A stretch of DNA of 64,000 nucleotides, taken from Nannocystales bacterium (GTDB lineage Bacteria; Myxococcota_A; Polyangia; Nannocystales; Nannocystaceae). Of this stretch, positions 1 through 64,000 are shown piece after piece (position 1 is the first letter of the stretch; every line of letters starts with the position of its first letter). The notes beneath the pieces were generated by a model. It made no database searches. It was given only the letters and a program-made list of their open reading frames with translations, and was not told the origin of the DNA. The stretch lies in NCBI GenBank assembly GCA_050633305.1, contig JBOEGF010000017.1, positions 14,433-78,432 on the forward strand. Reading direction: 5' to 3'. Made by a program: the position numbers and the translations under genes.

Positions 1-43
1 GAGGCACCGCGCCAGCAGGCGAGCCGCACAACCTCTGCCCTCC
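1..43 (+). repeat. 3' end of ~170-bp dispersed repeat, copy 1 (cut by window edge)
   Basis: GAGGCACCGCGCCAGCAGGCGAGCCGCACAACCTCTGCCCTCC matches the 3' end of the copies at 2950, 7723 and 11750. Confidence 0.9.
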
Positions 44-86
44 AACAGCAGGCCGGAAAACCCCCCCGCCCTTCACACCACCTTCG

Positions 87-120
87 CGACCGACCGACCG
101 ACCGACCGACCGACCGACCG
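87..120. repeat. (CGAC)8 tetranucleotide microsatellite
   Basis: Eight perfect CGAC units at 87-118 followed by CG. Confidence 0.95.
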
Positions 121-146
121 GACTCCAGGCGCCCCACAACCGGGCG

Positions 147-719
147 ACCACCGCAGGCCACTTCGTCCGCTTCCTCTTCGAAGACTTCGGAGACCAAGCC
201 CCTCAGCAGCTCATCGACGGCACGCCCCCCGAAGACATCATCGGCCTCTCCCTCGCCCAGCTCACCGCCCTGTACGAAGCCGAGGCCCCGCACTCCTACC
301 CCCCCCCCCCCCGGGACCCCTGCCCCGACCCCCTCGCCCCCAAGCTCGACGACACCACCTGGGCCGACACCTACAACTTCTCCTGCCAGAGCCCCGACGC
401 CTCCCAGTTCGAGGGCACAGGCGCCGGCATCGTCCGCATCCTCGAGCTCGAGGAGCCCGGCGACTACCACGTCCTCGTCGAGGGCGGTGACGGCGTCCGC
501 ATCGTCGGCTGCCAGATGGACGACACCGACCAGCCCACCCCCGACTTCTCCCACGGCGACATCATGAACCAGGCCGAACTCAGCCAAACCGCCTTCGGCA
601 CCTTCTTCGACTCCGACACCCCACACACCCTCCAGCTCACCGAGGGCCGCTACCGCCTCGCCCTGTCCTCCGAGCACAACGACGACACCCGGATGTCCCT
701 CCGCGTCACGAGACGTTGA
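147..719 (+). pseudogene. N-terminally truncated paralog of the gluzincin-like lipoprotein at 1827-2879
   Basis: The frame reads TTAGHFVRFL...LYEAEAPHSYPPPPRDPCP...HTLQLTEGRYRLALSS...MSLRVTRR. This aligns with VTAGHFARYL...DYEREAPAAYPPRHPCP...HELQLTAGTYRVAMSS...MRLRLRR. The signal peptide and HExxH part are absent, and there is a C14 tract at 299-312. Confidence 0.75.
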
Positions 720-752
720 TCGGCCCCCCTCACGAAACCAGGAGTTCTGGGT

Positions 753-1355
753 TCAGCCTTCCCAGCGGACAAGAAAGCTGTCGAGTGCCGGGCTGTTGGG
801 CGTCTGCAGCTCGACTACATATGCGTCGAAATCATCGACGACCAGGTCAAGGAACTTGTTCGGGCTAACGACGAAGTGATCGTCATCGAAGGTGAGCGCC
901 TGCTCGTGGCGGTTCTCGATTTCGACGCCGTGCTTGGTCATACCGTCATGGAACAGCCCACACCGAACCCTTCCGTAGAAGGCCTTGGCTTCTGCTTCAA
1001 GCACCCAGGGAAAGATCCGCCGAAGAGCCTGAACCACGAACGCCGTCGAGTTGTTCTTGCTGGACTGACCGTTGCGGAACTGTTGATTTCCCTCAAGGTA
1101 TCCCACGGCGACCATGAGCACGACAAAGCCCGCGTCATGGTGCTTACGAAGGTGTTCGCCCCATCGAAGGAACCAACCGCGGACACGGTCCTCGTACTGG
1201 CGGACAGATGTGAGGGGGTCCTCTTTGTCCAGCCAGCCCTGATGTTCGTTGTCCCAGACTCTGTCCGGCCAGGCCTCGAAAACCTTGCAGTGCAAGCCGA
1301 CGGCTCGGTGCGGGAGGTTCTCGTCGGGAGGGCACGGCAACTCCATCGACTTCAT
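753..1355 (-). CDS. Stand-alone HEPN-like protein (putative RNase/toxin)
   Basis: About 200 aa from ATG 1355 (GGGGATAGG upstream). Helical GFVVLMVAVGYLEG segment and an Rx4H motif (RCGLFH) as in HEPN domains. Confidence 0.55.
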   Translation of the reverse strand: MKSMELPCPPDENLPHRAVGLHCKVFEAWPDRVWDNEHQGWLDKEDPLTSVRQYEDRVRGWFLRWGEHLRKHHDAGFVVLMVAVGYLEGNQQFRNGQSSKNNSTAFVVQALRRIFPWVLEAEAKAFYGRVRCGLFHDGMTKHGVEIENRHEQALTFDDDHFVVSPNKFLDLVVDDFDAYVVELQTPNSPALDSFLVRWEG

Positions 1356-1555
1356 CCTATCCCCAGCAAGACGTTCAACCGCCCATTTCGCATCGTGAGT
1401 CGAACAGGACACCACCACGGATCCCCGACTCTCCGCCGAGAGTGCCCACAAGATCAGACACTCGCCACTTTCCGGGCCGGCCCCCCGGGTCATCGTTCTT
1501 CACGCAAGCACGCTTCGAGTGGCTCCGCGACCAGCGCCGGCCTACCCTTCCCGTA

Positions 1556-1837
1556 ATGCAGGAGCACATCGGAGTTCGAATCCTTCTTGTCATCGTCGCC
1601 GCAGTGAGCCTCGGGTACGGCTGCAACGGCAACGGATGCGGCCAAGACAAACCCACGTATGATGGCAACGACATCCAGTGCGGAGGATGTGAGCGAATCG
1701 CCGTCGTTTGTGAAGGAACCCCGATCAGAGTCGAGTGCGTCTCGTCTGTCCAGGAGGCGTTGCCACAGTTCAATTGCACCCCGGCTCAGACGAGAGACTG
1801 TCGGCCTGGCGGTGGTGGGTCCGGTGGTGCGAGCTAG
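1556..1837 (+). CDS. Small Cys-rich putative lipoprotein
   Basis: Hydrophobic stretch ending LGYGC, then several Cys. TACCCT lies 7 nt before the ATG. Confidence 0.55.
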   Translation: MQEHIGVRILLVIVAAVSLGYGCNGNGCGQDKPTYDGNDIQCGGCERIAVVCEGTPIRVECVSSVQEALPQFNCTPAQTRDCRPGGGGSGGAS

Positions 1838-2879
1838 CTGGGCCACCGTTGCCGCGCTCGCCTGCGCCCCAGGATGCGCCGACGACTTAGACCTGCCCCC
1901 GCTGAGCATCGAGACGGAACGAACACGCATCGCCGTTGGCGACGGCGAACACCTCCCCTGCGCCGGCGACCTTGCCGCCCTCGATGCGCATGTCGGCGAA
2001 CTCGAACATCTCTCCGGACTACGAGAGCCCGAACCACTCCAAGTCTTCTTGCTCTCCGACGTCACCGACATCTGCGGTGGCGACGGCGTGATCGCCTGCG
2101 AAGGAGATGGCCAGATCTTCGGCGCGTGGATGAGCGTGCGTCACGAGGTTGGCCACGCAATCGCCTCCCCCGCTCTCGACTTCGGTGGCCGCGCTTTCCT
2201 CTCCGAGGGATACGCAGAACTCGCCGCGGGCCATACCAGCCGCAAAAGCACCATCCCCATGCGGGCTGACGACCTCGACCAGGCGGAGCTGGCCAACTAC
2301 GTCACCGCCGGCCACTTTGCCCGATACCTCGTGCAGACCCACGGCTGGACCACCTACCAAGACGCCGTCGCGAGCGGAGACGTGGAGTCTGTCCTCGGCC
2401 AGCCGCTCCATGTCCTCGCCGACGACTACGAGCGCGAAGCCCCCGCCGCCTACCCCCCTCGGCATCCATGCCCCTACCCAGAGTTGCCCAGGATTGACGA
2501 TGGCCTCTGGCAGGAGTCGCTGACCTTCTCGTGTGCCTCGCAACAGGCCACCCAGTACGAGTTCCCCGACTTCTCGGGCACCGACGGCGCCGCCGTCTGG
2601 CGCTCCGTCACCCTCGATGCCGGCACCTATTCACTCGAGGTCGAGGGCGGCGCCGAGGCCGTCGTCCTCGGGTGCCATACCGACGTGCTGTCCGACTTGC
2701 CCGAGCCCCCCTCAAACGGAGACGTCTGGAACGAGGTCGACCAACGACCCGCCACCACCTTTGCTGCCGGAGTCGAGCACGAACTCCAGCTCACCGCCGG
2801 GACCTACCGCGTGGCGATGTCCTCCGGGAACGAAGGCGAGGAGACGATGCGCCTGCGATTGCGTCGTCTCGAGCGGTGA
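1827..2879 (+). CDS. Lipoprotein with gluzincin (peptidase MA-like) zinc motif
   Basis: Lipobox-like ALACAPGC, HEVGH (HExxH) and a downstream EGYAE motif. GTG start inferred. Confidence 0.7.
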   Translation: MRASWATVAALACAPGCADDLDLPPLSIETERTRIAVGDGEHLPCAGDLAALDAHVGELEHLSGLREPEPLQVFLLSDVTDICGGDGVIACEGDGQIFGAWMSVRHEVGHAIASPALDFGGRAFLSEGYAELAAGHTSRKSTIPMRADDLDQAELANYVTAGHFARYLVQTHGWTTYQDAVASGDVESVLGQPLHVLADDYEREAPAAYPPRHPCPYPELPRIDDGLWQESLTFSCASQQATQYEFPDFSGTDGAAVWRSVTLDAGTYSLEVEGGAEAVVLGCHTDVLSDLPEPPSNGDVWNEVDQRPATTFAAGVEHELQLTAGTYRVAMSSGNEGEETMRLRLRRLER

Positions 2880-2949
2880 GCAGAACTGGCGCTGAAGAGA
2901 GCCGCCCCCCTGGAAGACGGCCTCCGCCGAGGAATAGAACCTCCGCCCT

Positions 2950-3119
2950 TCCCCACCGAAGCCCACAGCCGCGAAGCCGCGCCAGCGGAGGGCCCACGCC
3001 GACTCCGAGGACCCGAGCTGCCCACAACCCCCTCCCACCACAATGGCACCGGCGACACCCCGCAGGAGGCGGCGGGGAGGCACCGCGCCAGCAGGCAAGC
3101 CGCGCGACCTCTGCCCTCC
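2950..3119 (+). repeat. ~170-bp dispersed repeat, copy 2
   Basis: Seven mismatches in 170 nt with no indels versus each of copies 3 and 4 (manual alignment). Confidence 0.97.
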
Positions 3120-3355
3120 GCGATCACCCCGCGACCAGCCCTCGCCGTCCACCGACTCCGACAATCCACCGCTGCCACCCGACTCGCCGCAACCGCGAGC
3201 CCAGGCAAGAGCCTGAGCACGGACCCCTCTCGGACCGGCCCGCCGCGCTCCCGCGCTCCAAGCGGCAACAACAGCCCTTCGCGTCTCACAACGGCGCTCT
3301 TGATGCCGAGCCCCCCTCTCCCAGCATCGAGCACGACTCTCTCGCCCGCCGCACA

Positions 3356-4171
3356 TCAGTTCGCGTTGTACCCGTGCACCCTCGAGAGCAGGAGTTCCTT
3401 CCAGTGCGACTCCCGCCCGAGCACATCACTCTCGCTCGCCCGCGTGTCTGCAGTCTCCAACACCCCGAACACAAAGTTCGACGCGTACGCCTCTCCCTTC
3501 TCGCGCAAAAGCGCCACCAGCTCACGGTTCCCCCCGTGCCCTGTCTTCGAGTACGAGCACCACCGCCCCCAGATGCCCGCCTCCCCCGTCGCGCTCCCCA
3601 CGTACAGCTTCCCGCTCGCGGAGTCCGCAATCACATAGACCCCCGCCACGCTCGACAGTGCGCTCTTCCACAACGCCGGCTGGTCCCCAACGATCGCGTC
3701 GAGCTTCCCTTTCGTCAGCCGGACCTTCACGAACCCCGGAAATGCCCCGACCTGCAGCCGCCTGGGCAGCAGCTCCGAGACCACCAGGTTATCCGTCCAC
3801 TTCTCCGCCAGCAGATACGACTGCCGGCCCGTTCTCTCGAACCGCACGACCAAGCGACCGTTGACAGCCTCCGCCGTAGCCCTCGATGTCATCTCGTACC
3901 GATACGCATCCCATTCGGCGACGAACTCATGCCCATGCACGTCGTGGACACCCGCAAACAACCAATGGTGGTTCTCGTCCATCGCGATGAGCGAAACCAC
4001 CAGCGGCCGCCCAAAGTTCTTCCTCGATTGGCGCGATTGCCAGGCCTCGAACCGCCCCTCGACAAACACGTCGACCGGATTCTCGAACCCGTTCCACCCC
4101 GCGAGATGAAGCTTGCACATCTCCGGCCGGATGCTGTCGTCATGGAGGCGAAGTACATCGAAGAGCTTCAT
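3356..4171 (-). CDS. GIY-YIG nuclease family protein
   Basis: C-terminal GVYVIAD...KLYVGSATG..GIWGRW..Y...GHGGN and RESHWKELL motifs. ATG 4171 is preceded by TACACT. Confidence 0.85.
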   Translation of the reverse strand: MKLFDVLRLHDDSIRPEMCKLHLAGWNGFENPVDVFVEGRFEAWQSRQSRKNFGRPLVVSLIAMDENHHWLFAGVHDVHGHEFVAEWDAYRYEMTSRATAEAVNGRLVVRFERTGRQSYLLAEKWTDNLVVSELLPRRLQVGAFPGFVKVRLTKGKLDAIVGDQPALWKSALSSVAGVYVIADSASGKLYVGSATGEAGIWGRWCSYSKTGHGGNRELVALLREKGEAYASNFVFGVLETADTRASESDVLGRESHWKELLLSRVHGYNAN

Positions 4172-4324
4172 TCGACAGCAGTGTAGACGAGCGCTGCTCC
4201 GGTCGTCTGTGCCCTGGTACCCACGTCGCCCTCCGCACCACGTGCGGCCCAGCACCAGCGCCCCCCTGTCCCCGCACGCACATTTTCCTGCGCCCCCACC
4301 ACCACCGCCCCTACCGTCTTGTGC

Positions 4325-5122
4325 ATGCCCGAGCTCAGAGCCCAACTCCTCCAAGAGATCAACGCCACCCCCAGCCCCGACCAACTCTCCCTCAGCGTCC
4401 CCATGCACGTACTCCTGGGTGAGGCCATTGACCTGGCCGCCTATGTACAAAGGCACTGGGAGCCCACCGACACCCATCCCGGCCTCTCCAGCGTCGCCCG
4501 GCGGTTCGACCAGGCCGTCGGCGACGACCTCATCGCCCTGGTCGACGCCGTGCAAACCGAGCACACCGCCTACCGCCTCGCCGCCGATCCCCCCACCTCA
4601 CGCGAGAGCGTCGAGCGAGGAGAGGCCCTCATCGACGAGCTCACCGCCTCCCTCGAGTTCTTGTTCGACGATGGCATCGACGACGAGCACGACTCCCAGC
4701 TCGACGCGATCAGCGACTTGTACGGCACCCGCTCCCGCTCCGACGACGCCCTCGCCGCCGCACTCTTCGACTTCGCCACCCTCGCCGACGCCCACAGAGC
4801 CGACCTCGACGGTGTCGGAGGCTTCAACCTCGCCGACATCGACGAAGCCCTCACCCTCGCCGCCGCGATCCGGGCCCGCTCCAGCACCACCCCCACCGAA
4901 CGCGCCGAGCAAGCCCGCGCCCACCGCCTGCGCCGCAACCAGCTCGCCACCGTCCTTCAGCAAAAGCTCAGGCTCGTCCGCGCCGCTGCCCGCTTCGCCT
5001 TCCGAGCCCACCCCACCCTCGCCCGCGCCGCCAGCAGTGCGTACCAACGCCGCGCCCGCGCCTCCCTGCGCCGCCGCAACGCAACCGCAGACCCCGCCCC
5101 GGCCCCCGACGTGACCGTCTGA
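4325..5122 (+). CDS. Hypothetical alpha-helical protein
   Basis: 265-aa ORF with strong C-ending codon bias. TACCGT lies 7 nt before the ATG. Confidence 0.75.
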   Translation: MPELRAQLLQEINATPSPDQLSLSVPMHVLLGEAIDLAAYVQRHWEPTDTHPGLSSVARRFDQAVGDDLIALVDAVQTEHTAYRLAADPPTSRESVERGEALIDELTASLEFLFDDGIDDEHDSQLDAISDLYGTRSRSDDALAAALFDFATLADAHRADLDGVGGFNLADIDEALTLAAAIRARSSTTPTERAEQARAHRLRRNQLATVLQQKLRLVRAAARFAFRAHPTLARAASSAYQRRARASLRRRNATADPAPAPDVTV

Positions 5123-5147
5123 CGCGCTCCGCGACGTCCCATGGAGT

Positions 5148-5220
5148 TCCCGGACACCTCAGACCTCTCCCGGACACCTCAGACCCCTTCCACGACACCT
5201 CCGGTCCTATCCCGGACAAC
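5148..5220. repeat. Degenerate 20-21-bp tandem repeat (about 3.5 units)
   Basis: TCCCGGACACCTCAGACC at 5148 and 5168, with decayed units at 5189 and 5210. Confidence 0.75.
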
Positions 5221-5453
5221 GGGAACGTTCAGTCCTCGTCGTGGGTCGTCCCCGCCGAGCACGACCCGACGAACGCCCACGTGGCCGTACCGGGTGGACA
5301 GGCGGAGCCAACCTCCCCACGGCGAACCTCGACAGGCATTGGTGTCGCGTCAGGCCCGGTCGATCAAACGTTCTGCGACCGGAGGCAGAAAGGCCGCCCT
5401 CGCTCGACGCCGCATGGATCCAGAGCGACACTCTGCGGACTACCCGGATCGAC

Positions 5454-5996
5454 ATGCCGCACTGGAAGACAGCCATTGCCCCCCTCGTGCTCGTCGTTTC
5501 ACTTGTCAGCTGTCAGCGCGCGCCGCAGCAGAGTTCCGCGACGCCACAGAGCATGGCGACGACGCCTGTTCCTGAGGCGCCACCCCGCCCCCAGGAGTCT
5601 ACGGCCGCCCAGGCCGAATTCGACATCGACTCCGTTGCCAGCACGCTGGAGCCGCTCGTGCGGTGCCGTGGCAATGAGGTGTTGTGGGGCGACGCGTGCG
5701 CCTCTGCTCCGGACGTCCTTGCACAGCTCGCGGACACGTACCCGATCCCCGCCGAACTCCTCGAGTGTGGTGCATCCTTCGCGGCCTGTCGGCACGCGAA
5801 GACTCTCTGCAAGCTACCGAATGAGGTGATGGCTGGTCACTCGGGGCAGAGTGTAGCGGTCGCCGAACTCGCGGACGCGTTGTATATGTACGGGGAGAAT
5901 GGCCTGTCCCGGAAGTGCTCGATCCGCTCCCTGGGAGGATGCGAGGAGTTCCGTCGCTACCCCAAAGACTTCCCCGACTGTCGGGCACGAGGGTAG
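5454..5996 (+). CDS. Cys-rich lipoprotein
   Basis: MPHWK-hydrophobic-LVSC lipobox, a Pro/Gln/Thr linker and multiple Cys. Confidence 0.7.
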   Translation: MPHWKTAIAPLVLVVSLVSCQRAPQQSSATPQSMATTPVPEAPPRPQESTAAQAEFDIDSVASTLEPLVRCRGNEVLWGDACASAPDVLAQLADTYPIPAELLECGASFAACRHAKTLCKLPNEVMAGHSGQSVAVAELADALYMYGENGLSRKCSIRSLGGCEEFRRYPKDFPDCRARG

Positions 5997-6164
5997 TCTC
6001 AAGGTCGCACAAGGAGGCCAGGCATGGCGTGTGACGCAGAACGAACGAACGTAGAGTTTCTTGAGCTCCTCGAAGAAATGGCAGAACGCGAGAAGAGTGT
6101 CCCGTTTTAGACCCCAATAGACTGATCCTCAGCCAACCACCGACAGGGTAGCCTCGCCCCCTCG

Positions 6165-7715
6165 ATGGATCCGGCCATACTGATCGCAATTGGCGTTTGC
6201 CTCGCCCTACTCCTCGGCCTCGCTATCGCACTGTTGTTGGCCCGAAGATCCGCCACTCTCGCCACCGCACGCGCCGAAGAATCCGAACGGCAAGCGGCCG
6301 CCCTGCGCCCGTACGCCGTCGTCCCCGACGCCCAGGCAGAAGCCAACAGAATCCTCCAGCACGCCCAGGCATCCGCACAACAAATGGTTTCCGAGGCCGA
6401 CGTCGCAGCGCGAGCCGCCGTCACCACCGCCACCACCGAAGCCCAGGCGATCACCAGCCAAGCCCATGAGCTATCCGCAGCGAAGCAGGCAGAGTCCGCC
6501 TCGCTGATCGAGCACGCTCGGCAAGAAGCGGAGCGAATCGCAGGCGATGCCCTCCGCGCCCGGGACAAGTCCGAAGATTACAGACAGGCCGCTCGCGCCA
6601 TGAAGAACATCGTCGACGGCTACGGCGAGGAAGTCTGGGTCCCGGGCACGAGCCTCCTCGATGACCTCGCCGACGAACTCGACTATCAGGAAGCCGGCCG
6701 TCGACTCAAGGAAGCCCGACAACGGACCCGCGACATCCTCAAGGCCTCAGGCGCCTCCGAGTGTGACTACAAGGAACGGGTTCGGCGCGAGACCGCCATG
6801 CGGTTCGTCGCCGATGCCTTCAACGGAAAGGTCGATTCGATCCTCTCCAAGGTCAAGCACGACAACTACGGAAAGCTCGAAGCGTCGATCAACGACGCCT
6901 TCGCCATCGTCAACCTCAACGGACAGGCCTTCAAGAACGCCCGAATCACCCAGGACTACCTCGCCGCGCGTACCGACGAGCTCCAGTGGGCCGTCCGAGC
7001 CATGGAGCTCCAAAAGCGCGAACGAGAGGAGCAGCGCCGGATCAAGGACGAGCTCCGCGAAGAGGAGCGGGCTCGAAAAGAGTTCGAGAAAGCGATCAAG
7101 GCTGCCGACAAAGAGGAGCGCGCCGTCCAACGTGCGATGAAGGCCGCGCAGAAGCACTTGGCCGAGGCAACTGAGGCGCACAAAGCCAAGTACGAGACCC
7201 TGATCCAGGAACTGCAGGGCAAGCTTGCCGAGGCCGAAGCCAAGGGCCAACGAGCCCTCTCCATGGCCCAGCAGACCCGGCGCGGCCATGTCTACGTCAT
7301 CTCCAACGTCGGCTCCTTCGGCGACGGTGTCTACAAGATCGGCCTCACCCGCCGCCTCGAGCCTCGCGACCGCGTCAAGGAACTCGGAGACGCCAGCGTC
7401 CCCTTCGAGTTCGACATCCACGCCATGATCCAAGCTGAGGATGCACCAGCCCTCGAGTCCAAGCTGCACCGCCGCTTCGTCGGCGCTCAGGTCAACAAGG
7501 TCAACAGCCGCAAGGAGTTCTTCCGCGTCTCCGTCTCCGACATCCGCGACGTCGTGAACGAAATGGGAATCGAGTGCTCGTGGACCATGGCCGCCGCCGC
7601 ACGCGAGTACCGAGAGTCGCTCGCCCTGGCCAAGAAGGGCACGACGGCCGAACCCGGACTGCGGCCGAAGCAGAACGTCGATGGCCTGCCCCTCTCGGCC
7701 CCACCACCCGCATAA
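6165..7715 (+). CDS. DUF4041 + T5orf172 (GIY-YIG-like) domain protein with N-terminal TM and coiled coil
   Basis: GHVYVISNVGSFGDGVYKIGLTRRLEP.DRVKELGDASVPF.FDIHA and VNKVN.RKEFF signature, plus a long coiled coil. Confidence 0.92.
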   Translation: MDPAILIAIGVCLALLLGLAIALLLARRSATLATARAEESERQAAALRPYAVVPDAQAEANRILQHAQASAQQMVSEADVAARAAVTTATTEAQAITSQAHELSAAKQAESASLIEHARQEAERIAGDALRARDKSEDYRQAARAMKNIVDGYGEEVWVPGTSLLDDLADELDYQEAGRRLKEARQRTRDILKASGASECDYKERVRRETAMRFVADAFNGKVDSILSKVKHDNYGKLEASINDAFAIVNLNGQAFKNARITQDYLAARTDELQWAVRAMELQKREREEQRRIKDELREEERARKEFEKAIKAADKEERAVQRAMKAAQKHLAEATEAHKAKYETLIQELQGKLAEAEAKGQRALSMAQQTRRGHVYVISNVGSFGDGVYKIGLTRRLEPRDRVKELGDASVPFEFDIHAMIQAEDAPALESKLHRRFVGAQVNKVNSRKEFFRVSVSDIRDVVNEMGIECSWTMAAAAREYRESLALAKKGTTAEPGLRPKQNVDGLPLSAPPPA

Positions 7716-7722
7716 ACTGGGC

Positions 7723-7892
7723 TCCCCACCGAAGCCCACACCCGCGAAGCCGCGCCAGCGGAGGGCCCACGCCGACTCCGAGGACCCGAGCCGCCCACAA
7801 CCCCCTCCCACCACAATGGCACCGGCGACACCCCGCAGGAGGCGGCGGGGAGGCACCGCGCCAGCAGGCGAACCGCGCTACCTCAGACCTCC
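7723..7892 (+). repeat. ~170-bp dispersed repeat, copy 3
   Basis: Starts 7 nt after the stop at 7715. Its 3' flank AAGAGCAGGCCGGGAACCCCC resembles the flank of copy 1 (44-65). Confidence 0.97.
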
Positions 7893-8197
7893 AAGAGCAG
7901 GCCGGGAACCCCCTCGTCCCCCCCTTCCAGGACTGCGGCTGGCGGGCCTGGCAGGTGACTGGGATTTCCGTACGAACAGCGGCCCGAAACCAACAAACCT
8001 CGCCCCGATCTTCATCACCAAACCGGCACACCCGTACGCGTGGTCGGGCAGCGACAACTGCTCCCCCGGACACGACCCAGACATCGACGCGGAGAGCACA
8101 GTTACAGCTATCGACGACGCTCTTTTCTCGGTGGACAATCATCGCAGCCACAAGTGGCGTCAACAACAAGGAACAACCGGGCATACACGGGAGACAG

Positions 8198-8872
8198 ATG
8201 CTCCAGACTGCACGTCCTCAACAAACTGTTATCTGCAAGAACGCCCTCAGAACAGCGGGCTCCCTAGCACTCTGGCTAGAGGTGGCCTGTGGTCCAGTTT
8301 TAGACGCAGAGCGAACCACAGGCGACAGCAACGGCACGTCGACCGCCGGCTCCGGATCTTCGGCAGACGGTTTCCCTCCTTCATCTACAGCAGGGACGAG
8401 CGCACACACCCCGACCTCAGATGCAACAGGGTTCGCGAGCAGCACGAGCCATGCGACCTCGAGCACAACTTCCTCCGGTTTCACGACCGTACTCGATGAC
8501 ACGGGTCCAGTGTTCTTTGCGTGCGTACCGACTGAGTCGAGCTGCGGAAACGGAATATGTGCGCCTTGGGACGGGCAGGACCTTGGGTACTGGTCGGCCC
8601 TTGACTGTTTTTTCGGGGAAACGCCCTCTGGGCGCGCCGCCGGTGACCCGTGCGTAATGCGACAAGGCCCGCTCGCCCCCCAAGTTGACTGCGGTGAGGG
8701 ATTCGTGTGCCTTGGAGACGCTCCGGACTCAGTCTCAGGGATCTGTGCTCGACTCGAACCCACAGGCGAGATCTGCGAACACTTGTGTGGCGGGATCTCT
8801 CAGTTCATCTGTCTTGCCGAACTCGGCTGCCCAGAAGCGGGGGACTTCTGCACGGCTCCAGGCTGCGAGTGA
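8198..8872 (+). CDS. Cys-rich secreted/lipoprotein with Ser/Thr-rich linker (start uncertain, possibly decaying)
   Basis: LEVACG, then an S/T-rich linker, then a Cys-rich domain (CAPWD...GDPCVM...DCGEGFVC) resembling myxobacterial Cys-rich proteins. Codon usage is atypical. Confidence 0.55.
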   Translation: MLQTARPQQTVICKNALRTAGSLALWLEVACGPVLDAERTTGDSNGTSTAGSGSSADGFPPSSTAGTSAHTPTSDATGFASSTSHATSSTTSSGFTTVLDDTGPVFFACVPTESSCGNGICAPWDGQDLGYWSALDCFFGETPSGRAAGDPCVMRQGPLAPQVDCGEGFVCLGDAPDSVSGICARLEPTGEICEHLCGGISQFICLAELGCPEAGDFCTAPGCE

Positions 8873-9125
8873 ACACAGATGAGGGGCACTACGCGTTCAC
8901 GGTCCCGAACCTCGGCGGACACCTTCGGGCACTCCAGAGCCCAGATCGGGAACTCGACGACGATGCATAGCGGTCATGACACCCCTTTGCGCCGGCTCCT
9001 GCTCCATTGCTCCACGGATGTTTCAGGCCGCGCTCACGCTCGTTGTCGGCTATGTTGAGTTCGGTGGCGTCTCCTTTCGTCGCACGCTCAACCGTCTCCA
9101 ACCCGCATTTCGTCACAGCCCCGCC

Positions 9126-9851
9126 ATGAGCCACCTTGAGTTCTCCTTCAGCGCCCTCGCTCTCCTGCTCGCTTGCGGACCGGCGGTCGAGCAGTCCAGC
9201 GGCGAGGAGACCTCAGCCTGCACCTCGGAACGGTGCCTTGCAGGTCTCGTGTGTCGATCGAAGCTCTGCGTGGACCCAGACTGGGAACCCACGGGGGCAA
9301 CCCGCCCGGGCAGCACCTCGGGTCCGAGCGGGAGCGACTCCGCGGGCGAAGCAGGTCTGCCACCTCCTCCTGACGTGACGGGCACATTCCACTTCTCGCT
9401 CACCGCGACCCCGATCGCGCCGACCACCCCGTTCCAGTTCATCGCAACCACAATGTTCACGACAGACGCGGCGGGCGGCGGGCAACTCGACATCACGCTG
9501 CAGCCTCTGTCCCTCGAGATCCAGGCCACGACCACACCGCGAGAGTTCGTTGGGGATCCGATCCTCATGACACTCGCGGTCGATGAGGTCGGCGCGCTCG
9601 ATGCCGACATTGGTACCGTCAACCTCATCGGAGCCGCGAACCCGGTTACGGGTAGCGACCTCGTCGCTACAATGCAACTGCAGGGCGTGATTCAGGACGA
9701 GGACCTCTACTGTGGCAATGTAGGCGGCATGGTCACGGTGCCTGCGAACATCGATCTGACCGGTTCCACGTTCGCAGCAGTACGCATCAGTCCCGAAGAT
9801 GCCATGAGCCCGGAACTCCTCCCCGACCCGCCGGTCGGCGCGTGCCCGTAG
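9126..9851 (+). CDS. Lipoprotein with Cys-rich N-terminal module
   Basis: LLLAC lipobox, a small Cys module and a beta-rich C-terminal domain. Confidence 0.75.
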   Translation: MSHLEFSFSALALLLACGPAVEQSSGEETSACTSERCLAGLVCRSKLCVDPDWEPTGATRPGSTSGPSGSDSAGEAGLPPPPDVTGTFHFSLTATPIAPTTPFQFIATTMFTTDAAGGGQLDITLQPLSLEIQATTTPREFVGDPILMTLAVDEVGALDADIGTVNLIGAANPVTGSDLVATMQLQGVIQDEDLYCGNVGGMVTVPANIDLTGSTFAAVRISPEDAMSPELLPDPPVGACP

Positions 9852-10376
9852 AGCAGCCGCACGAACGGCGCCGACAGCCGACTCGGGCCACGCGCAACGC
9901 CACCGAGCACCCGTTCTCCCCTTGATGAAACGAGGGTGCCAAGCCCGCATCAACCGCAACGCGAGACGAGCCTAGGAAGCGCCATGTCGACGATGGGCGT
10001 GCTGCCGTCAAGAGGCGGGAGCTCCTTCCCTCGGACTCTTCCATCTGTTTTCGCGTGTTGACCTCCGGACTGGCCCGTACCAGGCTTTCAGCGGCGGAGC
10101 CAGAACGCAACCCGATGCGAAGAAGGGAAGCGCAACAAGACCTCCGGAACGCTCGCTTTTGTTCGCGGCCCGCGCCTTTGTCGCACGAGGCCCGTCAGGC
10201 TCACGGAGGCGGAGTTTGACCCCTCGTGGAGTCGAGCACGAACGTCCGCCCCTTCGGCGCCTCGCCTCCGCCAAGGGCGTGGTTCGCCGGTCTGCTCCTG
10301 ATGGCGGCGAGTGCCGGCCAGTCGACGCGCAGGGAACTCACCGGCCAAGGTACCTGGGCGAGGCCTGCCCCCGCAT

Positions 10377-11114
10377 CTAAAGGTTGAAGGCGGCCACATC
10401 CACCTCGTCCGTGCTCGATGTAGGAATGCGATTGCGCGACAGCACTTCGCCGTCCTCTCCATCAGGCGCATCCGCCCCCGGACCCGTGCCGTAGACGTAG
10501 TCGTAGTCGTAGTCGTAGTCGCAGTTTCCGTGCTGGCACTCCTCGTTCGCCCCACAGGCATACCCACACTCGCCGCAGTTCTCGAAAGACGTGTCGAGGT
10601 CAACGCAGGCCCCTCCCGGACACGCGGCCTCGCCGGAGGCGCACAGGCTCAGCTCGACCTGTTCTGTCGCCTGTTGGCCGTTGTTGTCCAAGACCTCCAC
10701 ACTCAGAACGACTGGCGTCTGAACGCCGTCATAGAGTTCCGAGAGTTCTTGAAACGACACCGCATAGACGAATGTCCCCCCCGCGACCTGAGCGAAGGCA
10801 CCAAGAACAACCCCCTCATGACGAATGACCACGCCGACGAGTTCGTCGAGAGAGTCTTCATGGGTCACCTGCACCGTCAACTCCAGGACGCCGTTGCTGC
10901 CGAGGGTCTCGGTACTCACGGTAACCTCGACGATCTGCGGGCCACCACTGGACCCGCCCCCCTCGCTCTCGTCCGCGGTCGTATTCGGCACTGCGGAGGT
11001 GGCCTCAGTCTCGCCACCATCCCCTCCCGCGCCATCGTCGGGGTCTCCAGAGTCACAAGCACCGAACACGAGCGCGGTACCAGTACAAACGCGAATGACT
11101 GCCTTCCTGAGCAT
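10377..11114 (-). CDS. Lipoprotein with Cys-rich (STIG1-like) module and (DY)n tract
   Basis: FGAC lipobox and CVDLDTSFENCGECGYAC. DYDYDYDY is encoded by (GTAGTC)n at about 10497-10520. Confidence 0.7.
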   Translation of the reverse strand: MLRKAVIRVCTGTALVFGACDSGDPDDGAGGDGGETEATSAVPNTTADESEGGGSSGGPQIVEVTVSTETLGSNGVLELTVQVTHEDSLDELVGVVIRHEGVVLGAFAQVAGGTFVYAVSFQELSELYDGVQTPVVLSVEVLDNNGQQATEQVELSLCASGEAACPGGACVDLDTSFENCGECGYACGANEECQHGNCDYDYDYDYVYGTGPGADAPDGEDGEVLSRNRIPTSSTDEVDVAAFNL

Positions 11115-11302
11115 CGGCTCCAAGCTAGCACCTCCCGGCGTTGGAGTGACGCCGTTCCCCCTCCAAGGTATCGGATTCAACCGCGACGGAGTCCGAGTCA
11201 TCCGATGAGGATCGGCAACGTTCGTCCGGCGGGAATCGCAAGGCCGGCTTGAGCCGCACGGCCCCTGGGGCGCCGTTCTGCAGATTGTGGCAGAGTCTCT
11301 CG

Positions 11303-11731
11303 GTGGCGCGGACCTACAACGAGGACGAGGTTGCCCTGATCCTCGCGAGTGCCGCCGAGCGGGCCCGGCGGTCCAAGCAGTCCGGAGTGACCCTCGCCGA
11401 GCTCGAAGCCGCCGCACACGAGGCGGGTCTCGACGGGCCCCTCGTTCGGCAGGCCGCGATGGACATCGCACGGGTCGACATCGAGAGTCGCGAGGAAGGC
11501 CTGTATGGCGCCAGTACTCGGTTGGTGTCCCGCGCGGTCATCGAGGGCAGGTCCGACATCGAAGCGATCGCGACACGCCTCTGTGCCGAGATGGTGGACC
11601 AAGCGGGCGAGCCGGGCTCTCAAAGCAAGGTCGGCGAGGCACGCGTGTGGCAAACGAGCGGGTTTGGGAGCGTCGAGGCGGGGCAGCAGGCTCGCCGACC
11701 AAGCACGGGCGCTGGCTTCCACCTCAGCTGA
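11303..11731 (+). CDS. Hypothetical protein, possibly C-terminally truncated
   Basis: YNEDEVALIL..AAE...GVTLAELEAAAHEAGLD...VRQAA resembles the N-terminus of a family I recall as longer and membrane-associated. It ends just before repeat copy 4. Confidence 0.55.
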   Translation: MARTYNEDEVALILASAAERARRSKQSGVTLAELEAAAHEAGLDGPLVRQAAMDIARVDIESREEGLYGASTRLVSRAVIEGRSDIEAIATRLCAEMVDQAGEPGSQSKVGEARVWQTSGFGSVEAGQQARRPSTGAGFHLS

Positions 11732-11749
11732 GGACGAAGTGAACTGGCC

Positions 11750-11919
11750 TCCCCACCGAAGCCCGCACCCGCGAAGCCGCGCCAGCGGAGGGCCCACGCC
11801 GACTCCGAGGACCCGAGCCGCCCACAACCCCCTCCCATCACAATGGCACCTGCGACACCCCGCAGGAGGCGGCGGGGAGGCACCGCGCCAGCAGGCGAGC
11901 CGCCCGACCTCTGCCCTCC
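11750..11919 (+). repeat. ~170-bp dispersed repeat, copy 4
   Basis: Near-identical to copies 2 and 3, and preceded by AACTGGCC like copy 3 (AACTGGGC). Confidence 0.97.
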
Positions 11920-12177
11920 GAGATCAGGCCAGGCAAATGCCCCGCCCCCACAACCCCCTCCGATTCCATCGGATGCCCGCTCAAGACCAAGGCACTCAGC
12001 TCCCGACACCGCCGAACAAACCAAGACCGGGCACATCGCTGGCGACCAACGGACGAGGTCCGCCAAGAAGACGGGATGCGCCCCCGCGGCCGACGACGAA
12101 ACTGACTCGCGACTCATCCGAGGCTGCGCAAGACTGACCGGTGGCCCCCTGCGACAGGTCGATGGTAGCGTGCGTCG

Positions 12178-13218
12178 GTGAGCGTGCCCTTGGGGGTTTC
12201 TGTGGTGGGGCTGGGCGGCCGGTGTGCCGTCGGTCGGTACGCGGACGCCATCGCGACCGCTGTGCGGGCGGGAATCACCCGTCTCCAGGAGCACGAGTAC
12301 ATGGTCGACAACGCAGGGGACCCCTTCCGGGTCGCCTACGACCCAGCGCTGACCACCCCGACCCGGCGAGCTCGCGTCGGTGAACTTGCAGAATCCGCAC
12401 TCAACTCCGTGCTCGCGGACCTGGAGACCCGAAGGTACGACCGAGCGGTCCCCCTGTTGCTCTGCCTCCCCAGCCCCTGCGATACCTGGACCCAGGCCGA
12501 CCGGATGTGGCTCATGGCCGCGCTCGTCAAGACGGCCGAAGCGAGGCAGCTGGAGCTACGGCCGCAGCTGGTCAGCGCGAGTGGGAACGCAGCGGGTGCC
12601 GTCGGACTTCAGCTCGCGTGCGAGCAAGTTCGCAAGGGCGAGTGCTGCATCCTGCTCGGCGCGGACTCGTTCATCGATCCCGACGTGCTCGAGCCGCTGG
12701 ATGAAGCCGCCGAGCTGATGTCGCTGACGAACAAGTGGGGATTTCCCCCGGGCGAAGGCGCCGCGGCCCTGTTGCTGGTCGAAACTCGACGAGCCCGGAG
12801 CATGTCGCTCAGGCCCATCGCAGAGATTCACGGTCTCGGGGTGACGCGAGAGTCCAATCCGAAGCACAGCGATGGCATTTGCACCGGTGTTGGGCTTTCC
12901 CAAGCCTTCGCAGCTGCAGTGCGAGGTCTCGGCGGGCCAGTCGATTGGCAGTACTGCGACATCGATGGGGACCGGTACCGGGAGCACGAGTTCTCGTTTG
13001 CCTTGCAACGAGCCCACGCCAGCATGTTCGCCGACGCCACAGGCTACGTCTCCGCAGCCGATTGCTGGGGCGCCGTGGGCGCTGCAACGATCCCGTTGCT
13101 CTCTCTGCTCGCGATCACGCCGAGCCTGCGCACGCCTGCGGGTACCGCACTGGTGTGGGCCGGGTCCGAGGATGGGCTCCGCGGCAGCATCGTGTATCGT
13201 TGTGGGGCCGGACGATGA
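12178..13218 (+). CDS. T6SS-associated thiolase/3-oxoacyl-ACP-synthase-like adaptor protein (PRK06147-type)
   Basis: AAVRAGI-like start, GADSFID, GFPPGEGAAALL, DIDGDRYREHE and WGAVGAA motifs. It is coupled to a DUF4150 gene. Confidence 0.85.
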   Translation: MSVPLGVSVVGLGGRCAVGRYADAIATAVRAGITRLQEHEYMVDNAGDPFRVAYDPALTTPTRRARVGELAESALNSVLADLETRRYDRAVPLLLCLPSPCDTWTQADRMWLMAALVKTAEARQLELRPQLVSASGNAAGAVGLQLACEQVRKGECCILLGADSFIDPDVLEPLDEAAELMSLTNKWGFPPGEGAAALLLVETRRARSMSLRPIAEIHGLGVTRESNPKHSDGICTGVGLSQAFAAAVRGLGGPVDWQYCDIDGDRYREHEFSFALQRAHASMFADATGYVSAADCWGAVGAATIPLLSLLAITPSLRTPAGTALVWAGSEDGLRGSIVYRCGAGR

Positions 13219-13604
13219 AAGTCGCTGTCAACCCACCACGCACCCCGTGCACCGAGGGTAGCAACGGCCTCAAGGTCGCGGCTCTCCCCAACGTCTGCAA
13301 GATGCCCGGACCCCCGGCACCGTTCGTTCCAACTCCGCTACCCAATATCGGGAAGTCGGGCGACTCGCCCAAGGGTTACTCGAAGAAAGTGAAGTTCGAG
13401 AAAAAGAAGGTGGCGATCAAAGGGGCCAGCTTCAAGAGCATGGGTGACGCGGCGAGCAAGGGCACAGGCGGCGGCTTGATCTCTGCGAGCACACATGACG
13501 TCTGTGAGTTCGTGGGTCCCGGCTCCATGAACGTCAAAGTCGAGGGCAAGGCGGTCCAGCTGCTCGGCGACGTGATGACGAACAACAAGAAGAACGCGAT
13601 GTGA
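13215..13604 (+). CDS. Stand-alone DUF4150 (PAAR-like) protein
   Basis: PNVCKMPGPPAPFVPTPLPNIG...SMGDAASKGTGGGL...NVKVEGKAV.LLGD...NN. ATGA overlap with the upstream gene. Confidence 0.9.
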   Translation: MKVAVNPPRTPCTEGSNGLKVAALPNVCKMPGPPAPFVPTPLPNIGKSGDSPKGYSKKVKFEKKKVAIKGASFKSMGDAASKGTGGGLISASTHDVCEFVGPGSMNVKVEGKAVQLLGDVMTNNKKNAM

Positions 13605-13613
13605 GCGGGTCGC

Positions 13614-14366
13614 TCAGAACACCTCGACGCTGCGGATCGGCGCGAACGTGTCGTGGATCGCTTGGACGACGTTGAGCAACGCGTCGTAGGCACCCTCGAC
13701 GACGCCTGAATCCTCGAGGTACACCAGAGCAACGCCGGCCTCGACCACCCACCCCTCGTGTTCGACTGGAAGCAAGAAGCCATGTTCTGGCTTCGCGTCG
13801 GGATCGCGAAAAGCACAGGTCGCCGCTGCATCGAGCCATAACTGTAGGCTCGCGAGCGCTCGCTCGAGATCCGTCTGTTCGTCGACGAACGTGACGTGAA
13901 CCTCGACGGACGCGCTCGTGCGGTCGTCGTCGATCGCGAATCCCAACTGGGGCCAAAGGGGTGGCAGCGCGTCGCGATCGAAGCTCAGGCCCTGCGGATC
14001 GCTGCCGGAGCATTGCACCCAAACTGCCCGGACCTTGCTGCGGAGCGCGAAGTCGACCGCGTTGAGCAGACCCAGCACCGCCCGCGGATCGATGGCCAGC
14101 TGCTTGAAGTCCCAGCTCAGCCGCGAGGCGCCCGCGGCTGCAATCGACGGACCCGCGAAGTCGGCCCTTCCTGCGTCGGGCGCGACTTGGTCGCCACCCC
14201 AGCCCCCTACGTTTGCGAGTTCCGCCCAGGTCTCGATGACGTATTCCAGCACCGCACGTTCGTTCGGGTCGGCGGGCTGGTGCAGGTCGAGGGTGAGCCG
14301 CGCCGGCGTGCCCGCTTTCGGGTCGCCCGCAAGGTCGGCGCGAAAGGGCCATCCGGAGAGGTTCAA
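13614..14366 (-). CDS. Hypothetical protein, possible second immunity/accessory protein
   Basis: 250-aa ORF overlapping the stop of the DUF3396-like gene by 4 nt. Confidence 0.6.
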   Translation of the reverse strand: MNLSGWPFRADLAGDPKAGTPARLTLDLHQPADPNERAVLEYVIETWAELANVGGWGGDQVAPDAGRADFAGPSIAAAGASRLSWDFKQLAIDPRAVLGLLNAVDFALRSKVRAVWVQCSGSDPQGLSFDRDALPPLWPQLGFAIDDDRTSASVEVHVTFVDEQTDLERALASLQLWLDAAATCAFRDPDAKPEHGFLLPVEHEGWVVEAGVALVYLEDSGVVEGAYDALLNVVQAIHDTFAPIRSVEVF

Positions 14367-15289
14367 GCGTCCAACCTCGTGAGCCAGTCTTGCTCGCGAT
14401 CAGGATCGGCAACGTAGCCCTGGTCTGGATCTCGTGCGAACCCCTTGAGCGTCCACTCCTGGGTTCGAATGGGCTCGAGCGCCGCGTTGATCGATCGCAG
14501 CGCGTCCAGGGTCTCGTTGGGCCGATTCACGTCACACGGATCGGGTGCGTCCCCAGCCGCCAGGAGAATGCCGTCGCCAAGATCCTCCCTCCGTACACCG
14601 TCTTGCAACGCATCGAGAGCGCCAGGGCCGAGAACCTCGAGGCTGTCGGCCCCCACGTAGTTGAGCCAACCGACGGTATCCATGGTCTGCTGGCTATCTT
14701 GCATGAACGCGATGTGTTCGCGATAGAACACGCGAACGCCGTGAAACCGGAGCCCGGTTCGCAGGACGGGAGCGTACACGAGCTGGGCTTGCTCGTTGAA
14801 CCAGGCCACCTCAAACCCGAACCCAGCGGCCGCATGCGAAAAGGCGTGCGCAGAACACCACGCACGAAACAGCGCCTCGAGCTCGGCGGGGTCGGTATCG
14901 AGGGGAAGCGTCAGATGCATGTACGATCGAGCGGTCTTGGTGATCAGCATCTCGAAGCTGTGGCCATGACACTCATCAATTGCGCCCTTGGGGTCCGCTG
15001 TCTTGAAGTAGTAGTGCTGATAGGATGTTTCGAGCGACTGCTCGGAAAACACATCGCGGACCTTCTTCACCGCCTTGGGGGTGAGCTTCATGATCCGCCG
15101 ACTGTTGTCGTGGCTGTAGTATAGCGGCGTCTTCGGTTCGAAACGCGCCAGCCAGTCTTCGAAGCAGGCGAGGCCGGCCTGGGCCAGTCCCGCGTTGCCG
15201 AAGAAGAGGGCACTCAACGCAGGTCGCCCCACGACGATGGTGTCGTCGAGTTCGGTGTACGTGGCGATCGTTTCGGTCCAGGACTTCAT
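14363..15289 (-). CDS. DUF3396 (TsiV-like) immunity protein
   Basis: HAAAGFG, RFHGV, TVGWLNYVG, ILLAAGDAP..DVN and WLTRLD motifs. Directly downstream of the toxin gene. Confidence 0.75.
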   Translation of the reverse strand: MKSWTETIATYTELDDTIVVGRPALSALFFGNAGLAQAGLACFEDWLARFEPKTPLYYSHDNSRRIMKLTPKAVKKVRDVFSEQSLETSYQHYYFKTADPKGAIDECHGHSFEMLITKTARSYMHLTLPLDTDPAELEALFRAWCSAHAFSHAAAGFGFEVAWFNEQAQLVYAPVLRTGLRFHGVRVFYREHIAFMQDSQQTMDTVGWLNYVGADSLEVLGPGALDALQDGVRREDLGDGILLAAGDAPDPCDVNRPNETLDALRSINAALEPIRTQEWTLKGFARDPDQGYVADPDREQDWLTRLDA

Positions 15290-15290
15290 A

Positions 15291-15908
15291 TCAGTGAACG
15301 ATGGTGATGGTGGGACCGCCCCCGGTCGCCTGACCTAGCGCCGTATGGGCCCGGGCCTGGCGAGCACTCTGCCTCGGTGGCCGGTAGCGTTTGACCGTGC
15401 TCTTCTTCTTGCTGCGGTTGGAGGCCGGGCAGGCGAACTTGAAGTCGACGAAGGTCTGCTCGCCGTTGGGACCGATCACCGACGCGTCGGGAAACACGAG
15501 CCCCGAAAGCGCTTTTCCAATTGCCTTTCCAATCGCCTTGCGTCCTCCTCCCGCCGCTCCCGCGATTGCCGCAGAGATGACCGCGCCTCGGTTCACGCCC
15601 TGCGGCGTGGCGTTGACGGGTTGAACGGTTTGGCCGGTTGCCTGATTGAAGCGCGGCCGCTTGAAGGCCTCTTCGCCGCGGACCGGGGGCTTGCCGTCAC
15701 TTGGGTTCTTCGCCCGGTGTTCCTGAATCTTGTCTTCGCAACACGCGTGCTTGTCCTGTCCGAGCTTCTGGCAGGTTCGCCGCTTCTTCTTGTTGGCGAT
15801 GGTCTTGGCGTTCTTGGCGTTCTCTTGCTTGCTACAGTCGTCGGCGATCTGGTCGAGCAGCGCTACACCGGTGCTCGGTACGCTCGGAGACTGCCCAAGG
15901 ATCGTCAT
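15291..15908 (-). CDS. Putative PD-(D/E)xK nuclease toxin (about 205 aa)
   Basis: Basic protein with LGQDKHACC and FPDASV...FVDFKFACP. A G-rich SD-like stretch precedes ATG 15908, and a DUF3396-like gene follows. Confidence 0.7.
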   Translation of the reverse strand: MTILGQSPSVPSTGVALLDQIADDCSKQENAKNAKTIANKKKRRTCQKLGQDKHACCEDKIQEHRAKNPSDGKPPVRGEEAFKRPRFNQATGQTVQPVNATPQGVNRGAVISAAIAGAAGGGRKAIGKAIGKALSGLVFPDASVIGPNGEQTFVDFKFACPASNRSKKKSTVKRYRPPRQSARQARAHTALGQATGGGPTITIVH

Positions 15909-15941
15909 CGTGTTCCCCCTGGTGTACCATCCAACAGCCTC

Positions 15942-16952
15942 ATGTGGGAGCTTCGGAACCGGACACCGTTCGTCGCCGAGTGGACCGCGGTCCTGGACAA
16001 GGACGGAGCACGAAGCTTCGTCGTGGTGGTGAAAGGAACCTTCGCGATCGACCCCGACGGAACGACGAAGCTTGCGGACGAGCAGCTGCCGATCGACGTC
16101 GCGCCCGAGTACCACGACGACCCCGAGGACTCGAGCCTGCGGTGCGAAGGCGAGCTCACCGCGATGAAACCGGGCACGGACATCGTCGTGCATGGCTCCG
16201 CCATTCCAGCCGAGGGCAAGCCGGTCACACGCATGACGGTGGTGTTGCAAAGCCCAGCAGGCCGGAAATCCCTCCAAGTCTTCGGCGATCGACGATGGAG
16301 CCGTAGCGTTGCAGGAACGATCGAGCTTGAGCATCCGGTGCCGTTCGTCGAGATGCCCATCGTCTACGAGCGGGCAGAGGGCGGCTTCGATAAGAAAGAC
16401 CCCGACCCGGCGGCCCACCGGCTCGAACCCCACAACCCCGTCGGCACCGGGTTCTTCACATCCGACTCGCACAAGGTGGGCGAGCTCGCGCCCAACATCG
16501 TTTGGCTCGAACGCAACCAGCCCGGACCAGCAGGGCTGGGGCCGACGTGTCCGCACTGGAAGCCTCGCTGCGACTTCCAGGGAACCTACGATGCGCAGTG
16601 GGTCGAGTCGCGTCGCCCGCTGCTGCCCGAGGACTACGACGCGCGATTCTTGATGAGCGCGCCCGCCGACCAGCAGTGCCAACCCCACCTGCGCGGGGGC
16701 GAACCTCTCGCCGTCTCCGGCATGCACGCCGATGGCGTCGTGCGATGCACGGTGCCCAAGCACTACCTCGCGTTCTCGACCCACATCGGTCCGCGTGTCC
16801 GCGAACACCGAGCCAAGCTCGTCACTGTCGGGCTCTTCCCCAACGACCGACTGCTATCCCTCACGTGGCAAACGGAGTTGGCTTGCCATCACGAATTCGA
16901 TGACATCGACCATACCGTCATCCGCGAGCTCCCCTATCTCGACCAAGGCTGA
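15942..16952 (+). CDS. DUF2169 T6SS adaptor/chaperone
   Basis: LRNRTPF...VVVVKGTF, KPGTDIVVHG, VFGDRRW, MPIVYERA.GG, NPVGTG, GTYD..W...R.PLLP.DYD.RF. Confidence 0.92.
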   Translation: MWELRNRTPFVAEWTAVLDKDGARSFVVVVKGTFAIDPDGTTKLADEQLPIDVAPEYHDDPEDSSLRCEGELTAMKPGTDIVVHGSAIPAEGKPVTRMTVVLQSPAGRKSLQVFGDRRWSRSVAGTIELEHPVPFVEMPIVYERAEGGFDKKDPDPAAHRLEPHNPVGTGFFTSDSHKVGELAPNIVWLERNQPGPAGLGPTCPHWKPRCDFQGTYDAQWVESRRPLLPEDYDARFLMSAPADQQCQPHLRGGEPLAVSGMHADGVVRCTVPKHYLAFSTHIGPRVREHRAKLVTVGLFPNDRLLSLTWQTELACHHEFDDIDHTVIRELPYLDQG

Positions 16953-17122
16953 CGCCAACCAACCTTTTTTGGCCTGGACCGTCAGGTTTTGGGCCGGCCC
17001 AGCAAAGATCAATTGAGGATTGGTGCGTCGAGTCGAGGCACGTGCGAGCGCCACCGGAAAAAGCCCCGAGAGCCCCACCCCGGCCTTGCCTGGCCCAGGT
17101 TGTTCATGGGAACAAAAAGGCG

Positions 17123-17701
17123 ATGGCGTCTGGGTCCGTTCGGTGGGGTTCGTGTTCTCGATGGGTCGCTGCAATTGCGATCGCTGGCACACTGCCAGCG
17201 TGCGATGTCCCGGCCGAGGAATGCGACGGTGCGTTTCGGTCGGCTGAGCTCGAGGGCCTTGATGAAAGCCCGAACAGCGGCCCTCAACCTGGGGCCATCG
17301 ACGCCACCTATGGGACCCCGGACATCTTCTGTCCAGAGTGTGGGAGCCACTGGACCGTGTCCGGGGGGAGCGCAGTTGGAGGGGGCATCAGCGCTGGCGA
17401 TTTCGTCGTCTACCTGGACGCTGACCTCGGCAAGTCCATCTCCGACCTCGCTGAGACTGGCTCGTTGTACTACCAGCACAAGCGTGGCCAGTTCGACACC
17501 GTGCGCGCTGGACCGGAACAGGGCTACATCCTCCCCATCCACGGGTTGCTGCCGGACAATGCCGACCATCTCTCCGCAGCGCACTTCGGTCCGGGAACCG
17601 CCACGCTCGTGATCGTCCACGAGAAGGTCCCGGTCTTTATCCGACTGCAATACGTCAACAATGCGAACGGCGAGTTCGAGGATCCGCCCGACTTCAACTA
17701 A
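17123..17701 (+). CDS. Hypothetical lipoprotein
   Basis: IAIAGTLPAC lipobox-like sequence and coding-like codon bias. Confidence 0.55.
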   Translation: MASGSVRWGSCSRWVAAIAIAGTLPACDVPAEECDGAFRSAELEGLDESPNSGPQPGAIDATYGTPDIFCPECGSHWTVSGGSAVGGGISAGDFVVYLDADLGKSISDLAETGSLYYQHKRGQFDTVRAGPEQGYILPIHGLLPDNADHLSAAHFGPGTATLVIVHEKVPVFIRLQYVNNANGEFEDPPDFN

Positions 17702-17773
17702 ACCGGTCATGAGACCCCGGGGGCCCGCGCGCCCGACCGTTGCCTTGCGAGGTCAGGCACGGCAGAAGCACCG

Positions 17774-17849
17774 CCCCACCACAATGGCACTGGCGACCCC
17801 CCGCAGGAGGCGGCGGGGAGGCACCGCGCCAGCAGGCCAGCCGCGCGAC
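17774..17849 (+). repeat. Truncated (3' half) copy 5 of the ~170-bp repeat
   Basis: CCCCACCACAATGGCACTGGCGACCCCCCGCAGGAGGCGGCGGGGAGGCACCGCGCCAGCAGGCCAGCCGCGCGAC. Confidence 0.92.
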
Positions 17850-17954
17850 GCAAAGGGGTCCGCCGAACTTCCCGGTCGCCCCCCGATCCGCGCCCAACCG
17901 ACACAGCGCGGCCTCCCGCACGCTGCAGCAGAAAGTGTGGTTCCTAAGCGCGCG

Positions 17955-18479
17955 TCAGGTGAGGACCCGAAGCGTCAAGACCGGTGTCTCAGAGCTCGCG
18001 CAGTTCACTGCCGCCGTGAACCAGTTCGTCCCCGCTGACACCTGATTGACCACACACACCGTTCCGCCGTCCTCGAACGTTGTGTAGACCCGCCCACCAA
18101 CCTCGCGCACGCGAAACTCGGCCGACGCCGAGCCGGCCGAGATCGTGCAAGACGCCCCTGTCCCCCAGAAGCACTGCCCCGAAAACAACGTGTCCACGTT
18201 CGGCGCACTCCAGGAGTACAGTGTTTCTCCCCCGTAGTTGAAGGGGGTCGTCGATGCGGTCACCGACGTGATCGTGACCCAGGCGTTCGTCTGGGTGTTC
18301 CGCCCCTGGATCTCGACCGTGCCTCCGGGCTCCTCCGCGTAGCCCGCGAAGTCGACGTCGTTCGGGTCGACCCATTCGTCGTTGTAGGGAGTTGTGACGC
18401 ACGCCGCGAGAGCCAGCGCGGCGACCGTAAGCAGTCCGGTGTTGAGAATGAATTTCGAGTGTCTGAACATGTCGTACAT
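17955..18479 (-). CDS. Lipoprotein, paralog of 18680-19198
   Basis: LAACVTT lipobox. Shares DF.G.A..PG.TV, NYGG.T.Y.W and TF.DGG..C motifs with its neighbour. Confidence 0.8.
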   Translation of the reverse strand: MYDMFRHSKFILNTGLLTVAALALAACVTTPYNDEWVDPNDVDFAGYAEEPGGTVEIQGRNTQTNAWVTITSVTASTTPFNYGGETLYSWSAPNVDTLFSGQCFWGTGASCTISAGSASAEFRVREVGGRVYTTFEDGGTVCVVNQVSAGTNWFTAAVNCASSETPVLTLRVLT

Positions 18480-18679
18480 TGCGAATACTGTGGATTGCAG
18501 GAAGGCGTTTCACGGCCAAGACCGCCGACCAAGAACGCGTCGAGTGGGCCCGGCCACGAGGCCAGCCCCCCATCAAAGGGGTGCTCACACGCGGTCGTTG
18601 CCCCACACCGCGAACCGTTCCCGATTTTCTCCAAACCTCTCCGTGATCGTTCCCCGCGGGAGTTCGTCTACCCCCGGCG

Positions 18680-19198
18680 ATGAGCACATCACTCAAACAC
18701 CTCGCCCTGGTGGTCGGGCTAACCTCACTTGTCGCAACCTCTGGGTGCGTCACGACCGAGCAGTCGGGGCTCAACGGACCTGTGCAGGACTTCGGCGGTT
18801 TCGCCTCCAAGCCCGGTGCCACCGTCCAGCTCTACGTGTACGACCGCCAAGCCAACGCCTGGGAAGCCGCGCCAGACACGGAGGTCATCGCGAGCACGGT
18901 CCCGACAAACTATGGGGGGCGCACGATTTACGGCTGGAACATGAATGACGTCAACCTGCTCGAAACGGCGGCAGATGACTGCAGAATCAGCCAATCCTGC
19001 ACCGCAACCCCCGGAGACAGCAGCATCCGGGTCCAGCTGCGTGAGGTCGGTGGAGACTTCAGTCCGTTGTTGACCTTCGACGACGGTGGGGTTTCCTGCA
19101 CGATCAGCGCCGTCGCCGGTGGGGCCGACCTCTTCGCCGCCGCATGGGGCTGCAAGGGCACGGTCTTCGACGAGTTGAGCATCAACATCATCGGCTAA
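18680..19198 (+). CDS. Lipoprotein, paralog of 17955-18479
   Basis: TSGCVTT lipobox, with the same motifs and Cys pattern as the divergent neighbour. Confidence 0.8.
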   Translation: MSTSLKHLALVVGLTSLVATSGCVTTEQSGLNGPVQDFGGFASKPGATVQLYVYDRQANAWEAAPDTEVIASTVPTNYGGRTIYGWNMNDVNLLETAADDCRISQSCTATPGDSSIRVQLREVGGDFSPLLTFDDGGVSCTISAVAGGADLFAAAWGCKGTVFDELSINIIG

Positions 19199-19207
19199 GA
19201 CGAATCC

Positions 19208-19233
19208 CGGGGTCGGCATCAACACCGACCCCG
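19208..19233. terminator. Hairpin between convergent genes, probable terminator
   Basis: CGGGGTCGG, an 8-nt loop, then CCGACCCCG: a perfect 9-bp stem. No clear U-tract. Confidence 0.6.
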
Positions 19234-19265
19234 CAGTCGCACTCAGGGGTGTTTTCGTTGGGAGG

Positions 19266-19646
19266 TTAGTCGAGCACGAATTCGGTCGAGGCCGCGAGGG
19301 ATCGCGACGGTTGCAGAGGAGCCCCCTGGAACACGAGGTCGTTGTACAACGCGTTCTGAAGGAGGGCCTGGTTGAGCTGCAGTTGCTGCTGCGGCAGGAT
19401 CAACTGCTGCTGTTGAGAGAGTTGAGGCTGCTGGGGTAGCAGCAGCTGGTTCTGAGCCCAGTTGTTCAGCGGCAGGTAGTAGACCGTTGGGCCTGCGGCC
19501 TGTGCGGTGGAGTTCATCTCCGTGACCTGTTGTTTGGCAGAAGCCGCCTCCACTTCGTCGGCTCCCAGGGAAATGCCTGCGATACCGAGGGAGAATGTCA
19601 GGACCCCGGTTGCGGCGAGCCTCTTACGTACTTTGTTGTTGATCAT
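19266..19646 (-). CDS. Small secreted Gln/Leu/Asn-rich protein, candidate precursor peptide
   Basis: Basic N-terminus, hydrophobic signal and VEA cleavage-like site. Strong SD (AAGAGGAAAG). Core NQLLLPQQPQLSQQQQLILPQQQLQLNQALLQNALYN. Confidence 0.75.
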   Translation of the reverse strand: MINNKVRKRLAATGVLTFSLGIAGISLGADEVEAASAKQQVTEMNSTAQAAGPTVYYLPLNNWAQNQLLLPQQPQLSQQQQLILPQQQLQLNQALLQNALYNDLVFQGAPLQPSRSLAASTEFVLD

Positions 19647-19718
19647 GTGAATTGCTTTCCTCTTTGTTGGGTGCGTGCGACTGCGGGGTGGAAATCTTCG
19701 AGGCTCGCCGGGGCGAGA

Positions 19719-22382
19719 CTAGGTCGGCGCCTGTGGTGAGCCGACCTCGCCAAGGTCCAGAGTCTGTCCGGGCTTGGGGTCGATGGAGACTGTGATCGGT
19801 TCACCCGCGGCCTCGTTGGGCGGCGTGAGCGTGAGCTGGCCTGGGCCGGGCGCGACGCGGGACACCACAAACCTGCCGTCCGCTGTGGTGCGTGCTCCGT
19901 GACCCAGGAGCGCGCGCTGGACATCGTGCCCTCGCAGCTGACCTTTGCCATCGGCCGCGAACACCATCCATCGTTGTCCCTCGGCGACCTCGACCAAGTC
20001 GGCGTGAAGCGTTCCCTCAACGGTTGCCCACGCCTCGCCGGTCAGTTCGATCGACATGTCGGAACCGTCGAGCTCGAACGTCTTTGTGGCGTGGCCATCT
20101 TCGCCGCGTGCCTCGAGGCGGTACTTGCCCTCGGGCAAGCGCACGAACTGCGCCGTGCCGTTGCGACGCATGGAGTGCTGCGCTGAACTGGTGCCGCTGA
20201 GCGACAGGCGCCCTACGCCGAGGTCCCGGGTGATCACGGTCAAGGTCGCGCCCCGGGGCATCTGCACCCGGACGTCGTCTCCGACCTGCGCCTCCTCGTC
20301 CACGAACGTGCCGCCGGGACTCGCGTCGGTGACCCGGAGGCGGATCCCCTCCCCGACGGGAAGGGCGTCGAATTCGAACGCACCGTCCTCGTCGGTCAGA
20401 GTTCGCTCCGTGGACAACGAAGGGAGCGAGGCGCGTACGACCGCGTCCGCGACGGGCGAACCGTCCGCGTTGATGACCTGCCCGGTGAGCACGCCGGACT
20501 GGTCCGCGAGCTCGATGCGGGTGCTCGCCCAGGTGTCCGCGACGACCGCGACGACCGGCGGTTCGCCGTCGACCGCGAGGACGGACGACGCGTCGAGCAC
20601 TTGGACGAGGTAGGTGCCCGCCTCAAGCCCCGCGTGACGGAACGATCCGTCTGCCTTGGTTCTTACCGACGCTTGGCTCGCGCTCACGCGGGCGGTCGGT
20701 GGAACAACGCTCGCAGGCCGATCGAGACGGACGGCGGCAATGCTGAGCCCCTCGCGGGGTCCGTCGGTCCCGAATACACGGCCTTCGAGACCCGTGGCGG
20801 CCGACAGTTCGATGAGCACCGGAGGGTCACCATCCTGCGACACCGTCGTCTGGGCGCGGCCAGTGCCTCGAGTGGGGTCCTCGGCGACAAGCGTGAGCTC
20901 GCCCGAGGTGACTGGACCGAGTTCGAAACGACCTTCGGCATCGCACCGGGTCGAGACGAACGCATTCCCGATGAGCGGCATTCCCTGGGCCGGCGGTAGC
21001 CCCTCCAGGTCGACCTCCACGCGTACCGACGTGTCGGGACCACCCTCGACGACCTGGCCGAACACGGTCGTCCCTGCGTCCACCTCGAGCACCAGGCCTT
21101 CGACGTCGCCATCCGCGACCCGGAGTGTGGCCGCCAGGTTGTTGGGGACGTGACCCGGCGCGTCCACGGAGAGCTGGTACTCGCCCGGTGCCAGTGCAGG
21201 AAGAACGAATCCACCCGATACGTCGCTGGGCTCGGAGACCCACGCCGCCGCTCCGCTTCGGGCCAAGACCGTGGCACCCTCCACCGCGACGGACGGGTCC
21301 GAGCGCAGTACGACGACACCGTACGCCGCAGGGGCCGCCTCGAGTCGGAGTTCGACCCCGGTCCGATACCCCCCTGGGCCAAGTTCGAGGACCGTCCCAC
21401 TGCTGGTGCGCCCGGACTCGGCGTAGGCATGAAGCTCGAGTTCGCCGGGCTCGATGCCCTCGATCACAAAACGACCCGCCACGTCTGTCATGGCAGCCGC
21501 CTCGCCGCCCGTGGTGGGCTGACCGGCACGTGGCGCCATCGACACCCGGGCGAAAGCGACGGCGCTGCCGTCCGTACCGCGCACGACCGTGCCCTCGATG
21601 CGACCGCCGGGCAGCAGCGCGAAGTCCCGCTGCGTCGTTGCCTCGACGCGAACCCAACGTCGGTCCTCGGCGTAGTCGGGGAACCGTGCCACGACGTTGT
21701 GCACCCCGGGCTCGACCGAGAGTCGGTACTCACCATCCTCCCCGGCGATCGTGCTCAGCGATGCATCGAACTCGGCACCGTTGGCGAATGGGTCGCCAGC
21801 TCCAACATGGACCGTCGCCCCCGCAAGAGCGCCGCCGGTCGCATCGCGGACGGTGCCGTGGAGAACCTCTCCCCCCGGCTCGAGCCGGACGGTGAGCGAG
21901 TTCCCCTCGCAGGTCCCTGAACCCGTCACGGCTTTCGGGCGGTAGCCCTCGGCGGTCACCGCGACGCTCCAGGTCTTGGTCGCGGACATCGGGACGTCCA
22001 GGAATCTCCACTGGCCGCTGGGGTCCGCCGGAGCCACCCACGAACGCCGGCCTCCGCCGGGTACGAGCATCGCGTTCGCCCCCAGGACCGTCCGCGGCCG
22101 GAGGCTGACCACCGCGCCCGGAATGGGCGACTCGGTGGCGTCGTCCAGGACAGCACCGCACACCACGGAGCGACCAGCCTCGGTCGCGCGCATGTCCTCT
22201 TCCCAGCTCGTCGTCCCTCGAGCGGTCCGCGGGGCGGGTCGGGAGCGAAGCGGTGTCTCGACGGACGCGACGGCCTCCCCCGACGAGGAGTCACCCGCGA
22301 ACATGCTCCACGCAGCGACGAGGGCCAGCGCAACCGCGACCAGCGGCAGCCATCGATGAATCCCTGAGAACGGGCGTGCCAT
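19719..22382 (-). CDS. Membrane-anchored protein with multiple carboxypeptidase-regulatory-like beta-sandwich repeats
   Basis: N-terminal TM, then repeated G.V.D..G.(P)(I/V).GA.V ... (T)D..G.F....L..G.Y.L units. Confidence 0.85.
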   Translation of the reverse strand: MARPFSGIHRWLPLVAVALALVAAWSMFAGDSSSGEAVASVETPLRSRPAPRTARGTTSWEEDMRATEAGRSVVCGAVLDDATESPIPGAVVSLRPRTVLGANAMLVPGGGRRSWVAPADPSGQWRFLDVPMSATKTWSVAVTAEGYRPKAVTGSGTCEGNSLTVRLEPGGEVLHGTVRDATGGALAGATVHVGAGDPFANGAEFDASLSTIAGEDGEYRLSVEPGVHNVVARFPDYAEDRRWVRVEATTQRDFALLPGGRIEGTVVRGTDGSAVAFARVSMAPRAGQPTTGGEAAAMTDVAGRFVIEGIEPGELELHAYAESGRTSSGTVLELGPGGYRTGVELRLEAAPAAYGVVVLRSDPSVAVEGATVLARSGAAAWVSEPSDVSGGFVLPALAPGEYQLSVDAPGHVPNNLAATLRVADGDVEGLVLEVDAGTTVFGQVVEGGPDTSVRVEVDLEGLPPAQGMPLIGNAFVSTRCDAEGRFELGPVTSGELTLVAEDPTRGTGRAQTTVSQDGDPPVLIELSAATGLEGRVFGTDGPREGLSIAAVRLDRPASVVPPTARVSASQASVRTKADGSFRHAGLEAGTYLVQVLDASSVLAVDGEPPVVAVVADTWASTRIELADQSGVLTGQVINADGSPVADAVVRASLPSLSTERTLTDEDGAFEFDALPVGEGIRLRVTDASPGGTFVDEEAQVGDDVRVQMPRGATLTVITRDLGVGRLSLSGTSSAQHSMRRNGTAQFVRLPEGKYRLEARGEDGHATKTFELDGSDMSIELTGEAWATVEGTLHADLVEVAEGQRWMVFAADGKGQLRGHDVQRALLGHGARTTADGRFVVSRVAPGPGQLTLTPPNEAAGEPITVSIDPKPGQTLDLGEVGSPQAPT

Positions 22383-22449
22383 GGTCGTACTCTGAACGGC
22401 GGCGTTGTGCGGGGGAGCGACGAGGGGCGGCGTGTGGGTCGACCCGGGG

Positions 22450-23442
22450 TCAGCTCGGGTTCGAGCGCGTCACGAGCCTGGCTCGCATACGATGGGTAAT
22501 GTTCGCGACGAGTCCGAAAAGCTCCCGTCCGGCCGCACCGAACCAGCGGTAGTCGGCGTCGGAGAGCAAGAGGAGCTCGGCGGCGATCATCAGGACCGCG
22601 AAACTCTCCAGCCCCATCAGGGCAAAGATTCCGACGTGGAACGACATCGCCACCAAGACGATGACCCGGCGGGAGAGCGGACCACCAAAGATGTAGACCC
22701 AGGGGAATGCGAGCTGAAGCAGAACTGGTGACCACGTGAGCACTGCCAGCAACAGCGGGTAGTCCCAGATCACCTTGGCCCATTCCGTCATCCCGAACTC
22801 GGCCGAGTTGAGGACGTAGTAAAATGCGGTGCCGTTCTGCCAGTACTCGCCGGGGATCTTCGCCAGCCCAGCAACCGAGTAGACCAGGCAGACCTGGGCA
22901 ATGCAGGCGAACAGGGCGAAGTTGTGCACCACGTTTCGATAGGGTGCCCATCGGTGCGGCGCTTCATCGTCGTCGCGTCGCGGCGAGAGGTCCATGAACA
23001 CCGCGTAGACGAGCAGCAGGCTCGTGATGTTGTCGCCACCATCCCAAAGCCCGTAGCAGCGCTGATGCAGCGTGTGCACGGCGAGCCAGGTCAGCGGCGT
23101 TGTCACCGACGTTCGAATACCTAGCGTCCACAGGACGATCACGATCAAACACCCGTGATAGACGAGCTCGAACCCGGTCATCGAAGACGTCAGTGCGAGC
23201 AAGGAGACGTGGGCCTGACCGAACGTGGACTCGAACAGCTCGTACGGATAGACCCCCTGCGGGCCATAGATCATCCGCCGCTGACCGTAGGTAATCAGGA
23301 TTTGATACAGCAGCACCAAGCCGACCACCACTCGATACGAGCGGACGCCGCGGCGATGCATACGATGCTCACGGAGGGTCTCCAGTCGGGCGAGAAGAAG
23401 CCCAAACGCTCGATACAGAGGGTTCTCAAACGACTCGGTCAT
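22450..23442 (-). CDS. HTTM-domain membrane protein (SdpB / vitamin K-dependent carboxylase-like family)
   Basis: Multiple TMs with DGGDN, QVCLVYSVAGLAK..GEYWQNGTA and FHVGIFALMGL motifs. ATGA overlap with the upstream gene. Confidence 0.88.
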   Translation of the reverse strand: MTESFENPLYRAFGLLLARLETLREHRMHRRGVRSYRVVVGLVLLYQILITYGQRRMIYGPQGVYPYELFESTFGQAHVSLLALTSSMTGFELVYHGCLIVIVLWTLGIRTSVTTPLTWLAVHTLHQRCYGLWDGGDNITSLLLVYAVFMDLSPRRDDDEAPHRWAPYRNVVHNFALFACIAQVCLVYSVAGLAKIPGEYWQNGTAFYYVLNSAEFGMTEWAKVIWDYPLLLAVLTWSPVLLQLAFPWVYIFGGPLSRRVIVLVAMSFHVGIFALMGLESFAVLMIAAELLLLSDADYRWFGAAGRELFGLVANITHRMRARLVTRSNPS

Positions 23443-24143
23443 GGCGTGACGCCTCCTTGCGCCCCGAGTGAGGGAATCGACTCGATTGCAACCCAAGGAA
23501 AGTCCACGCTCGTCGCCGGCTCGTCCGCGGGGTCGTCGTACCGGTGGCTGTACTTTGGGATATCCTGAAATACGACTCGGGGGCGGACGCTGCGAATCTC
23601 TCCCCCAACCGCACTACGGCAGTGTTGCGCCACCAGAGCGTAGACGAAGCGGTGCTGAACCAATCGGGCCCGGTCCCGCGCGTCCGCAGATTCCTGCATC
23701 CGCTGCAGCAACGCTTCGTCGCCGGACTCTTCGACCTTCTCGAGAACCGTCTCGAAAACCTGGTCCTCGCTGCCGACCGCAGTCATGACCGCGGCGCGGT
23801 CGATCCGAAAGAGATACGCCTCGGGCGTAAACCGGTACGAGGCGTGTTCTTGCTGAAGCACCGACGCACGATCGAACCACTGGCTGACCGTTCCGTCATT
23901 CTGTTCACATTGAAAATGAAGAAAGACGTTCTGAAGCGGCGGGTCAGGTGCGAACAATGACCATCGCTGCTGAAAGACCGGAACGATATAGCGATGAGCA
24001 GCGCTCCCAAAACGCACACCTACGATACTCAGCGGCATCAAGAACACAACGGTCGCGAGGAAGTGAGTCACCAGAACAACCGCGCAGACGACGGACAGCA
24101 CCGTCGTCCGACGGCGACTCGGAGATGAGGGAGACATCGGCAT
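23439..24143 (-). CDS. DUF5819 / SdpA-like protein
   Basis: N-terminal TM with HFLATVVFLMP, then YIVPVFQQRWSLFAPDPP. Confidence 0.82.
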   Translation of the reverse strand: MPMSPSSPSRRRTTVLSVVCAVVLVTHFLATVVFLMPLSIVGVRFGSAAHRYIVPVFQQRWSLFAPDPPLQNVFLHFQCEQNDGTVSQWFDRASVLQQEHASYRFTPEAYLFRIDRAAVMTAVGSEDQVFETVLEKVEESGDEALLQRMQESADARDRARLVQHRFVYALVAQHCRSAVGGEIRSVRPRVVFQDIPKYSHRYDDPADEPATSVDFPWVAIESIPSLGAQGGVTP

Positions 24144-24502
24144 GACTGGAGTCCGCGGAGGGCGGCTTCCTCTACCACGTACGTTCCCCGACGCTCGGAA
24201 TCGTTCCCCAAAAACAGATAAAAGCTCCCAAGCCGGCGCCCAAGCAGCCCGCGCCCCTCGGCAACGAGAACTCACCTTGTACGGCGAATGAAGAGCCTCG
24301 TCCCAGCGGCGCTGCATTGACCAATAGACCGGACGGCCGGTCTACTCCCCGAAGACAACCGACAACACCATTGATAGGAGGCCGAGGAGTTCCAAGCCGG
24401 CGAACCGACCGACTCCGGCGGCGGCGAGGCCCGACAGACCGCCCCCGGCCTCATGCTCGGGGGCGTCGGCAGGCTCTCGCGTAACCACCTCTGCGCGAGC
24501 GT

Positions 24503-26218
24503 CTACTCGTACGCGCCCATGTTGGGCCAAGCGTCCCGAGCGATTCCAGACGTGTCGGTCGTCGTCGTGCTGTACGCAGCACAGGCGTCACGGGCGATGC
24601 TCGTGGGAGATGGCCGGTGGTCGCTTGTCCATGTCCACCAGAAGTCCGGGTCGCAGCCGGGTCCGTGACAGCTATCCGGGTCGTTGTAACTCCCAGTCGG
24701 GGTGACGGTGAACAGCGTGCACGGTGCGTCGAGCGTGCCCGACTTGAACTCCCGAACCCTGCCTCCCAGGACGATGCTGGACGAGACGATCCCGTCCGAC
24801 CCCGGGTCCCAGCGCATAATCGTAGCCCCCCCCGCATTCCCATTCAGAGTCAGGTGATGATAGTCGCTTATTCCGCCAGCGTATGTCCGTACCGACATGC
24901 CCCCGTCTCCGAGCACAAACACATTTTCGGCATCCAGCGTCCCGAAGTTCCCAATCTCGTCGGGGCCGGCCGCATCGTTGGCGTTGAGAACGACACGTCG
25001 AAGTGCCAACGCACCGTAGTTGAAAATTCCACCGCCCCGGACCGCGGCGCTGTTTTCGGTCAGCATCGTCGGCGCAAGGTTGAGCCCCATCGAAGGTCCC
25101 AGGCTCTGCATCGTGACGTCGCCAGACAAGACAAGAAGGCCGCCGCCTTCGTCCGAGGCCACGTTGCGGTCGATCCGAGTCTCGTCGACTGTGACCACGC
25201 CGGTCGGCCCGGCGTCCATGGCCATCCCTGCGCCCCGCGCCGCCTCATTGTCGGTCACGTGGCTGTCTTCGAATTGGAGTTCGACTGCGCATCCGGAGCA
25301 AGCCCCGACGAAGACTCCGCCTCCGTCGGTGGCGGCGACGTTGGACCGTACATCGACGTGCCCGATCGTGGGCATTGTCAGGTCGGCGTCCGGGAGGAGG
25401 TACAGCCCCCCCCCACTCGTCCCCGCCTGGTTGGCCTCGAGGATCCAATCATCGTTGGCGAAAGGCCCGGCGTTGACCTCAAACGCATCGGTCGCAAACA
25501 CCCCGCCCCCTCGGGATCCGGCAGTGTTTCCCGCGACAGAGCAAGACGCGCTGGCGACCCGCACGGTCGTTGGGGTTCCATCGGAGCTGAGGTACAGCCC
25601 GCCGCCGTCGAGGCTCGCGTCGTTGTCCTCGACATCGGTCTCCTTCATCACGATGGACGAATCGTGGGCATAGACTCCCCCCCCGTACGGTGCGAACCCT
25701 GCCACGACATCGACCCGGAACATCGAGACGGCGGCTCCCTTGAGGTAGAGGTTCCCGCCGCCCCAGTCCGCGCTGCCCCCTGTGAGCTTCATGTCGGCCA
25801 GCGTGACGTCGGAGCTTAGGTAGACCATGAGGTTGCCCCCATGCATCGGGTCCGAGCCGCCCGCGAGGTTGATCCCCTCAATCCGGACGTTGCTCGTATC
25901 GAACACGGTGATCAGCGTCTGGTCATGCGCACCGCCCTGAATCGTCGAACGGTTCGGAAAGCCGCTGCTGGTGCAGTCGGCGTTCCCGCCCTCGAGCGAG
26001 ACAGGGTTTTGGATGAAGATTCCCGCCGTGGGGGTGACCGCTCCGGGTTGCACCCAAACCGTGTCGTTGGGACCCGCGTTGTTGATGGCATCCTGAATCG
26101 TGTCGAAGTTGCATCCGGGGATCCCATCGGAGTCGATTCCGGCGACTCCGGCGAGCGCCTCCGCGGGTAGGGCCAGGGCAGCAAGGGCGATGAGTGAACT
26201 GTAGGCGTATCGTTTCAT
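24503..26218 (-). CDS. Secreted right-handed beta-helix protein with polymorphic-membrane-protein-like GG(G/A)xxx / NxA repeats
   Basis: Signal peptide ending ALA, TIQDAINNA, repeated N.A..GGG(L/V)(Y/F), and C-terminal NMGAYE. Confidence 0.8.
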   Translation of the reverse strand: MKRYAYSSLIALAALALPAEALAGVAGIDSDGIPGCNFDTIQDAINNAGPNDTVWVQPGAVTPTAGIFIQNPVSLEGGNADCTSSGFPNRSTIQGGAHDQTLITVFDTSNVRIEGINLAGGSDPMHGGNLMVYLSSDVTLADMKLTGGSADWGGGNLYLKGAAVSMFRVDVVAGFAPYGGGVYAHDSSIVMKETDVEDNDASLDGGGLYLSSDGTPTTVRVASASCSVAGNTAGSRGGGVFATDAFEVNAGPFANDDWILEANQAGTSGGGLYLLPDADLTMPTIGHVDVRSNVAATDGGGVFVGACSGCAVELQFEDSHVTDNEAARGAGMAMDAGPTGVVTVDETRIDRNVASDEGGGLLVLSGDVTMQSLGPSMGLNLAPTMLTENSAAVRGGGIFNYGALALRRVVLNANDAAGPDEIGNFGTLDAENVFVLGDGGMSVRTYAGGISDYHHLTLNGNAGGATIMRWDPGSDGIVSSSIVLGGRVREFKSGTLDAPCTLFTVTPTGSYNDPDSCHGPGCDPDFWWTWTSDHRPSPTSIARDACAAYSTTTTDTSGIARDAWPNMGAYE

Positions 26219-26468
26219 GGTGACTCTCGATCTCTCGATCTGAGGCCGACGAGTCGCCGGTGGTGCCCACCAGCGTCGCCGCCTCACCCACGGAGAGCCG
26301 ATGAGCGCGGGAACGGATTGCACGAACAAAGGAAAGGCCACGGCGCACGGGCCGGTTGCACGGAAGACTGTGAACTCGTCACGATGGAGCTCGGGCGAGC
26401 GCGGCGGGTCGGAACCTCTGGGAACACTCTTCGTGATCGTCTGCTCGACAGCCGCGTCCATCACCACG

Positions 26469-27059
26469 ATGAACAGCAAGTTCGCCTCCCTCCTCTCCTT
26501 CGTCGCGCTCCCCACGCTGTTGCTCGGAGGATGCAATGAGACCGAAGACGAGAGTCCGGATGCCGCGCACCGCATGTGGACCGTCGAGTCCGTCCAGCAA
26601 CTCGAGGACTACACGCTGTACGAGGTTCGCGTCGACGACGTCCCGACCGTGGTCGGAATCTCCACCACGGAGGACTCAACCGAGGTTGTGGTCGAAGCTG
26701 CCCAGGCGTCGGTCTGGGTGTCGGGGTACGCCGCGGACGGATCTGTCGTGCTCGTCGATGGACTCACGGAGCAGGCGCTCGACCTCGACTCCGACGACCC
26801 GTTCACACAGCTCTCGCTCGTGGCGGCCCTCGACGGCGAGCTCGAACTCGCGGACGACCAGCACCGCTTTGGCACCTCCCCCTGGCAGGGTGAAGGAAAC
26901 GCCCCTGGTGGACACCAAACCGTCCTTGGGAGGCGGTTCTGCGAGTTTCGTTGCAACCGCGCGAAGTCCTCGTGTGACGGCCGCAACACGAGGGCGACCG
27001 GAAACGACCTGCTCGAGCCCTGCGAGTTGGAGCACGACATCTGCATCTCTGAGTGCTGA
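26469..27059 (+). CDS. Lipoprotein with Cys-rich C-terminal module
   Basis: LLLGGC lipobox and a six-Cys tail (CEFRC...C...C......C...C). Confidence 0.75.
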   Translation: MNSKFASLLSFVALPTLLLGGCNETEDESPDAAHRMWTVESVQQLEDYTLYEVRVDDVPTVVGISTTEDSTEVVVEAAQASVWVSGYAADGSVVLVDGLTEQALDLDSDDPFTQLSLVAALDGELELADDQHRFGTSPWQGEGNAPGGHQTVLGRRFCEFRCNRAKSSCDGRNTRATGNDLLEPCELEHDICISEC

Positions 27060-27124
27060 GCCCGATCCGGGACTGGCGCCCGGAGGGACCGCACCAAACA
27101 CGAGTGGCGGCGGGACAAGCTTCG

Positions 27125-27778
27125 TTACGTGCCCGCCTCTCGTCCCTCCCGTGTCACCCCATACACGCCTCGTGTCACCCGCCTGAACCACCCGTAGTGG
27201 TTGTCCGCCATGACACGCGTCGCGTTTGCGACACCCAACGCCTTGGCCACCACGCTGCCCTTCGAGGGACCGTGGGCGACCAGATAGGCGGCACAGCGTT
27301 GTGCTGCCTGCCGATACGAGGTCACCACGCTCCCTTGCGTTCCTCCCAGGTTTGGATCCCCAATGCGGCGCTCGAACTCAGAGAGCACGCTCGCTGCGCG
27401 ACGCCTCGATTTTCGCGGCTGATAGGGGATCGGGTCCGCATGCAACTGAACATGCCCGTCAGCGACACGAACCGTCAGCACGCCGATCCCCAACCGCTTG
27501 CACAGGCCGACGTTGGCCTTGAACTTCAGCCAGCCCTGCTGCGTCGTCCACCGAGGCACGGCCACGTAGACGGCATCGCAGATCGCCTGCCGTGCCACGG
27601 CCTGTTGCAGCAGGACGAGCGAGAACCCGACCTTGAGCTCCACGATCACCGGGTCGGCGTCCTCGCGACGGCCCACAACATCCACGGGGCCAACCTCGGA
27701 CTTGACCTCATAGCCGAGGCGCTCCAAGTACGCCTTGATCGGCGCGTAGAGTTCCGTCTCGGCGATGCGCGCGGGCAC
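27125..27778 (-). CDS. DUF2161 family putative PD-(D/E)xK phosphodiesterase
   Basis: ETELYAPIKAYLE..GYEVK.EV, IVELK.GF, RR.GDPN.GG and NHYGWFRRV.RGVY. Confidence 0.88.
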   Translation of the reverse strand: MPARIAETELYAPIKAYLERLGYEVKSEVGPVDVVGRREDADPVIVELKVGFSLVLLQQAVARQAICDAVYVAVPRWTTQQGWLKFKANVGLCKRLGIGVLTVRVADGHVQLHADPIPYQPRKSRRRAASVLSEFERRIGDPNLGGTQGSVVTSYRQAAQRCAAYLVAHGPSKGSVVAKALGVANATRVMADNHYGWFRRVTRGVYGVTREGREAGT

Positions 27779-27785
27779 GAGCAGC

Positions 27786-28532
27786 CTACGCGGAGATTCT
27801 CAGGGCCTGCGCGGCCTCTTCACGAAGCTGCGCGTAGGGTCGTTGCCAGTCGGGCTTGGCGCTGTGGTCCCATGCGCGGACGGGCAGAGCGTTCTGCGTC
27901 GCGAGGCGTCGGTGCAAGGCGAGTTCGTCGGCGGGCGTGCGAGAGAACCCGAAGGGGTTGCGCGCCTGCGGGCCTTCGAGCGGGCCGTACTTGCTGTCGC
28001 CGGCGGCGATGAGCTCCAGCAACTCGCCACCGCGCCGATGCATACGCTCGATGAAGGCGGCATCGTAGGGACCCACCTCGGCACGGCAGCTCGGGTCGGC
28101 CGCGACCCACTTGGCCCAGTCGAAGCCGTAGACAAAGTCGTGGATGTAGCGAAAGCGGATGGGCCCCTGACTGCCGAACAGATGCTGGAGCGCTGCGATC
28201 CTCGACCACAGATGCCTGAGGGTCTCGGCCGGGTCGTCCGAACAGCGGGCCTGCTCGAGCTGCTTCGCCGCGAGGCCTTCGAGGTCCCACAGGAGGTTGT
28301 CGGGAAACGCGACGAGCATGGCGTCGATCGCAACGACCAGCCCAGTGATGAACGCCTCCTTCAATGCGACGGAGTCCGAGGGCAGCAGCAACCGGTCGCA
28401 CAACTCGGTGTGCAGGCGGGCGCGCGTTCGTCCCGGCTCGAGCGTCCAAAACGCCTCTCGCCCCGCGAGCTCTCGCTCGAGCGCGACGAAGTCAGACAAC
28501 GGCGCCTCCGAACAACAGGGCACCGACCGCAA
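27786..28532 (-). CDS. Conserved hypothetical protein
   Basis: Coding-like bias and an IRFRYIHDFVYGFDWAKWV motif. In an operon-like arrangement with its neighbours. Confidence 0.7.
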   Translation of the reverse strand: MRSVPCCSEAPLSDFVALERELAGREAFWTLEPGRTRARLHTELCDRLLLPSDSVALKEAFITGLVVAIDAMLVAFPDNLLWDLEGLAAKQLEQARCSDDPAETLRHLWSRIAALQHLFGSQGPIRFRYIHDFVYGFDWAKWVAADPSCRAEVGPYDAAFIERMHRRGGELLELIAAGDSKYGPLEGPQARNPFGFSRTPADELALHRRLATQNALPVRAWDHSAKPDWQRPYAQLREEAAQALRISA

Positions 28533-29442
28533 GCAATCCGGCCAACACCGTCGCGCCCCGCCAGATGACGTCGTGCAGACAATCCTTGTAGTGGGTGATG
28601 CCGACGTAGGTATCGATCTCCGCGGAAGCCCCCGCCTTTCGGAGGTCGGTGTACTCGACGCCCATCACCAGGATCACCGGCGCGAGCACCAGTCCCGAGA
28701 CCGCTCCGGGTGCGAGGATCGGCAGCAAGGCCCACACGATCATCCCGCCGAGCACCAAGCCCTCGACGGCCTGCCGGACAGCGATTGGACCAAAGAGGAC
28801 GGTGAAGGTTCGCTTGCCGCCCAGCCTGTCACTCGGCTCATCGGACAAGCCGGAGGCCAGCGCGCTGCTCAGCGCGAGCAGCAGGAAGGCGGGCAGAACC
28901 ACCATCGCCGGCGGGCTCACCTCGCCCGACTGCAGGTAGGCGTTCCACCACGGCAGGGCGAAGCCGACCCCGATCATCTCGAGCAACTCGCCCCCACCGC
29001 GGTAGTTGAGCCGCAACGGCGGCAGCGTGTAGGCCCAAAACAGGAACATGCACCCAGCGGCGCCCAGAGCCAGGCCAGGACGACCGAGCCAAAGCTGCGC
29101 GGCCAGGGCGACGCCTGCTGCCGCCGCACCCGCCCCAAGCCCTCCGTAGAGAACCGAGCGTGCATCGAGGATGTCGTCGACGATGGTCTTGGGGCTGCAC
29201 AGGTCGGGGAAAAGCCGGCGCTTGAGCGCATCGACCTCCTGGTCCCCCCAGTCGTTGAGCAGCACGACGAACGAGAGGTGGAACAGCGTGAACGCGAAGC
29301 CGGCGAGCAGTGCCAACACGTCCACCTGGCCCGTGGCGGCGATGCCCATGGCCTGCCCGAGCAGGGCCGCCACAAGGAGCTTGGGCCAACTGCCGGGCTT
29401 GAGCGCGTACAGCCAGCGCTCGCGCAACGACACGGGTCTCAC
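28492..29442 (-). CDS. UbiA-family prenyltransferase (MenA-like)
   Basis: Multi-TM with NDWGDQEVD, YTLPPLRLNYRGGGE and SDEPSDRLGGKRT. GTG 29442 lies 7 nt after TACACT. Confidence 0.85.
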   Translation of the reverse strand: MRPVSLRERWLYALKPGSWPKLLVAALLGQAMGIAATGQVDVLALLAGFAFTLFHLSFVVLLNDWGDQEVDALKRRLFPDLCSPKTIVDDILDARSVLYGGLGAGAAAAGVALAAQLWLGRPGLALGAAGCMFLFWAYTLPPLRLNYRGGGELLEMIGVGFALPWWNAYLQSGEVSPPAMVVLPAFLLLALSSALASGLSDEPSDRLGGKRTFTVLFGPIAVRQAVEGLVLGGMIVWALLPILAPGAVSGLVLAPVILVMGVEYTDLRKAGASAEIDTYVGITHYKDCLHDVIWRGATVLAGLLAVGALLFGGAVV

Positions 29443-29513
29443 GAACCGGAGTGTACGGGGTTTTCGAGCAGACGGCTTGTGAAGGGCCCGCGACGTCCCG
29501 TAGCGTCGCCGCC

Positions 29514-30950
29514 GTGCCCCGCTCGTCCGCCCTCGCGTTGCGGCTCGCGGCCTTCGCGTCCGTCGCTTTGATGTTCGCCTGCGGTCCCAAGCCCAGCGCC
29601 TCGACTCCTCCTGCGGCCGCCGACGCCCCCGCCCTGTCCGAGCCCGCCCCGGCAACCGCCCCCGCAAACGCTGCGGCCCTCGCCCCTCCCGTGCTCCTGC
29701 GCGGGGCCCGAGTCATGACGGCCGCGGGTGTGATCTACGAACACGGCGACGTGCTTCTGCGCGAGGGCAAGGTGGAAGCGGTCGGAGCCAAGCTCTCCGC
29801 GCCGAAGGGCGTGACCGTGTTCGACGCGACCGGGAAGACGATCACCCCGGGCATCATCGACACCCACTCGCACATCGGGGTGTACGCCGCTCCCGCTTTG
29901 GCGGCGCACAGCGACGGCAACGAGATGACCTCGGCCACGACGCCGCAGGTCCGGGCCGCCGACGGCTACTGGCCCCAAGACCCGCAGATCGATCTCGCCC
30001 GCGCCGCGGGGGTGACGACGATGCAGATTCTGCCCGGCTCCGCCAACCTGATCGGCGGACAGTCGGTCGTCGTGCGAACGACTCCGGGCGCACGCACGGT
30101 CGACGACGCACGCTTCGAAGGCGCCCCAGCGGGACTCAAGATGGCCTGTGGGGAGAACCCCAAGCGCGTGCATGGCGAAAAGGGCGGGCCGATGACTCGG
30201 ATGGGCAACATGGCCGGCTTCCGTGCCGCGTTTCAGAAGGCGACCGAGTACAAGCGAAAGCGGGCCGCCTGGGAGCGTAAGAAAGGGGAAGAGGACGCCG
30301 GAGGGCCGCCGGACCGTGACCTCGGCATGGAGGCGCTGGTGGGTGTGCTCGACGGCGAGATTCTGGTGCACAACCACTGCTACCGAGCCGACGACATGCT
30401 CGGGATGTTGGCGTTGGCGCAGGAGTTCGGCTTCGAGATCCGTAGCTTTCACCACGCCGTCGAGGCCTACAAGATCGCGGACCGGCTTGCCGACGCGGGT
30501 GTGAGCGCCTCGATGTGGGCAGACTGGTGGGGCTTCAAGGCGGAGGCCTACGACTCGATCCGGGCCAACGCGGCGATCGTCTCCACCCAGGGCGCGAGGG
30601 CGATCATCCACTCGGACTCGGCACAGGGCATTCAGCGGCTCAACCAGGAGGCCGCCAAGGCGAAGGCCGCGGGCGAGCGCGCCGGGCTCTCGATCAGTGA
30701 AGACGAAGCGCTGCGATGGATCACCGCCAACGCCGCTTGGGCATTGGGCATTCACGAGGTCACCGGCACGCTCGAGGCGGGCAAGCTGGCCGACGTCGTC
30801 GTGTGGAGCGGCGACCCGTTGAGCGTCTACACCCACGCCGAACGCGTGTACCTGGGCGGCGCGCTCGTGTACGACCGCGACGACCCCGAGCACCAACCCC
30901 ACACCGACTTTCTGGTCGGACAACCAGCCCAATCCGGAGACCTCCGATGA
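29514..30950 (+). CDS. Amidohydrolase family lipoprotein
   Basis: PGIIDTHSH metal motif, LKMACGENPK, HCYRAD, HSD and GKLADVVVWSGDP. Confidence 0.92.
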   Translation: MPRSSALALRLAAFASVALMFACGPKPSASTPPAAADAPALSEPAPATAPANAAALAPPVLLRGARVMTAAGVIYEHGDVLLREGKVEAVGAKLSAPKGVTVFDATGKTITPGIIDTHSHIGVYAAPALAAHSDGNEMTSATTPQVRAADGYWPQDPQIDLARAAGVTTMQILPGSANLIGGQSVVVRTTPGARTVDDARFEGAPAGLKMACGENPKRVHGEKGGPMTRMGNMAGFRAAFQKATEYKRKRAAWERKKGEEDAGGPPDRDLGMEALVGVLDGEILVHNHCYRADDMLGMLALAQEFGFEIRSFHHAVEAYKIADRLADAGVSASMWADWWGFKAEAYDSIRANAAIVSTQGARAIIHSDSAQGIQRLNQEAAKAKAAGERAGLSISEDEALRWITANAAWALGIHEVTGTLEAGKLADVVVWSGDPLSVYTHAERVYLGGALVYDRDDPEHQPHTDFLVGQPAQSGDLR

Positions 30951-32224
30951 AGACCCTCTCGCTCGTGATGTTTGCGCTGGCCTGGCTGCTCACGCCCGCC
31001 GCACACGCCAGTCCCCTGTCCTTCGATGGCGAACCCGCGCAGCCCCGTGTCGCGGTCGTTGGTGGTGCTGTGCACGATGGCACCGGCAAGGTGCTGGAGA
31101 ACGGGGTGGTCGAGTTCGAGGGCGCGCGTATCGTCCGAATCGGAACCGGGGAGGCCAGCCCGGGCGCCACGGTGATCGATGCCAAGGGCAAGCTCGTCAC
31201 GCCGGGTCTCATCGCCGCTTCCACCACGCTGGGGTTGGTGGAGATCGGGATGGAGGCCTCGACCCGCGATACCGCGCGGGGCGACGACGATCCGATTCGG
31301 GCGGCGTATGACGCCTCCCTCGCCGTGCATGCACAGAGCACGCTGCTCGCAGTGCAAGCGATCGACGGGGTGACATCGGCCGCAACGACGCCCCAAGGCG
31401 GTGTTCTCAGCGGTCAAGTGGCTTGGATCGATCTGCTCCCCGGCCACCACCACGACATCGTCGCCAAGCCCCGCATCGCGGTGGCGGGGGGCCTCGGGCA
31501 GCGGGTCGCCGGCTCCCGTGCGGCCACCCTCGCGCACCTGGCCGAGGTGCTCGACGACGCTCGAATCTACCGCACCCGAAAGGCCGCGTTCGAGCGCCGG
31601 GCGTCCCGGGACCTCGCCGCCCACCGACTCGACCTCGAAGCCCTCGGCCCGGTCTTGGGACGCGAGGTTCCCTTGGTCCTCGAAGCGCACCGAGTCAGCG
31701 ACCTGCTCGCGCTGATCGAGTTGGCCAAGACCCAAAAACTGCGCATCACGGTCACAGGCGCGTCGCAGGCGTGGCAGGTCGCGGACGAGTTGGCCGCCGC
31801 GAAGATTCCGGTGATCGTCGCCCCAACCGCGAACCTCCCGGGGGGGTTCGACCGCATCGGTGCTCGCATGGACAACGCGAGCCTGCTCCATGCCGCAGGG
31901 GCCACCGTCGGCATCGCAGCGCTCGGCGAAGCGCACAACGCCCGCAACGTGACCCAACAAGCCGGCATCGCGGTCGCGCACGGGTTGCCGCACGAGGTCG
32001 CGCTGACCGCTGTCACCCACGCCGTGGCGCTCGCGTACGGCATGGACGCGGACTACGGCAGCCTCGCGCCGGGCAAGGTCGCCAACATCGTGATCTGGCC
32101 GGCCGATCCCTTTGAGCTCTCGACGGTGCCCGAGGCCGTGGTGATCCGTGGAGAGTCGATTCCGCTACGCTCTCGGCAGACCGACCTGCGAGACCGCTAC
32201 CTGCGGCGTTTCGAGGCCCCATGA
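30947..32224 (+). CDS. Amidohydrolase-fold protein lacking the HxH motif
   Basis: DAKGKLVTPGLIAAST.LG and GSLAPGKVANIVIW..DP. ATGA-coupled to the previous gene. Confidence 0.88.
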   Translation: MKTLSLVMFALAWLLTPAAHASPLSFDGEPAQPRVAVVGGAVHDGTGKVLENGVVEFEGARIVRIGTGEASPGATVIDAKGKLVTPGLIAASTTLGLVEIGMEASTRDTARGDDDPIRAAYDASLAVHAQSTLLAVQAIDGVTSAATTPQGGVLSGQVAWIDLLPGHHHDIVAKPRIAVAGGLGQRVAGSRAATLAHLAEVLDDARIYRTRKAAFERRASRDLAAHRLDLEALGPVLGREVPLVLEAHRVSDLLALIELAKTQKLRITVTGASQAWQVADELAAAKIPVIVAPTANLPGGFDRIGARMDNASLLHAAGATVGIAALGEAHNARNVTQQAGIAVAHGLPHEVALTAVTHAVALAYGMDADYGSLAPGKVANIVIWPADPFELSTVPEAVVIRGESIPLRSRQTDLRDRYLRRFEAP

Positions 32225-33651
32225 CCGCGCTCGAGCCACCTCGTGCCGAGGTTGAGCGCTGGCTCGCGTTGATCGGGCGTCACGTGCTCGACCACGTCGA
32301 ACGCCTGCCCGACATGAGCTCGGCCGGCGCCGGAGAAGCCGGATTGCCGCAGGCCGAAGCGTTGAGCCTGCCGATCGCCGAGACCCCCCACGCGGACTTC
32401 GAGACCCTGCTGCAACACGTCGTGCAGGCCGCCGAGGTGTCCACAAACACCGCCGGGCCAGGATACCTCGCGTACATCCCCGGCGGCGGCCTGCTCACCG
32501 CGGGCGTCGCCGACCTGGTCGCGAACTGGATGAACCGCTACACCGGACTGAGTGCTGCGGCACCCGCCCTGTGTCGACTCGAGGCGGACGTCATTCGCTG
32601 GCTGGCGACGCAGTTCGGCTACGGTCCTGACGCCTACGGCCTGCTCACCAGCGGTGGCTCCCTCGCGAACTTCTCGGCGGTGGTCACCGCTCGGCACGCG
32701 CGGCTCGGCGAATCCGGCGACTATCGGGCGGCCCGGGTGTACACGTCGGCGCAAGCCCACCACAGCGTCTCGAAGTCGGTCGCACTGGCGGGGATCCCGC
32801 CGGCCAACGTCATCTCCATCGCGACCGACGACCGGTTGCGTATGCGACCCGATGCCCTCGACGCACAGGCCCGCACAGACCTCCAGGCCGGCCTGCAACC
32901 GTTCCTGCTGGTCACCGCCGCGGGAACCACGAACACGGGCGCCATCGATCCTCTGGGCCCGCTCTCCGACCTCTGCCAAACCCACGGGCTGTGGCACCAC
33001 GTCGACGGTGCGTACGGCGGCGCGTTCGCCTTGTGCGAAACAGGACGGTCTCGCCTCACCGACATCGAACGTGCGGACTCGATCACGTTCGACCCCCACA
33101 AGGGCATGTTCCTTCCATATGGCACGGGCTGCCTGCTGGTCCGTGATGGCGAAGCGCTGCGAGCTGCACACCAGGCCGACGCACCATACCTTCAGGACTT
33201 TGGTCGCGACGGCGGACTCCCACCCAGCCCGATGGACTTCGGTCCCGAGCTCAGCCGCGACTATCGGGGCCTCCGCGTCTGGCTCCCGCTGCAGCTGCAC
33301 GGCGCATCTGCGTTTCGTTCGGCGCTCGAAGAAAAGCTCTCCCTCGCGCAGCACCTGGCTGACGCGGTCGAGGCCTCCCCTGCCCTCGAATTGGTCGATG
33401 CTCCGCAGCTGACGGTGGTCCCATTTCGCCCAAAGCGAAGGGACGCGGAGCCGCTGCAGACATGGAATGCCCGATCGCTCGCGTTGTGTGAAGCGGTCAA
33501 CGCCTGCGGTCGGGTCTACCTGAGCACCACCCGTCTCCCGCACCCCGAGGGGGAGGTCGTCGCGGTCCGAGCGTGTGTCTTGAGCTTTCGCACCCACAGC
33601 GAGCAGATTGGCTACGCCATCGAAGACATCACGGCTGCCGCCGACTGCTAG
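32221..33651 (+). CDS. Group II PLP-dependent amino-acid decarboxylase
   Basis: SGGSLAN, AGTTNTGAID, HVDGAYGG and DSITFDPHK (PLP lysine). Confidence 0.92.
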   Translation: MTALEPPRAEVERWLALIGRHVLDHVERLPDMSSAGAGEAGLPQAEALSLPIAETPHADFETLLQHVVQAAEVSTNTAGPGYLAYIPGGGLLTAGVADLVANWMNRYTGLSAAAPALCRLEADVIRWLATQFGYGPDAYGLLTSGGSLANFSAVVTARHARLGESGDYRAARVYTSAQAHHSVSKSVALAGIPPANVISIATDDRLRMRPDALDAQARTDLQAGLQPFLLVTAAGTTNTGAIDPLGPLSDLCQTHGLWHHVDGAYGGAFALCETGRSRLTDIERADSITFDPHKGMFLPYGTGCLLVRDGEALRAAHQADAPYLQDFGRDGGLPPSPMDFGPELSRDYRGLRVWLPLQLHGASAFRSALEEKLSLAQHLADAVEASPALELVDAPQLTVVPFRPKRRDAEPLQTWNARSLALCEAVNACGRVYLSTTRLPHPEGEVVAVRACVLSFRTHSEQIGYAIEDITAAADC

Positions 33652-33662
33652 AACAGTGCTCG

Positions 33663-34037
33663 ATGAGCCACCCTTCGACGCGCAGCCTCGAGTACGGCCC
33701 CATCTTCGCCTGGTCCAAGCAGCACGACGGCCTGATCTACACATCGGGTCACGCGGCGGTCGGCGTGGAGGACCTCAAGTTCACCTACGGCGACTTTGTG
33801 CACGAGGCCCGTGCCACGTTCCAGAATCTGCAGCGCACGCTGGAGAAGGCGGGCTCGAGCTTGAAGAACGTCATCAAGGTCACCTGCTACATGACCGACC
33901 TGGGCAACTTCGGGCTCTTCAACCAGGTCTACACCGAGTTCTTCGATGTGGAAGCGCCCCCGGTCCGGACATGCGTCGAGGTCCGGCGGCTTCCGTACGA
34001 CTTCAAACTCGAAGTCGAAGTCGTCGCCAGCGCCTGA
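33663..34037 (+). CDS. RidA/YjgF family protein
   Basis: IYTSG, NL...LE.AGSSL.NVIKVT, FNQVY.EFF and P.RTCVEV.RLP. Confidence 0.9.
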   Translation: MSHPSTRSLEYGPIFAWSKQHDGLIYTSGHAAVGVEDLKFTYGDFVHEARATFQNLQRTLEKAGSSLKNVIKVTCYMTDLGNFGLFNQVYTEFFDVEAPPVRTCVEVRRLPYDFKLEVEVVASA

Positions 34038-34040
34038 GGC

Positions 34041-36761
34041 TCACGGGAGAGCCAAGAGCGCCGCAACCTCGTCGACCCGCGCGGCCTGATGGTTGGGCTG
34101 AGCCGCGAACGCCTTCGAAGCGTGCTCGAGGCTTGCGAGAACTTCGTCCTTCGCGTCCCCACGCTCCAACCGAGCTTTGGCCAGGGCCAGATGGGCACGA
34201 CCACGCTCGATGGGATGCACCGAGCCCTCGGACGAACGCCGCACCGCCTCCGCCGCGGCCTTGATGCTGGCGTCGGTGTCCAGCGCCTGCAGCTGAAGTT
34301 CCGATCGGAGGCGATACACAATGACGAGGAACGGATGCTCGGGATTGAGAGACGCCAGCAGCGGTTCGCCTTGCTGCAGCAGCTGGAGTCCAACGTCGGT
34401 GCGTTCGGTCGCGAGGGCAGACACCGCGCCCGAGATGCATAGGATCCCCGTGACGGGGTTGCCCTTGCCAAACAGCGCTTCGAGGTCGGCCATCAGCCGG
34501 TGTGTCGACGCAAGGGCCTCCGCATGCCTGCCTCGAGCGCGGGCCAGCGCATTCATGAAGTCGCGCGCTGCGATCGAGAACACATGTTTGTCTCCGTGCA
34601 GCTCGAGCACCCGCTGAGCGGCAGGCACCCCGATCCGTTCCGCACGCTGCGCGTGGCCGTTTTCGATCAATGCGATCGAGAAGTTGAGCTTGAGATGCTC
34701 TGCGGGTCGGGTGCCCTGTGCTCCGACCTCCTCGTAGCGCTGCAAGGCTTCCCCGTAGTGTGCCAACGCCGATGCCTCGAGACCGAGTTGGTGCTCAGCG
34801 TCGGCGAGATTTGCAAGCGCCTTGAGTCGGCCGACGGAGGTCGCACCGCTTCGCTTCTCCATGGCGTCGTCGACCTCCTCAAAACGAGTCTTCGCGGCCT
34901 GGAACTTGCCGCGGTACAGCTCCAGGGCCCCCAGGTTCGACTGCGCCCGCAGTCGAGTCCTCGCAGGAGTCCCGGGGACTGCCACCGCCTCTGCATAGGC
35001 CGCCTCGGCGGCATTGTAATCGCCGGTCAGCTGATGAGCGTTCCCCACCGCGACCTCGACAGCCGCCGAAGGACGCCCCGTCCGCCGCACCGCGGCGCGT
35101 GCTGCCGGGGCAAGCGCCACGACGATGCCGGCCTCGCCGTTGAGCGCGTAGGCCTGTAGCCGACTTGTGAGCGCCCGACTCGTCGCAAAATCGGACCCCG
35201 CCTCGCTTGCGAGTTCGAGCGCGGCCTCGAACTGCGTGTCGGCGGTGGCGGTGTCCCCCGCGGTCCTGGCCAGTCCTGCGAGGTCCGTCCGCGCGAGGGA
35301 CTCGACCCCCATCCAGCCCAAGGCCTTCGCCTCTTCCACCACGGCCTTCAACTCCGTCGCGGCGGCTTCATGACGGCCTGCGACAACCCACGTCCGACCT
35401 TTGGCCAAGCGTCGGAGGACCGCCTGAGCACGCGCGGGGTCCGAGACCTCGCGATACATCGCGTCCTCATCGGCGCGGCGGCAGTACTGGACGTCCTGCA
35501 GCGAATCCAAGAGCTGCTCGAACTCCTCTCCGCCCGCTTCGAGTGCGAGGTCTCGACTCGCCCGGAGCAGCTCGAGTCGCCCGTCGAGACAAACCCGTCG
35601 CGGCATGTCTTCGGCAGCGACACGACACGCCTCGACATATGCGTCCGCCAGGGACCCTGCGTAGACATCGAGCCCCGTCACGACGGCTGCCGCCCGATCG
35701 CTCGCAACATCATCCGCCGGCTCGTCGACCCGCGCGAGGAGCGTGTTTTTGTCGCTCTGAGACCACGCCCCCGCGACGTGCGATGCGGCGCCCTGACACT
35801 GGGTCTCCTCCGCGGTCGAGACGGCCCACATCGCTCCCGCGCCCAGGGATCCGGCCACAACGACAGCCGCCGCCGTCTGCCACTGGGTTCGCCGAGGCGG
35901 GGCCGTCTGTGCGAGCAGTGTCTCCATGTCGGGCCACCGGTCCGCGGCGTCGGTGGAGATTCCTTGCAACAGGGCGTGCCAGACCCCGCGCGGGATCGAG
36001 GTCGGACGGGCGGGAAGCTGGGTTTCACCTTCGAGGATGGCCCGCGAGATCGAGGACGGGGACATGCCGGGAAACGCTCGACGCCCCAACGCGCACTCGA
36101 GCCACGTGGCACAGAACGCGAACTGATCCGCGCGCGCATCGAGAGCCTCGCGACGGTGCTGCTCGGGAGGCATGTACGCAGGGGTCCCCAGCGGCGAGAC
36201 CTCGGTGCCACCCCCGGTACGGTCCTGAACCTGCGCCAGCCCGAAGTCCACAACGAGGACCCGCCCGTCATCGGCGATCATGACGTTCTCGGGCTTGAAG
36301 TCCAGGTGCACGAGGCTCTGGGCATGTGCCGCGGCGAGACCGAGCCCTGCCTGTCGCATGGCGGCCGAGAGCGCCGCCATGTTCCCTCGGTTGTCCTCGC
36401 TCCACGTCCGCAACGTTTTCCCCTCGACGTACTCCATGGCGATGAAGACGCCATCGGGAAGGTCGCCGACGTCGTGCACGGTGACGACATTGGGGTGCGA
36501 GAGGCGGGCCAGTGTTTGGGCCTCCTCGCGCAGCCGGGTGCTGCTGGAGCGCCGTCGGCGGACGATCTTCAGCGCGACGGTCCGATCGAGTTCGGGATCG
36601 TGCGCGGCGTACACGGTCCCCATTCCTCCCCGGCCCAACGTGCGCAACACGAGGTAGCGCCCAACGATGTCGCCACGCACCAGCTCCGACGACGCGTACT
36701 CCTGCCGTGGCGCATCGTCGGCGCCCAGAGTCTGGTCTTCGTCAATCGTGTGAGGCGTCAC
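34041..36761 (-). CDS. Ser/Thr protein kinase with TM segment and TPR repeats
   Basis: LGRGGMGTV, VALK, HLDFKPENV, DFGLA, GTPAYMPPE and a TPR-like C-terminus. Start uncertain. Confidence 0.92.
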   Translation of the reverse strand: MTPHTIDEDQTLGADDAPRQEYASSELVRGDIVGRYLVLRTLGRGGMGTVYAAHDPELDRTVALKIVRRRRSSSTRLREEAQTLARLSHPNVVTVHDVGDLPDGVFIAMEYVEGKTLRTWSEDNRGNMAALSAAMRQAGLGLAAAHAQSLVHLDFKPENVMIADDGRVLVVDFGLAQVQDRTGGGTEVSPLGTPAYMPPEQHRREALDARADQFAFCATWLECALGRRAFPGMSPSSISRAILEGETQLPARPTSIPRGVWHALLQGISTDAADRWPDMETLLAQTAPPRRTQWQTAAAVVVAGSLGAGAMWAVSTAEETQCQGAASHVAGAWSQSDKNTLLARVDEPADDVASDRAAAVVTGLDVYAGSLADAYVEACRVAAEDMPRRVCLDGRLELLRASRDLALEAGGEEFEQLLDSLQDVQYCRRADEDAMYREVSDPARAQAVLRRLAKGRTWVVAGRHEAAATELKAVVEEAKALGWMGVESLARTDLAGLARTAGDTATADTQFEAALELASEAGSDFATSRALTSRLQAYALNGEAGIVVALAPAARAAVRRTGRPSAAVEVAVGNAHQLTGDYNAAEAAYAEAVAVPGTPARTRLRAQSNLGALELYRGKFQAAKTRFEEVDDAMEKRSGATSVGRLKALANLADAEHQLGLEASALAHYGEALQRYEEVGAQGTRPAEHLKLNFSIALIENGHAQRAERIGVPAAQRVLELHGDKHVFSIAARDFMNALARARGRHAEALASTHRLMADLEALFGKGNPVTGILCISGAVSALATERTDVGLQLLQQGEPLLASLNPEHPFLVIVYRLRSELQLQALDTDASIKAAAEAVRRSSEGSVHPIERGRAHLALAKARLERGDAKDEVLASLEHASKAFAAQPNHQAARVDEVAALLALP

Positions 36762-36816
36762 GGCGACAGCCCCAAGCGTACACGGTTGCGGCAGCGTTCC
36801 TGTACCCTGAGCGTCG

Positions 36817-37716
36817 ATGCACCTGTTCCGTCGCCGCCACTGGCTCGAGCTCGCAGGGGCGGGGTGTATCGTCGGTTGCCGAGCCACAGGGACCCGCGCC
36901 CCAGAAGCCGCCCGGGAACCCTACCCTACATTTCGTGCCGCGCATCCTTCGGCTCTGCTCGAACCCGCGCCTGGCCCGGCCCGATTTGACAACGCCGCAT
37001 TGGATGCTCGGCTTGACCGTGTCCAATGGTCCGGGCCCCTGGGTCCCATGCACGGATGGCTTGCGGTCCCCGAGGGGGACGGGCCATTCCCGGGGCTGGT
37101 CTGGCTGCATGGAGCGTTTGCAGCCTCCGCCGAGCAGTTCGAGCCTCTCGGGACCCGATTCCCGCCGCCGGGCTTCGCCGTCTTCGTGCCCTCGTGGCGC
37201 GGCGAGAATGGCAACCCCGGCGAGCGGGAGTTGCTCGCCGGAGAACTGGACGACGCGGTCGCGGCGGTCCGATGGTTCGCGCAGCATCCCCAGGTGGACG
37301 CGGCGCGGGTGTTCGCTCTGGGTCACTCGGTTGGCGGCGCGCTCGCTGCCTTGCTGGCGCTGCTTCCCGACCTGCCCTTGCGGGAGACCGCCAGCGTGGG
37401 CGGGATCTATGTCCCGCAGACCTTCGTGCGATGGTCCAAGACCGAGCACAACGGACCCCTGGTTCGTTTTGACGCAACCGACCCCGATGAAGGGCGCCTG
37501 CGCACCCTCGAAGGCAACGTGGCCGATCTGCTGCGCCCCCACATCGCGTACGTCGGCCGGGACGACCCCTGGTTCCATCCCAACGTGGAACGGATGAAGA
37601 GCCTCGCAGTGCGCACCGGTGCCCCGTTCGAAGCGACCTACGTCGACGGGGATCACATGAGTTCCCTCGTCGCCGGGTACTCGATGTACGTCGCGCGGCT
37701 CCAGGAGTTCGTGTGA
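36817..37716 (+). CDS. Alpha/beta hydrolase (S9-like)
   Basis: VWLHG, RGENGNPG, GHSVGG nucleophile elbow and GDH. Confidence 0.85.
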   Translation: MHLFRRRHWLELAGAGCIVGCRATGTRAPEAAREPYPTFRAAHPSALLEPAPGPARFDNAALDARLDRVQWSGPLGPMHGWLAVPEGDGPFPGLVWLHGAFAASAEQFEPLGTRFPPPGFAVFVPSWRGENGNPGERELLAGELDDAVAAVRWFAQHPQVDAARVFALGHSVGGALAALLALLPDLPLRETASVGGIYVPQTFVRWSKTEHNGPLVRFDATDPDEGRLRTLEGNVADLLRPHIAYVGRDDPWFHPNVERMKSLAVRTGAPFEATYVDGDHMSSLVAGYSMYVARLQEFV

Positions 37717-38735
37717 TGCGACGGCTCTTGTTGACGCTGTGCTGCGTGCTGGGGTGCCGCACCACCAGCGGAACCGTTGCGCCGGCGCCGGTTGGCGACC
37801 GCTCCTGGTACGCGGCAGGGCCGACGCCCCCGACGACCAAGGTGTTCCTCATCGCCGGGGGCGACGACGTCGCGAACTTTGCCGCCGAAGTCCTGGAGCA
37901 GCGAACCCTATGGCGCCGAGCCGGCCTCCGTGAGGATCAGATCGCGTGTTACTGGGCGAAGCCCTCCGCCGACGACTTCGACAAAGACCGGGCCCAGTTC
38001 GAAGCCCTCGAAGTTGCGTTGCGGTCCTGCCACCGGGCGAGCCCACAGCGGGTGGCCGACGACTTGCGCGCAGCCGCTGCGCACGCTGATGGTTTCGTGT
38101 TCGTATACGTGACCTCGCACGGGCTCGCCTCGCAGCTGAGCCCGCTGGAGTCCTCGTCCAACCCTCGCGCCGCCCGGCTCGTCGCATCGCTGAGCGCGGC
38201 AGAACGCGAGGTCCTCAGTCCCGCCGCCATCGGGCTGCAAGCCGGCCGAGGTCCTGAGATCGGACAGCCAAGGGCCATCGTGGCCGAGCTGCGCCGCGGC
38301 GTAGAACCAGCCTCGGTCGTGTTCACCCCGCGGACCCTGGGCCCGTTGCTGGCGGCCTTCCCTCCCGAGGTCCGAAAGATCGTCGTGCTACAAGCCTGCT
38401 ACTCGGGAGGGTTCATCGACCACCACGCCAGCGAGGATGCCGACCCCTCCTTGGGTGCCGACGTCCTGCTGGACGTCCCCAACCTGACCGTCATGACCGC
38501 GACCGCAGCCGAGCGCCCCAGCTTTGGGTGCGGGTCAGGAGAGGCCCGCACATACTTCGGGGGCACCTTCAACGTGGCGTTGTCGCGCGCGCTCGAACAG
38601 CACGCCCCCTCCGAGCTGCCGTGGCACGACATCTACGACAACGTCGTCTTCGCGGTCGAAGCGATGGAGGCCGTCCAGGGCACCCGCAGCTCCTTGCCGG
38701 GGTTCATACAAACCGCCGCCCCGCCACAGCCCTAA
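37713..38735 (+). CDS. Peptidase C13 family lipoprotein
   Basis: TSHG...LQACYSGGF catalytic dyad and TA.AAERPSFGC. Confidence 0.85.
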   Translation: MMRRLLLTLCCVLGCRTTSGTVAPAPVGDRSWYAAGPTPPTTKVFLIAGGDDVANFAAEVLEQRTLWRRAGLREDQIACYWAKPSADDFDKDRAQFEALEVALRSCHRASPQRVADDLRAAAAHADGFVFVYVTSHGLASQLSPLESSSNPRAARLVASLSAAEREVLSPAAIGLQAGRGPEIGQPRAIVAELRRGVEPASVVFTPRTLGPLLAAFPPEVRKIVVLQACYSGGFIDHHASEDADPSLGADVLLDVPNLTVMTATAAERPSFGCGSGEARTYFGGTFNVALSRALEQHAPSELPWHDIYDNVVFAVEAMEAVQGTRSSLPGFIQTAAPPQP

Positions 38736-39784
38736 AGAGACGGGCGTGGCTTGCCCAACAGGATCCGGTACACGAAGTCCGGGCCCCGCCGGAGCAGTCG
38801 TTGCAGCGCCACCGCCACCGCCAATGAGAGCAGGGGAAGCGCAACCCACACCACCAGCCGCGCCGCGGACGACTCGACGCCGAGGGTGAAGGCCATCCCC
38901 CGCAGGCCCCTGAGGATAAGGGCGTGACTGAGGAACATCGCGAAGATGGCCGGCTCCAGCCATCTGCGAACGAAGCGACGGGTGGGCTCGTGTTCGCACA
39001 CCCGCATCGACAACACCCAAAACGAGCTCGCACAAACGGGGCGGCGCACGAGCGCATCGAAGGCGTTGGTGTCGATGAACACAAGCGCATCCCCGGTGAG
39101 CGGACGCGCGGCGGACACCACGACGAGTCCCGCAAGCAACCACGGCGCGACCCGGCCGATCAGCGCAACGATGCGCAGACGCTCGAGCTTCAAGACCCCA
39201 AAGCCCACACCCAGTGCGAAGTACGAGACGACCTGGGAGTAGGCGAGCAGAGGCTTCGTGCTCACGAAGCCGCCCAACAAGAACAGCGGAAGCAGCACCC
39301 ACAGGCGCAACCGACGGAGCGCCAAGACCAGCAACGGCGTCGCCAAGGAGATCACGAACAGGTCGCGCAAGAACGTCAGCGGCCGGGTCACCCCGTGGTC
39401 GGAGACGGCGAACACGGCATTGACGAGGTCTTCGGGAATGGGCCGATGGAGCGCAAGCAGCATCGCGAGCGCGAGCCCGTTCCAAACCACCATCGGGATC
39501 ACCAGTCCCCGGACCCTGCCCCACGCCGCCGCGCCCCAGGAGCGCGACGAGAACACGTGCACCATCAGCAGCCCGGAGATCACCGACAGCAGTAGCACGC
39601 TCGAGCGCCCCAGGAGGTCTCGCAGTACACCTTGCACCGCCGCGCCCACGGGGCTCTCTCCCTCGCCCATCGCGATATGAACGTAGGCAACCGGCACGAT
39701 GCAGAGCACCCGGCACGCCGCGATCGCGTCCGAGTGGGTCGCGATCAAACCGCGAAGCTCGTCGTCGGACCGCGTGTCAGGCAT
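38732..39784 (-). CDS. Acyltransferase-3 family membrane protein (ExoH-like)
   Basis: About ten TM segments with I...R...I..V...H, LLSVISG and PLTFLRDLFV. Confidence 0.8.
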   Translation of the reverse strand: MPDTRSDDELRGLIATHSDAIAACRVLCIVPVAYVHIAMGEGESPVGAAVQGVLRDLLGRSSVLLLSVISGLLMVHVFSSRSWGAAAWGRVRGLVIPMVVWNGLALAMLLALHRPIPEDLVNAVFAVSDHGVTRPLTFLRDLFVISLATPLLVLALRRLRLWVLLPLFLLGGFVSTKPLLAYSQVVSYFALGVGFGVLKLERLRIVALIGRVAPWLLAGLVVVSAARPLTGDALVFIDTNAFDALVRRPVCASSFWVLSMRVCEHEPTRRFVRRWLEPAIFAMFLSHALILRGLRGMAFTLGVESSAARLVVWVALPLLSLAVAVALQRLLRRGPDFVYRILLGKPRPSL

Positions 39785-39796
39785 CACCGCGTCGCG

Positions 39797-41719
39797 CTAT
39801 TCCCGGGTCAGGTAGGGGTAGTTCCTCAACATGCCAACCGCCCACGCCTCCCCCAGCGTGGTCTCGTGCCCGAGGTGTCGCTGACGTAGCTCGTGCAGCA
39901 GGCTCTCGACGTCGAAGTCCATCTGACCCAGCGCGTCCTCGTTGGTGAACCCGCTCTTGATGTCCAGCACCACGCCCTCGGAGAACTCCACGCGCGTCAC
40001 ACCAGGGCCGTGCGACTCCGGGGCGTCCGGCGCCTGCACGACGACATCGTGCGTACGCGTGAGCAGGTTGTGGTCGTTGGCCAGCGAGTCTTGATATGCG
40101 CCGGTCATGAAGAAGCCCAGGTAGTACGGCTCCTTGGTCTTGCGACGCTCGTGCAACGGAAGAAACCGCAGGTTCTCCTCGGGGTGGGCGAAGCTCTTGA
40201 GGCAGCCGTCGCTGTCGCACGTGATGTCGATGATCTCCGCCGTCACGCTGGGGCGCTCCCCGTGCCGGCTCAACGGCGCGGCGGGAAAGACCTGGTCGAT
40301 GGCCCACGTATCGGGCAACGACTGAAAGATCGAGAAGTTGGCCAGGTACTTCCGATGCGCGGTCCCGAGGTACTCGACGATTTCCTCGGACGGGCGTTTG
40401 AGCGTGGCGACGATGCGCGCGATCTTCAGGCGAACCCGCTGGAACAGCCCTTCGGCGTTGGCGCGGTCTTCGATGGTGAGGTAGCCCTTCGAGAACAACG
40501 AGAGCACCTCGTCGCGAAGGTCGATCGCATCGTGGAAGTACTCCTCGTAGTTCTTGACCGAGACCAGCTCCAGCGTTTCGCGCAACGTGGAGATGAGGCG
40601 GTTCTCATCATCGCTGGGCTCCGGCAGGGGCAGCAGGTCGCCTTGCACCTCTCGAAGGTCGGTGATCGTCACCGCGTGGGTAGCCACCACGGCGCGCCCA
40701 CTCTCGGTGATGATGTGTGGCGGCCGGGCCTTGGTCATCCGAACCGCCTCCGCCACCTCGAATACCGTCTGCGAGGCGTACTCCTCGACGGAGTAGTTGG
40801 CCGACGATGGATACGACGAACGAGAGCCGTCGTAGTCCACGCCGAGGCCCCCACCCATGTCGAGGAACTGCATGTTGGGCGCGTAGCCGGACTGCAGCTC
40901 GGCGTACAACCGAGCGCCCTCGCGAACCGCCTGCTTGATCTGCTTGATGCGCGTGATCTGAGAGCCGATGTGGAAGTGCAACAGGATCAGCTTGTCGACG
41001 AGCTCGTGCGCCTCGAGACGCCGAACCACTGCGAGAATCTCGCTGGTGGTGAGACCAAACTTCGAGGTCTCCCCACCGGAGCTCTGCCAGCGACCACTGC
41101 CCTTCGCGTAGAGCTTGGCCCGGACCCCGACATCGGGCACGACCGCCCACGGCTGGGCCGCCGCCGTGTCGACGTAGCGGATCACCTCGCGAACCGATTC
41201 GAGAATGATGATCACACGATGGCCGATCTCCGCCGCGTGGAAGGCCATGCGCATGAACTCGCGGTCCTTGAACCCGTTGACCAGCAAGGGCGCGCCTTCG
41301 GTGGGCTCGCGGGACATGGCGAGCAACAGCTCCGGCTTGCTGCCCGCCTCGAGCCCGACCGGGACGGACGCCCCGCCGACGACCGCATCGACCACGGATC
41401 GGCGCTGGTTGACCTTGACCGGAAGGACCCCGGTGTACGACGTGTCGAGTTCGTTCTCCTCCATGGCTTTGGAGAAGGCACGGCTGAGCCGATCGAGACG
41501 CGCCCCGATCATCGAGGGGAAACGAACGACGAACGGGGGCCGCACCCCCTGCGCCTCGAGAAAAGTCGAGACCTCGTAGAGGTCGACGGGCGGCAGGCCT
41601 GGAGCTCGGAACGTGAGATGTCCCTGCTCCGTCACCCCGACGAACTCTTCGCCCCAGCGCTCGACGCCATAGCGCCGTAGCGAGTTCTCCATCACGAAGT
41701 TGCCCTGCGGGGTGTCCAT
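39797..41719 (-). CDS. speA: Biosynthetic arginine decarboxylase
   Basis: [50 protein letters not shown] and DITCDSDG. Confidence 0.95.
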
Positions 41720-41830
41720 GATGCCCCTCCGTACCGCCCCAGCGGCCCGTGGGGCAAGCGACAAAACGCGTTGCCCAGGTGCGGAGGCCGCGGTGTATCG
41801 TGCCCGCCCCTCCAGGGGGAGAAAGCACCG

Positions 41831-43510
41831 ATGGCGTCGTACCAGTACATCTTCACGATGCGCCAGCTGAAGAAGGTCTTCGGCAGTGGCAAAGAAGTCC
41901 TCAAGGGCATCAACCTCCAGTTCTTCCCGGGGGCCAAGATCGGCATCCTCGGCCACAACGGCGCGGGCAAGTCGACCCTGCTCAAGATCATGGCCGGCGT
42001 GGACAAGGAGTTCCTCGGCGAAGCCGGGCCTGCCGAGGGTGTGCGCGTGGGGTACCTGCCTCAGGAGCCGCAGCTCGACGAGACCAAGACGGTCAAGGAG
42101 AACATCGAAGAGGCCGTCTCGGAGATGAAGGCCACGCTCGAGAAGTTCAACGAGGTGTCCATGAAGATGGGCGAGCCCATGACCGACGACGAGATGAACG
42201 CGTTGCTCGAAGAACAGGGCAAGCTGCAGGACATCATCGAAGCCGGGGGCGGCTGGGAGCTCGACCACACGCTCGAGCTGGCGATGGACGCCCTGCGCAC
42301 GCCGCCGGGAGACTCGCCGGTCACCAACCTCTCCGGTGGTGAGAAGCGGCGTGTCGCGCTGACCCGTCTGCTGCTCGAGAAGCCCGACCTGCTCCTGCTC
42401 GACGAGCCGACCAACCACCTCGACGCCGAGAGCGTCGCGTGGCTGGAGAAACACCTGCACGACTACCCCGGCACGATCGTCGCCATCACCCACGACCGGT
42501 ACTTCCTCGACAACGTCGCCGGCTGGATCCTCGAGCTGGACCGTGGCGCCGGCATCCCGTGGGAAGGCAACTACTCCTCCTGGCTCGACCAGAAGCAGAA
42601 GCGCCTCGCCCAAGAGGAAAAGACCGAGAGCAAGCGACAGCGCACCCTGCAGCGCGAGCTCGAGTGGATCAACATGTCGCCCAAAGCGCGACAGTCCAAG
42701 AGCAAGGCACGGATCACCGCCTACAACGACTTGCTTCAGCAGTCGCAAGAGACCCGGGTCGACAAGACCAACCTCAAGATCCCGTTCACCCGTCGTCTCG
42801 GCGGCAAGGTCGTCGAGTTCCAGGGCGTGAAGAAGTCCTACGGCGACAAGCTGCTGTTCGAGGACCTCGAGTTCACCCTGCCGCCCGGCGGCATCGTGGG
42901 CGTCATCGGCCCCAACGGCGCAGGCAAGTCCACCATGTTCCGGCTGCTGGTCGGCGAGGAGCAGCCCGACGAGGGCAAGGTGATCAAGGGCGAGACCGTC
43001 GACCTGGCCTACGTCGACCAGAGCCGCGACGCCCTCGACGCGAAGAACACCGTCTACGAGGAAATCTCCGAGGGTGCCGAGACCATCGACATGGCCGGGG
43101 TCGAGCTCAACGCCCGCGCCTACGTCAGCCGGTTCAACTTCAACGGCACCGACCAGCAGCAAAAGGTCGGCGTCCTCTCCGGCGGGGAGCGCAACCGGGT
43201 GCACCTGGCCAAGCTCATCAAGCGCGGCGGCAACCTGCTGCTCCTCGATGAGCCGACCAACGACCTCGACATCGAGACGCTACGCCACCTCGAGGACGCC
43301 TTATTGGACTTCCCCGGCTGCGCCGTCGTCATCAGTCACGATCGCTGGTTCCTCGACCGCATCGCGACGCACATCCTCGCGTTCGAGGGCGATTCCAAGG
43401 TCACCTGGTTCCAAGGCAACTTCGCGGACTACGAGGCGGACCGGAAGCGGCGACTTGGGGATGACGCGTTGGTGCCGAAGCGGATTAAGTACCGGAAGCT
43501 GACCAAGTGA
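41831..43510 (+). CDS. ettA: Energy-dependent translational throttle protein (ABC-F)
   Basis: [16 protein letters not shown], two ABC domains, [15 protein letters not shown] and a C-terminal RIKYRKL. Confidence 0.96.
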
Positions 43511-43729
43511 CCGAATCTGTGGTTCGGGACAGCGCCGCGAATCACAGATTCAATCGCCGAGCGGCGTGCCGGAAATGGCTCCTCGCCACTTCCGGTCGCG
43601 GGACCGACGCCCCAACTCTTGCGACGCGCCGGTCACGGGCGCTTGTTTGGCGAGGTTTTCATACCCCCTGTGCGAACCCCTTTGCGTCGTCCGAAACCAC
43701 GGATTCGAGCCGCTCGGGCGAACTCGCGG

Positions 43730-45088
43730 CTACCAGCTGATGAGCACCACGCCGTCTCCCGCCTGGTTACCGGGTGTCATACTCGCATCGATCAGCTCGC
43801 CGACCCAGGACGAACCGCCGCCGCCTCCCCCGCTGCCGCAGTTGCCGGTCGACGTTCCACCCCCCCCGTAATACCCACCGCCCCCTCCCGAGGTGCCACC
43901 GTAGTTCTCGAAACAGACACCATTCTCCCACGTGTCGCCGTCGCCCCCAACTCCGAGTTCGCCGCTCGTGCCGCACGTCATGCTGTAGCCGGTATTGCAC
44001 GACGGATCGCCGCCGGAGAAGGCTCCTCCGCCTCCGGCACCCCCTGCGTGCTCTGCCGAGATTCCGGTGCCCCCCTCCGCAGCACCATCGGCACCATCAC
44101 CGCTGCTGTATCCGACACCGCCGCCGCCACCACAGTAGTTGTCGGCGCAGACGCCACCACCACCAGCACCGCCGGCATAGTTGGAGTCACCAGAACTGCT
44201 CCCGCCTCCACCTGCAACAACGACACGATCGGCGAGTTCGGTGCCACCGAAGCGGACATCGGATGCGCCTCCGCCGGTCCGCATGTCTTGGGCGTGTCCC
44301 TGCCCCCCGCCGTTCCATCCGTTCTGCCCGCCCGCATAGACGCTGAGAGTGTCACCAGGCATCACAGCAAGGTCGCCAACAGCCGTCCCGCCGTTGCCCC
44401 CGTTTCCACCACCCCCCTGGGCTCCGCGGACCTCGATCGTCACAAGCTCAACACAGGCTGGCACGACGAACTCCTCGGCCCCCTCCACAAAGTCGAACTG
44501 TTCGCTGCCCGCGACGGGGCCAGGCTCTTCGCAACTCCCCCCGCAGAGTTCCACCTCACACCCGTCGGCGAGACTCTCGTTGCAATCCGCGAAGTCGTCA
44601 GCGCACGTGGCAACACACTCAATGCAGCTTCCATTCTCGAAGCCAGCATCGCCATCGCACTCTTCACCGGCCGTCGTGTTTAACGCGCCATCTCCACAGA
44701 CGGACAAGGTGCAGTCGGCGTTGCACTCGATGGACTCTCCAGAATCGTCGCACTCCTCTCCGTCGTCCACGAAGCCATCGCCACAGACGCCGAGGGACGT
44801 CCCTGTGGTGCCCTCCCCTGTGGACTCGCCGCGGCTCTCCCCCGTCATCCCCTCAGTCGTCTCGCCGCCGGTCGTGTCGTCTCCGGACGTGTCGTCTCCG
44901 GTCGGGTCGCCACTGGTCGAGCCGCCGTCCCCCGTCGTGCCAGGGTTCGTCGTCGGATTCGAGGTCGTCTCACTCCCGGTCCCGTCCGCGCCCGACGTTC
45001 CGCTGCCGGAAGTCGTGGTGCCTCCAGAGTCGCAGGCAGTTCCGATGAGAAGCAGGCTCGAAGCGAGGAGTAGTTTCGCGTTGTTCAT
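43730..45088 (-). CDS. Lipoprotein with Thr/Gly linker, myxobacterial Cys-rich repeats and a Gly-rich domain
   Basis: IGTAC lipobox, CGDGFVD.GEECDD, and GGGASDVR...RVVVAGGGG...GGGGGYYGGGG. Confidence 0.85.
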   Translation of the reverse strand: MNNAKLLLASSLLLIGTACDSGGTTTSGSGTSGADGTGSETTSNPTTNPGTTGDGGSTSGDPTGDDTSGDDTTGGETTEGMTGESRGESTGEGTTGTSLGVCGDGFVDDGEECDDSGESIECNADCTLSVCGDGALNTTAGEECDGDAGFENGSCIECVATCADDFADCNESLADGCEVELCGGSCEEPGPVAGSEQFDFVEGAEEFVVPACVELVTIEVRGAQGGGGNGGNGGTAVGDLAVMPGDTLSVYAGGQNGWNGGGQGHAQDMRTGGGASDVRFGGTELADRVVVAGGGGSSSGDSNYAGGAGGGGVCADNYCGGGGGVGYSSGDGADGAAEGGTGISAEHAGGAGGGGAFSGGDPSCNTGYSMTCGTSGELGVGGDGDTWENGVCFENYGGTSGGGGGYYGGGGTSTGNCGSGGGGGGSSWVGELIDASMTPGNQAGDGVVLISW

Positions 45089-45349
45089 GTGGGTTGCCGT
45101 CGAAGGTCCGACATAATGATGAGAGAAGAGAAGGTATTTCGCAATACACGCCAGTCGCACTGCGATGACATCGGCGCCGGCTCGGCATCCTGTCCCCTGG
45201 GGTCGCATCGTGCACGGTCGCCGTGAACCGGACCCGCAACCCCCTGTCCCGACACTGGGCAGTCATCGCTCTCAATGCCCTGGCTGGCCGGGCCAAACAC
45301 CGTCGACTCCTCGGTTCAAGCGGGCCACCGCCTCCTCGCCCCATGAACC

Positions 45350-46456
45350 TCACCCCTCGGGAGGAATCTGCTCGCACGTCGCGGCCACGACATCGGCCAA
45401 CGCCGTGCCGAGCACCCCGGTGAAGTCAGGGCTGCCTCCGATGGACAGGTCCACCCAGGACTCGGGCGGGCCGCCAAACCCATCCATGAAGTCGGTGAGC
45501 CGGGTGTTGACGTTGGCCGGGTTGCCATAACAAGCGCCCGCGATCGCCCCGGAGGTCACGATGCACATGTCGCCGCACTCAGCCTTGGCGTCGCTGACGA
45601 TGTCGACGAAGTCGCTGGTCGGGATGTCCGGGGGGCTGAGGTCGGGAGAATCCGAGAGCAGGAACAACACGAGGACTGCGTTGGTCCGCATGAAGCCTTC
45701 GTTGTACGCGGCGTTGGCGGGGTGGAACGGATACGCAGCGCCAGCGACCACCGTCTCGGTGTTGGAGTGCGGCGCTGCGCCGTCGATCACCCCGGTCATC
45801 GCCCCGCCAAACCACGTGTTGAGGCCCGCGGTGTCGCTCCCGGTGTTCACCGCGTAGTAGCGCTGGCCATCATGCTCATACAGGCGGCCTTGCTGGCCAT
45901 TCTCACCGTTGTCTCCGTCCTGGGGCGGATAGAAGACACCATCGGTGACCGTCGCCTCACAGGCCGGGCCGCTCCAGCCCCCGGAGTTTCCCGGGTCGTA
46001 GAAGCCGGTGGCGCGGGTCAGGCCAACATGGAGGTCCGTGCCCATCGGCAGCGCATTGACCATCTCGTCCACGAACTGAGGAAACGCGGCGATCACCGGA
46101 GCGCGATGCGTCTCCATGGAACCGGAGTTGTCGACGACAAACAGGATATCGACCGCGTTGCATCCGCAGTCGATGTCGTCCGGGCCGCAGCCCGTTGCGG
46201 GGCCGTCGGTGTCATTTCCGACGTCGAAGATGGGCTCCTCACCGGTCTCATCCTCGGTTCCACTGGCCTGGGTATCGGATGTGGCCGATGTGGACCCGCC
46301 CGGACCGCTGCCATCCCCGGCGCTCCCCGTCGCGCTCGCGCCCGTCGGCGCCGTGACCCCACCGGCATCGCCGGATCCGAAAGGGTCGTCATCCCGTGGT
46401 GCGTCCGAGCACCCCACCACCACGCAGGTCCCCACCAGTACGGCACGAAGCTTCAT
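45350..46456 (-). CDS. Lipoprotein with vWA-like domain
   Basis: VVVGC lipobox and VDILFVVDNSGSM MIDAS motif. Confidence 0.85.
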   Translation of the reverse strand: MKLRAVLVGTCVVVGCSDAPRDDDPFGSGDAGGVTAPTGASATGSAGDGSGPGGSTSATSDTQASGTEDETGEEPIFDVGNDTDGPATGCGPDDIDCGCNAVDILFVVDNSGSMETHRAPVIAAFPQFVDEMVNALPMGTDLHVGLTRATGFYDPGNSGGWSGPACEATVTDGVFYPPQDGDNGENGQQGRLYEHDGQRYYAVNTGSDTAGLNTWFGGAMTGVIDGAAPHSNTETVVAGAAYPFHPANAAYNEGFMRTNAVLVLFLLSDSPDLSPPDIPTSDFVDIVSDAKAECGDMCIVTSGAIAGACYGNPANVNTRLTDFMDGFGGPPESWVDLSIGGSPDFTGVLGTALADVVAATCEQIPPEG

Positions 46457-46544
46457 GGCGTGGGGGTGTCGTCCCCGCGCGGTTGTGGGTCAAGTTTTCT
46501 CGTGGCCTGGCGGCCCGGCAAGCTTCCGGACCGACACCGCGTGT

Positions 46545-47051
46545 CTAGTACAGACGGAGGGAGCCGAGGAAGTCGCGCTTGCCCAACTCGACTCCGGAGT
46601 TTCGGAGGACCGTGTATGCGGTCGTGACGTGGAAGTAGAAGTTGGGCTGCGCGAACTCGTAGAGGTAGTCCGTGCCCTTGATCTTCCTGTCGTCGAGGAA
46701 CGGCAGCACCACCTCCGCGTCCTCCCGCCCCTCGAGCGCCTCGGGCGTGACGGTCTCGAGAAACGCCAACGTCTTGCTGATTCGCGCCCGCAGCTCCTCG
46801 ATCGTCGTCTCGGTGTCGGGGTGGGAAGGCACCTCGACCCCCGCGAGCCGGGCCACGCCGGCTTTTGCCGCATCGCACGCGGCCTGAACCTGCCGGCCGA
46901 AGGAGAACTGGTCAGGAGCCAACCGGATCCCGACGAAGTTGTTGGCATCGAACGAGCGCGCCTCCGCGTGGCTCACGGCCTTCTCCAGCCACCCATCGAG
47001 GTTGCGCAGCATCTTGGACATCTGGAAGACGGACCCGGTGTGAAGCGACAT
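46545..47051 (-). CDS. DUF1993 family protein
   Basis: RLAPDQF.F..QVQ.ACD.AK and PNFYFHVTTAY..LR..GVELGK.DFLG. Confidence 0.92.
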   Translation of the reverse strand: MSLHTGSVFQMSKMLRNLDGWLEKAVSHAEARSFDANNFVGIRLAPDQFSFGRQVQAACDAAKAGVARLAGVEVPSHPDTETTIEELRARISKTLAFLETVTPEALEGREDAEVVLPFLDDRKIKGTDYLYEFAQPNFYFHVTTAYTVLRNSGVELGKRDFLGSLRLY

Positions 47052-47124
47052 TGCGGTCTGTACGCCACCGCCGGGACGCTCGTTACGCGCCCAGCGTAGG
47101 CGTGCGCTACCCTGCCACCGCCCG

Positions 47125-47832
47125 ATGCTGAAGAAGGTCGCCATCGCACTCGGCGTGCTCGTGCTCCTCGCAGGTGTCGCGGTCTTCGTCTTGTACCGCC
47201 AAGCCACGGCGCTCCCAGACTGGGCAGACGCGGAGGTCGCCGAGCAGGCGGCGGCGGACCCCAACGCCCCCATCGTCTGGGAAGCCGAGTCCGAAGGCGA
47301 CGAGCCGCTCGCACCCGAACTCGAAGCAGCCTTGCCGGCCGACCCGCCGACCTCTCCTCCGGCGACCGAAGCCCAAGCCCCTCCATCAGCCAGCCGGCCG
47401 GCCCAGGCTCGCCCGAAGAAGAAGGCCAAGCGCTACGTGCTCCGCGGCTTTCATCGTCGTGGCAAGGGTGCCGGCAAAGACGCCGTCCGAGCCTCGAAAG
47501 CCGTGCTCGAAGGCGGACGTCTCGAAGCCGGCGTCGTCCTCGACCTCGCTCGCATTCAAGACGCGAAGATGTCCGACTCCGATCGCGGCTTGTACGAAGG
47601 CGCGCTCGATGCTTTCCCGCCACTGCGCAAGAAGAACGTCTACGTGGGCGTGGAGACCCGGCCCGTCCGCAAACAGGGCGTGCTGCAGCTGGGCAAGGAC
47701 GCGAAGCTCCGGGTGGGATCCATTCGCTACAGCATCGGCTCCGCCGCGGGAAAGCTCGGCATGAGCGAGGCGGGGCTACGCAAGAACCTCAACCGCCACC
47801 TGAAGCGGCTCGGGTTCAAAGACCCAGGTTGA
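47125..47832 (+). CDS. Hypothetical membrane-anchored protein
   Basis: N-terminal TM, Pro/Ala linker and a basic C-terminal domain. Confidence 0.7.
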   Translation: MLKKVAIALGVLVLLAGVAVFVLYRQATALPDWADAEVAEQAAADPNAPIVWEAESEGDEPLAPELEAALPADPPTSPPATEAQAPPSASRPAQARPKKKAKRYVLRGFHRRGKGAGKDAVRASKAVLEGGRLEAGVVLDLARIQDAKMSDSDRGLYEGALDAFPPLRKKNVYVGVETRPVRKQGVLQLGKDAKLRVGSIRYSIGSAAGKLGMSEAGLRKNLNRHLKRLGFKDPG

Positions 47833-47896
47833 CCCCGAGCCGACCGCAGCGGCGCAGCTTTTGCCGTCGCTCGATTTGCGCCTCGGGCCAACATCG

Positions 47897-48463
47897 ATGT
47901 CGGTGCAGAAGTTCGAAGTCAGGCCGCGGTTCGAGCTGCGGCTTGCCGTGCCGCCGCAGACCCTCGAGGCGTCCCTGCGAGCATCGATGGAGGATGATGC
48001 ATCGAGTTGGGCGCGTCTCCCCTACGCCGAGTTCGGGGTCCCGCATGGCGAACGACACACCTGGTCGCCCCGACTGGCGGTGTGTGTTCGAGACCCCGAC
48101 CCCGGGGACGACGAGCTTCTTCTCCTTTGCCGCTTTCAGCCCGAGGCCGCGGTGTGGACGTTCTACATGGCACTCACCGCCGGACTGTGTGTGTCTGCCT
48201 GTCTCGCGATCACCTGGATCTGCGCCTCGTGGATCATGGGCACGAGCTTGGTCGGTCCGCTGTGCGCCCTCGCTGGCACGGCGTTGCTCGGAGCCGCGCT
48301 GTTCGGCGCATCGCAGCTCGGGCAGCGCAAGGCGCAAGCGCAGATGAGCGGACTCGCGGACCGGTTGTGGATGGCCCTGTGCGACGCCAAGGCGCGCGCG
48401 TCCGGGGAGAAGCCGATGACCGTGGACCCGCAGTGGACCCGCGGAAGGCCGAGCGCACCATGA
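47897..48463 (+). CDS. Hypothetical membrane protein
   Basis: Two TM segments. ATGA overlap with the downstream channel gene. Confidence 0.65.
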   Translation: MSVQKFEVRPRFELRLAVPPQTLEASLRASMEDDASSWARLPYAEFGVPHGERHTWSPRLAVCVRDPDPGDDELLLLCRFQPEAAVWTFYMALTAGLCVSACLAITWICASWIMGTSLVGPLCALAGTALLGAALFGASQLGQRKAQAQMSGLADRLWMALCDAKARASGEKPMTVDPQWTRGRPSAP

Positions 48464-49527
48464 CCCGCCTGGTCGCGACCCGCCTGGCGATGCTGTTCGC
48501 ACTACTCTTCGCGCTGGTGCACGGCACAAGCGCGGATGCGGCCCCCCTGCGTGTGGGCACAAAACACGCTCCCCCGTTCGCGCAACGGGGGGCCGACGGA
48601 CGCTGGCACGGCATCAGCATCGCACTGTGGGAGGACCTCGCCGACGACCTCGACCTCGAGTACGAGTACGTGGAACGGGACCTCCCCGGCCTGCTCACCG
48701 GACTCGAAGACGGCTCGCTGGACGTCGTCGCCGCCGCCCTCACCGTCACCGCACAGCGCGAGGCGAAGCTCGACTTCACGGCCCCGTTTCACACGACAGG
48801 GTTGGCCGTCGTGGTCCGAGACGAGAGCACACCCGTCTGGCTGCAGGCCGTTCGGCTCCTGGTCTCGACGAGCTTCGTATCGCTCATTCTCGTCGTCGGA
48901 TTGCTCCAGCTCGCGGTGGGGACGCTGGTGTGGGCTCTGGAGAAGCGCGCCAACCCGGACCAATTTGGGCAGCACTCCCTGTGGCGCGGACTGGCCGCGG
49001 GGTTTTGGTGGTCGACCGTCACCATGACCACCGTCGGCTACGGCGACAAGACTCCCAGAACGATGGCCGGCCGGGTCGTCGCCCAAGCCTGGATGCTCTG
49101 CAGCGTCGTGATCGTATCGGTGTTTACAGCCACCGTCGCTTCCAATCTCACCGTCGAGCAGCTGTCCTCTCGGGTCCGAAGCGCCTCTGACCTACGCAAT
49201 GTGAAGGTCGCCGTGGTCGAAGGCAGCACGTCCGACCTCTACGCCGAGGCGCATGACATCGACGCGATTCGGCAGCAAGGGTTGGAGTCCGCCTTCACCG
49301 CGCTTCGGGACGGCGACGTCGACGCAGTTGTCCACGACGCCCCCCTGCTGACCGAGGAACTCCGCTCCCCAGCGACCGTCTCCCTGCGACTGCTCGACTT
49401 CCGGTTTCGACGTCAGGACTATGCCTTTGCGGTGCCCACAGGCAGTCCTATTCGCGAATCGATCAATCGGGCTCTCCCTGAAAGACTGCGCCGAAGCGAG
49501 CTCGGCGACAGCGGCGCGAGATTGTGA
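48460..49527 (+). CDS. Ligand-gated K+ channel-like protein (GluR0-type: split substrate-binding domain plus pore)
   Basis: Signal peptide, SBP family 3 motifs (LTVTAQREAKLDFT.PF) and WWSTVTMTTVGYGD selectivity filter. Confidence 0.9.
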   Translation: MTRLVATRLAMLFALLFALVHGTSADAAPLRVGTKHAPPFAQRGADGRWHGISIALWEDLADDLDLEYEYVERDLPGLLTGLEDGSLDVVAAALTVTAQREAKLDFTAPFHTTGLAVVVRDESTPVWLQAVRLLVSTSFVSLILVVGLLQLAVGTLVWALEKRANPDQFGQHSLWRGLAAGFWWSTVTMTTVGYGDKTPRTMAGRVVAQAWMLCSVVIVSVFTATVASNLTVEQLSSRVRSASDLRNVKVAVVEGSTSDLYAEAHDIDAIRQQGLESAFTALRDGDVDAVVHDAPLLTEELRSPATVSLRLLDFRFRRQDYAFAVPTGSPIRESINRALPERLRRSELGDSGARL

Positions 49528-49558
49528 GGGGACCGGGGGGCCACGCTAGACTGAGGCG

Positions 49559-50989
49559 ATGCAGAGCCGAACTTGGATGTGGGGGATGGGGCTTGCCGTC
49601 CTGACCGGGTGCGCGAACCCGTGTGAGGACGATGGATTGATTCAAGACCAAGCGCAGGAATGCGCCGCGGACTCTGCGGGGAGCGCGGGGGAGACCGAAG
49701 GCCCCATTGGGATCGACTCTGAAACGGAAGGAGAGAGCGCCAGCGCGTCCGATTCCGCCAACTCGGACAGCGATTCGAACAGTGGCACGGGCTCCGACTC
49801 CGACTCCGACTCCGACTCCGACTCCGACTCCGACTCCGACTCCGACTCCGACTCCGACTCCGATACGGACAGCGATTCCGACTCCGATACGGACAGCGAT
49901 TCCGACTCCGATACGGACAGCGATTCTGACTCTGACTCTGACTCTGACTCCGACTCCGGAACGGACTCCGACACCGCCGGATCCACGGCATACTGTGAAG
50001 ACACCGATGACGACGGGTTCGGCGACCCGGACGCATGCGTCGATATCCCCGACGGTGAAACGCCGCCGGACGGCTCCGTCCCCAACGGGGAAGACTGTGA
50101 CGACGACAACGAGCACACGTTTCCTGGTGCGGCTGAGAACGACTCTGCGACCGAGTGTATGCAGGACGAGGACGGCGATGGCTGGGGCGACGACGACCCC
50201 ACAGAGGGCGTCACCGAGGGGACGGACTGCAACGATGAGGATGTCGCGACCTTCCCCGGGGCGGCCGAGCTCGACTCGGCGACCGAGTGCATGCAGGACG
50301 AGGATGACGACGGCTGGGGCGACGACAGCCCGGACGATGGGGTGAGCGCCGGCTCGGATTGCAGCGACGACGGCATCGACCCTTGCGCCGTGCTGATCAC
50401 CCAGGACGGGACGGAGGACAACCCGTACGACCAGGACCTCATCGCGGCGCTTCAGCTCGATGGCTACGAGGTCCTCAACTTCGCGGACACCGATGTGGTG
50501 CTCGCCGATGGCAACGGCGTGGACGTCGTGGTCATCTCAGAGACCGCGCTGTCCGGTGAGATCGCGGGCACGATGGCGGACACCTCAGCACCGGTCGTCT
50601 GCCTGGAAGGACTCATCTGGGACGAGATGGGGATGGCCCCGCACGCCGAGACCACGGGCATCGAAGATGTCGTGATCCTCGACGAGGCCGACCCCTTGGC
50701 CGCGGGGCTGACCGGCGACGTGACGGTGGTGAGTGGTCCCGGTGCGGGGTTGTTCTTCGTCCCTGCGCCTGCCGGGGCGACCATCATCAGCGCCGTCGCG
50801 GGGAGTCCCGAAGATGTCGTGGAGTTCGCCTATGAATCCGGCGCGACCATGCTCGATGGTTTCGTCGCCCCCAACCGTCGCCTGGGGCTGGGCTTCGACG
50901 CGGACCAAAGTGGAGCGCCGAACGTGAACGTGGAAGCGGACGGCATCGCGCTGTTCCGTGCGGCAGTCACATGGGTGACCGCCGGGTAG
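49559..50989 (+). CDS. Acidic lipoprotein with Ser-Asp repeats and Asp/Cys-rich putative metal-binding repeats
   Basis: LTGC lipobox, (SD)n tract and repeated D.D.DGWGD...DC.D.....FPGAAE. Confidence 0.85.
   Translation: MQSRTWMWGMGLAVLTGCANPCEDDGLIQDQAQECAADSAGSAGETEGPIGIDSETEGESASASDSANSDSDSNSGTGSDSDSDSDSDSDSDSDSDSDSDSDTDSDSDSDTDSDSDSDTDSDSDSDSDSDSDSGTDSDTAGSTAYCEDTDDDGFGDPDACVDIPDGETPPDGSVPNGEDCDDDNEHTFPGAAENDSATECMQDEDGDGWGDDDPTEGVTEGTDCNDEDVATFPGAAELDSATECMQDEDDDGWGDDSPDDGVSAGSDCSDDGIDPCAVLITQDGTEDNPYDQDLIAALQLDGYEVLNFADTDVVLADGNGVDVVVISETALSGEIAGTMADTSAPVVCLEGLIWDEMGMAPHAETTGIEDVVILDEADPLAAGLTGDVTVVSGPGAGLFFVPAPAGATIISAVAGSPEDVVEFAYESGATMLDGFVAPNRRLGLGFDADQSGAPNVNVEADGIALFRAAVTWVTAG
49792..49958. 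repeat. Hexanucleotide repeat (GACTCC/GACTCT)n with interspersed 24-bp units, encoding Ser-Asp
   Basis: Directly visible tandem array inside the lipoprotein gene. Confidence 0.95.
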
Positions 50990-50997
50990 CCGGAGCG

Positions 50998-51810
50998 CTA
51001 CGGACGACTGCTCGCCATCAAGACGCGCGTGTACAAGGGCGTGAACCCTCGCCCTTGCACGTTCTGGTTCGACTTGGATCCCGGCGTGGTGGTGACGCAC
51101 GCCAGTTCGGCGCCGTGATCCCGCGCCACGGCCAGTCGGTGCTCGAGCATTGCGGTGTGCAAGCCCTGTCGGCGGTGGCTGCGTAGCGTCGCCGCCCCGC
51201 CGAGGAACGCAATGCTGTCCTCCAGCGACATGCTCGCGGCGGCAACGAGTTCCCCGCCACGCAACCCGACATGCCGAGTGGCATGGTCCGCCATCGAGCG
51301 GACCGCCTTGCGGAGTTCGATGCGCGAGATCGGCTCGACCGCGTTGCCATCCTCATCGTCCGGAGCCATGAACCCGGCCACGATGATGTCGAGCCACGAC
51401 TCGAGTTCGGCCGGCGGGCTCTGACGGACCTCGATGTCTTCGCGAACGATCACCGAGGACTCCCCCTCCAAAGACTGACCCAAGACGACCTCGAATCCGG
51501 CAAGCCGATAGCCCCGATCGGCGAGGGCGAGGGCGACATCGGGGTCGGCCAAGCTGGGGAGCTCGACCACCACACTCGCGCCCGAGGCCGCGAACAACTC
51601 CTCGACCTCGGCCAGTGCGGCCACGTCGAGATCGACACCAACGACCTTCGTGAGGGGCGACTGGGCACCCGCAAAGATCGCCACACCGCCACCGACTTCC
51701 AGCGTGAATCCGCCGACGCTCTCTGCGGCTTGGCCGAGATCCGTCGCGACCGCGTTTTCGATACGCCGACACAGTTCAAGGGAGCAGAACACCGTTCCGG
51801 CATGTATCAC
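50998..51810 (-). CDS. GNAT family N-acetyltransferase
   Basis: GAATL.SHRRQGLH..L..RL acetyl-CoA motif and PGSKS..NV...GF..LYTR. Start uncertain. Confidence 0.88.
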   Translation of the reverse strand: MIHAGTVFCSLELCRRIENAVATDLGQAAESVGGFTLEVGGGVAIFAGAQSPLTKVVGVDLDVAALAEVEELFAASGASVVVELPSLADPDVALALADRGYRLAGFEVVLGQSLEGESSVIVREDIEVRQSPPAELESWLDIIVAGFMAPDDEDGNAVEPISRIELRKAVRSMADHATRHVGLRGGELVAAASMSLEDSIAFLGGAATLRSHRRQGLHTAMLEHRLAVARDHGAELACVTTTPGSKSNQNVQGRGFTPLYTRVLMASSRP

Positions 51811-52003
51811 GGCGACTTCGCCGGTTCTTCGCCCCGGGCGCAGTGCCGTTGCTCGGAGCGTGGCCGCCCCCACATGTTCGACCGCTGCGCGCGAGTCGGA
51901 CGCGCCGCCCGCGAGCCTTCCGGCCCGGATCCGGTCATGGCTCGCGTCGCACGGAGACTGCAAGGAGGCGCCCGGGCCAACTCGAGCCGCTGGGGCTGCT
52001 CGC

Positions 52004-52933
52004 TCAAGCCAGGAGTGCGGCGGCCATCGCCCACAGCGGCAGCATCACCGCCGCCAGGAGCGAGGACACCACGACGGCCCCCGCGACGCGGTCGGCTTCC
52101 ACCCGGGCATCGTGGGCCATGGAGAACGTGGTGATCGCCAGAGGCATCGCAGCAAGCAGGACGTGCACCCGCGCGAGTTCCGGTGGGAGCCACCCCATCG
52201 CCACCGCTGCCCAGGCGAGCACCAACACCAAGGCCGGAGCCGCCAGCATCCGTGCTCCGACCAGTGCAAGCACCGCCACACCGATGCTGCCGACACGGGC
52301 CCGCTCGATGAACACGTGTAGGCCCAACAGAAACAGCGCGATGACGGCCGCACTGGCAGCGAAGGGTTGCAGCACATCGGCCGCCACCGTGCGTAGGTCG
52401 GCAGAGCCCGATCGCATCGCCAACCCCACCGCTGGGGCCCAGAACAACGGCTGCCGCGCGACACGGCGGACGACCTCGCGAACCCCACCGCCCGCGCCCG
52501 AAGCCCGGGCCAAGAGCGCCGGCCCCACCGTCACCGCACCGCTGACGTGGACCGCGACCGCCAGCGCGGCCGGACCGGCCATCCCCTCGCCCATCACGGC
52601 GAGCACGTACGGCAGGCCGAGGTACGCCACGTTGCCGAACGTCATGCCCAGCCCAAGCGCGGAGTCCCGGGCCCGCGGCACCCCGAACAACAGGAGCGTC
52701 AGCGCCACCGGCCACAGCAGCCAAAACGCCGGTTGGTGTGGAATGACCGCCGAGGGCAGAAGAAGGCCGCGGGTCACCAAGGCCGGGAACCCGATGTACA
52801 GCGCGTAGCGGTTGAGCACGACGACCGCCGCCCGAGGGTCGGGGAACAACCGCAGCGCACCGCAGGCACCGCCCAGCACCGCGGGCACGGCGAGCTGCAG
52901 CAGGCGCAGCGTGGTGTCGAGGCCGACGATCAT
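52004..52933 (-). CDS. AEC family transporter
   Basis: About ten TMs with LNRYALYIGFPAL, FGNVAYLGLP and AAMPLA. Confidence 0.88.
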   Translation of the reverse strand: MIVGLDTTLRLLQLAVPAVLGGACGALRLFPDPRAAVVVLNRYALYIGFPALVTRGLLLPSAVIPHQPAFWLLWPVALTLLLFGVPRARDSALGLGMTFGNVAYLGLPYVLAVMGEGMAGPAALAVAVHVSGAVTVGPALLARASGAGGGVREVVRRVARQPLFWAPAVGLAMRSGSADLRTVAADVLQPFAASAAVIALFLLGLHVFIERARVGSIGVAVLALVGARMLAAPALVLVLAWAAVAMGWLPPELARVHVLLAAMPLAITTFSMAHDARVEADRVAGAVVVSSLLAAVMLPLWAMAAALLA

Positions 52934-53649
52934 CGTTTGCGGCGACGCCGGCGATTCTTCAGCGAGCCGTCGGTGAGCATCTCGGCGGTTCGCCGCCGCG
53001 TGATCTCAACCTCGGGCTTGGCGAACACGCGGTCGGGCCAGGGCAAGTCCCGCGGACGTTTGTTCATGATGCTGACCGCGTAGGTCGAGTGCGGCAGGCC
53101 GAAGAAGTGTCCAAGTTCGTGGGCCATGACCGTGAACTTGGCGATCGAGGAGAGGATCACCCAGCGCTTGGCGACGTTGGGGCGGTAGCGCCAGTGCACA
53201 CCTCGAATGACCTCTCCGGCCACATCAACATCCGCGAGCCGCTTCACCACGAATACATGGACCACGCCTGTGCTGAATGCGTTCTTCCCGAGCAGGTCTC
53301 GGTCGGACCGCGTCTGTACGTCCCCGACGTCCACGGGCAATGTGTCGGCGGAGGAGACCTCGAAGCCCACAGAGATGACCGCGAACAACCCGTTCGCGTG
53401 TGCGATCTGGTCGTGCAGCCACAAGGGAGTCTGAACCGGCTCCCCCTCCTGCGTTCCATCCGAGGTCACGATGTGCACCGCCAAGCCGATGCAGCGCTTC
53501 GCCGCAAGGGGGCACTGCCCTGTCCCGGTCTCGAACGCCCGAAACCCGAGCTGGTCTTTGGCCGCCGCGACCGCAGCCACGTGGGCCGCCCACTCGGTTC
53601 CGAACATGCCCAACGTGGAGGCGAGGACGAGGCCGGCGGCCAACATCAC
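52930..53649 (-). CDS. Secreted metzincin-type metallopeptidase
   Basis: HELGHFFGLPH (HExxHxxGxxH) and SIM Met-turn. Confidence 0.82.
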   Translation of the reverse strand: MMLAAGLVLASTLGMFGTEWAAHVAAVAAAKDQLGFRAFETGTGQCPLAAKRCIGLAVHIVTSDGTQEGEPVQTPLWLHDQIAHANGLFAVISVGFEVSSADTLPVDVGDVQTRSDRDLLGKNAFSTGVVHVFVVKRLADVDVAGEVIRGVHWRYRPNVAKRWVILSSIAKFTVMAHELGHFFGLPHSTYAVSIMNKRPRDLPWPDRVFAKPEVEITRRRTAEMLTDGSLKNRRRRRKR

Positions 53650-54560
53650 ACCACCGCCGACCGTGCGAGCTGCAACATTTCGAAGATCGCCCGCGTGGCG
53701 GGGCTCTTGTTGAGCGTATAGAAGTGGAGTCCAGCGACGCCTCGTGGGCGTTTGGAATACGGGTCGGGCGCGGGCGGGTTGAGCAACTGCTCACACTGCC
53801 GCGCCGAGTAGGAGACGCCGGTCCAGAACACCTCGTGAGGGTCCCCGTCGGCTCGGTGCAGGGCATCGTGAAGCGGGGTCGGAATGGAGGCGCCACACAT
53901 CTTGGTGAAGCGCTCGACCTGCGAGACATTGGTGACCGGCATGATGCCCGCGAGGATCGGCACCGTGATGCCGGCCGCCCGGGCCCTGGCCTGCCACGAG
54001 TAGAACGCCAGGTTGTCGAAGAACAACTGCGAAACGAGGAAGTCGGTCCCCGCATCGACCTTGCGTCGCAGGTTCTCGAGGTCCTCGGCGGCCGACGGGG
54101 CCTCGGGGTGAACCTCGGGGTAACAAGCGGCCCCGACACAGAAGTCGCCGCGCTCTTTGATGAACGCGACGAGCTCGTTTGCGTATCGCAGACCGCCCTG
54201 TGTCGCTTGAAACGTATCCTCCCCCTGCGGCGGGTCGCCGCGAAGGGCCAGGACGTTGTGCACGCCAGCGTCGGCGAGCCCATCGAGCACTCGGGCAAGC
54301 TCGTCACGCGTCGCGCCGACACACGTCAAGTGGGCCAGCGGCTCGATGCCAAAGTCACGCCGGATCCGGCTGACCAGCTGCAACGTTCGGGTGCGGGTGC
54401 TGCCCCCGGCCCCGTAGGTCACCGACACGAAATCGGGCTCGAGCGGAGCAAGCCGCTCCAAAGAGCGCAACAGGGCACTTTCGCCCTTTTCCGTCTTCGG
54501 AGGGAAGAACTCGAAGCTGAAGACGGGCCGCTTGTGGCGCAGGCGCTCGGCGATCAACAC
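53646..54560 (-). CDS. metF: Methylenetetrahydrofolate reductase
   Basis: SFEFFPPK, SVTYGAGGS, HLTCV, LALRGDPP, YPEVHP and HFYTLNK. GTG 54560 lies 7 nt after TATGGT; ATG 54572 is an alternative start. Confidence 0.96.
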   Translation of the reverse strand: MLIAERLRHKRPVFSFEFFPPKTEKGESALLRSLERLAPLEPDFVSVTYGAGGSTRTRTLQLVSRIRRDFGIEPLAHLTCVGATRDELARVLDGLADAGVHNVLALRGDPPQGEDTFQATQGGLRYANELVAFIKERGDFCVGAACYPEVHPEAPSAAEDLENLRRKVDAGTDFLVSQLFFDNLAFYSWQARARAAGITVPILAGIMPVTNVSQVERFTKMCGASIPTPLHDALHRADGDPHEVFWTGVSYSARQCEQLLNPPAPDPYSKRPRGVAGLHFYTLNKSPATRAIFEMLQLARSAVV

Positions 54561-54589
54561 GACTCGCACCATAGCGTTATCCTCTGGCG

Positions 54590-55705
54590 ATGACCCGCGC
54601 GTCGATTCTTGGTCTGTTTGTCCTCCTCGCCCCGGCCTGCGAGGAAGACGCAGAGCCCGCCGCCGAAAGCGACGCCGCGACCGAATCCCCGGCGACAAGC
54701 GCGGGGAGCACCGGGAGCCCGGGCAGCACCACCACGGCCGCGGGCTCGACCGCCGCCGATGCATCCAGCGGCGGAGAGGTCCTGTGTAGCGACAGCCCGA
54801 ACGCGTTGGCGGACTGCGTCGAAGAAGCTCGCTACCTCGACACCCTGGAGTTCGTCGCCCAGACCCGTAGCCCCGCCGAGCCCCATTGGCAGGTCGTGCA
54901 GGACCACCTCGCCGCGGAGCTCGAAGCCTTGGGGTACGAGGTCGAACTCGACATCTACGAGACCGGCACCAACGTGCTCGGGCGACTTCGCGGCACCCTG
55001 GGAACCTCGGATGTGATCATCTCCGCCCACTACGACTCCGTGTCCAACTGCGAAGGGGCGGACGACAACGCCAGCGGTGTCGCCGGAGCTCTCGAAGCGG
55101 CACGGGTCCTGGCGCAGGGTGAGTACGAACAAGACCTGGTCATCGCATTCTGGGACCAGGAAGAGCTCGGGCTCATCGGCGCGAGTTCCTACGTCGACCG
55201 TGCGGCCGCGCGCGGCGACGATGTCGCGGCCAACTACAACCTCGAGATGATCGGCTACACCGATGACACCCCAGGTGCCCAGACGATTCCAGCCGGATTC
55301 GATGCGCTCTTTCCCGAAGGGTACGGGCAGATCGAGGACAACGAGTTCCGAGGGGACTTCATCACCGTCGTGGCGGACGACCTCATCGCGGACGGCGCGG
55401 CTGCGATGGTGGCTCAAGGGCAGCGGCTCGACCTCCCGGTCGTGCACATCGAGCTGGACGCCGACCTCAAGAACAACCCCCTGCTCTCCGACCTCCGCCG
55501 CTCGGACCACGCGCCGTTTTGGGAGGTGGACTACCCGGCGATGATGATCACCGACACCTCCGAGTTCCGCTTCCCAAACTACCACTGCGACCCAGCGCCC
55601 GACGTCGTCGAGGACCTCGACCATGCGTTCTCCCGCAAGGTCGTGGCCGCGACCGTGGGGGCCGCGGCTACGACGCTTGTCCTCGTCGGTCCCGCCGGCG
55701 GCTGA
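54590..55705 (+). CDS. M28 family peptidase lipoprotein
   Basis: SAHYDS, GADDNASG, EELGLIG, NLEMIGY, SDHAPFW and YH. Confidence 0.92.
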   Translation: MTRASILGLFVLLAPACEEDAEPAAESDAATESPATSAGSTGSPGSTTTAAGSTAADASSGGEVLCSDSPNALADCVEEARYLDTLEFVAQTRSPAEPHWQVVQDHLAAELEALGYEVELDIYETGTNVLGRLRGTLGTSDVIISAHYDSVSNCEGADDNASGVAGALEAARVLAQGEYEQDLVIAFWDQEELGLIGASSYVDRAAARGDDVAANYNLEMIGYTDDTPGAQTIPAGFDALFPEGYGQIEDNEFRGDFITVVADDLIADGAAAMVAQGQRLDLPVVHIELDADLKNNPLLSDLRRSDHAPFWEVDYPAMMITDTSEFRFPNYHCDPAPDVVEDLDHAFSRKVVAATVGAAATTLVLVGPAGG

Positions 55706-56543
55706 ACGCGAACAGCGGAATCAGGACGAGCCAAGCCGCCGTCCCGCTGCCTCCGACCGCGCAACCGCTGCCGCCGCCCGGCTCGCCTTGGCCGATGCCG
55801 TCGGTTTCGGTCGGCGCGTCGGTCGACGTCCCCGGAGGCTGATCAGTCCCGTTGGATCCCGCGGATGCCCCGCTGCTGGTACTTCCGCCCGGCTCGCCCG
55901 TCGGGTCCGGCGTCCCGGTCGAGGTCGCGGGCTCCCCCGTCGGATCTCCGGAGCTGCCTCCGCTAGGGCCTCCCGTCGTGTCTCCGGCTCCGGCCGGGGC
56001 GATCGAGATATTGGCGCAGTGGTAGTAGAAACACGGCGCGCTGTGGCTCGACATGTACTGCACGACTTGCAGGGTGCAGTTGTCGCAGGTGACATCCTCG
56101 GGGAGCGTGACCTCGAAAGACTGCTCTCCGTCGAACGGGCCGCTGTGGGCAAGCATCCCGTCCGCAATCACGGGGAACACGGGCGGGTCCATGATCTCCG
56201 TGCTCGCACACTGGTCTTGCGGCGTCGGTGTGATCGGCGGATCAGCCGGGAGCTCGCTGACGTCGTTGGTGGCGAGTGCGACCCGGTAGTGCCCCGGATG
56301 ATAGATCTGCTCGCTGATCGTGATCGAGACCGTGTCCCCCGCCGTGTACGCCGTGATGTCCCCGGTCAGCGCGCCATCGACCGTGCCACACGGGTAATCC
56401 TTCTGCGGATCGCCCAGATCATTCTGCACGGTCATCACCGCGGGTGCTTCGAGGCGGAAGTGCGCCTGCGCATCGTCGGTCGTGATGGCGGTCGAGCCGA
56501 TCGCCAAGCCAGTGAGAGTCGTCAGAATCGCAAGCCGTCGCAT
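55668..56543 (-). CDS. SCE4755-family polysaccharide-monooxygenase-like protein with MYXO-CTERM-like tail
   Basis: Signal ends AQA with His as first mature residue. QK..PCG, IYHPGHYRVA, CTLQV.Q, YYHCA, and C-terminal GCAVG-TM-RRR. Confidence 0.85.
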   Translation of the reverse strand: MRRLAILTTLTGLAIGSTAITTDDAQAHFRLEAPAVMTVQNDLGDPQKDYPCGTVDGALTGDITAYTAGDTVSITISEQIYHPGHYRVALATNDVSELPADPPITPTPQDQCASTEIMDPPVFPVIADGMLAHSGPFDGEQSFEVTLPEDVTCDNCTLQVVQYMSSHSAPCFYYHCANISIAPAGAGDTTGGPSGGSSGDPTGEPATSTGTPDPTGEPGGSTSSGASAGSNGTDQPPGTSTDAPTETDGIGQGEPGGGSGCAVGGSGTAAWLVLIPLFAFSRRRDRRGQAS

Positions 56544-56718
56544 CGGCGCATCGTATCAGGATCACAGCAAGAGCCCGGTCGGACCCAGACTGCGGTCGCC
56601 CCTGCGAGAACGCATACGAACCGTGCACGCAGGGCACCGGGATGTCGCGGGAGGCCGCGCCGAGGTGCATTGCCCCCGGGGTTGCTACGCTGCGGTGTGC
56701 CCAGCGGCTGAGTTCGGC

Positions 56719-57489
56719 TCAGCGCGCCCGGGTGACATCGGCGGCATGCACCACGCGCAGCCCGGCCTCGGTCTGCACACGAAGCGCGCCAGCATCGTCG
56801 ATACCGAGCGCCATTCCCTCGAACACCTCGGCGCCGGAGGTGACACGCACCCGCGTGCCAACCTGGAGGTTGGCCTGCTCGTACGCCTCGCGCATCGAAT
56901 CGAAACCGACGATCAAGAAGCCGTCGAGGCGTGCCTGCAACGCGGCGAGCAGACGCGCCAGCAATGTCGTGCGCCCCAGATGTACACCCACCTCATCCAG
57001 CGCGATGGCAACATCCTCCAGCCCTGGGTCGATGCCCTCACGCCGCAGATTCAGGCCAAACCCGACCACCAACTCGACGTCGGCGCCCCACCGCGACTCG
57101 CACAGAATCCCGCCGAGTTTCCGGTCCCCCACGAGCAAATCGTTGGGCCACTTCAGGCCGAGCCCGGGTACGGCACCCAGGCCTTCGTACAACGCAAGAC
57201 CCACCGCGAGGCCGACCGCCGAGAGGTCGCGGCGCGCCGAGGCCACCCGCAGCCCTAGGCTGACATAGAGGTTGTGCCCGGGCGGCGAGTTCCAGACCCG
57301 CCCATTGCGACCGCGGCCGGCGGTCTGCGTGTCCGCCGTGACCACGAGCCCGTGTGGCCCGCCCTCTCGCAGCCACGCCGCGGCCCGGTCGTTGGTGGAC
57401 GACAAACTCTGGTGGTGCTCGTGGGCATGCCCAAAGACCCGGGTGTGCAACGCGTCACCGAGTCTTCGGAGGTCGTCGTCGTGTTCCAT
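56719..57489 (-). CDS. birA: Biotin--protein ligase (no HTH domain)
   Basis: STND, QTAGRGRNGRVW.SP, KWPNDL and KLGGILCE. Confidence 0.95.
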   Translation of the reverse strand: MEHDDDLRRLGDALHTRVFGHAHEHHQSLSSTNDRAAAWLREGGPHGLVVTADTQTAGRGRNGRVWNSPPGHNLYVSLGLRVASARRDLSAVGLAVGLALYEGLGAVPGLGLKWPNDLLVGDRKLGGILCESRWGADVELVVGFGLNLRREGIDPGLEDVAIALDEVGVHLGRTTLLARLLAALQARLDGFLIVGFDSMREAYEQANLQVGTRVRVTSGAEVFEGMALGIDDAGALRVQTEAGLRVVHAADVTRAR

Positions 57490-57505
57490 GGGTGGGCGCT
57501 GCGGC

Positions 57506-58351
57506 TTAGGCGAATTCGAACAGCAAGGAGAGGTCGGCCGCGGGGGCGCTGTGGGTGAAAGCGCCGACGCTGATCACGTCGATGCCGATCTCGGCCAACG
57601 CCGCGACCCGCTCGATCGTGATGTTACCGCTGGCTTCGAGGATCGCCTTGCCCCCAAACCGGGCCACCGCTTCGCCGCACAGTTCGTTGTCCATGTTGTC
57701 GAGCATGATCACCTCGGCGCCGGCATCGATGGCCTCCTGAGCCTCGTCCAGCGTCGTGGTCTCGCACTCGATGCGCAGGCCGTGCGGCGCCCGAGCCTTG
57801 GCTCCCTGAACCGCCGCAGTGATGCCGCCAGCGGCACGGATGTGGTTTTCCTTGATGAGCACACCCGAGCTCAGGTCATTACGATGGTTGTGCCCACCGC
57901 CGCAGCGCACCGCGTAGCGCTGGAACGCGCGCAACCCCGGCGTGGTCTTACGGGTGTCCACCACCCGGCACCGTCCCGCTGCCGCATCGGCAAACTGCCG
58001 CACCACGGTCGAGGTGCCGCTGAGGCGCTGCATGAAGTTGAGCGCCGTTCGTTCCGCGACCAGCACCGCGCGGGCTGGACCCTCGATCGTCGCGACGACC
58101 GTCTTGGGCTCGACCTTCGTGCCGTCCGCGACGACGGCGGTGTATCGGACCGCGGGGTCCATCATCGAGAACGCCCGGGCCGCGATGCCCTGCCCGCACA
58201 ACACCAACGGCGCCTTGGCGACGATCTGCGCCTTCGCCTGGGCCTGCGCAGGGACGGTCGCAACCGTGGTGATGTCTGTAGAAGGGAGGTCTTCGTCGAA
58301 GGCACGCTGCAACACGCGGTCGATTTCACCGAACTCGAGGTCTCGCATCAT
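57506..58351 (-). CDS. nadC: Nicotinate-nucleotide diphosphorylase (carboxylating)
   Basis: ERTALNF.QRLSG, DTRKTTPGLR, LIKENH, MLDN and EASGNI. Confidence 0.96.
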   Translation of the reverse strand: MMRDLEFGEIDRVLQRAFDEDLPSTDITTVATVPAQAQAKAQIVAKAPLVLCGQGIAARAFSMMDPAVRYTAVVADGTKVEPKTVVATIEGPARAVLVAERTALNFMQRLSGTSTVVRQFADAAAGRCRVVDTRKTTPGLRAFQRYAVRCGGGHNHRNDLSSGVLIKENHIRAAGGITAAVQGAKARAPHGLRIECETTTLDEAQEAIDAGAEVIMLDNMDNELCGEAVARFGGKAILEASGNITIERVAALAEIGIDVISVGAFTHSAPAADLSLLFEFA

Positions 58352-58355
58352 CAGC

Positions 58356-59036
58356 TCATCGTCTTTCGGGGGCGACGCCCTCGGCGGTCCATGTCGTGAT
58401 GGGCCAGCTGCGGGCGTGGGCTTCTCGGCGAAGCCGAGGGTCGGGGTTGATCACATGGGCATGGCCCACGCGCTCGAGCATCGGGAGGTCGGAGATGCTG
58501 TCGCTGTAGAAGTAGCTAGCACCGAGATCCAGATCGTGCACGGCTGCAAACTCCTCGGCATGCGACACCTTCCCCGGCCCGTAACACGCGGGCTCGAAGT
58601 GCTTGCCGGTGAGCTTCCCGTCCGCGATCTCCAGCTGGGTGCACAGCACGTGCGGCACGTCCAGAATCTCAGCGACGGGCTTGCTGAGGAACGGCGTGGC
58701 CGAGGTCAGCAGGACCAACGTGTGGCCTTGCGCGCGGTGAGACTCGATCGCAGTGCGGGCCTGCGTGCAAATCGCCCACCGAACCTCGCGCTCAAACCAG
58801 GTCGCGACCTCTTCGTAGATCGGCTCGACCGCGTCCCCGCGATAGCGCGCCAACACCTTGCGCGCCATCGCATCGTAGTCGAGGAACCCGAACCGATACT
58901 GGCCGAGCCACATCAACGCTTGGCCGAGTTGGAGCGCGGTGAGCTGGCCGGTCTTCCATTGGTACCCGATCCACTTGGTGCCCGAGTTGACTTCAAGGAC
59001 CGTGTTGTCGATGTCGAAGAACGCGCCAATGGCCAT
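58356..59036 (-). CDS. HAD-IB family hydrolase
   Basis: FFDIDNTV, TSA, GK and YSDSISDLPML. Confidence 0.9.
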   Translation of the reverse strand: MAIGAFFDIDNTVLEVNSGTKWIGYQWKTGQLTALQLGQALMWLGQYRFGFLDYDAMARKVLARYRGDAVEPIYEEVATWFEREVRWAICTQARTAIESHRAQGHTLVLLTSATPFLSKPVAEILDVPHVLCTQLEIADGKLTGKHFEPACYGPGKVSHAEEFAAVHDLDLGASYFYSDSISDLPMLERVGHAHVINPDPRLRREAHARSWPITTWTAEGVAPERR

Positions 59037-59048
59037 GGTGTCCCGGTC

Positions 59049-59951
59049 TTATCGCGGAAAGGTGCTGGCGAGCAGCACCGCCATCAAGAGGTTGGATGCT
59101 GCGTGAAACAAGGCTGGCGCCCACAGGGTGTTGCTGCGCCGCCACAGCCACGAGAACACCAGCGCGGGAAAGAACGTCGCCAGCCGCGAGACCTCCGCCA
59201 TCCCCACCAGGTGTCCGACCGCGAACAAGGCGCTTGCCGCGACCGCGCCCAGCCCGAGCTTGACCCCCAGAACGCGTGCCTTCGGAGGCCACAGCTCCTC
59301 GAGCGCGCTCATCAAGTAGCCCCGGTGAAACACCTCCTCGGGCAACGCGATGGCGAACACCTCCACAGCGACGGCCAACACGATGCCCAGCCCGCCGTAC
59401 TCGAGCCAGTCTGTCGGCAGCCGAATCGACTCGGGCCAGAACCCCCCACCGTGGGCCCGACACAGCCGCCCGAGATAGTTCTCGAGACCGCCCTGTGCCG
59501 GGGTCAGTGACTCTAGACCGATGACCGGTGAGAGGATCGAGAGGTCCCCGCTGCAGACGTGTTGATAGAACCAGAAGAAGGCGAGCACAAACGGTGGGAA
59601 CACCAGCAGCGCCATCACGCCCGCGACCCTGGCCCCCCGCCAATCCCACGGCGGCACCACCCCGCCGGGGCCCACCTGGTACTTCGCTTGGCGGTCCTCG
59701 TCGCGCTTGAGCATCCACTGCGGCAAGAAATAGAAGGCCCCGACCAGCGCCAAGTAGCGCAGGTCGGGATGCAGGCCGACCAGACCCAGCACCGCGTAGA
59801 CCCCGTACAAACCCGCCGTGGCCAACAACGCCCGCATCGCGACGTGTCGCGCGGTGTGCGGTGCAGATGGAGGCAGCTCGGTCACGTCGGCCGCGAGTCT
59901 ACGCCACGGATCAGCCCGCGTCCCCAAGGCCTTACGACGAGCCCGCTCCAC
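59049..59951 (-). CDS. CPBP glutamic intramembrane protease (myxosortase-like)
   Basis: IALPEEVFHRGY, LFAVGH, RLATFFPALVF and FHAASN. Confidence 0.85.
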   Translation of the reverse strand: MERARRKALGTRADPWRRLAADVTELPPSAPHTARHVAMRALLATAGLYGVYAVLGLVGLHPDLRYLALVGAFYFLPQWMLKRDEDRQAKYQVGPGGVVPPWDWRGARVAGVMALLVFPPFVLAFFWFYQHVCSGDLSILSPVIGLESLTPAQGGLENYLGRLCRAHGGGFWPESIRLPTDWLEYGGLGIVLAVAVEVFAIALPEEVFHRGYLMSALEELWPPKARVLGVKLGLGAVAASALFAVGHLVGMAEVSRLATFFPALVFSWLWRRSNTLWAPALFHAASNLLMAVLLASTFPR

Positions 59952-60045
59952 GCTCTCCAGGACAGCAGACCGACCGTAGCCGGGCCCTTGCTAGACTTGC
60001 CAGCCCCCCCACCCAGCGGTACGGCAGAGCCGTAGAGCCTTCGTC

Positions 60046-61491
60046 ATGGAACTCGATCTCGTCCTTCTCTCGCGCGCCCAGTTCGCGCTCACGATCATGT
60101 TCCACTACCTGTTCCCGCCGCTGTCCATCGGCCTGGGACTCAACATGGTGATCATGGAGGGCCTGTGGATGAAGACGGGCGAGCGGCGCTACGAAGCGAT
60201 GGCCCGGTTTTGGACCCGCATCTTCGCGGTCAACTTCGCGGTCGGTGTCGCAAGCGGCATCGTGATGGAGTTCCAGTTCGGCACCAACTGGTCGACCTAC
60301 TCGCGCTTTGTCGGTGATGTGTTCGGCTCGGCCCTGGCCGCGGAGGGCATTTTCGCGTTCTTCCTCGAATCGGGTTTTCTCGCGGTGCTCGTGTTCGGGT
60401 GGGACCGGGTCGGACGGCGCATGCACTTTTTCGCCACCTCGATGGTGTTCCTGGGCTCGGTCTTCAGCTCGGTGTGGATCGTCATCGCCAGCTCGTGGAT
60501 GCACACTCCGGCTGGTCACGAGCTTGTGGAGCACGACGGGGCGATGCGAGCCGAGGTCGTCGACTTCTGGGCGATGGTCTTCAATCCCAGCTCAATGCAT
60601 CGACTCGGGCACGTCCTGCTCGGCGCGTTCATCCTCGGAGGCTTCTTCGTCATGAGCATCTCGGCCTGGTATGTGCTCCAGCGGCGTCACGAAGACTTTG
60701 CCAGGCGCTCGTTCGTCATCGGACTCGTCGTGGCCAGTCTGGCCTCGTGGGGCGAGCTGGTCTCGGGACACGCACAAGCGCAGATGGTCGCGGAGCACCA
60801 GCCCGCCAAGCTCGCCGCGTTCGAAGGACACTTCGAGAGCACCGACGACCCCACGGGGCTGTGGCTGTTCGGTTGGCCCGATGTCGAAGCCGAAGAGGTT
60901 CGTTATGGCGTCGAAGTCCCGGGGCTCCTCACCTTCTTGGTGCACTCGGACTTCGAGACACCGATTCCCGGCCTCGACCAGATCCCGCCGGAGGACCGCC
61001 CTCCGGTTGTGATTCCCTTCCTGACCTATCACGTGATGATCGCGCTCGGCACCGCATTCATCGGCCTCACGACGTTGGCCGGGTTTCTGCTGTGGCGCAA
61101 GAAGCTGTTCGAGCAACGCTGGCTGCTGTGGGTCTTCGTGGTCGCGGTGATCGGCCCCTACCTCGCCAACCAGGCTGGCTGGATCGCGACCGAAGTGGGG
61201 CGGCAACCGTGGGTCGTGTACGGCCTGCTCCGGACGGAGGATGCGGTGTCGAACGTCGTCCCGACCGAACAGATCCTCGGTTCGCTGGTCCTGTTTTCGG
61301 TCGCGTACGCCGCCCTGTTCGCGCTTTGGGTCTACGTGCTCAACGAGAAGATCAAACACGGTCCCCCCGAACCGGAGGCGGACGCCACCGACAACGTCGG
61401 TCTGCTCGCGGCGGCGATCGGAGCCCGACGCGAGAACGCCTCGCTGACCGCGACCCGCAGTGAGTTCAGCCCGAAGCAGGAGCAGCCCTGA
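60046..61491 (+). CDS. cydA: Cytochrome bd ubiquinol oxidase subunit I
   Basis: [28 protein letters not shown] and EVGRQPW. Confidence 0.96.
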
Positions 61492-61492
61492 C

Positions 61493-62509
61493 ATGGACCT
61501 CAACCTGATCTGGTTTGTGCTGCTCGGCGTGCTCTTGATGGGCTACGCGATCCTCGACGGCTTCGACCTGGGCGTGGGCATCCTGCACCTCTTCGTCCGC
61601 GGAGACCGGGAGCGCCGACTCGTGCTCAACAGCATCGGGCCCTTGTGGGATGGCAACGAGGTTTGGCTGGTCACCTTTGGAGGGGCACTGTTCGCCGCGT
61701 TCCCCGAGGCCTACGCCACCATCTTGTCGGGGTTCTACTTCCCGGTGATGATCGTCCTGCTCGGCCTCATCGGCCGTGCGGTCTCGCTCGAGTTTCGCAG
61801 CAAGGTGAAGACCCCGCGCTGGCGAAGCTACTGGGACGTGTCGTTCTTCCTCTCCAGCTTCACCGTGACGTTTGTGTTTGGGGTCGCCCTGGGCAACATC
61901 ATCGCGGGCGTTCCGCTGTCCCCCCAAGGCGAGTACGCGGGCAGCCTCGCAACCCTCCTGGGACCCTTTGCGCTCGCAGTGGGAGCCCTTGCGGTGGCCG
62001 GCGCGGCGATGCACGGCTGCATCTACCTCTACCTCAAGACCGAGGGTGACCTACAAGCTCGCGTACAAACCTGGATCCCGCGCACATTCGGGGTCTTCGC
62101 CGTGCTGTACGTCGTCGTCTCGACGATGGCACTGCTCACGCAGCCACACACCATCTCCAACTTCACCGAACTCCCGGTCGCGTGGGTCATCGTGGCCCTC
62201 AACGTGCTCGCCGTGGCCAACATCCCCCGCGCCATCAAGTTGGGCCGGCCCGGGTACGCGTTCTTCAGCAGTTGCTGCGTCATCGCGGCGTTGACCTTCC
62301 TCGCGATGATGGCGATCTTCCCGAACCTCGTCCTGTCCACCTCGGGGACCGCGAACCTGTCCATCTACAGCGCGGCCTCGAGCCAAGGCACGCTGGAACG
62401 GATGGGAATTATCGCGTTGATCGGACTGCCCCTCATCGCGACCTACACCGGCATCGTGTACTGGGTGTTTCGCGGCAAGGTGCAACTGGGCGGAGAGAAC
62501 GCGTACTGA
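61493..62509 (+). CDS. cydB: Cytochrome bd ubiquinol oxidase subunit II
   Basis: LDGFDLGVG and IGPLWDGNEVWL. Confidence 0.96.
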   Translation: MDLNLIWFVLLGVLLMGYAILDGFDLGVGILHLFVRGDRERRLVLNSIGPLWDGNEVWLVTFGGALFAAFPEAYATILSGFYFPVMIVLLGLIGRAVSLEFRSKVKTPRWRSYWDVSFFLSSFTVTFVFGVALGNIIAGVPLSPQGEYAGSLATLLGPFALAVGALAVAGAAMHGCIYLYLKTEGDLQARVQTWIPRTFGVFAVLYVVVSTMALLTQPHTISNFTELPVAWVIVALNVLAVANIPRAIKLGRPGYAFFSSCCVIAALTFLAMMAIFPNLVLSTSGTANLSIYSAASSQGTLERMGIIALIGLPLIATYTGIVYWVFRGKVQLGGENAY

Positions 62510-62599
62510 ACCTTCAGCGTACCGACCATGTCGGTTCGGAGCTCCGCCCGGAGGTGGGGTCCGAGACGACGGGCGTCGCACTCTTGCCCGCGCAGCTCG

Positions 62600-63499
62600 T
62601 CACCGCCCGCTTGGACTTGGCGCAAGGACACGCTCGAGCGTCATGTGGAGATGACTCTTGAGCGCCCGCAGGACGCTGTCGCACTCCGAGTTGGTGAGCG
62701 AGAGCTGTCCGATCAGATGTCGGCGTGTCGCCGCGAGCAGGAGACGACGCGCCCGGACCAGGTGCCGCGAGATCGATACGCGGTGCAGACTGCGCTGCCG
62801 ACCAAGCTGCTGCGTCGTCAGTCCGTCGACGTAGTGCTGCAGCAGCAGGCTCTTGTCGTCGGCTCCCAGTTCGGCGAATGCGGCCTCCATCGCACGCTGC
62901 ACGTCGCCGGCGAAGCGCTGGCGTTCGTACCCGACCTCGGGACGCCCGCCCAATGCGTCGGGTACGCACATGGCCTCGAGCACGCTTTGCTCCACCGACG
63001 GCTGTTTGGCCTGCCGACGACGGGCCTTCACGGCGCTTCGCACCGCGCAGATTCGCAGCCAGTGGAACAACTCGGCCCGTCCGCCGTACCGCGCAAGCCC
63101 GCCCCCGGGTATCGACGGCAACAGCAAGCTCTCCCGCAACGCGGAGACCACTTCGTCGGCACCCGCCGACTCGATGCGCTCGACCACGGGGCCCAGTCGG
63201 CGGAAGTAGACCCGTTCGAGCTGCGAGAGGGCGCCAGCGTCACCTTGCACACACGCGAAGGCGAGATATAGGTCAGCGATGCGGAGTTCAGCGAGGGCGT
63301 CCGGAGACGGCCCCGACTCGACCCGTTCGGCGACGTAGGCGATGAAGCTCGATGGGGACAGGTCGATGGACGGCCACGTTGCGCGCGCGGTCGACACCCA
63401 GCCTTCAAGCAGTGAGGGAAGCCCGTGCCAGCCCGCGAATCTGGGATCACCCGATCCCGGAAGCGCTGCGAGAAAGGCGTCGACAAGCTCGGAAGCCAT
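62600..63499 (-). CDS. Myxobacterial ECF-like sigma-70 factor
   Basis: WPSIDLS...F, DLYLAFAC..GD..AL, YGGR.EL..WLR and a region-4-like HTH. Confidence 0.82.
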   Translation of the reverse strand: MASELVDAFLAALPGSGDPRFAGWHGLPSLLEGWVSTARATWPSIDLSPSSFIAYVAERVESGPSPDALAELRIADLYLAFACVQGDAGALSQLERVYFRRLGPVVERIESAGADEVVSALRESLLLPSIPGGGLARYGGRAELFHWLRICAVRSAVKARRRQAKQPSVEQSVLEAMCVPDALGGRPEVGYERQRFAGDVQRAMEAAFAELGADDKSLLLQHYVDGLTTQQLGRQRSLHRVSISRHLVRARRLLLAATRRHLIGQLSLTNSECDSVLRALKSHLHMTLERVLAPSPSGR

Positions 63500-64000
63500 G
63501 CCGGGTACGACGACGGAAGCCGACGAATTCTTCGATGCGGGTCGCAGGTGTTTGCACCCGGACGAAGTCGCGGCCTTCGTCGCTTCCCCCGAGGATGCCG
63601 CCGCCACCGCCGCGGTCCACGAACACATCGCGACGTGCCCGGTCTGCCGGGCCTGGGTCTCCGAGCTTGCACGTGCGTCCTGGCTCGAAGCACACCCACG
63701 ACCCGTCGACCGTCCTTCCGCGCCACCGGACGACACGCGCTACCTGCCGCTTGTGAAGCTCGGCGAGGGCTCGATGGGAACGGTCTGGGCGGCTTACGAC
63801 GCGATGCTGGACCGTGAGGTCGCACTCAAGGTGCTCGACACCACCCGTCCCTCCAGCACGAGCGCGGTGGCACGGCTTCGTACAGAGGCCCGAGCGTTGG
63901 CCGCCCTGTCCCACCCCAACGTGGTCGAGATCCTCGACGTGGAGTTCGAGGGGCCCACTCCAAGGATCGCGATGCCGGTCGTCGAGGGACCCACGCTGGA
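63498..64000 (+). CDS. Ser/Thr kinase with N-terminal zinc-binding anti-sigma-like motif (partial, runs off window)
   Basis: Manual translation: C...HEHIATCPVC (HxxxCxxC), then LGEGSMGTVWAAYD.MLDREVALK...EARALAALSHPNV. Confidence 0.88.
   Translation, partial: MPGTTTEADEFFDAGRRCLHPDEVAAFVASPEDAAATAAVHEHIATCPVCRAWVSELARASWLEAHPRPVDRPSAPPDDTRYLPLVKLGEGSMGTVWAAYDAMLDREVALKVLDTTRPSSTSAVARLRTEARALAALSHPNVVEILDVEFEGPTPRIAMPVVEGPTL

Follow-up and report, generated by a model that had tools for sequence, protein, structure and literature searches.

A co-oriented repeat array in a plastic accessory zone of a Nannocystales genome, and the strand-specific mutational footprint of its element family

The window, a 64,000-nt stretch of contig C17 of the 11.0-Mb Nannocystales assembly G000, opens with five copies of a repeat of ~170 bp, all on the + strand as originally predicted, separated by accessory genes. 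The features are listed below in window coordinates, unless prefixed C17; skew values refer to fourfold-degenerate sites.

C17:13885-14349, 5′-truncated PDDEXK_11 nuclease gene, preceding copy 1
1-43, + strand, repeat copy 1, 3′ part (5′ part at C17:14362-14430, beyond an NN gap)
44-147, + strand, tail after copy 1, diverged form in L024 and L026, with a GACC micro-tandem run
148-719, + strand, 3′ half of a lipoprotein gene, skew +0.81
753-1493, − strand, gene of no known family, no skew
1875-2879, + strand, lipoprotein paralogue (lipoB), skew +0.53
2913-2949, + strand, 9-nt microhomology join (GAAGACGGC), then the duplicated last PDDEXK_11 codons
2950-3119, + strand, repeat copy 2 (family core 2971-3096)
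3356-4171, − strand, UzuA-like GIY-YIG defence gene (UzuA, E 6e-57)
4325-5122, + strand, helical protein of no assigned family, skew +0.78
5454-5996, + strand, putative lipoprotein, no skew; recurrent strain breakpoint (6095/6098) just downstream
6165-7715, + strand, PD-Lambda-1-like defence gene (DUF4041 + T5orf172, E 4e-115), skew +0.55
7723-7892, + strand, repeat copy 3
8195-11731, module 3: three Cys-rich or lipoprotein-like genes and a 3′-truncated gene, no skew
11750-11919, + strand, repeat copy 4, its tail common to the second L026 copy
12178-16952, T6SS-type module (ketoacyl-synthase-like, Tox-PAAR-like, TsiV immunity, putative toxin tip, DUF2169), no skew
17042-17701, + strand, lipoprotein-like gene with a 74% paralogue on contig C49, no skew
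17774-17849, + strand, repeat copy 5, 3′ half only

On recounting, 7 of the 170 nt separate copy 2 from each of copies 3 and 4, as had been reported, and 8 separate copy 3 from copy 4. The nearest upstream + strand stop codon lies 70, 7, 18 and 72 nt ahead of copies 2-5, respectively (13 nt for copy 2 if the duplicated end of the nuclease gene is counted), in agreement with the predicted 7-72 nt. The motif AACTGG, noted ahead of copies 3 and 4, is indeed present, but it occurs 11 times on the + strand of the window and is absent before the copies in the near-conspecific contigs L024, L026 and L027, and is thus not a conserved box. Copy 1 extends to the left of the window, with an NN scaffold gap splitting it at C17:14431-14432; the window therefore begins at an assembly join within a repeat, and further copies may be hidden there. 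None was found elsewhere in the 11.0-Mb assembly by BLASTN, nhmmer or two covariance models. The remaining 46 kb, taken originally for core-like genes, do lack the repeat, but the genus-conserved backbone restarts only at about 27,780, and the 14.4 kb to the left of the window are likewise filled with accessory genes. The repeats therefore sit centrally within a more extensive accessory zone, only part of which they partition. A tRNA-His called by ARAGORN at 2919-2991 was discarded, as its stems are mismatched and it runs across a junction; two further tRNA-His(gtg) genes are present.

The cargo is of the defence and competition type that was anticipated (the PD-Lambda-1-like and UzuA-like genes and the PAAR/TsiV module). 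Modules contain two to seven genes on both strands, with truncations; one single-gene unit was seen (run X5). The truncated gene of module 3 occupies 11249-11731, while most of its homologues have frames of 242-260 aa, and the T6SS-type module has an internal block (about 13602-15908) in the opposite orientation. An intact, 398-aa version of the lipoprotein at 148-719 lies immediately upstream of the repeat in L024, which also carries a 95% identical lipoB among different neighbours. The gene at 4325-5122 directly follows a repeat in runs X2 and X3. The PDDEXK_11 enzyme was considered as the cognate nuclease of the repeat and dropped, since none of 14 homologue loci has the element.

Comparison with L024, L026 and L027, which are 93-97% identical to the window in their alignable parts, showed that both the cargo and its order differ. 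Repeat-adjacent genes that vary among near-conspecific contigs from several studies include PD-Lambda-1, a PD-(D/E)XK nuclease and lipoproteins, and Logan contigs from four studies contain the joins repeat-to-4317, repeat-PD-Lambda-1-repeat and 7623-to-repeat. Module order is thus not invariant, and the locus does shuffle. The original view of a cassette array or recombination platform stands as far as this variation is concerned; a dedicated cassette system, however, is unsupported. In such a system a single-strand recombinase acting in trans (HUH/RAYT-like) would cut folded copies, excise circles and reinsert them at another copy. Several cargo genes do stop 7-18 nt ahead of a copy, in L024 as well as in the window, a PD-Lambda-1-like gene is bracketed by two repeats in run X5, and L026 has a repeat-bounded unit of 4.1 kb; in addition, cleavage and strand transfer of BIMEs by TnpA-REP has been demonstrated in vitro, and excision of circles has been proposed (PMC3333891). 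G000 itself has at least nine RAYT-like Y1 genes, recovered by tblastn (the Pfam Y1_Tnp count of 0 was a false negative). However, these genes have their own, unrelated inverted repeats and no skew (nine loci), and no match to the element below E 0.25 was found within 1.5 kb of the Y1 genes at any of 27 loci. Nor is there a sharp crossover: the tails common to the copies decay, many joints are microhomologies or blunt and lie away from the repeat, and those at 148, 2913-2921, 6095/6098 and 17774 fall at no fixed position in it. As elsewhere the family is mostly single or inverted, we consider a true cassette system unlikely.

Similarity to integron arrays, or to integrase-less attC clusters (CALINs), lies in co-oriented sites behind stop codons and in defence-rich cargo that varies by strain. 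The window nevertheless lacks IntI, an R/L box pair and a fixed crossover, and its modules are multi-gene, two-directional and truncated. No IntI above the cut-off was found in the genome, which is 92% complete (best TIGR02249 score, 83.6 bits against 265), and no RYYYAAC/GTTRRRY pair surrounds copies 2-4, one unpaired site being present near copy 5. The non-integron assignment originally made is hence borne out, and a CALIN, a reading largely refuted already and made harder still by the dispersal of the family in other species, is highly improbable. One-ended rolling-circle capture of the IS91/ISCR type also leaves repeated ends in one orientation, beside captured DNA that is variable and truncated; the 10 Y2_Tnp matches in G000, however, lie elsewhere than the repeat, no model matches were obtained at six Y2 loci, and the downstream ends there, compared by eye, differ from the repeat. 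Among the enzymes sought, no cognate recombinase for the repeat was found; of reverse transcriptases, G000 has three, none on C17. Given the off-repeat joints and the lack of an IntI, an attC pair and a cognate recombinase in these searches, the locus is a plastic zone rather than a strict cassette system.

Elements of ~125-145 nt with a covarying stem form an undescribed family, to which the repeat belongs. The family was detected in 9 of 72 genomes of the myxobacterial family, in four genera, and in a sample of the class only in G000 and G020 among 151 genomes (21 candidates scored per genome). Plasmids gave no match to the element, and 14 pattern matches in viral contigs were not upheld by the model. 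A weak match in G004 was rejected because it falls in a Ser/Thr-rich coding stretch, and the remaining weak matches of the same family search had no nhmmer support. Rfam gave no match at E ≤ 1 in window positions 1-20000, a check that the original prediction had proposed, and only a chance miRNA match (E 0.92) at six relative loci. Single copies fold no better than shuffled sequences (z −0.7 and −0.9). In the central stem (arms at about 2993-3006 and 3065-3077 in copy 2), four pairs show two-sided changes, compared with at most one in partner-slid controls, and in a wider alignment 7 of 15 stem pairs covary; the element is thus not unstructured and likely forms a hairpin. A G-quadruplex reading was abandoned, as the G-tracts are unconserved in G006 and L025.

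In G000 the family is confined to one locus and co-oriented; in other species, however, it is mostly dispersed, or grouped in inverted or tandem BIME-like clusters (scattered copies between genes, as well as inverted pairs and tandem groups, in G006, G020, G064 and G076). At the level of the family, the first of the refuting conditions that had been named, a scattered ordinary repeat, is therefore the pattern observed. In G006 there are 75% single copies at ordinary intergenic sites; G020 has at least 16 + 45 copies, mostly in outward-facing clusters; G002 has a single copy, in a similar island. One copy lies within an insert of ~500 bp that is missing from the orthologous site in G000. The papers on REP, BIME and REPIN sequences and their RAYT proteins (PMC3333891, PMC3116915, PMC3733652) describe elements that are likewise non-coding, intergenic, stem-forming and patchy among species, and that occur as singlets, inverted pairs and tandem clusters including flanking DNA. 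REP sequences carry a terminal GTAG or CGTC tag. In the present family, GTAG occurs near the 5′ end of the G020, G025, G064 and G076 variants, and CGTY in G020-B, G025, G064 and G076; the window copies read GCCAG instead, with no GTAG in copies 2-5. A REP, however, is a palindrome of 20-40 bp (PMC3733652), whereas the core of this element measures 125-145 nt and has internal loops; the units of the window are 3-6 kb long and carry genes, and no RAYT gene is flanked by the element (0 of the 27 Y1-gene loci).

The G025 copies raise another possibility, namely that an IS5-family element carries the repeat as its long subterminal end and that the array arose by one-ended transposition dragging upstream DNA. 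There, two inverted copies with ends outward flank an IS5-family transposase remnant inside IS5-like tips, as in an IS5-derived MITE; the outward-facing pairs of G020 and the 5′-truncated cargo would also fit. This is, however, a single case, the G025 remnant being the only one among 30 IS5-protein loci: in G020 and G003 the close IS5 relatives that are intact lack such ends, as do the other IS5 loci scanned, and other inverted pairs enclose unrelated DNA. The window copies have a single orientation and neither terminal inverted repeats nor target duplication, and they share diverged 3′ tails, which argues for one ancestral copy duplicated with its flank rather than for independent insertions. 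An IS5 origin is accordingly very unlikely.

Most repeats of the family lie at the centre of a one-strand excess of C + A that extends into the neighbouring genes, where synonymous sites up to ~0.5 kb from a copy shift to C on the repeat strand irrespective of gene direction. This strand-specific footprint was unexpected and had gone unnoticed in the original prediction; the available parts of the above papers do not mention one for REP. Flank skew was +0.18/+0.19 for 13 copies (background s.d. 0.08) and +0.17/+0.22 for 41 G020 copies (background s.d. 0.08), whose flanks include neighbouring copies. At loci unused in model building, skew was positive in 13/14 and 13/14 cases, one of the 14 new loci being negative. 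In the window, five genes have fourfold-site skews of +0.51 to +0.81, and the nuclease fragment +0.62, against a 99th percentile of 0.42 among 3828 ORFs. The UzuA-like gene is G-rich on its own strand, which equals +0.51 on the repeat strand, and its skew falls off from copy 2 (0.70, 0.43, 0.39); a paralogue of the 4325-5122 gene on contig C8 has a skew of +0.03. Polarised synonymous changes towards C/A numbered 17 versus 3 in the 4325 gene and 10 versus 3 in a G020 gene, which was flat in a polarised test on fourfold sites only; the controls gave 13 versus 18 and 29 versus 22. Several comparisons use one outgroup only. Of 20 loci, 10 had micro-tandem duplications no more than 300 nt away, compared with 2 of 13 far flanks; they occur at 8 of 400 random sites, which are mostly coding and hence an unmatched control. 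A sequencing artefact was rejected as the source of the skew because the changes are synonymous, 88% protein identity is kept and the pattern recurs in independent assemblies. The open-access literature searched holds nothing on this element, nor on skew around bacterial repeats.

The repeat could instead be a passive passenger, MITE- or REP-like, that prefers already skewed tracts in one orientation and was duplicated as a by-product of an unstable island. In G000, 45 of the 50 strongest skew peaks and 23 of the 27 extremely skewed ORFs have no detectable element, and the other peaks have no element in common; two copies leave no footprint (reverse drift in L025, 43 versus 75; none in G006b, 52 versus 51), the accessory zone reaches far past the array, and the G002 island holds but a single copy. 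Yet at a single G006 copy the skew rises on both sides, with its peak at the element; in the G006 methyltransferase gene, synonymous changes towards C/A number 38 versus 3 within 450 nt and 7 versus 16 beyond, and the orthologous gene that has no element is unskewed. Within one island, moreover, skew distinguishes long-associated from other cargo. A mere passenger is therefore improbable, and the footprint tells old cargo from new; the unskewed gene at 753-1493 is likely a recent arrival. Several of the element-free skewed ORFs in G000 are Lys-rich repeat genes.

Together, the footprint and the shuffling suggest that single-strand breaks likely concentrate at the repeat, where error-prone repair would reshuffle nearby genes. 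We favour, with a probability of roughly 0.55, a small, non-coding REP/BIME-like repeat of which a single ancestral copy was probably multiplied here, flanks included, to give the five co-oriented copies. These likely play a double role, as homology anchors and as places of recurrent breakage or removal of one strand followed by its resynthesis. Deamination and abasic-site bypass in single-stranded DNA are expected to give C>G, A>G and C>T. The element strand shows G>C, T>C and G>A, the complements of precisely these, from which we infer that the opposite strand is recurrently exposed and filled in by error-prone synthesis. Host recombination between copies would add, drop and reorder modules, and break repair at microhomologies would truncate them; the strand would most probably be nicked by a trans-acting enzyme of the HUH (Y1) nuclease class. 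A bolder proposal, possible though rather doubtful, is that of a bacterial family of cis-elements imposing strand-specific, C-biased hypermutation and micro-duplication over ~1 kb: a mobile local mutator whose footprint dates cargo residence and which, when arrayed, forms an integrase-free platform that captures, truncates and reorders defence genes.

If true, a 130-nt element that biases one-strand mutation in its neighbours would represent bacterial local mutagenesis without reverse transcriptase or template, and estimates of codon bias and selection near such repeats would be distorted. The repeat array would also offer an integrase-free route to defence-island turnover, and the footprint a sequence clock by which long-resident cargo can be told from newcomers.

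Five co-oriented copies of a ~170-nt repeat had been proposed for the window, and all were found in its sequence, so that the array is real:

1-43, + strand, repeat copy 1
2950-3119, + strand, repeat copy 2
7723-7892, + strand, repeat copy 3
11750-11919, + strand, repeat copy 4
17774-17849, + strand, repeat copy 5, only half present

The window corresponds to C17:14433-78432 of G000, the genome under study (11.0 Mb, 66% GC, 90 contigs, 92% complete). A BLASTN search of the whole G000 assembly returned six pieces of the repeat, every one on contig C17 and on the + strand; nhmmer and two covariance models detected no further copies in this genome. Copy 1 starts left of the window and is split by an NN gap; additional modules may therefore be absent from the assembly. 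The array is not an integron; no IntI was found in G000 (assembly 92% complete). The accessory zone exceeds the array, with VgrG, DUF2169 and SIR2 genes to its left, and the backbone common to G000 and five congeners begins at ~27,780 of the window. The SIR2-domain gene (L001:9194-11023, left of the window) adjoins the VgrG/DUF2169 cluster and has weak ThsA and PDC-S25 matches. The cargo includes PD-Lambda-1 and UzuA homologues plus a PAAR/TsiV module. A block with a toxin tip and two immunity-type genes, oriented opposite to the PAAR gene, is edged by 10-bp imperfect inverted repeats (window 13590-13604 and 15900-15915); the reversed orientation may stem from a single inversion event or reflect a switch. 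Right of copy 5 (17955-19198) lie two small lipoprotein genes, divergent paralogues 33-37% identical, and at 49734-50340 there are 12-bp and 132-bp tandem repeats within a lipoprotein-like gene.

Sequence comparison shows that the locus shuffles among near-conspecific strains. Where they can be aligned with G000, three such loci (L024, L026 and L027) show 93-97% identity. L026 bears two copies in the same orientation, 4.1 kb apart and flanking different cargo, and its PDDEXK_11 nuclease gene is full-length but frameshifted. In L024 an intact lipoprotein gene lies immediately 5′ of the repeat, while G000 retains only its 3′ half, after the repeat tail; no repeat follows the L024 nuclease gene. 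Downstream of the repeat, L027 has a toxin tip, an immunity gene and a serine recombinase. Joints were also compared in Logan contigs of four studies: the repeat is joined to window position 4317 in X2 and X3, the PD-Lambda-1 gene is cut at 7623 and fused into a repeat copy in X2, and breaks recur at 2921 and 6095/6098. In contig X5 the PD-Lambda-1 gene lies between two copies, and the adjacency of nuclease end and repeat was seen again in X8. Within the window, the joint at 2913-2921 shows 9-nt microhomology, that at 148 is near-blunt, and the gene before copy 4 is truncated at its 3′ end. Shared 3′ tails of decaying similarity follow the copies, a pattern more consistent with duplication of one copy plus flank than with separate insertions.

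A 221-nt repeat query of 60 genomes gave two matches at 77%, both lone intergenic copies in genome G006; G000 carries an ortholog of the methyltransferase gene beside a G006 copy, without the element. A pattern scan found two matches in genome contigs, both in G006, and five on four metagenome contigs. In a further locus, L025, one copy sits within a ~500-bp stretch corresponding to a ~40-bp site in G000. Search model R1 matched in at least 5 of 72 family genomes and the wider R2 in at least 9 of 72 (E ≤ 0.01) and at least 2 of the 151 genomes of a class sample, all lower bounds because few candidates were scored per genome. Genome G020 has two element subfamilies, of at least 16 and at least 45 copies, frequently in outward-facing clusters with a tandem period of 220-340 bp. 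The original reading of a recombination platform that shuffles defence/competition modules is partly right: at this locus the copies are co-oriented and the cargo varies between strains, but elsewhere the family occurs as lone intergenic copies or outward-facing clusters. In G002 (C30:422300-426600 and 440500-447000), a long CRISPR-like array of ~73-bp period adjoins cas1-like and reverse transcriptase genes and is followed by a lipoprotein gene present as five tandem 1.3-kb repeats, next to an element.

Covariation across the family supports the central stem of the element: two-sided changes occur in 4 of 27 pairs (at most one in partner-slid controls), and a 16-sequence alignment shows covariation at 7 of 15 pairs, figures that count as support rather than as a probability, given that the sequences share ancestry and also served to derive the structure.

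Skew was measured as (C+A−G−T)/N over up to 300 nt each side of the element, on the element strand (background sd 0.08). This strand was C/A-rich on both flanks (means +0.18 and +0.19; 13 copies). For 41 copies in G020 the means were +0.17 and +0.22, with positive values in 85% of 39 and 92% of 36 flanks, respectively. At 14 loci from five genomes outside model building (three of these loci had been looked at in an earlier comparison), the upstream flank had positive skew in 13 cases, and the downstream flank likewise in 13. At fourfold-degenerate sites (99th percentile of 3828 ORFs, 0.42), four + strand window genes reached +0.81, +0.78, +0.55 and +0.53, the nuclease fragment +0.62, and the minus-strand UzuA gene, measured on the repeat strand, +0.51. 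The remaining 11 tested genes between copies gave −0.06 to +0.18; to the right, beyond copy 5, two genes gave +0.17 and +0.24. Element-distant homologues were mostly near zero, but a lipoprotein paralogue stood at +0.34 and three PDDEXK homologues lay between +0.35 and +0.40. Across a single G006 copy the profile ran 0.05, 0.08, 0.57, 0.76 on one side and 0.65, 0.76, 0.20, −0.02 on the other. In one orthologue pair, synonymous differences ran toward C/A by 38 to 3 close to the element and by 7 to 16 past 450 nt; additional gene pairs gave 10 to 3, 17 to 3, 30 to 10, 24 to 10 and 20 to 9, and two unskewed cargo genes 13 to 18 and 29 to 22. G>C was the leading change, followed by T>C and G>A; as G/C swaps are the most frequent change in the background too, direction is more informative than type.

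The footprint has limits. L025 drifts in the opposite direction, one G006 copy shows no drift, and a fourfold-only test in G020 was flat. Five of the 50 strongest skew peaks of G000 lie within the array and 45 have no element; a G020 Y1 gene likewise lies at a point where the skew switches, with no element there. Ordinary genes of G000 show strong one-sided skew at C20:10200-11600, C9:52700-56100, C8:4900-8000 and C6:206700-207450, where no element was detectable; the C20 and C8 tracts adjoin foreign-looking DNA. These four tracts are possibly footprints of lost elements.

In the favoured reading, the repeat is a structured, non-autonomous element where one strand is likely cut or removed repeatedly; this would leave the opposite strand exposed. 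Error-prone fill-in would then produce the skew and micro-duplications (the latter found at 10 of 20 element loci), break repair would leave truncated genes, and recombination between same-orientation copies would move modules. Skewed cargo genes, which are also those beside the repeat in other strains, would be long residents and unskewed ones recent arrivals. No cognate enzyme was found among the candidates: PDDEXK_11 is unlinked to the element, and the RAYT-like genes are flanked by different repeats. A multi-copy RAYT-like Y1 transposase family of G000 (C14:346660-347487, C24:173018-175933, C40:32797-33624 and others), present in 35 of 72 family genomes and not detected by Pfam Y1_Tnp, carries its own tandem inverted repeats (GACCCAGGGTTGTT) as flanks. 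Y2 and IS5 ends were unrelated to the repeat, with the sole exception of one remnant in genome G025. This is a ~740-bp IS5 derivative (C200:13800-14560; L042) that has 170-bp inverted repeats containing the element at both ends.

Published work shows or proposes cleavage, strand transfer and tandem amplification of REP/BIME arrays for TnpA-REP (PMC3333891), and describes REP/BIME clusters taking in flanking DNA (PMC3733652; PMC3116915; PMC5581495); the present array likely works in a similar way. The repeat differs from REPs, however, in size and in RAYT linkage, and is therefore not classed as one. No account of the element or of a comparable strand-specific footprint was found in the open-access literature at the level of listings. 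The repeat belongs with REP/BIME/MITE-type elements, and its footprint is possibly a new property.
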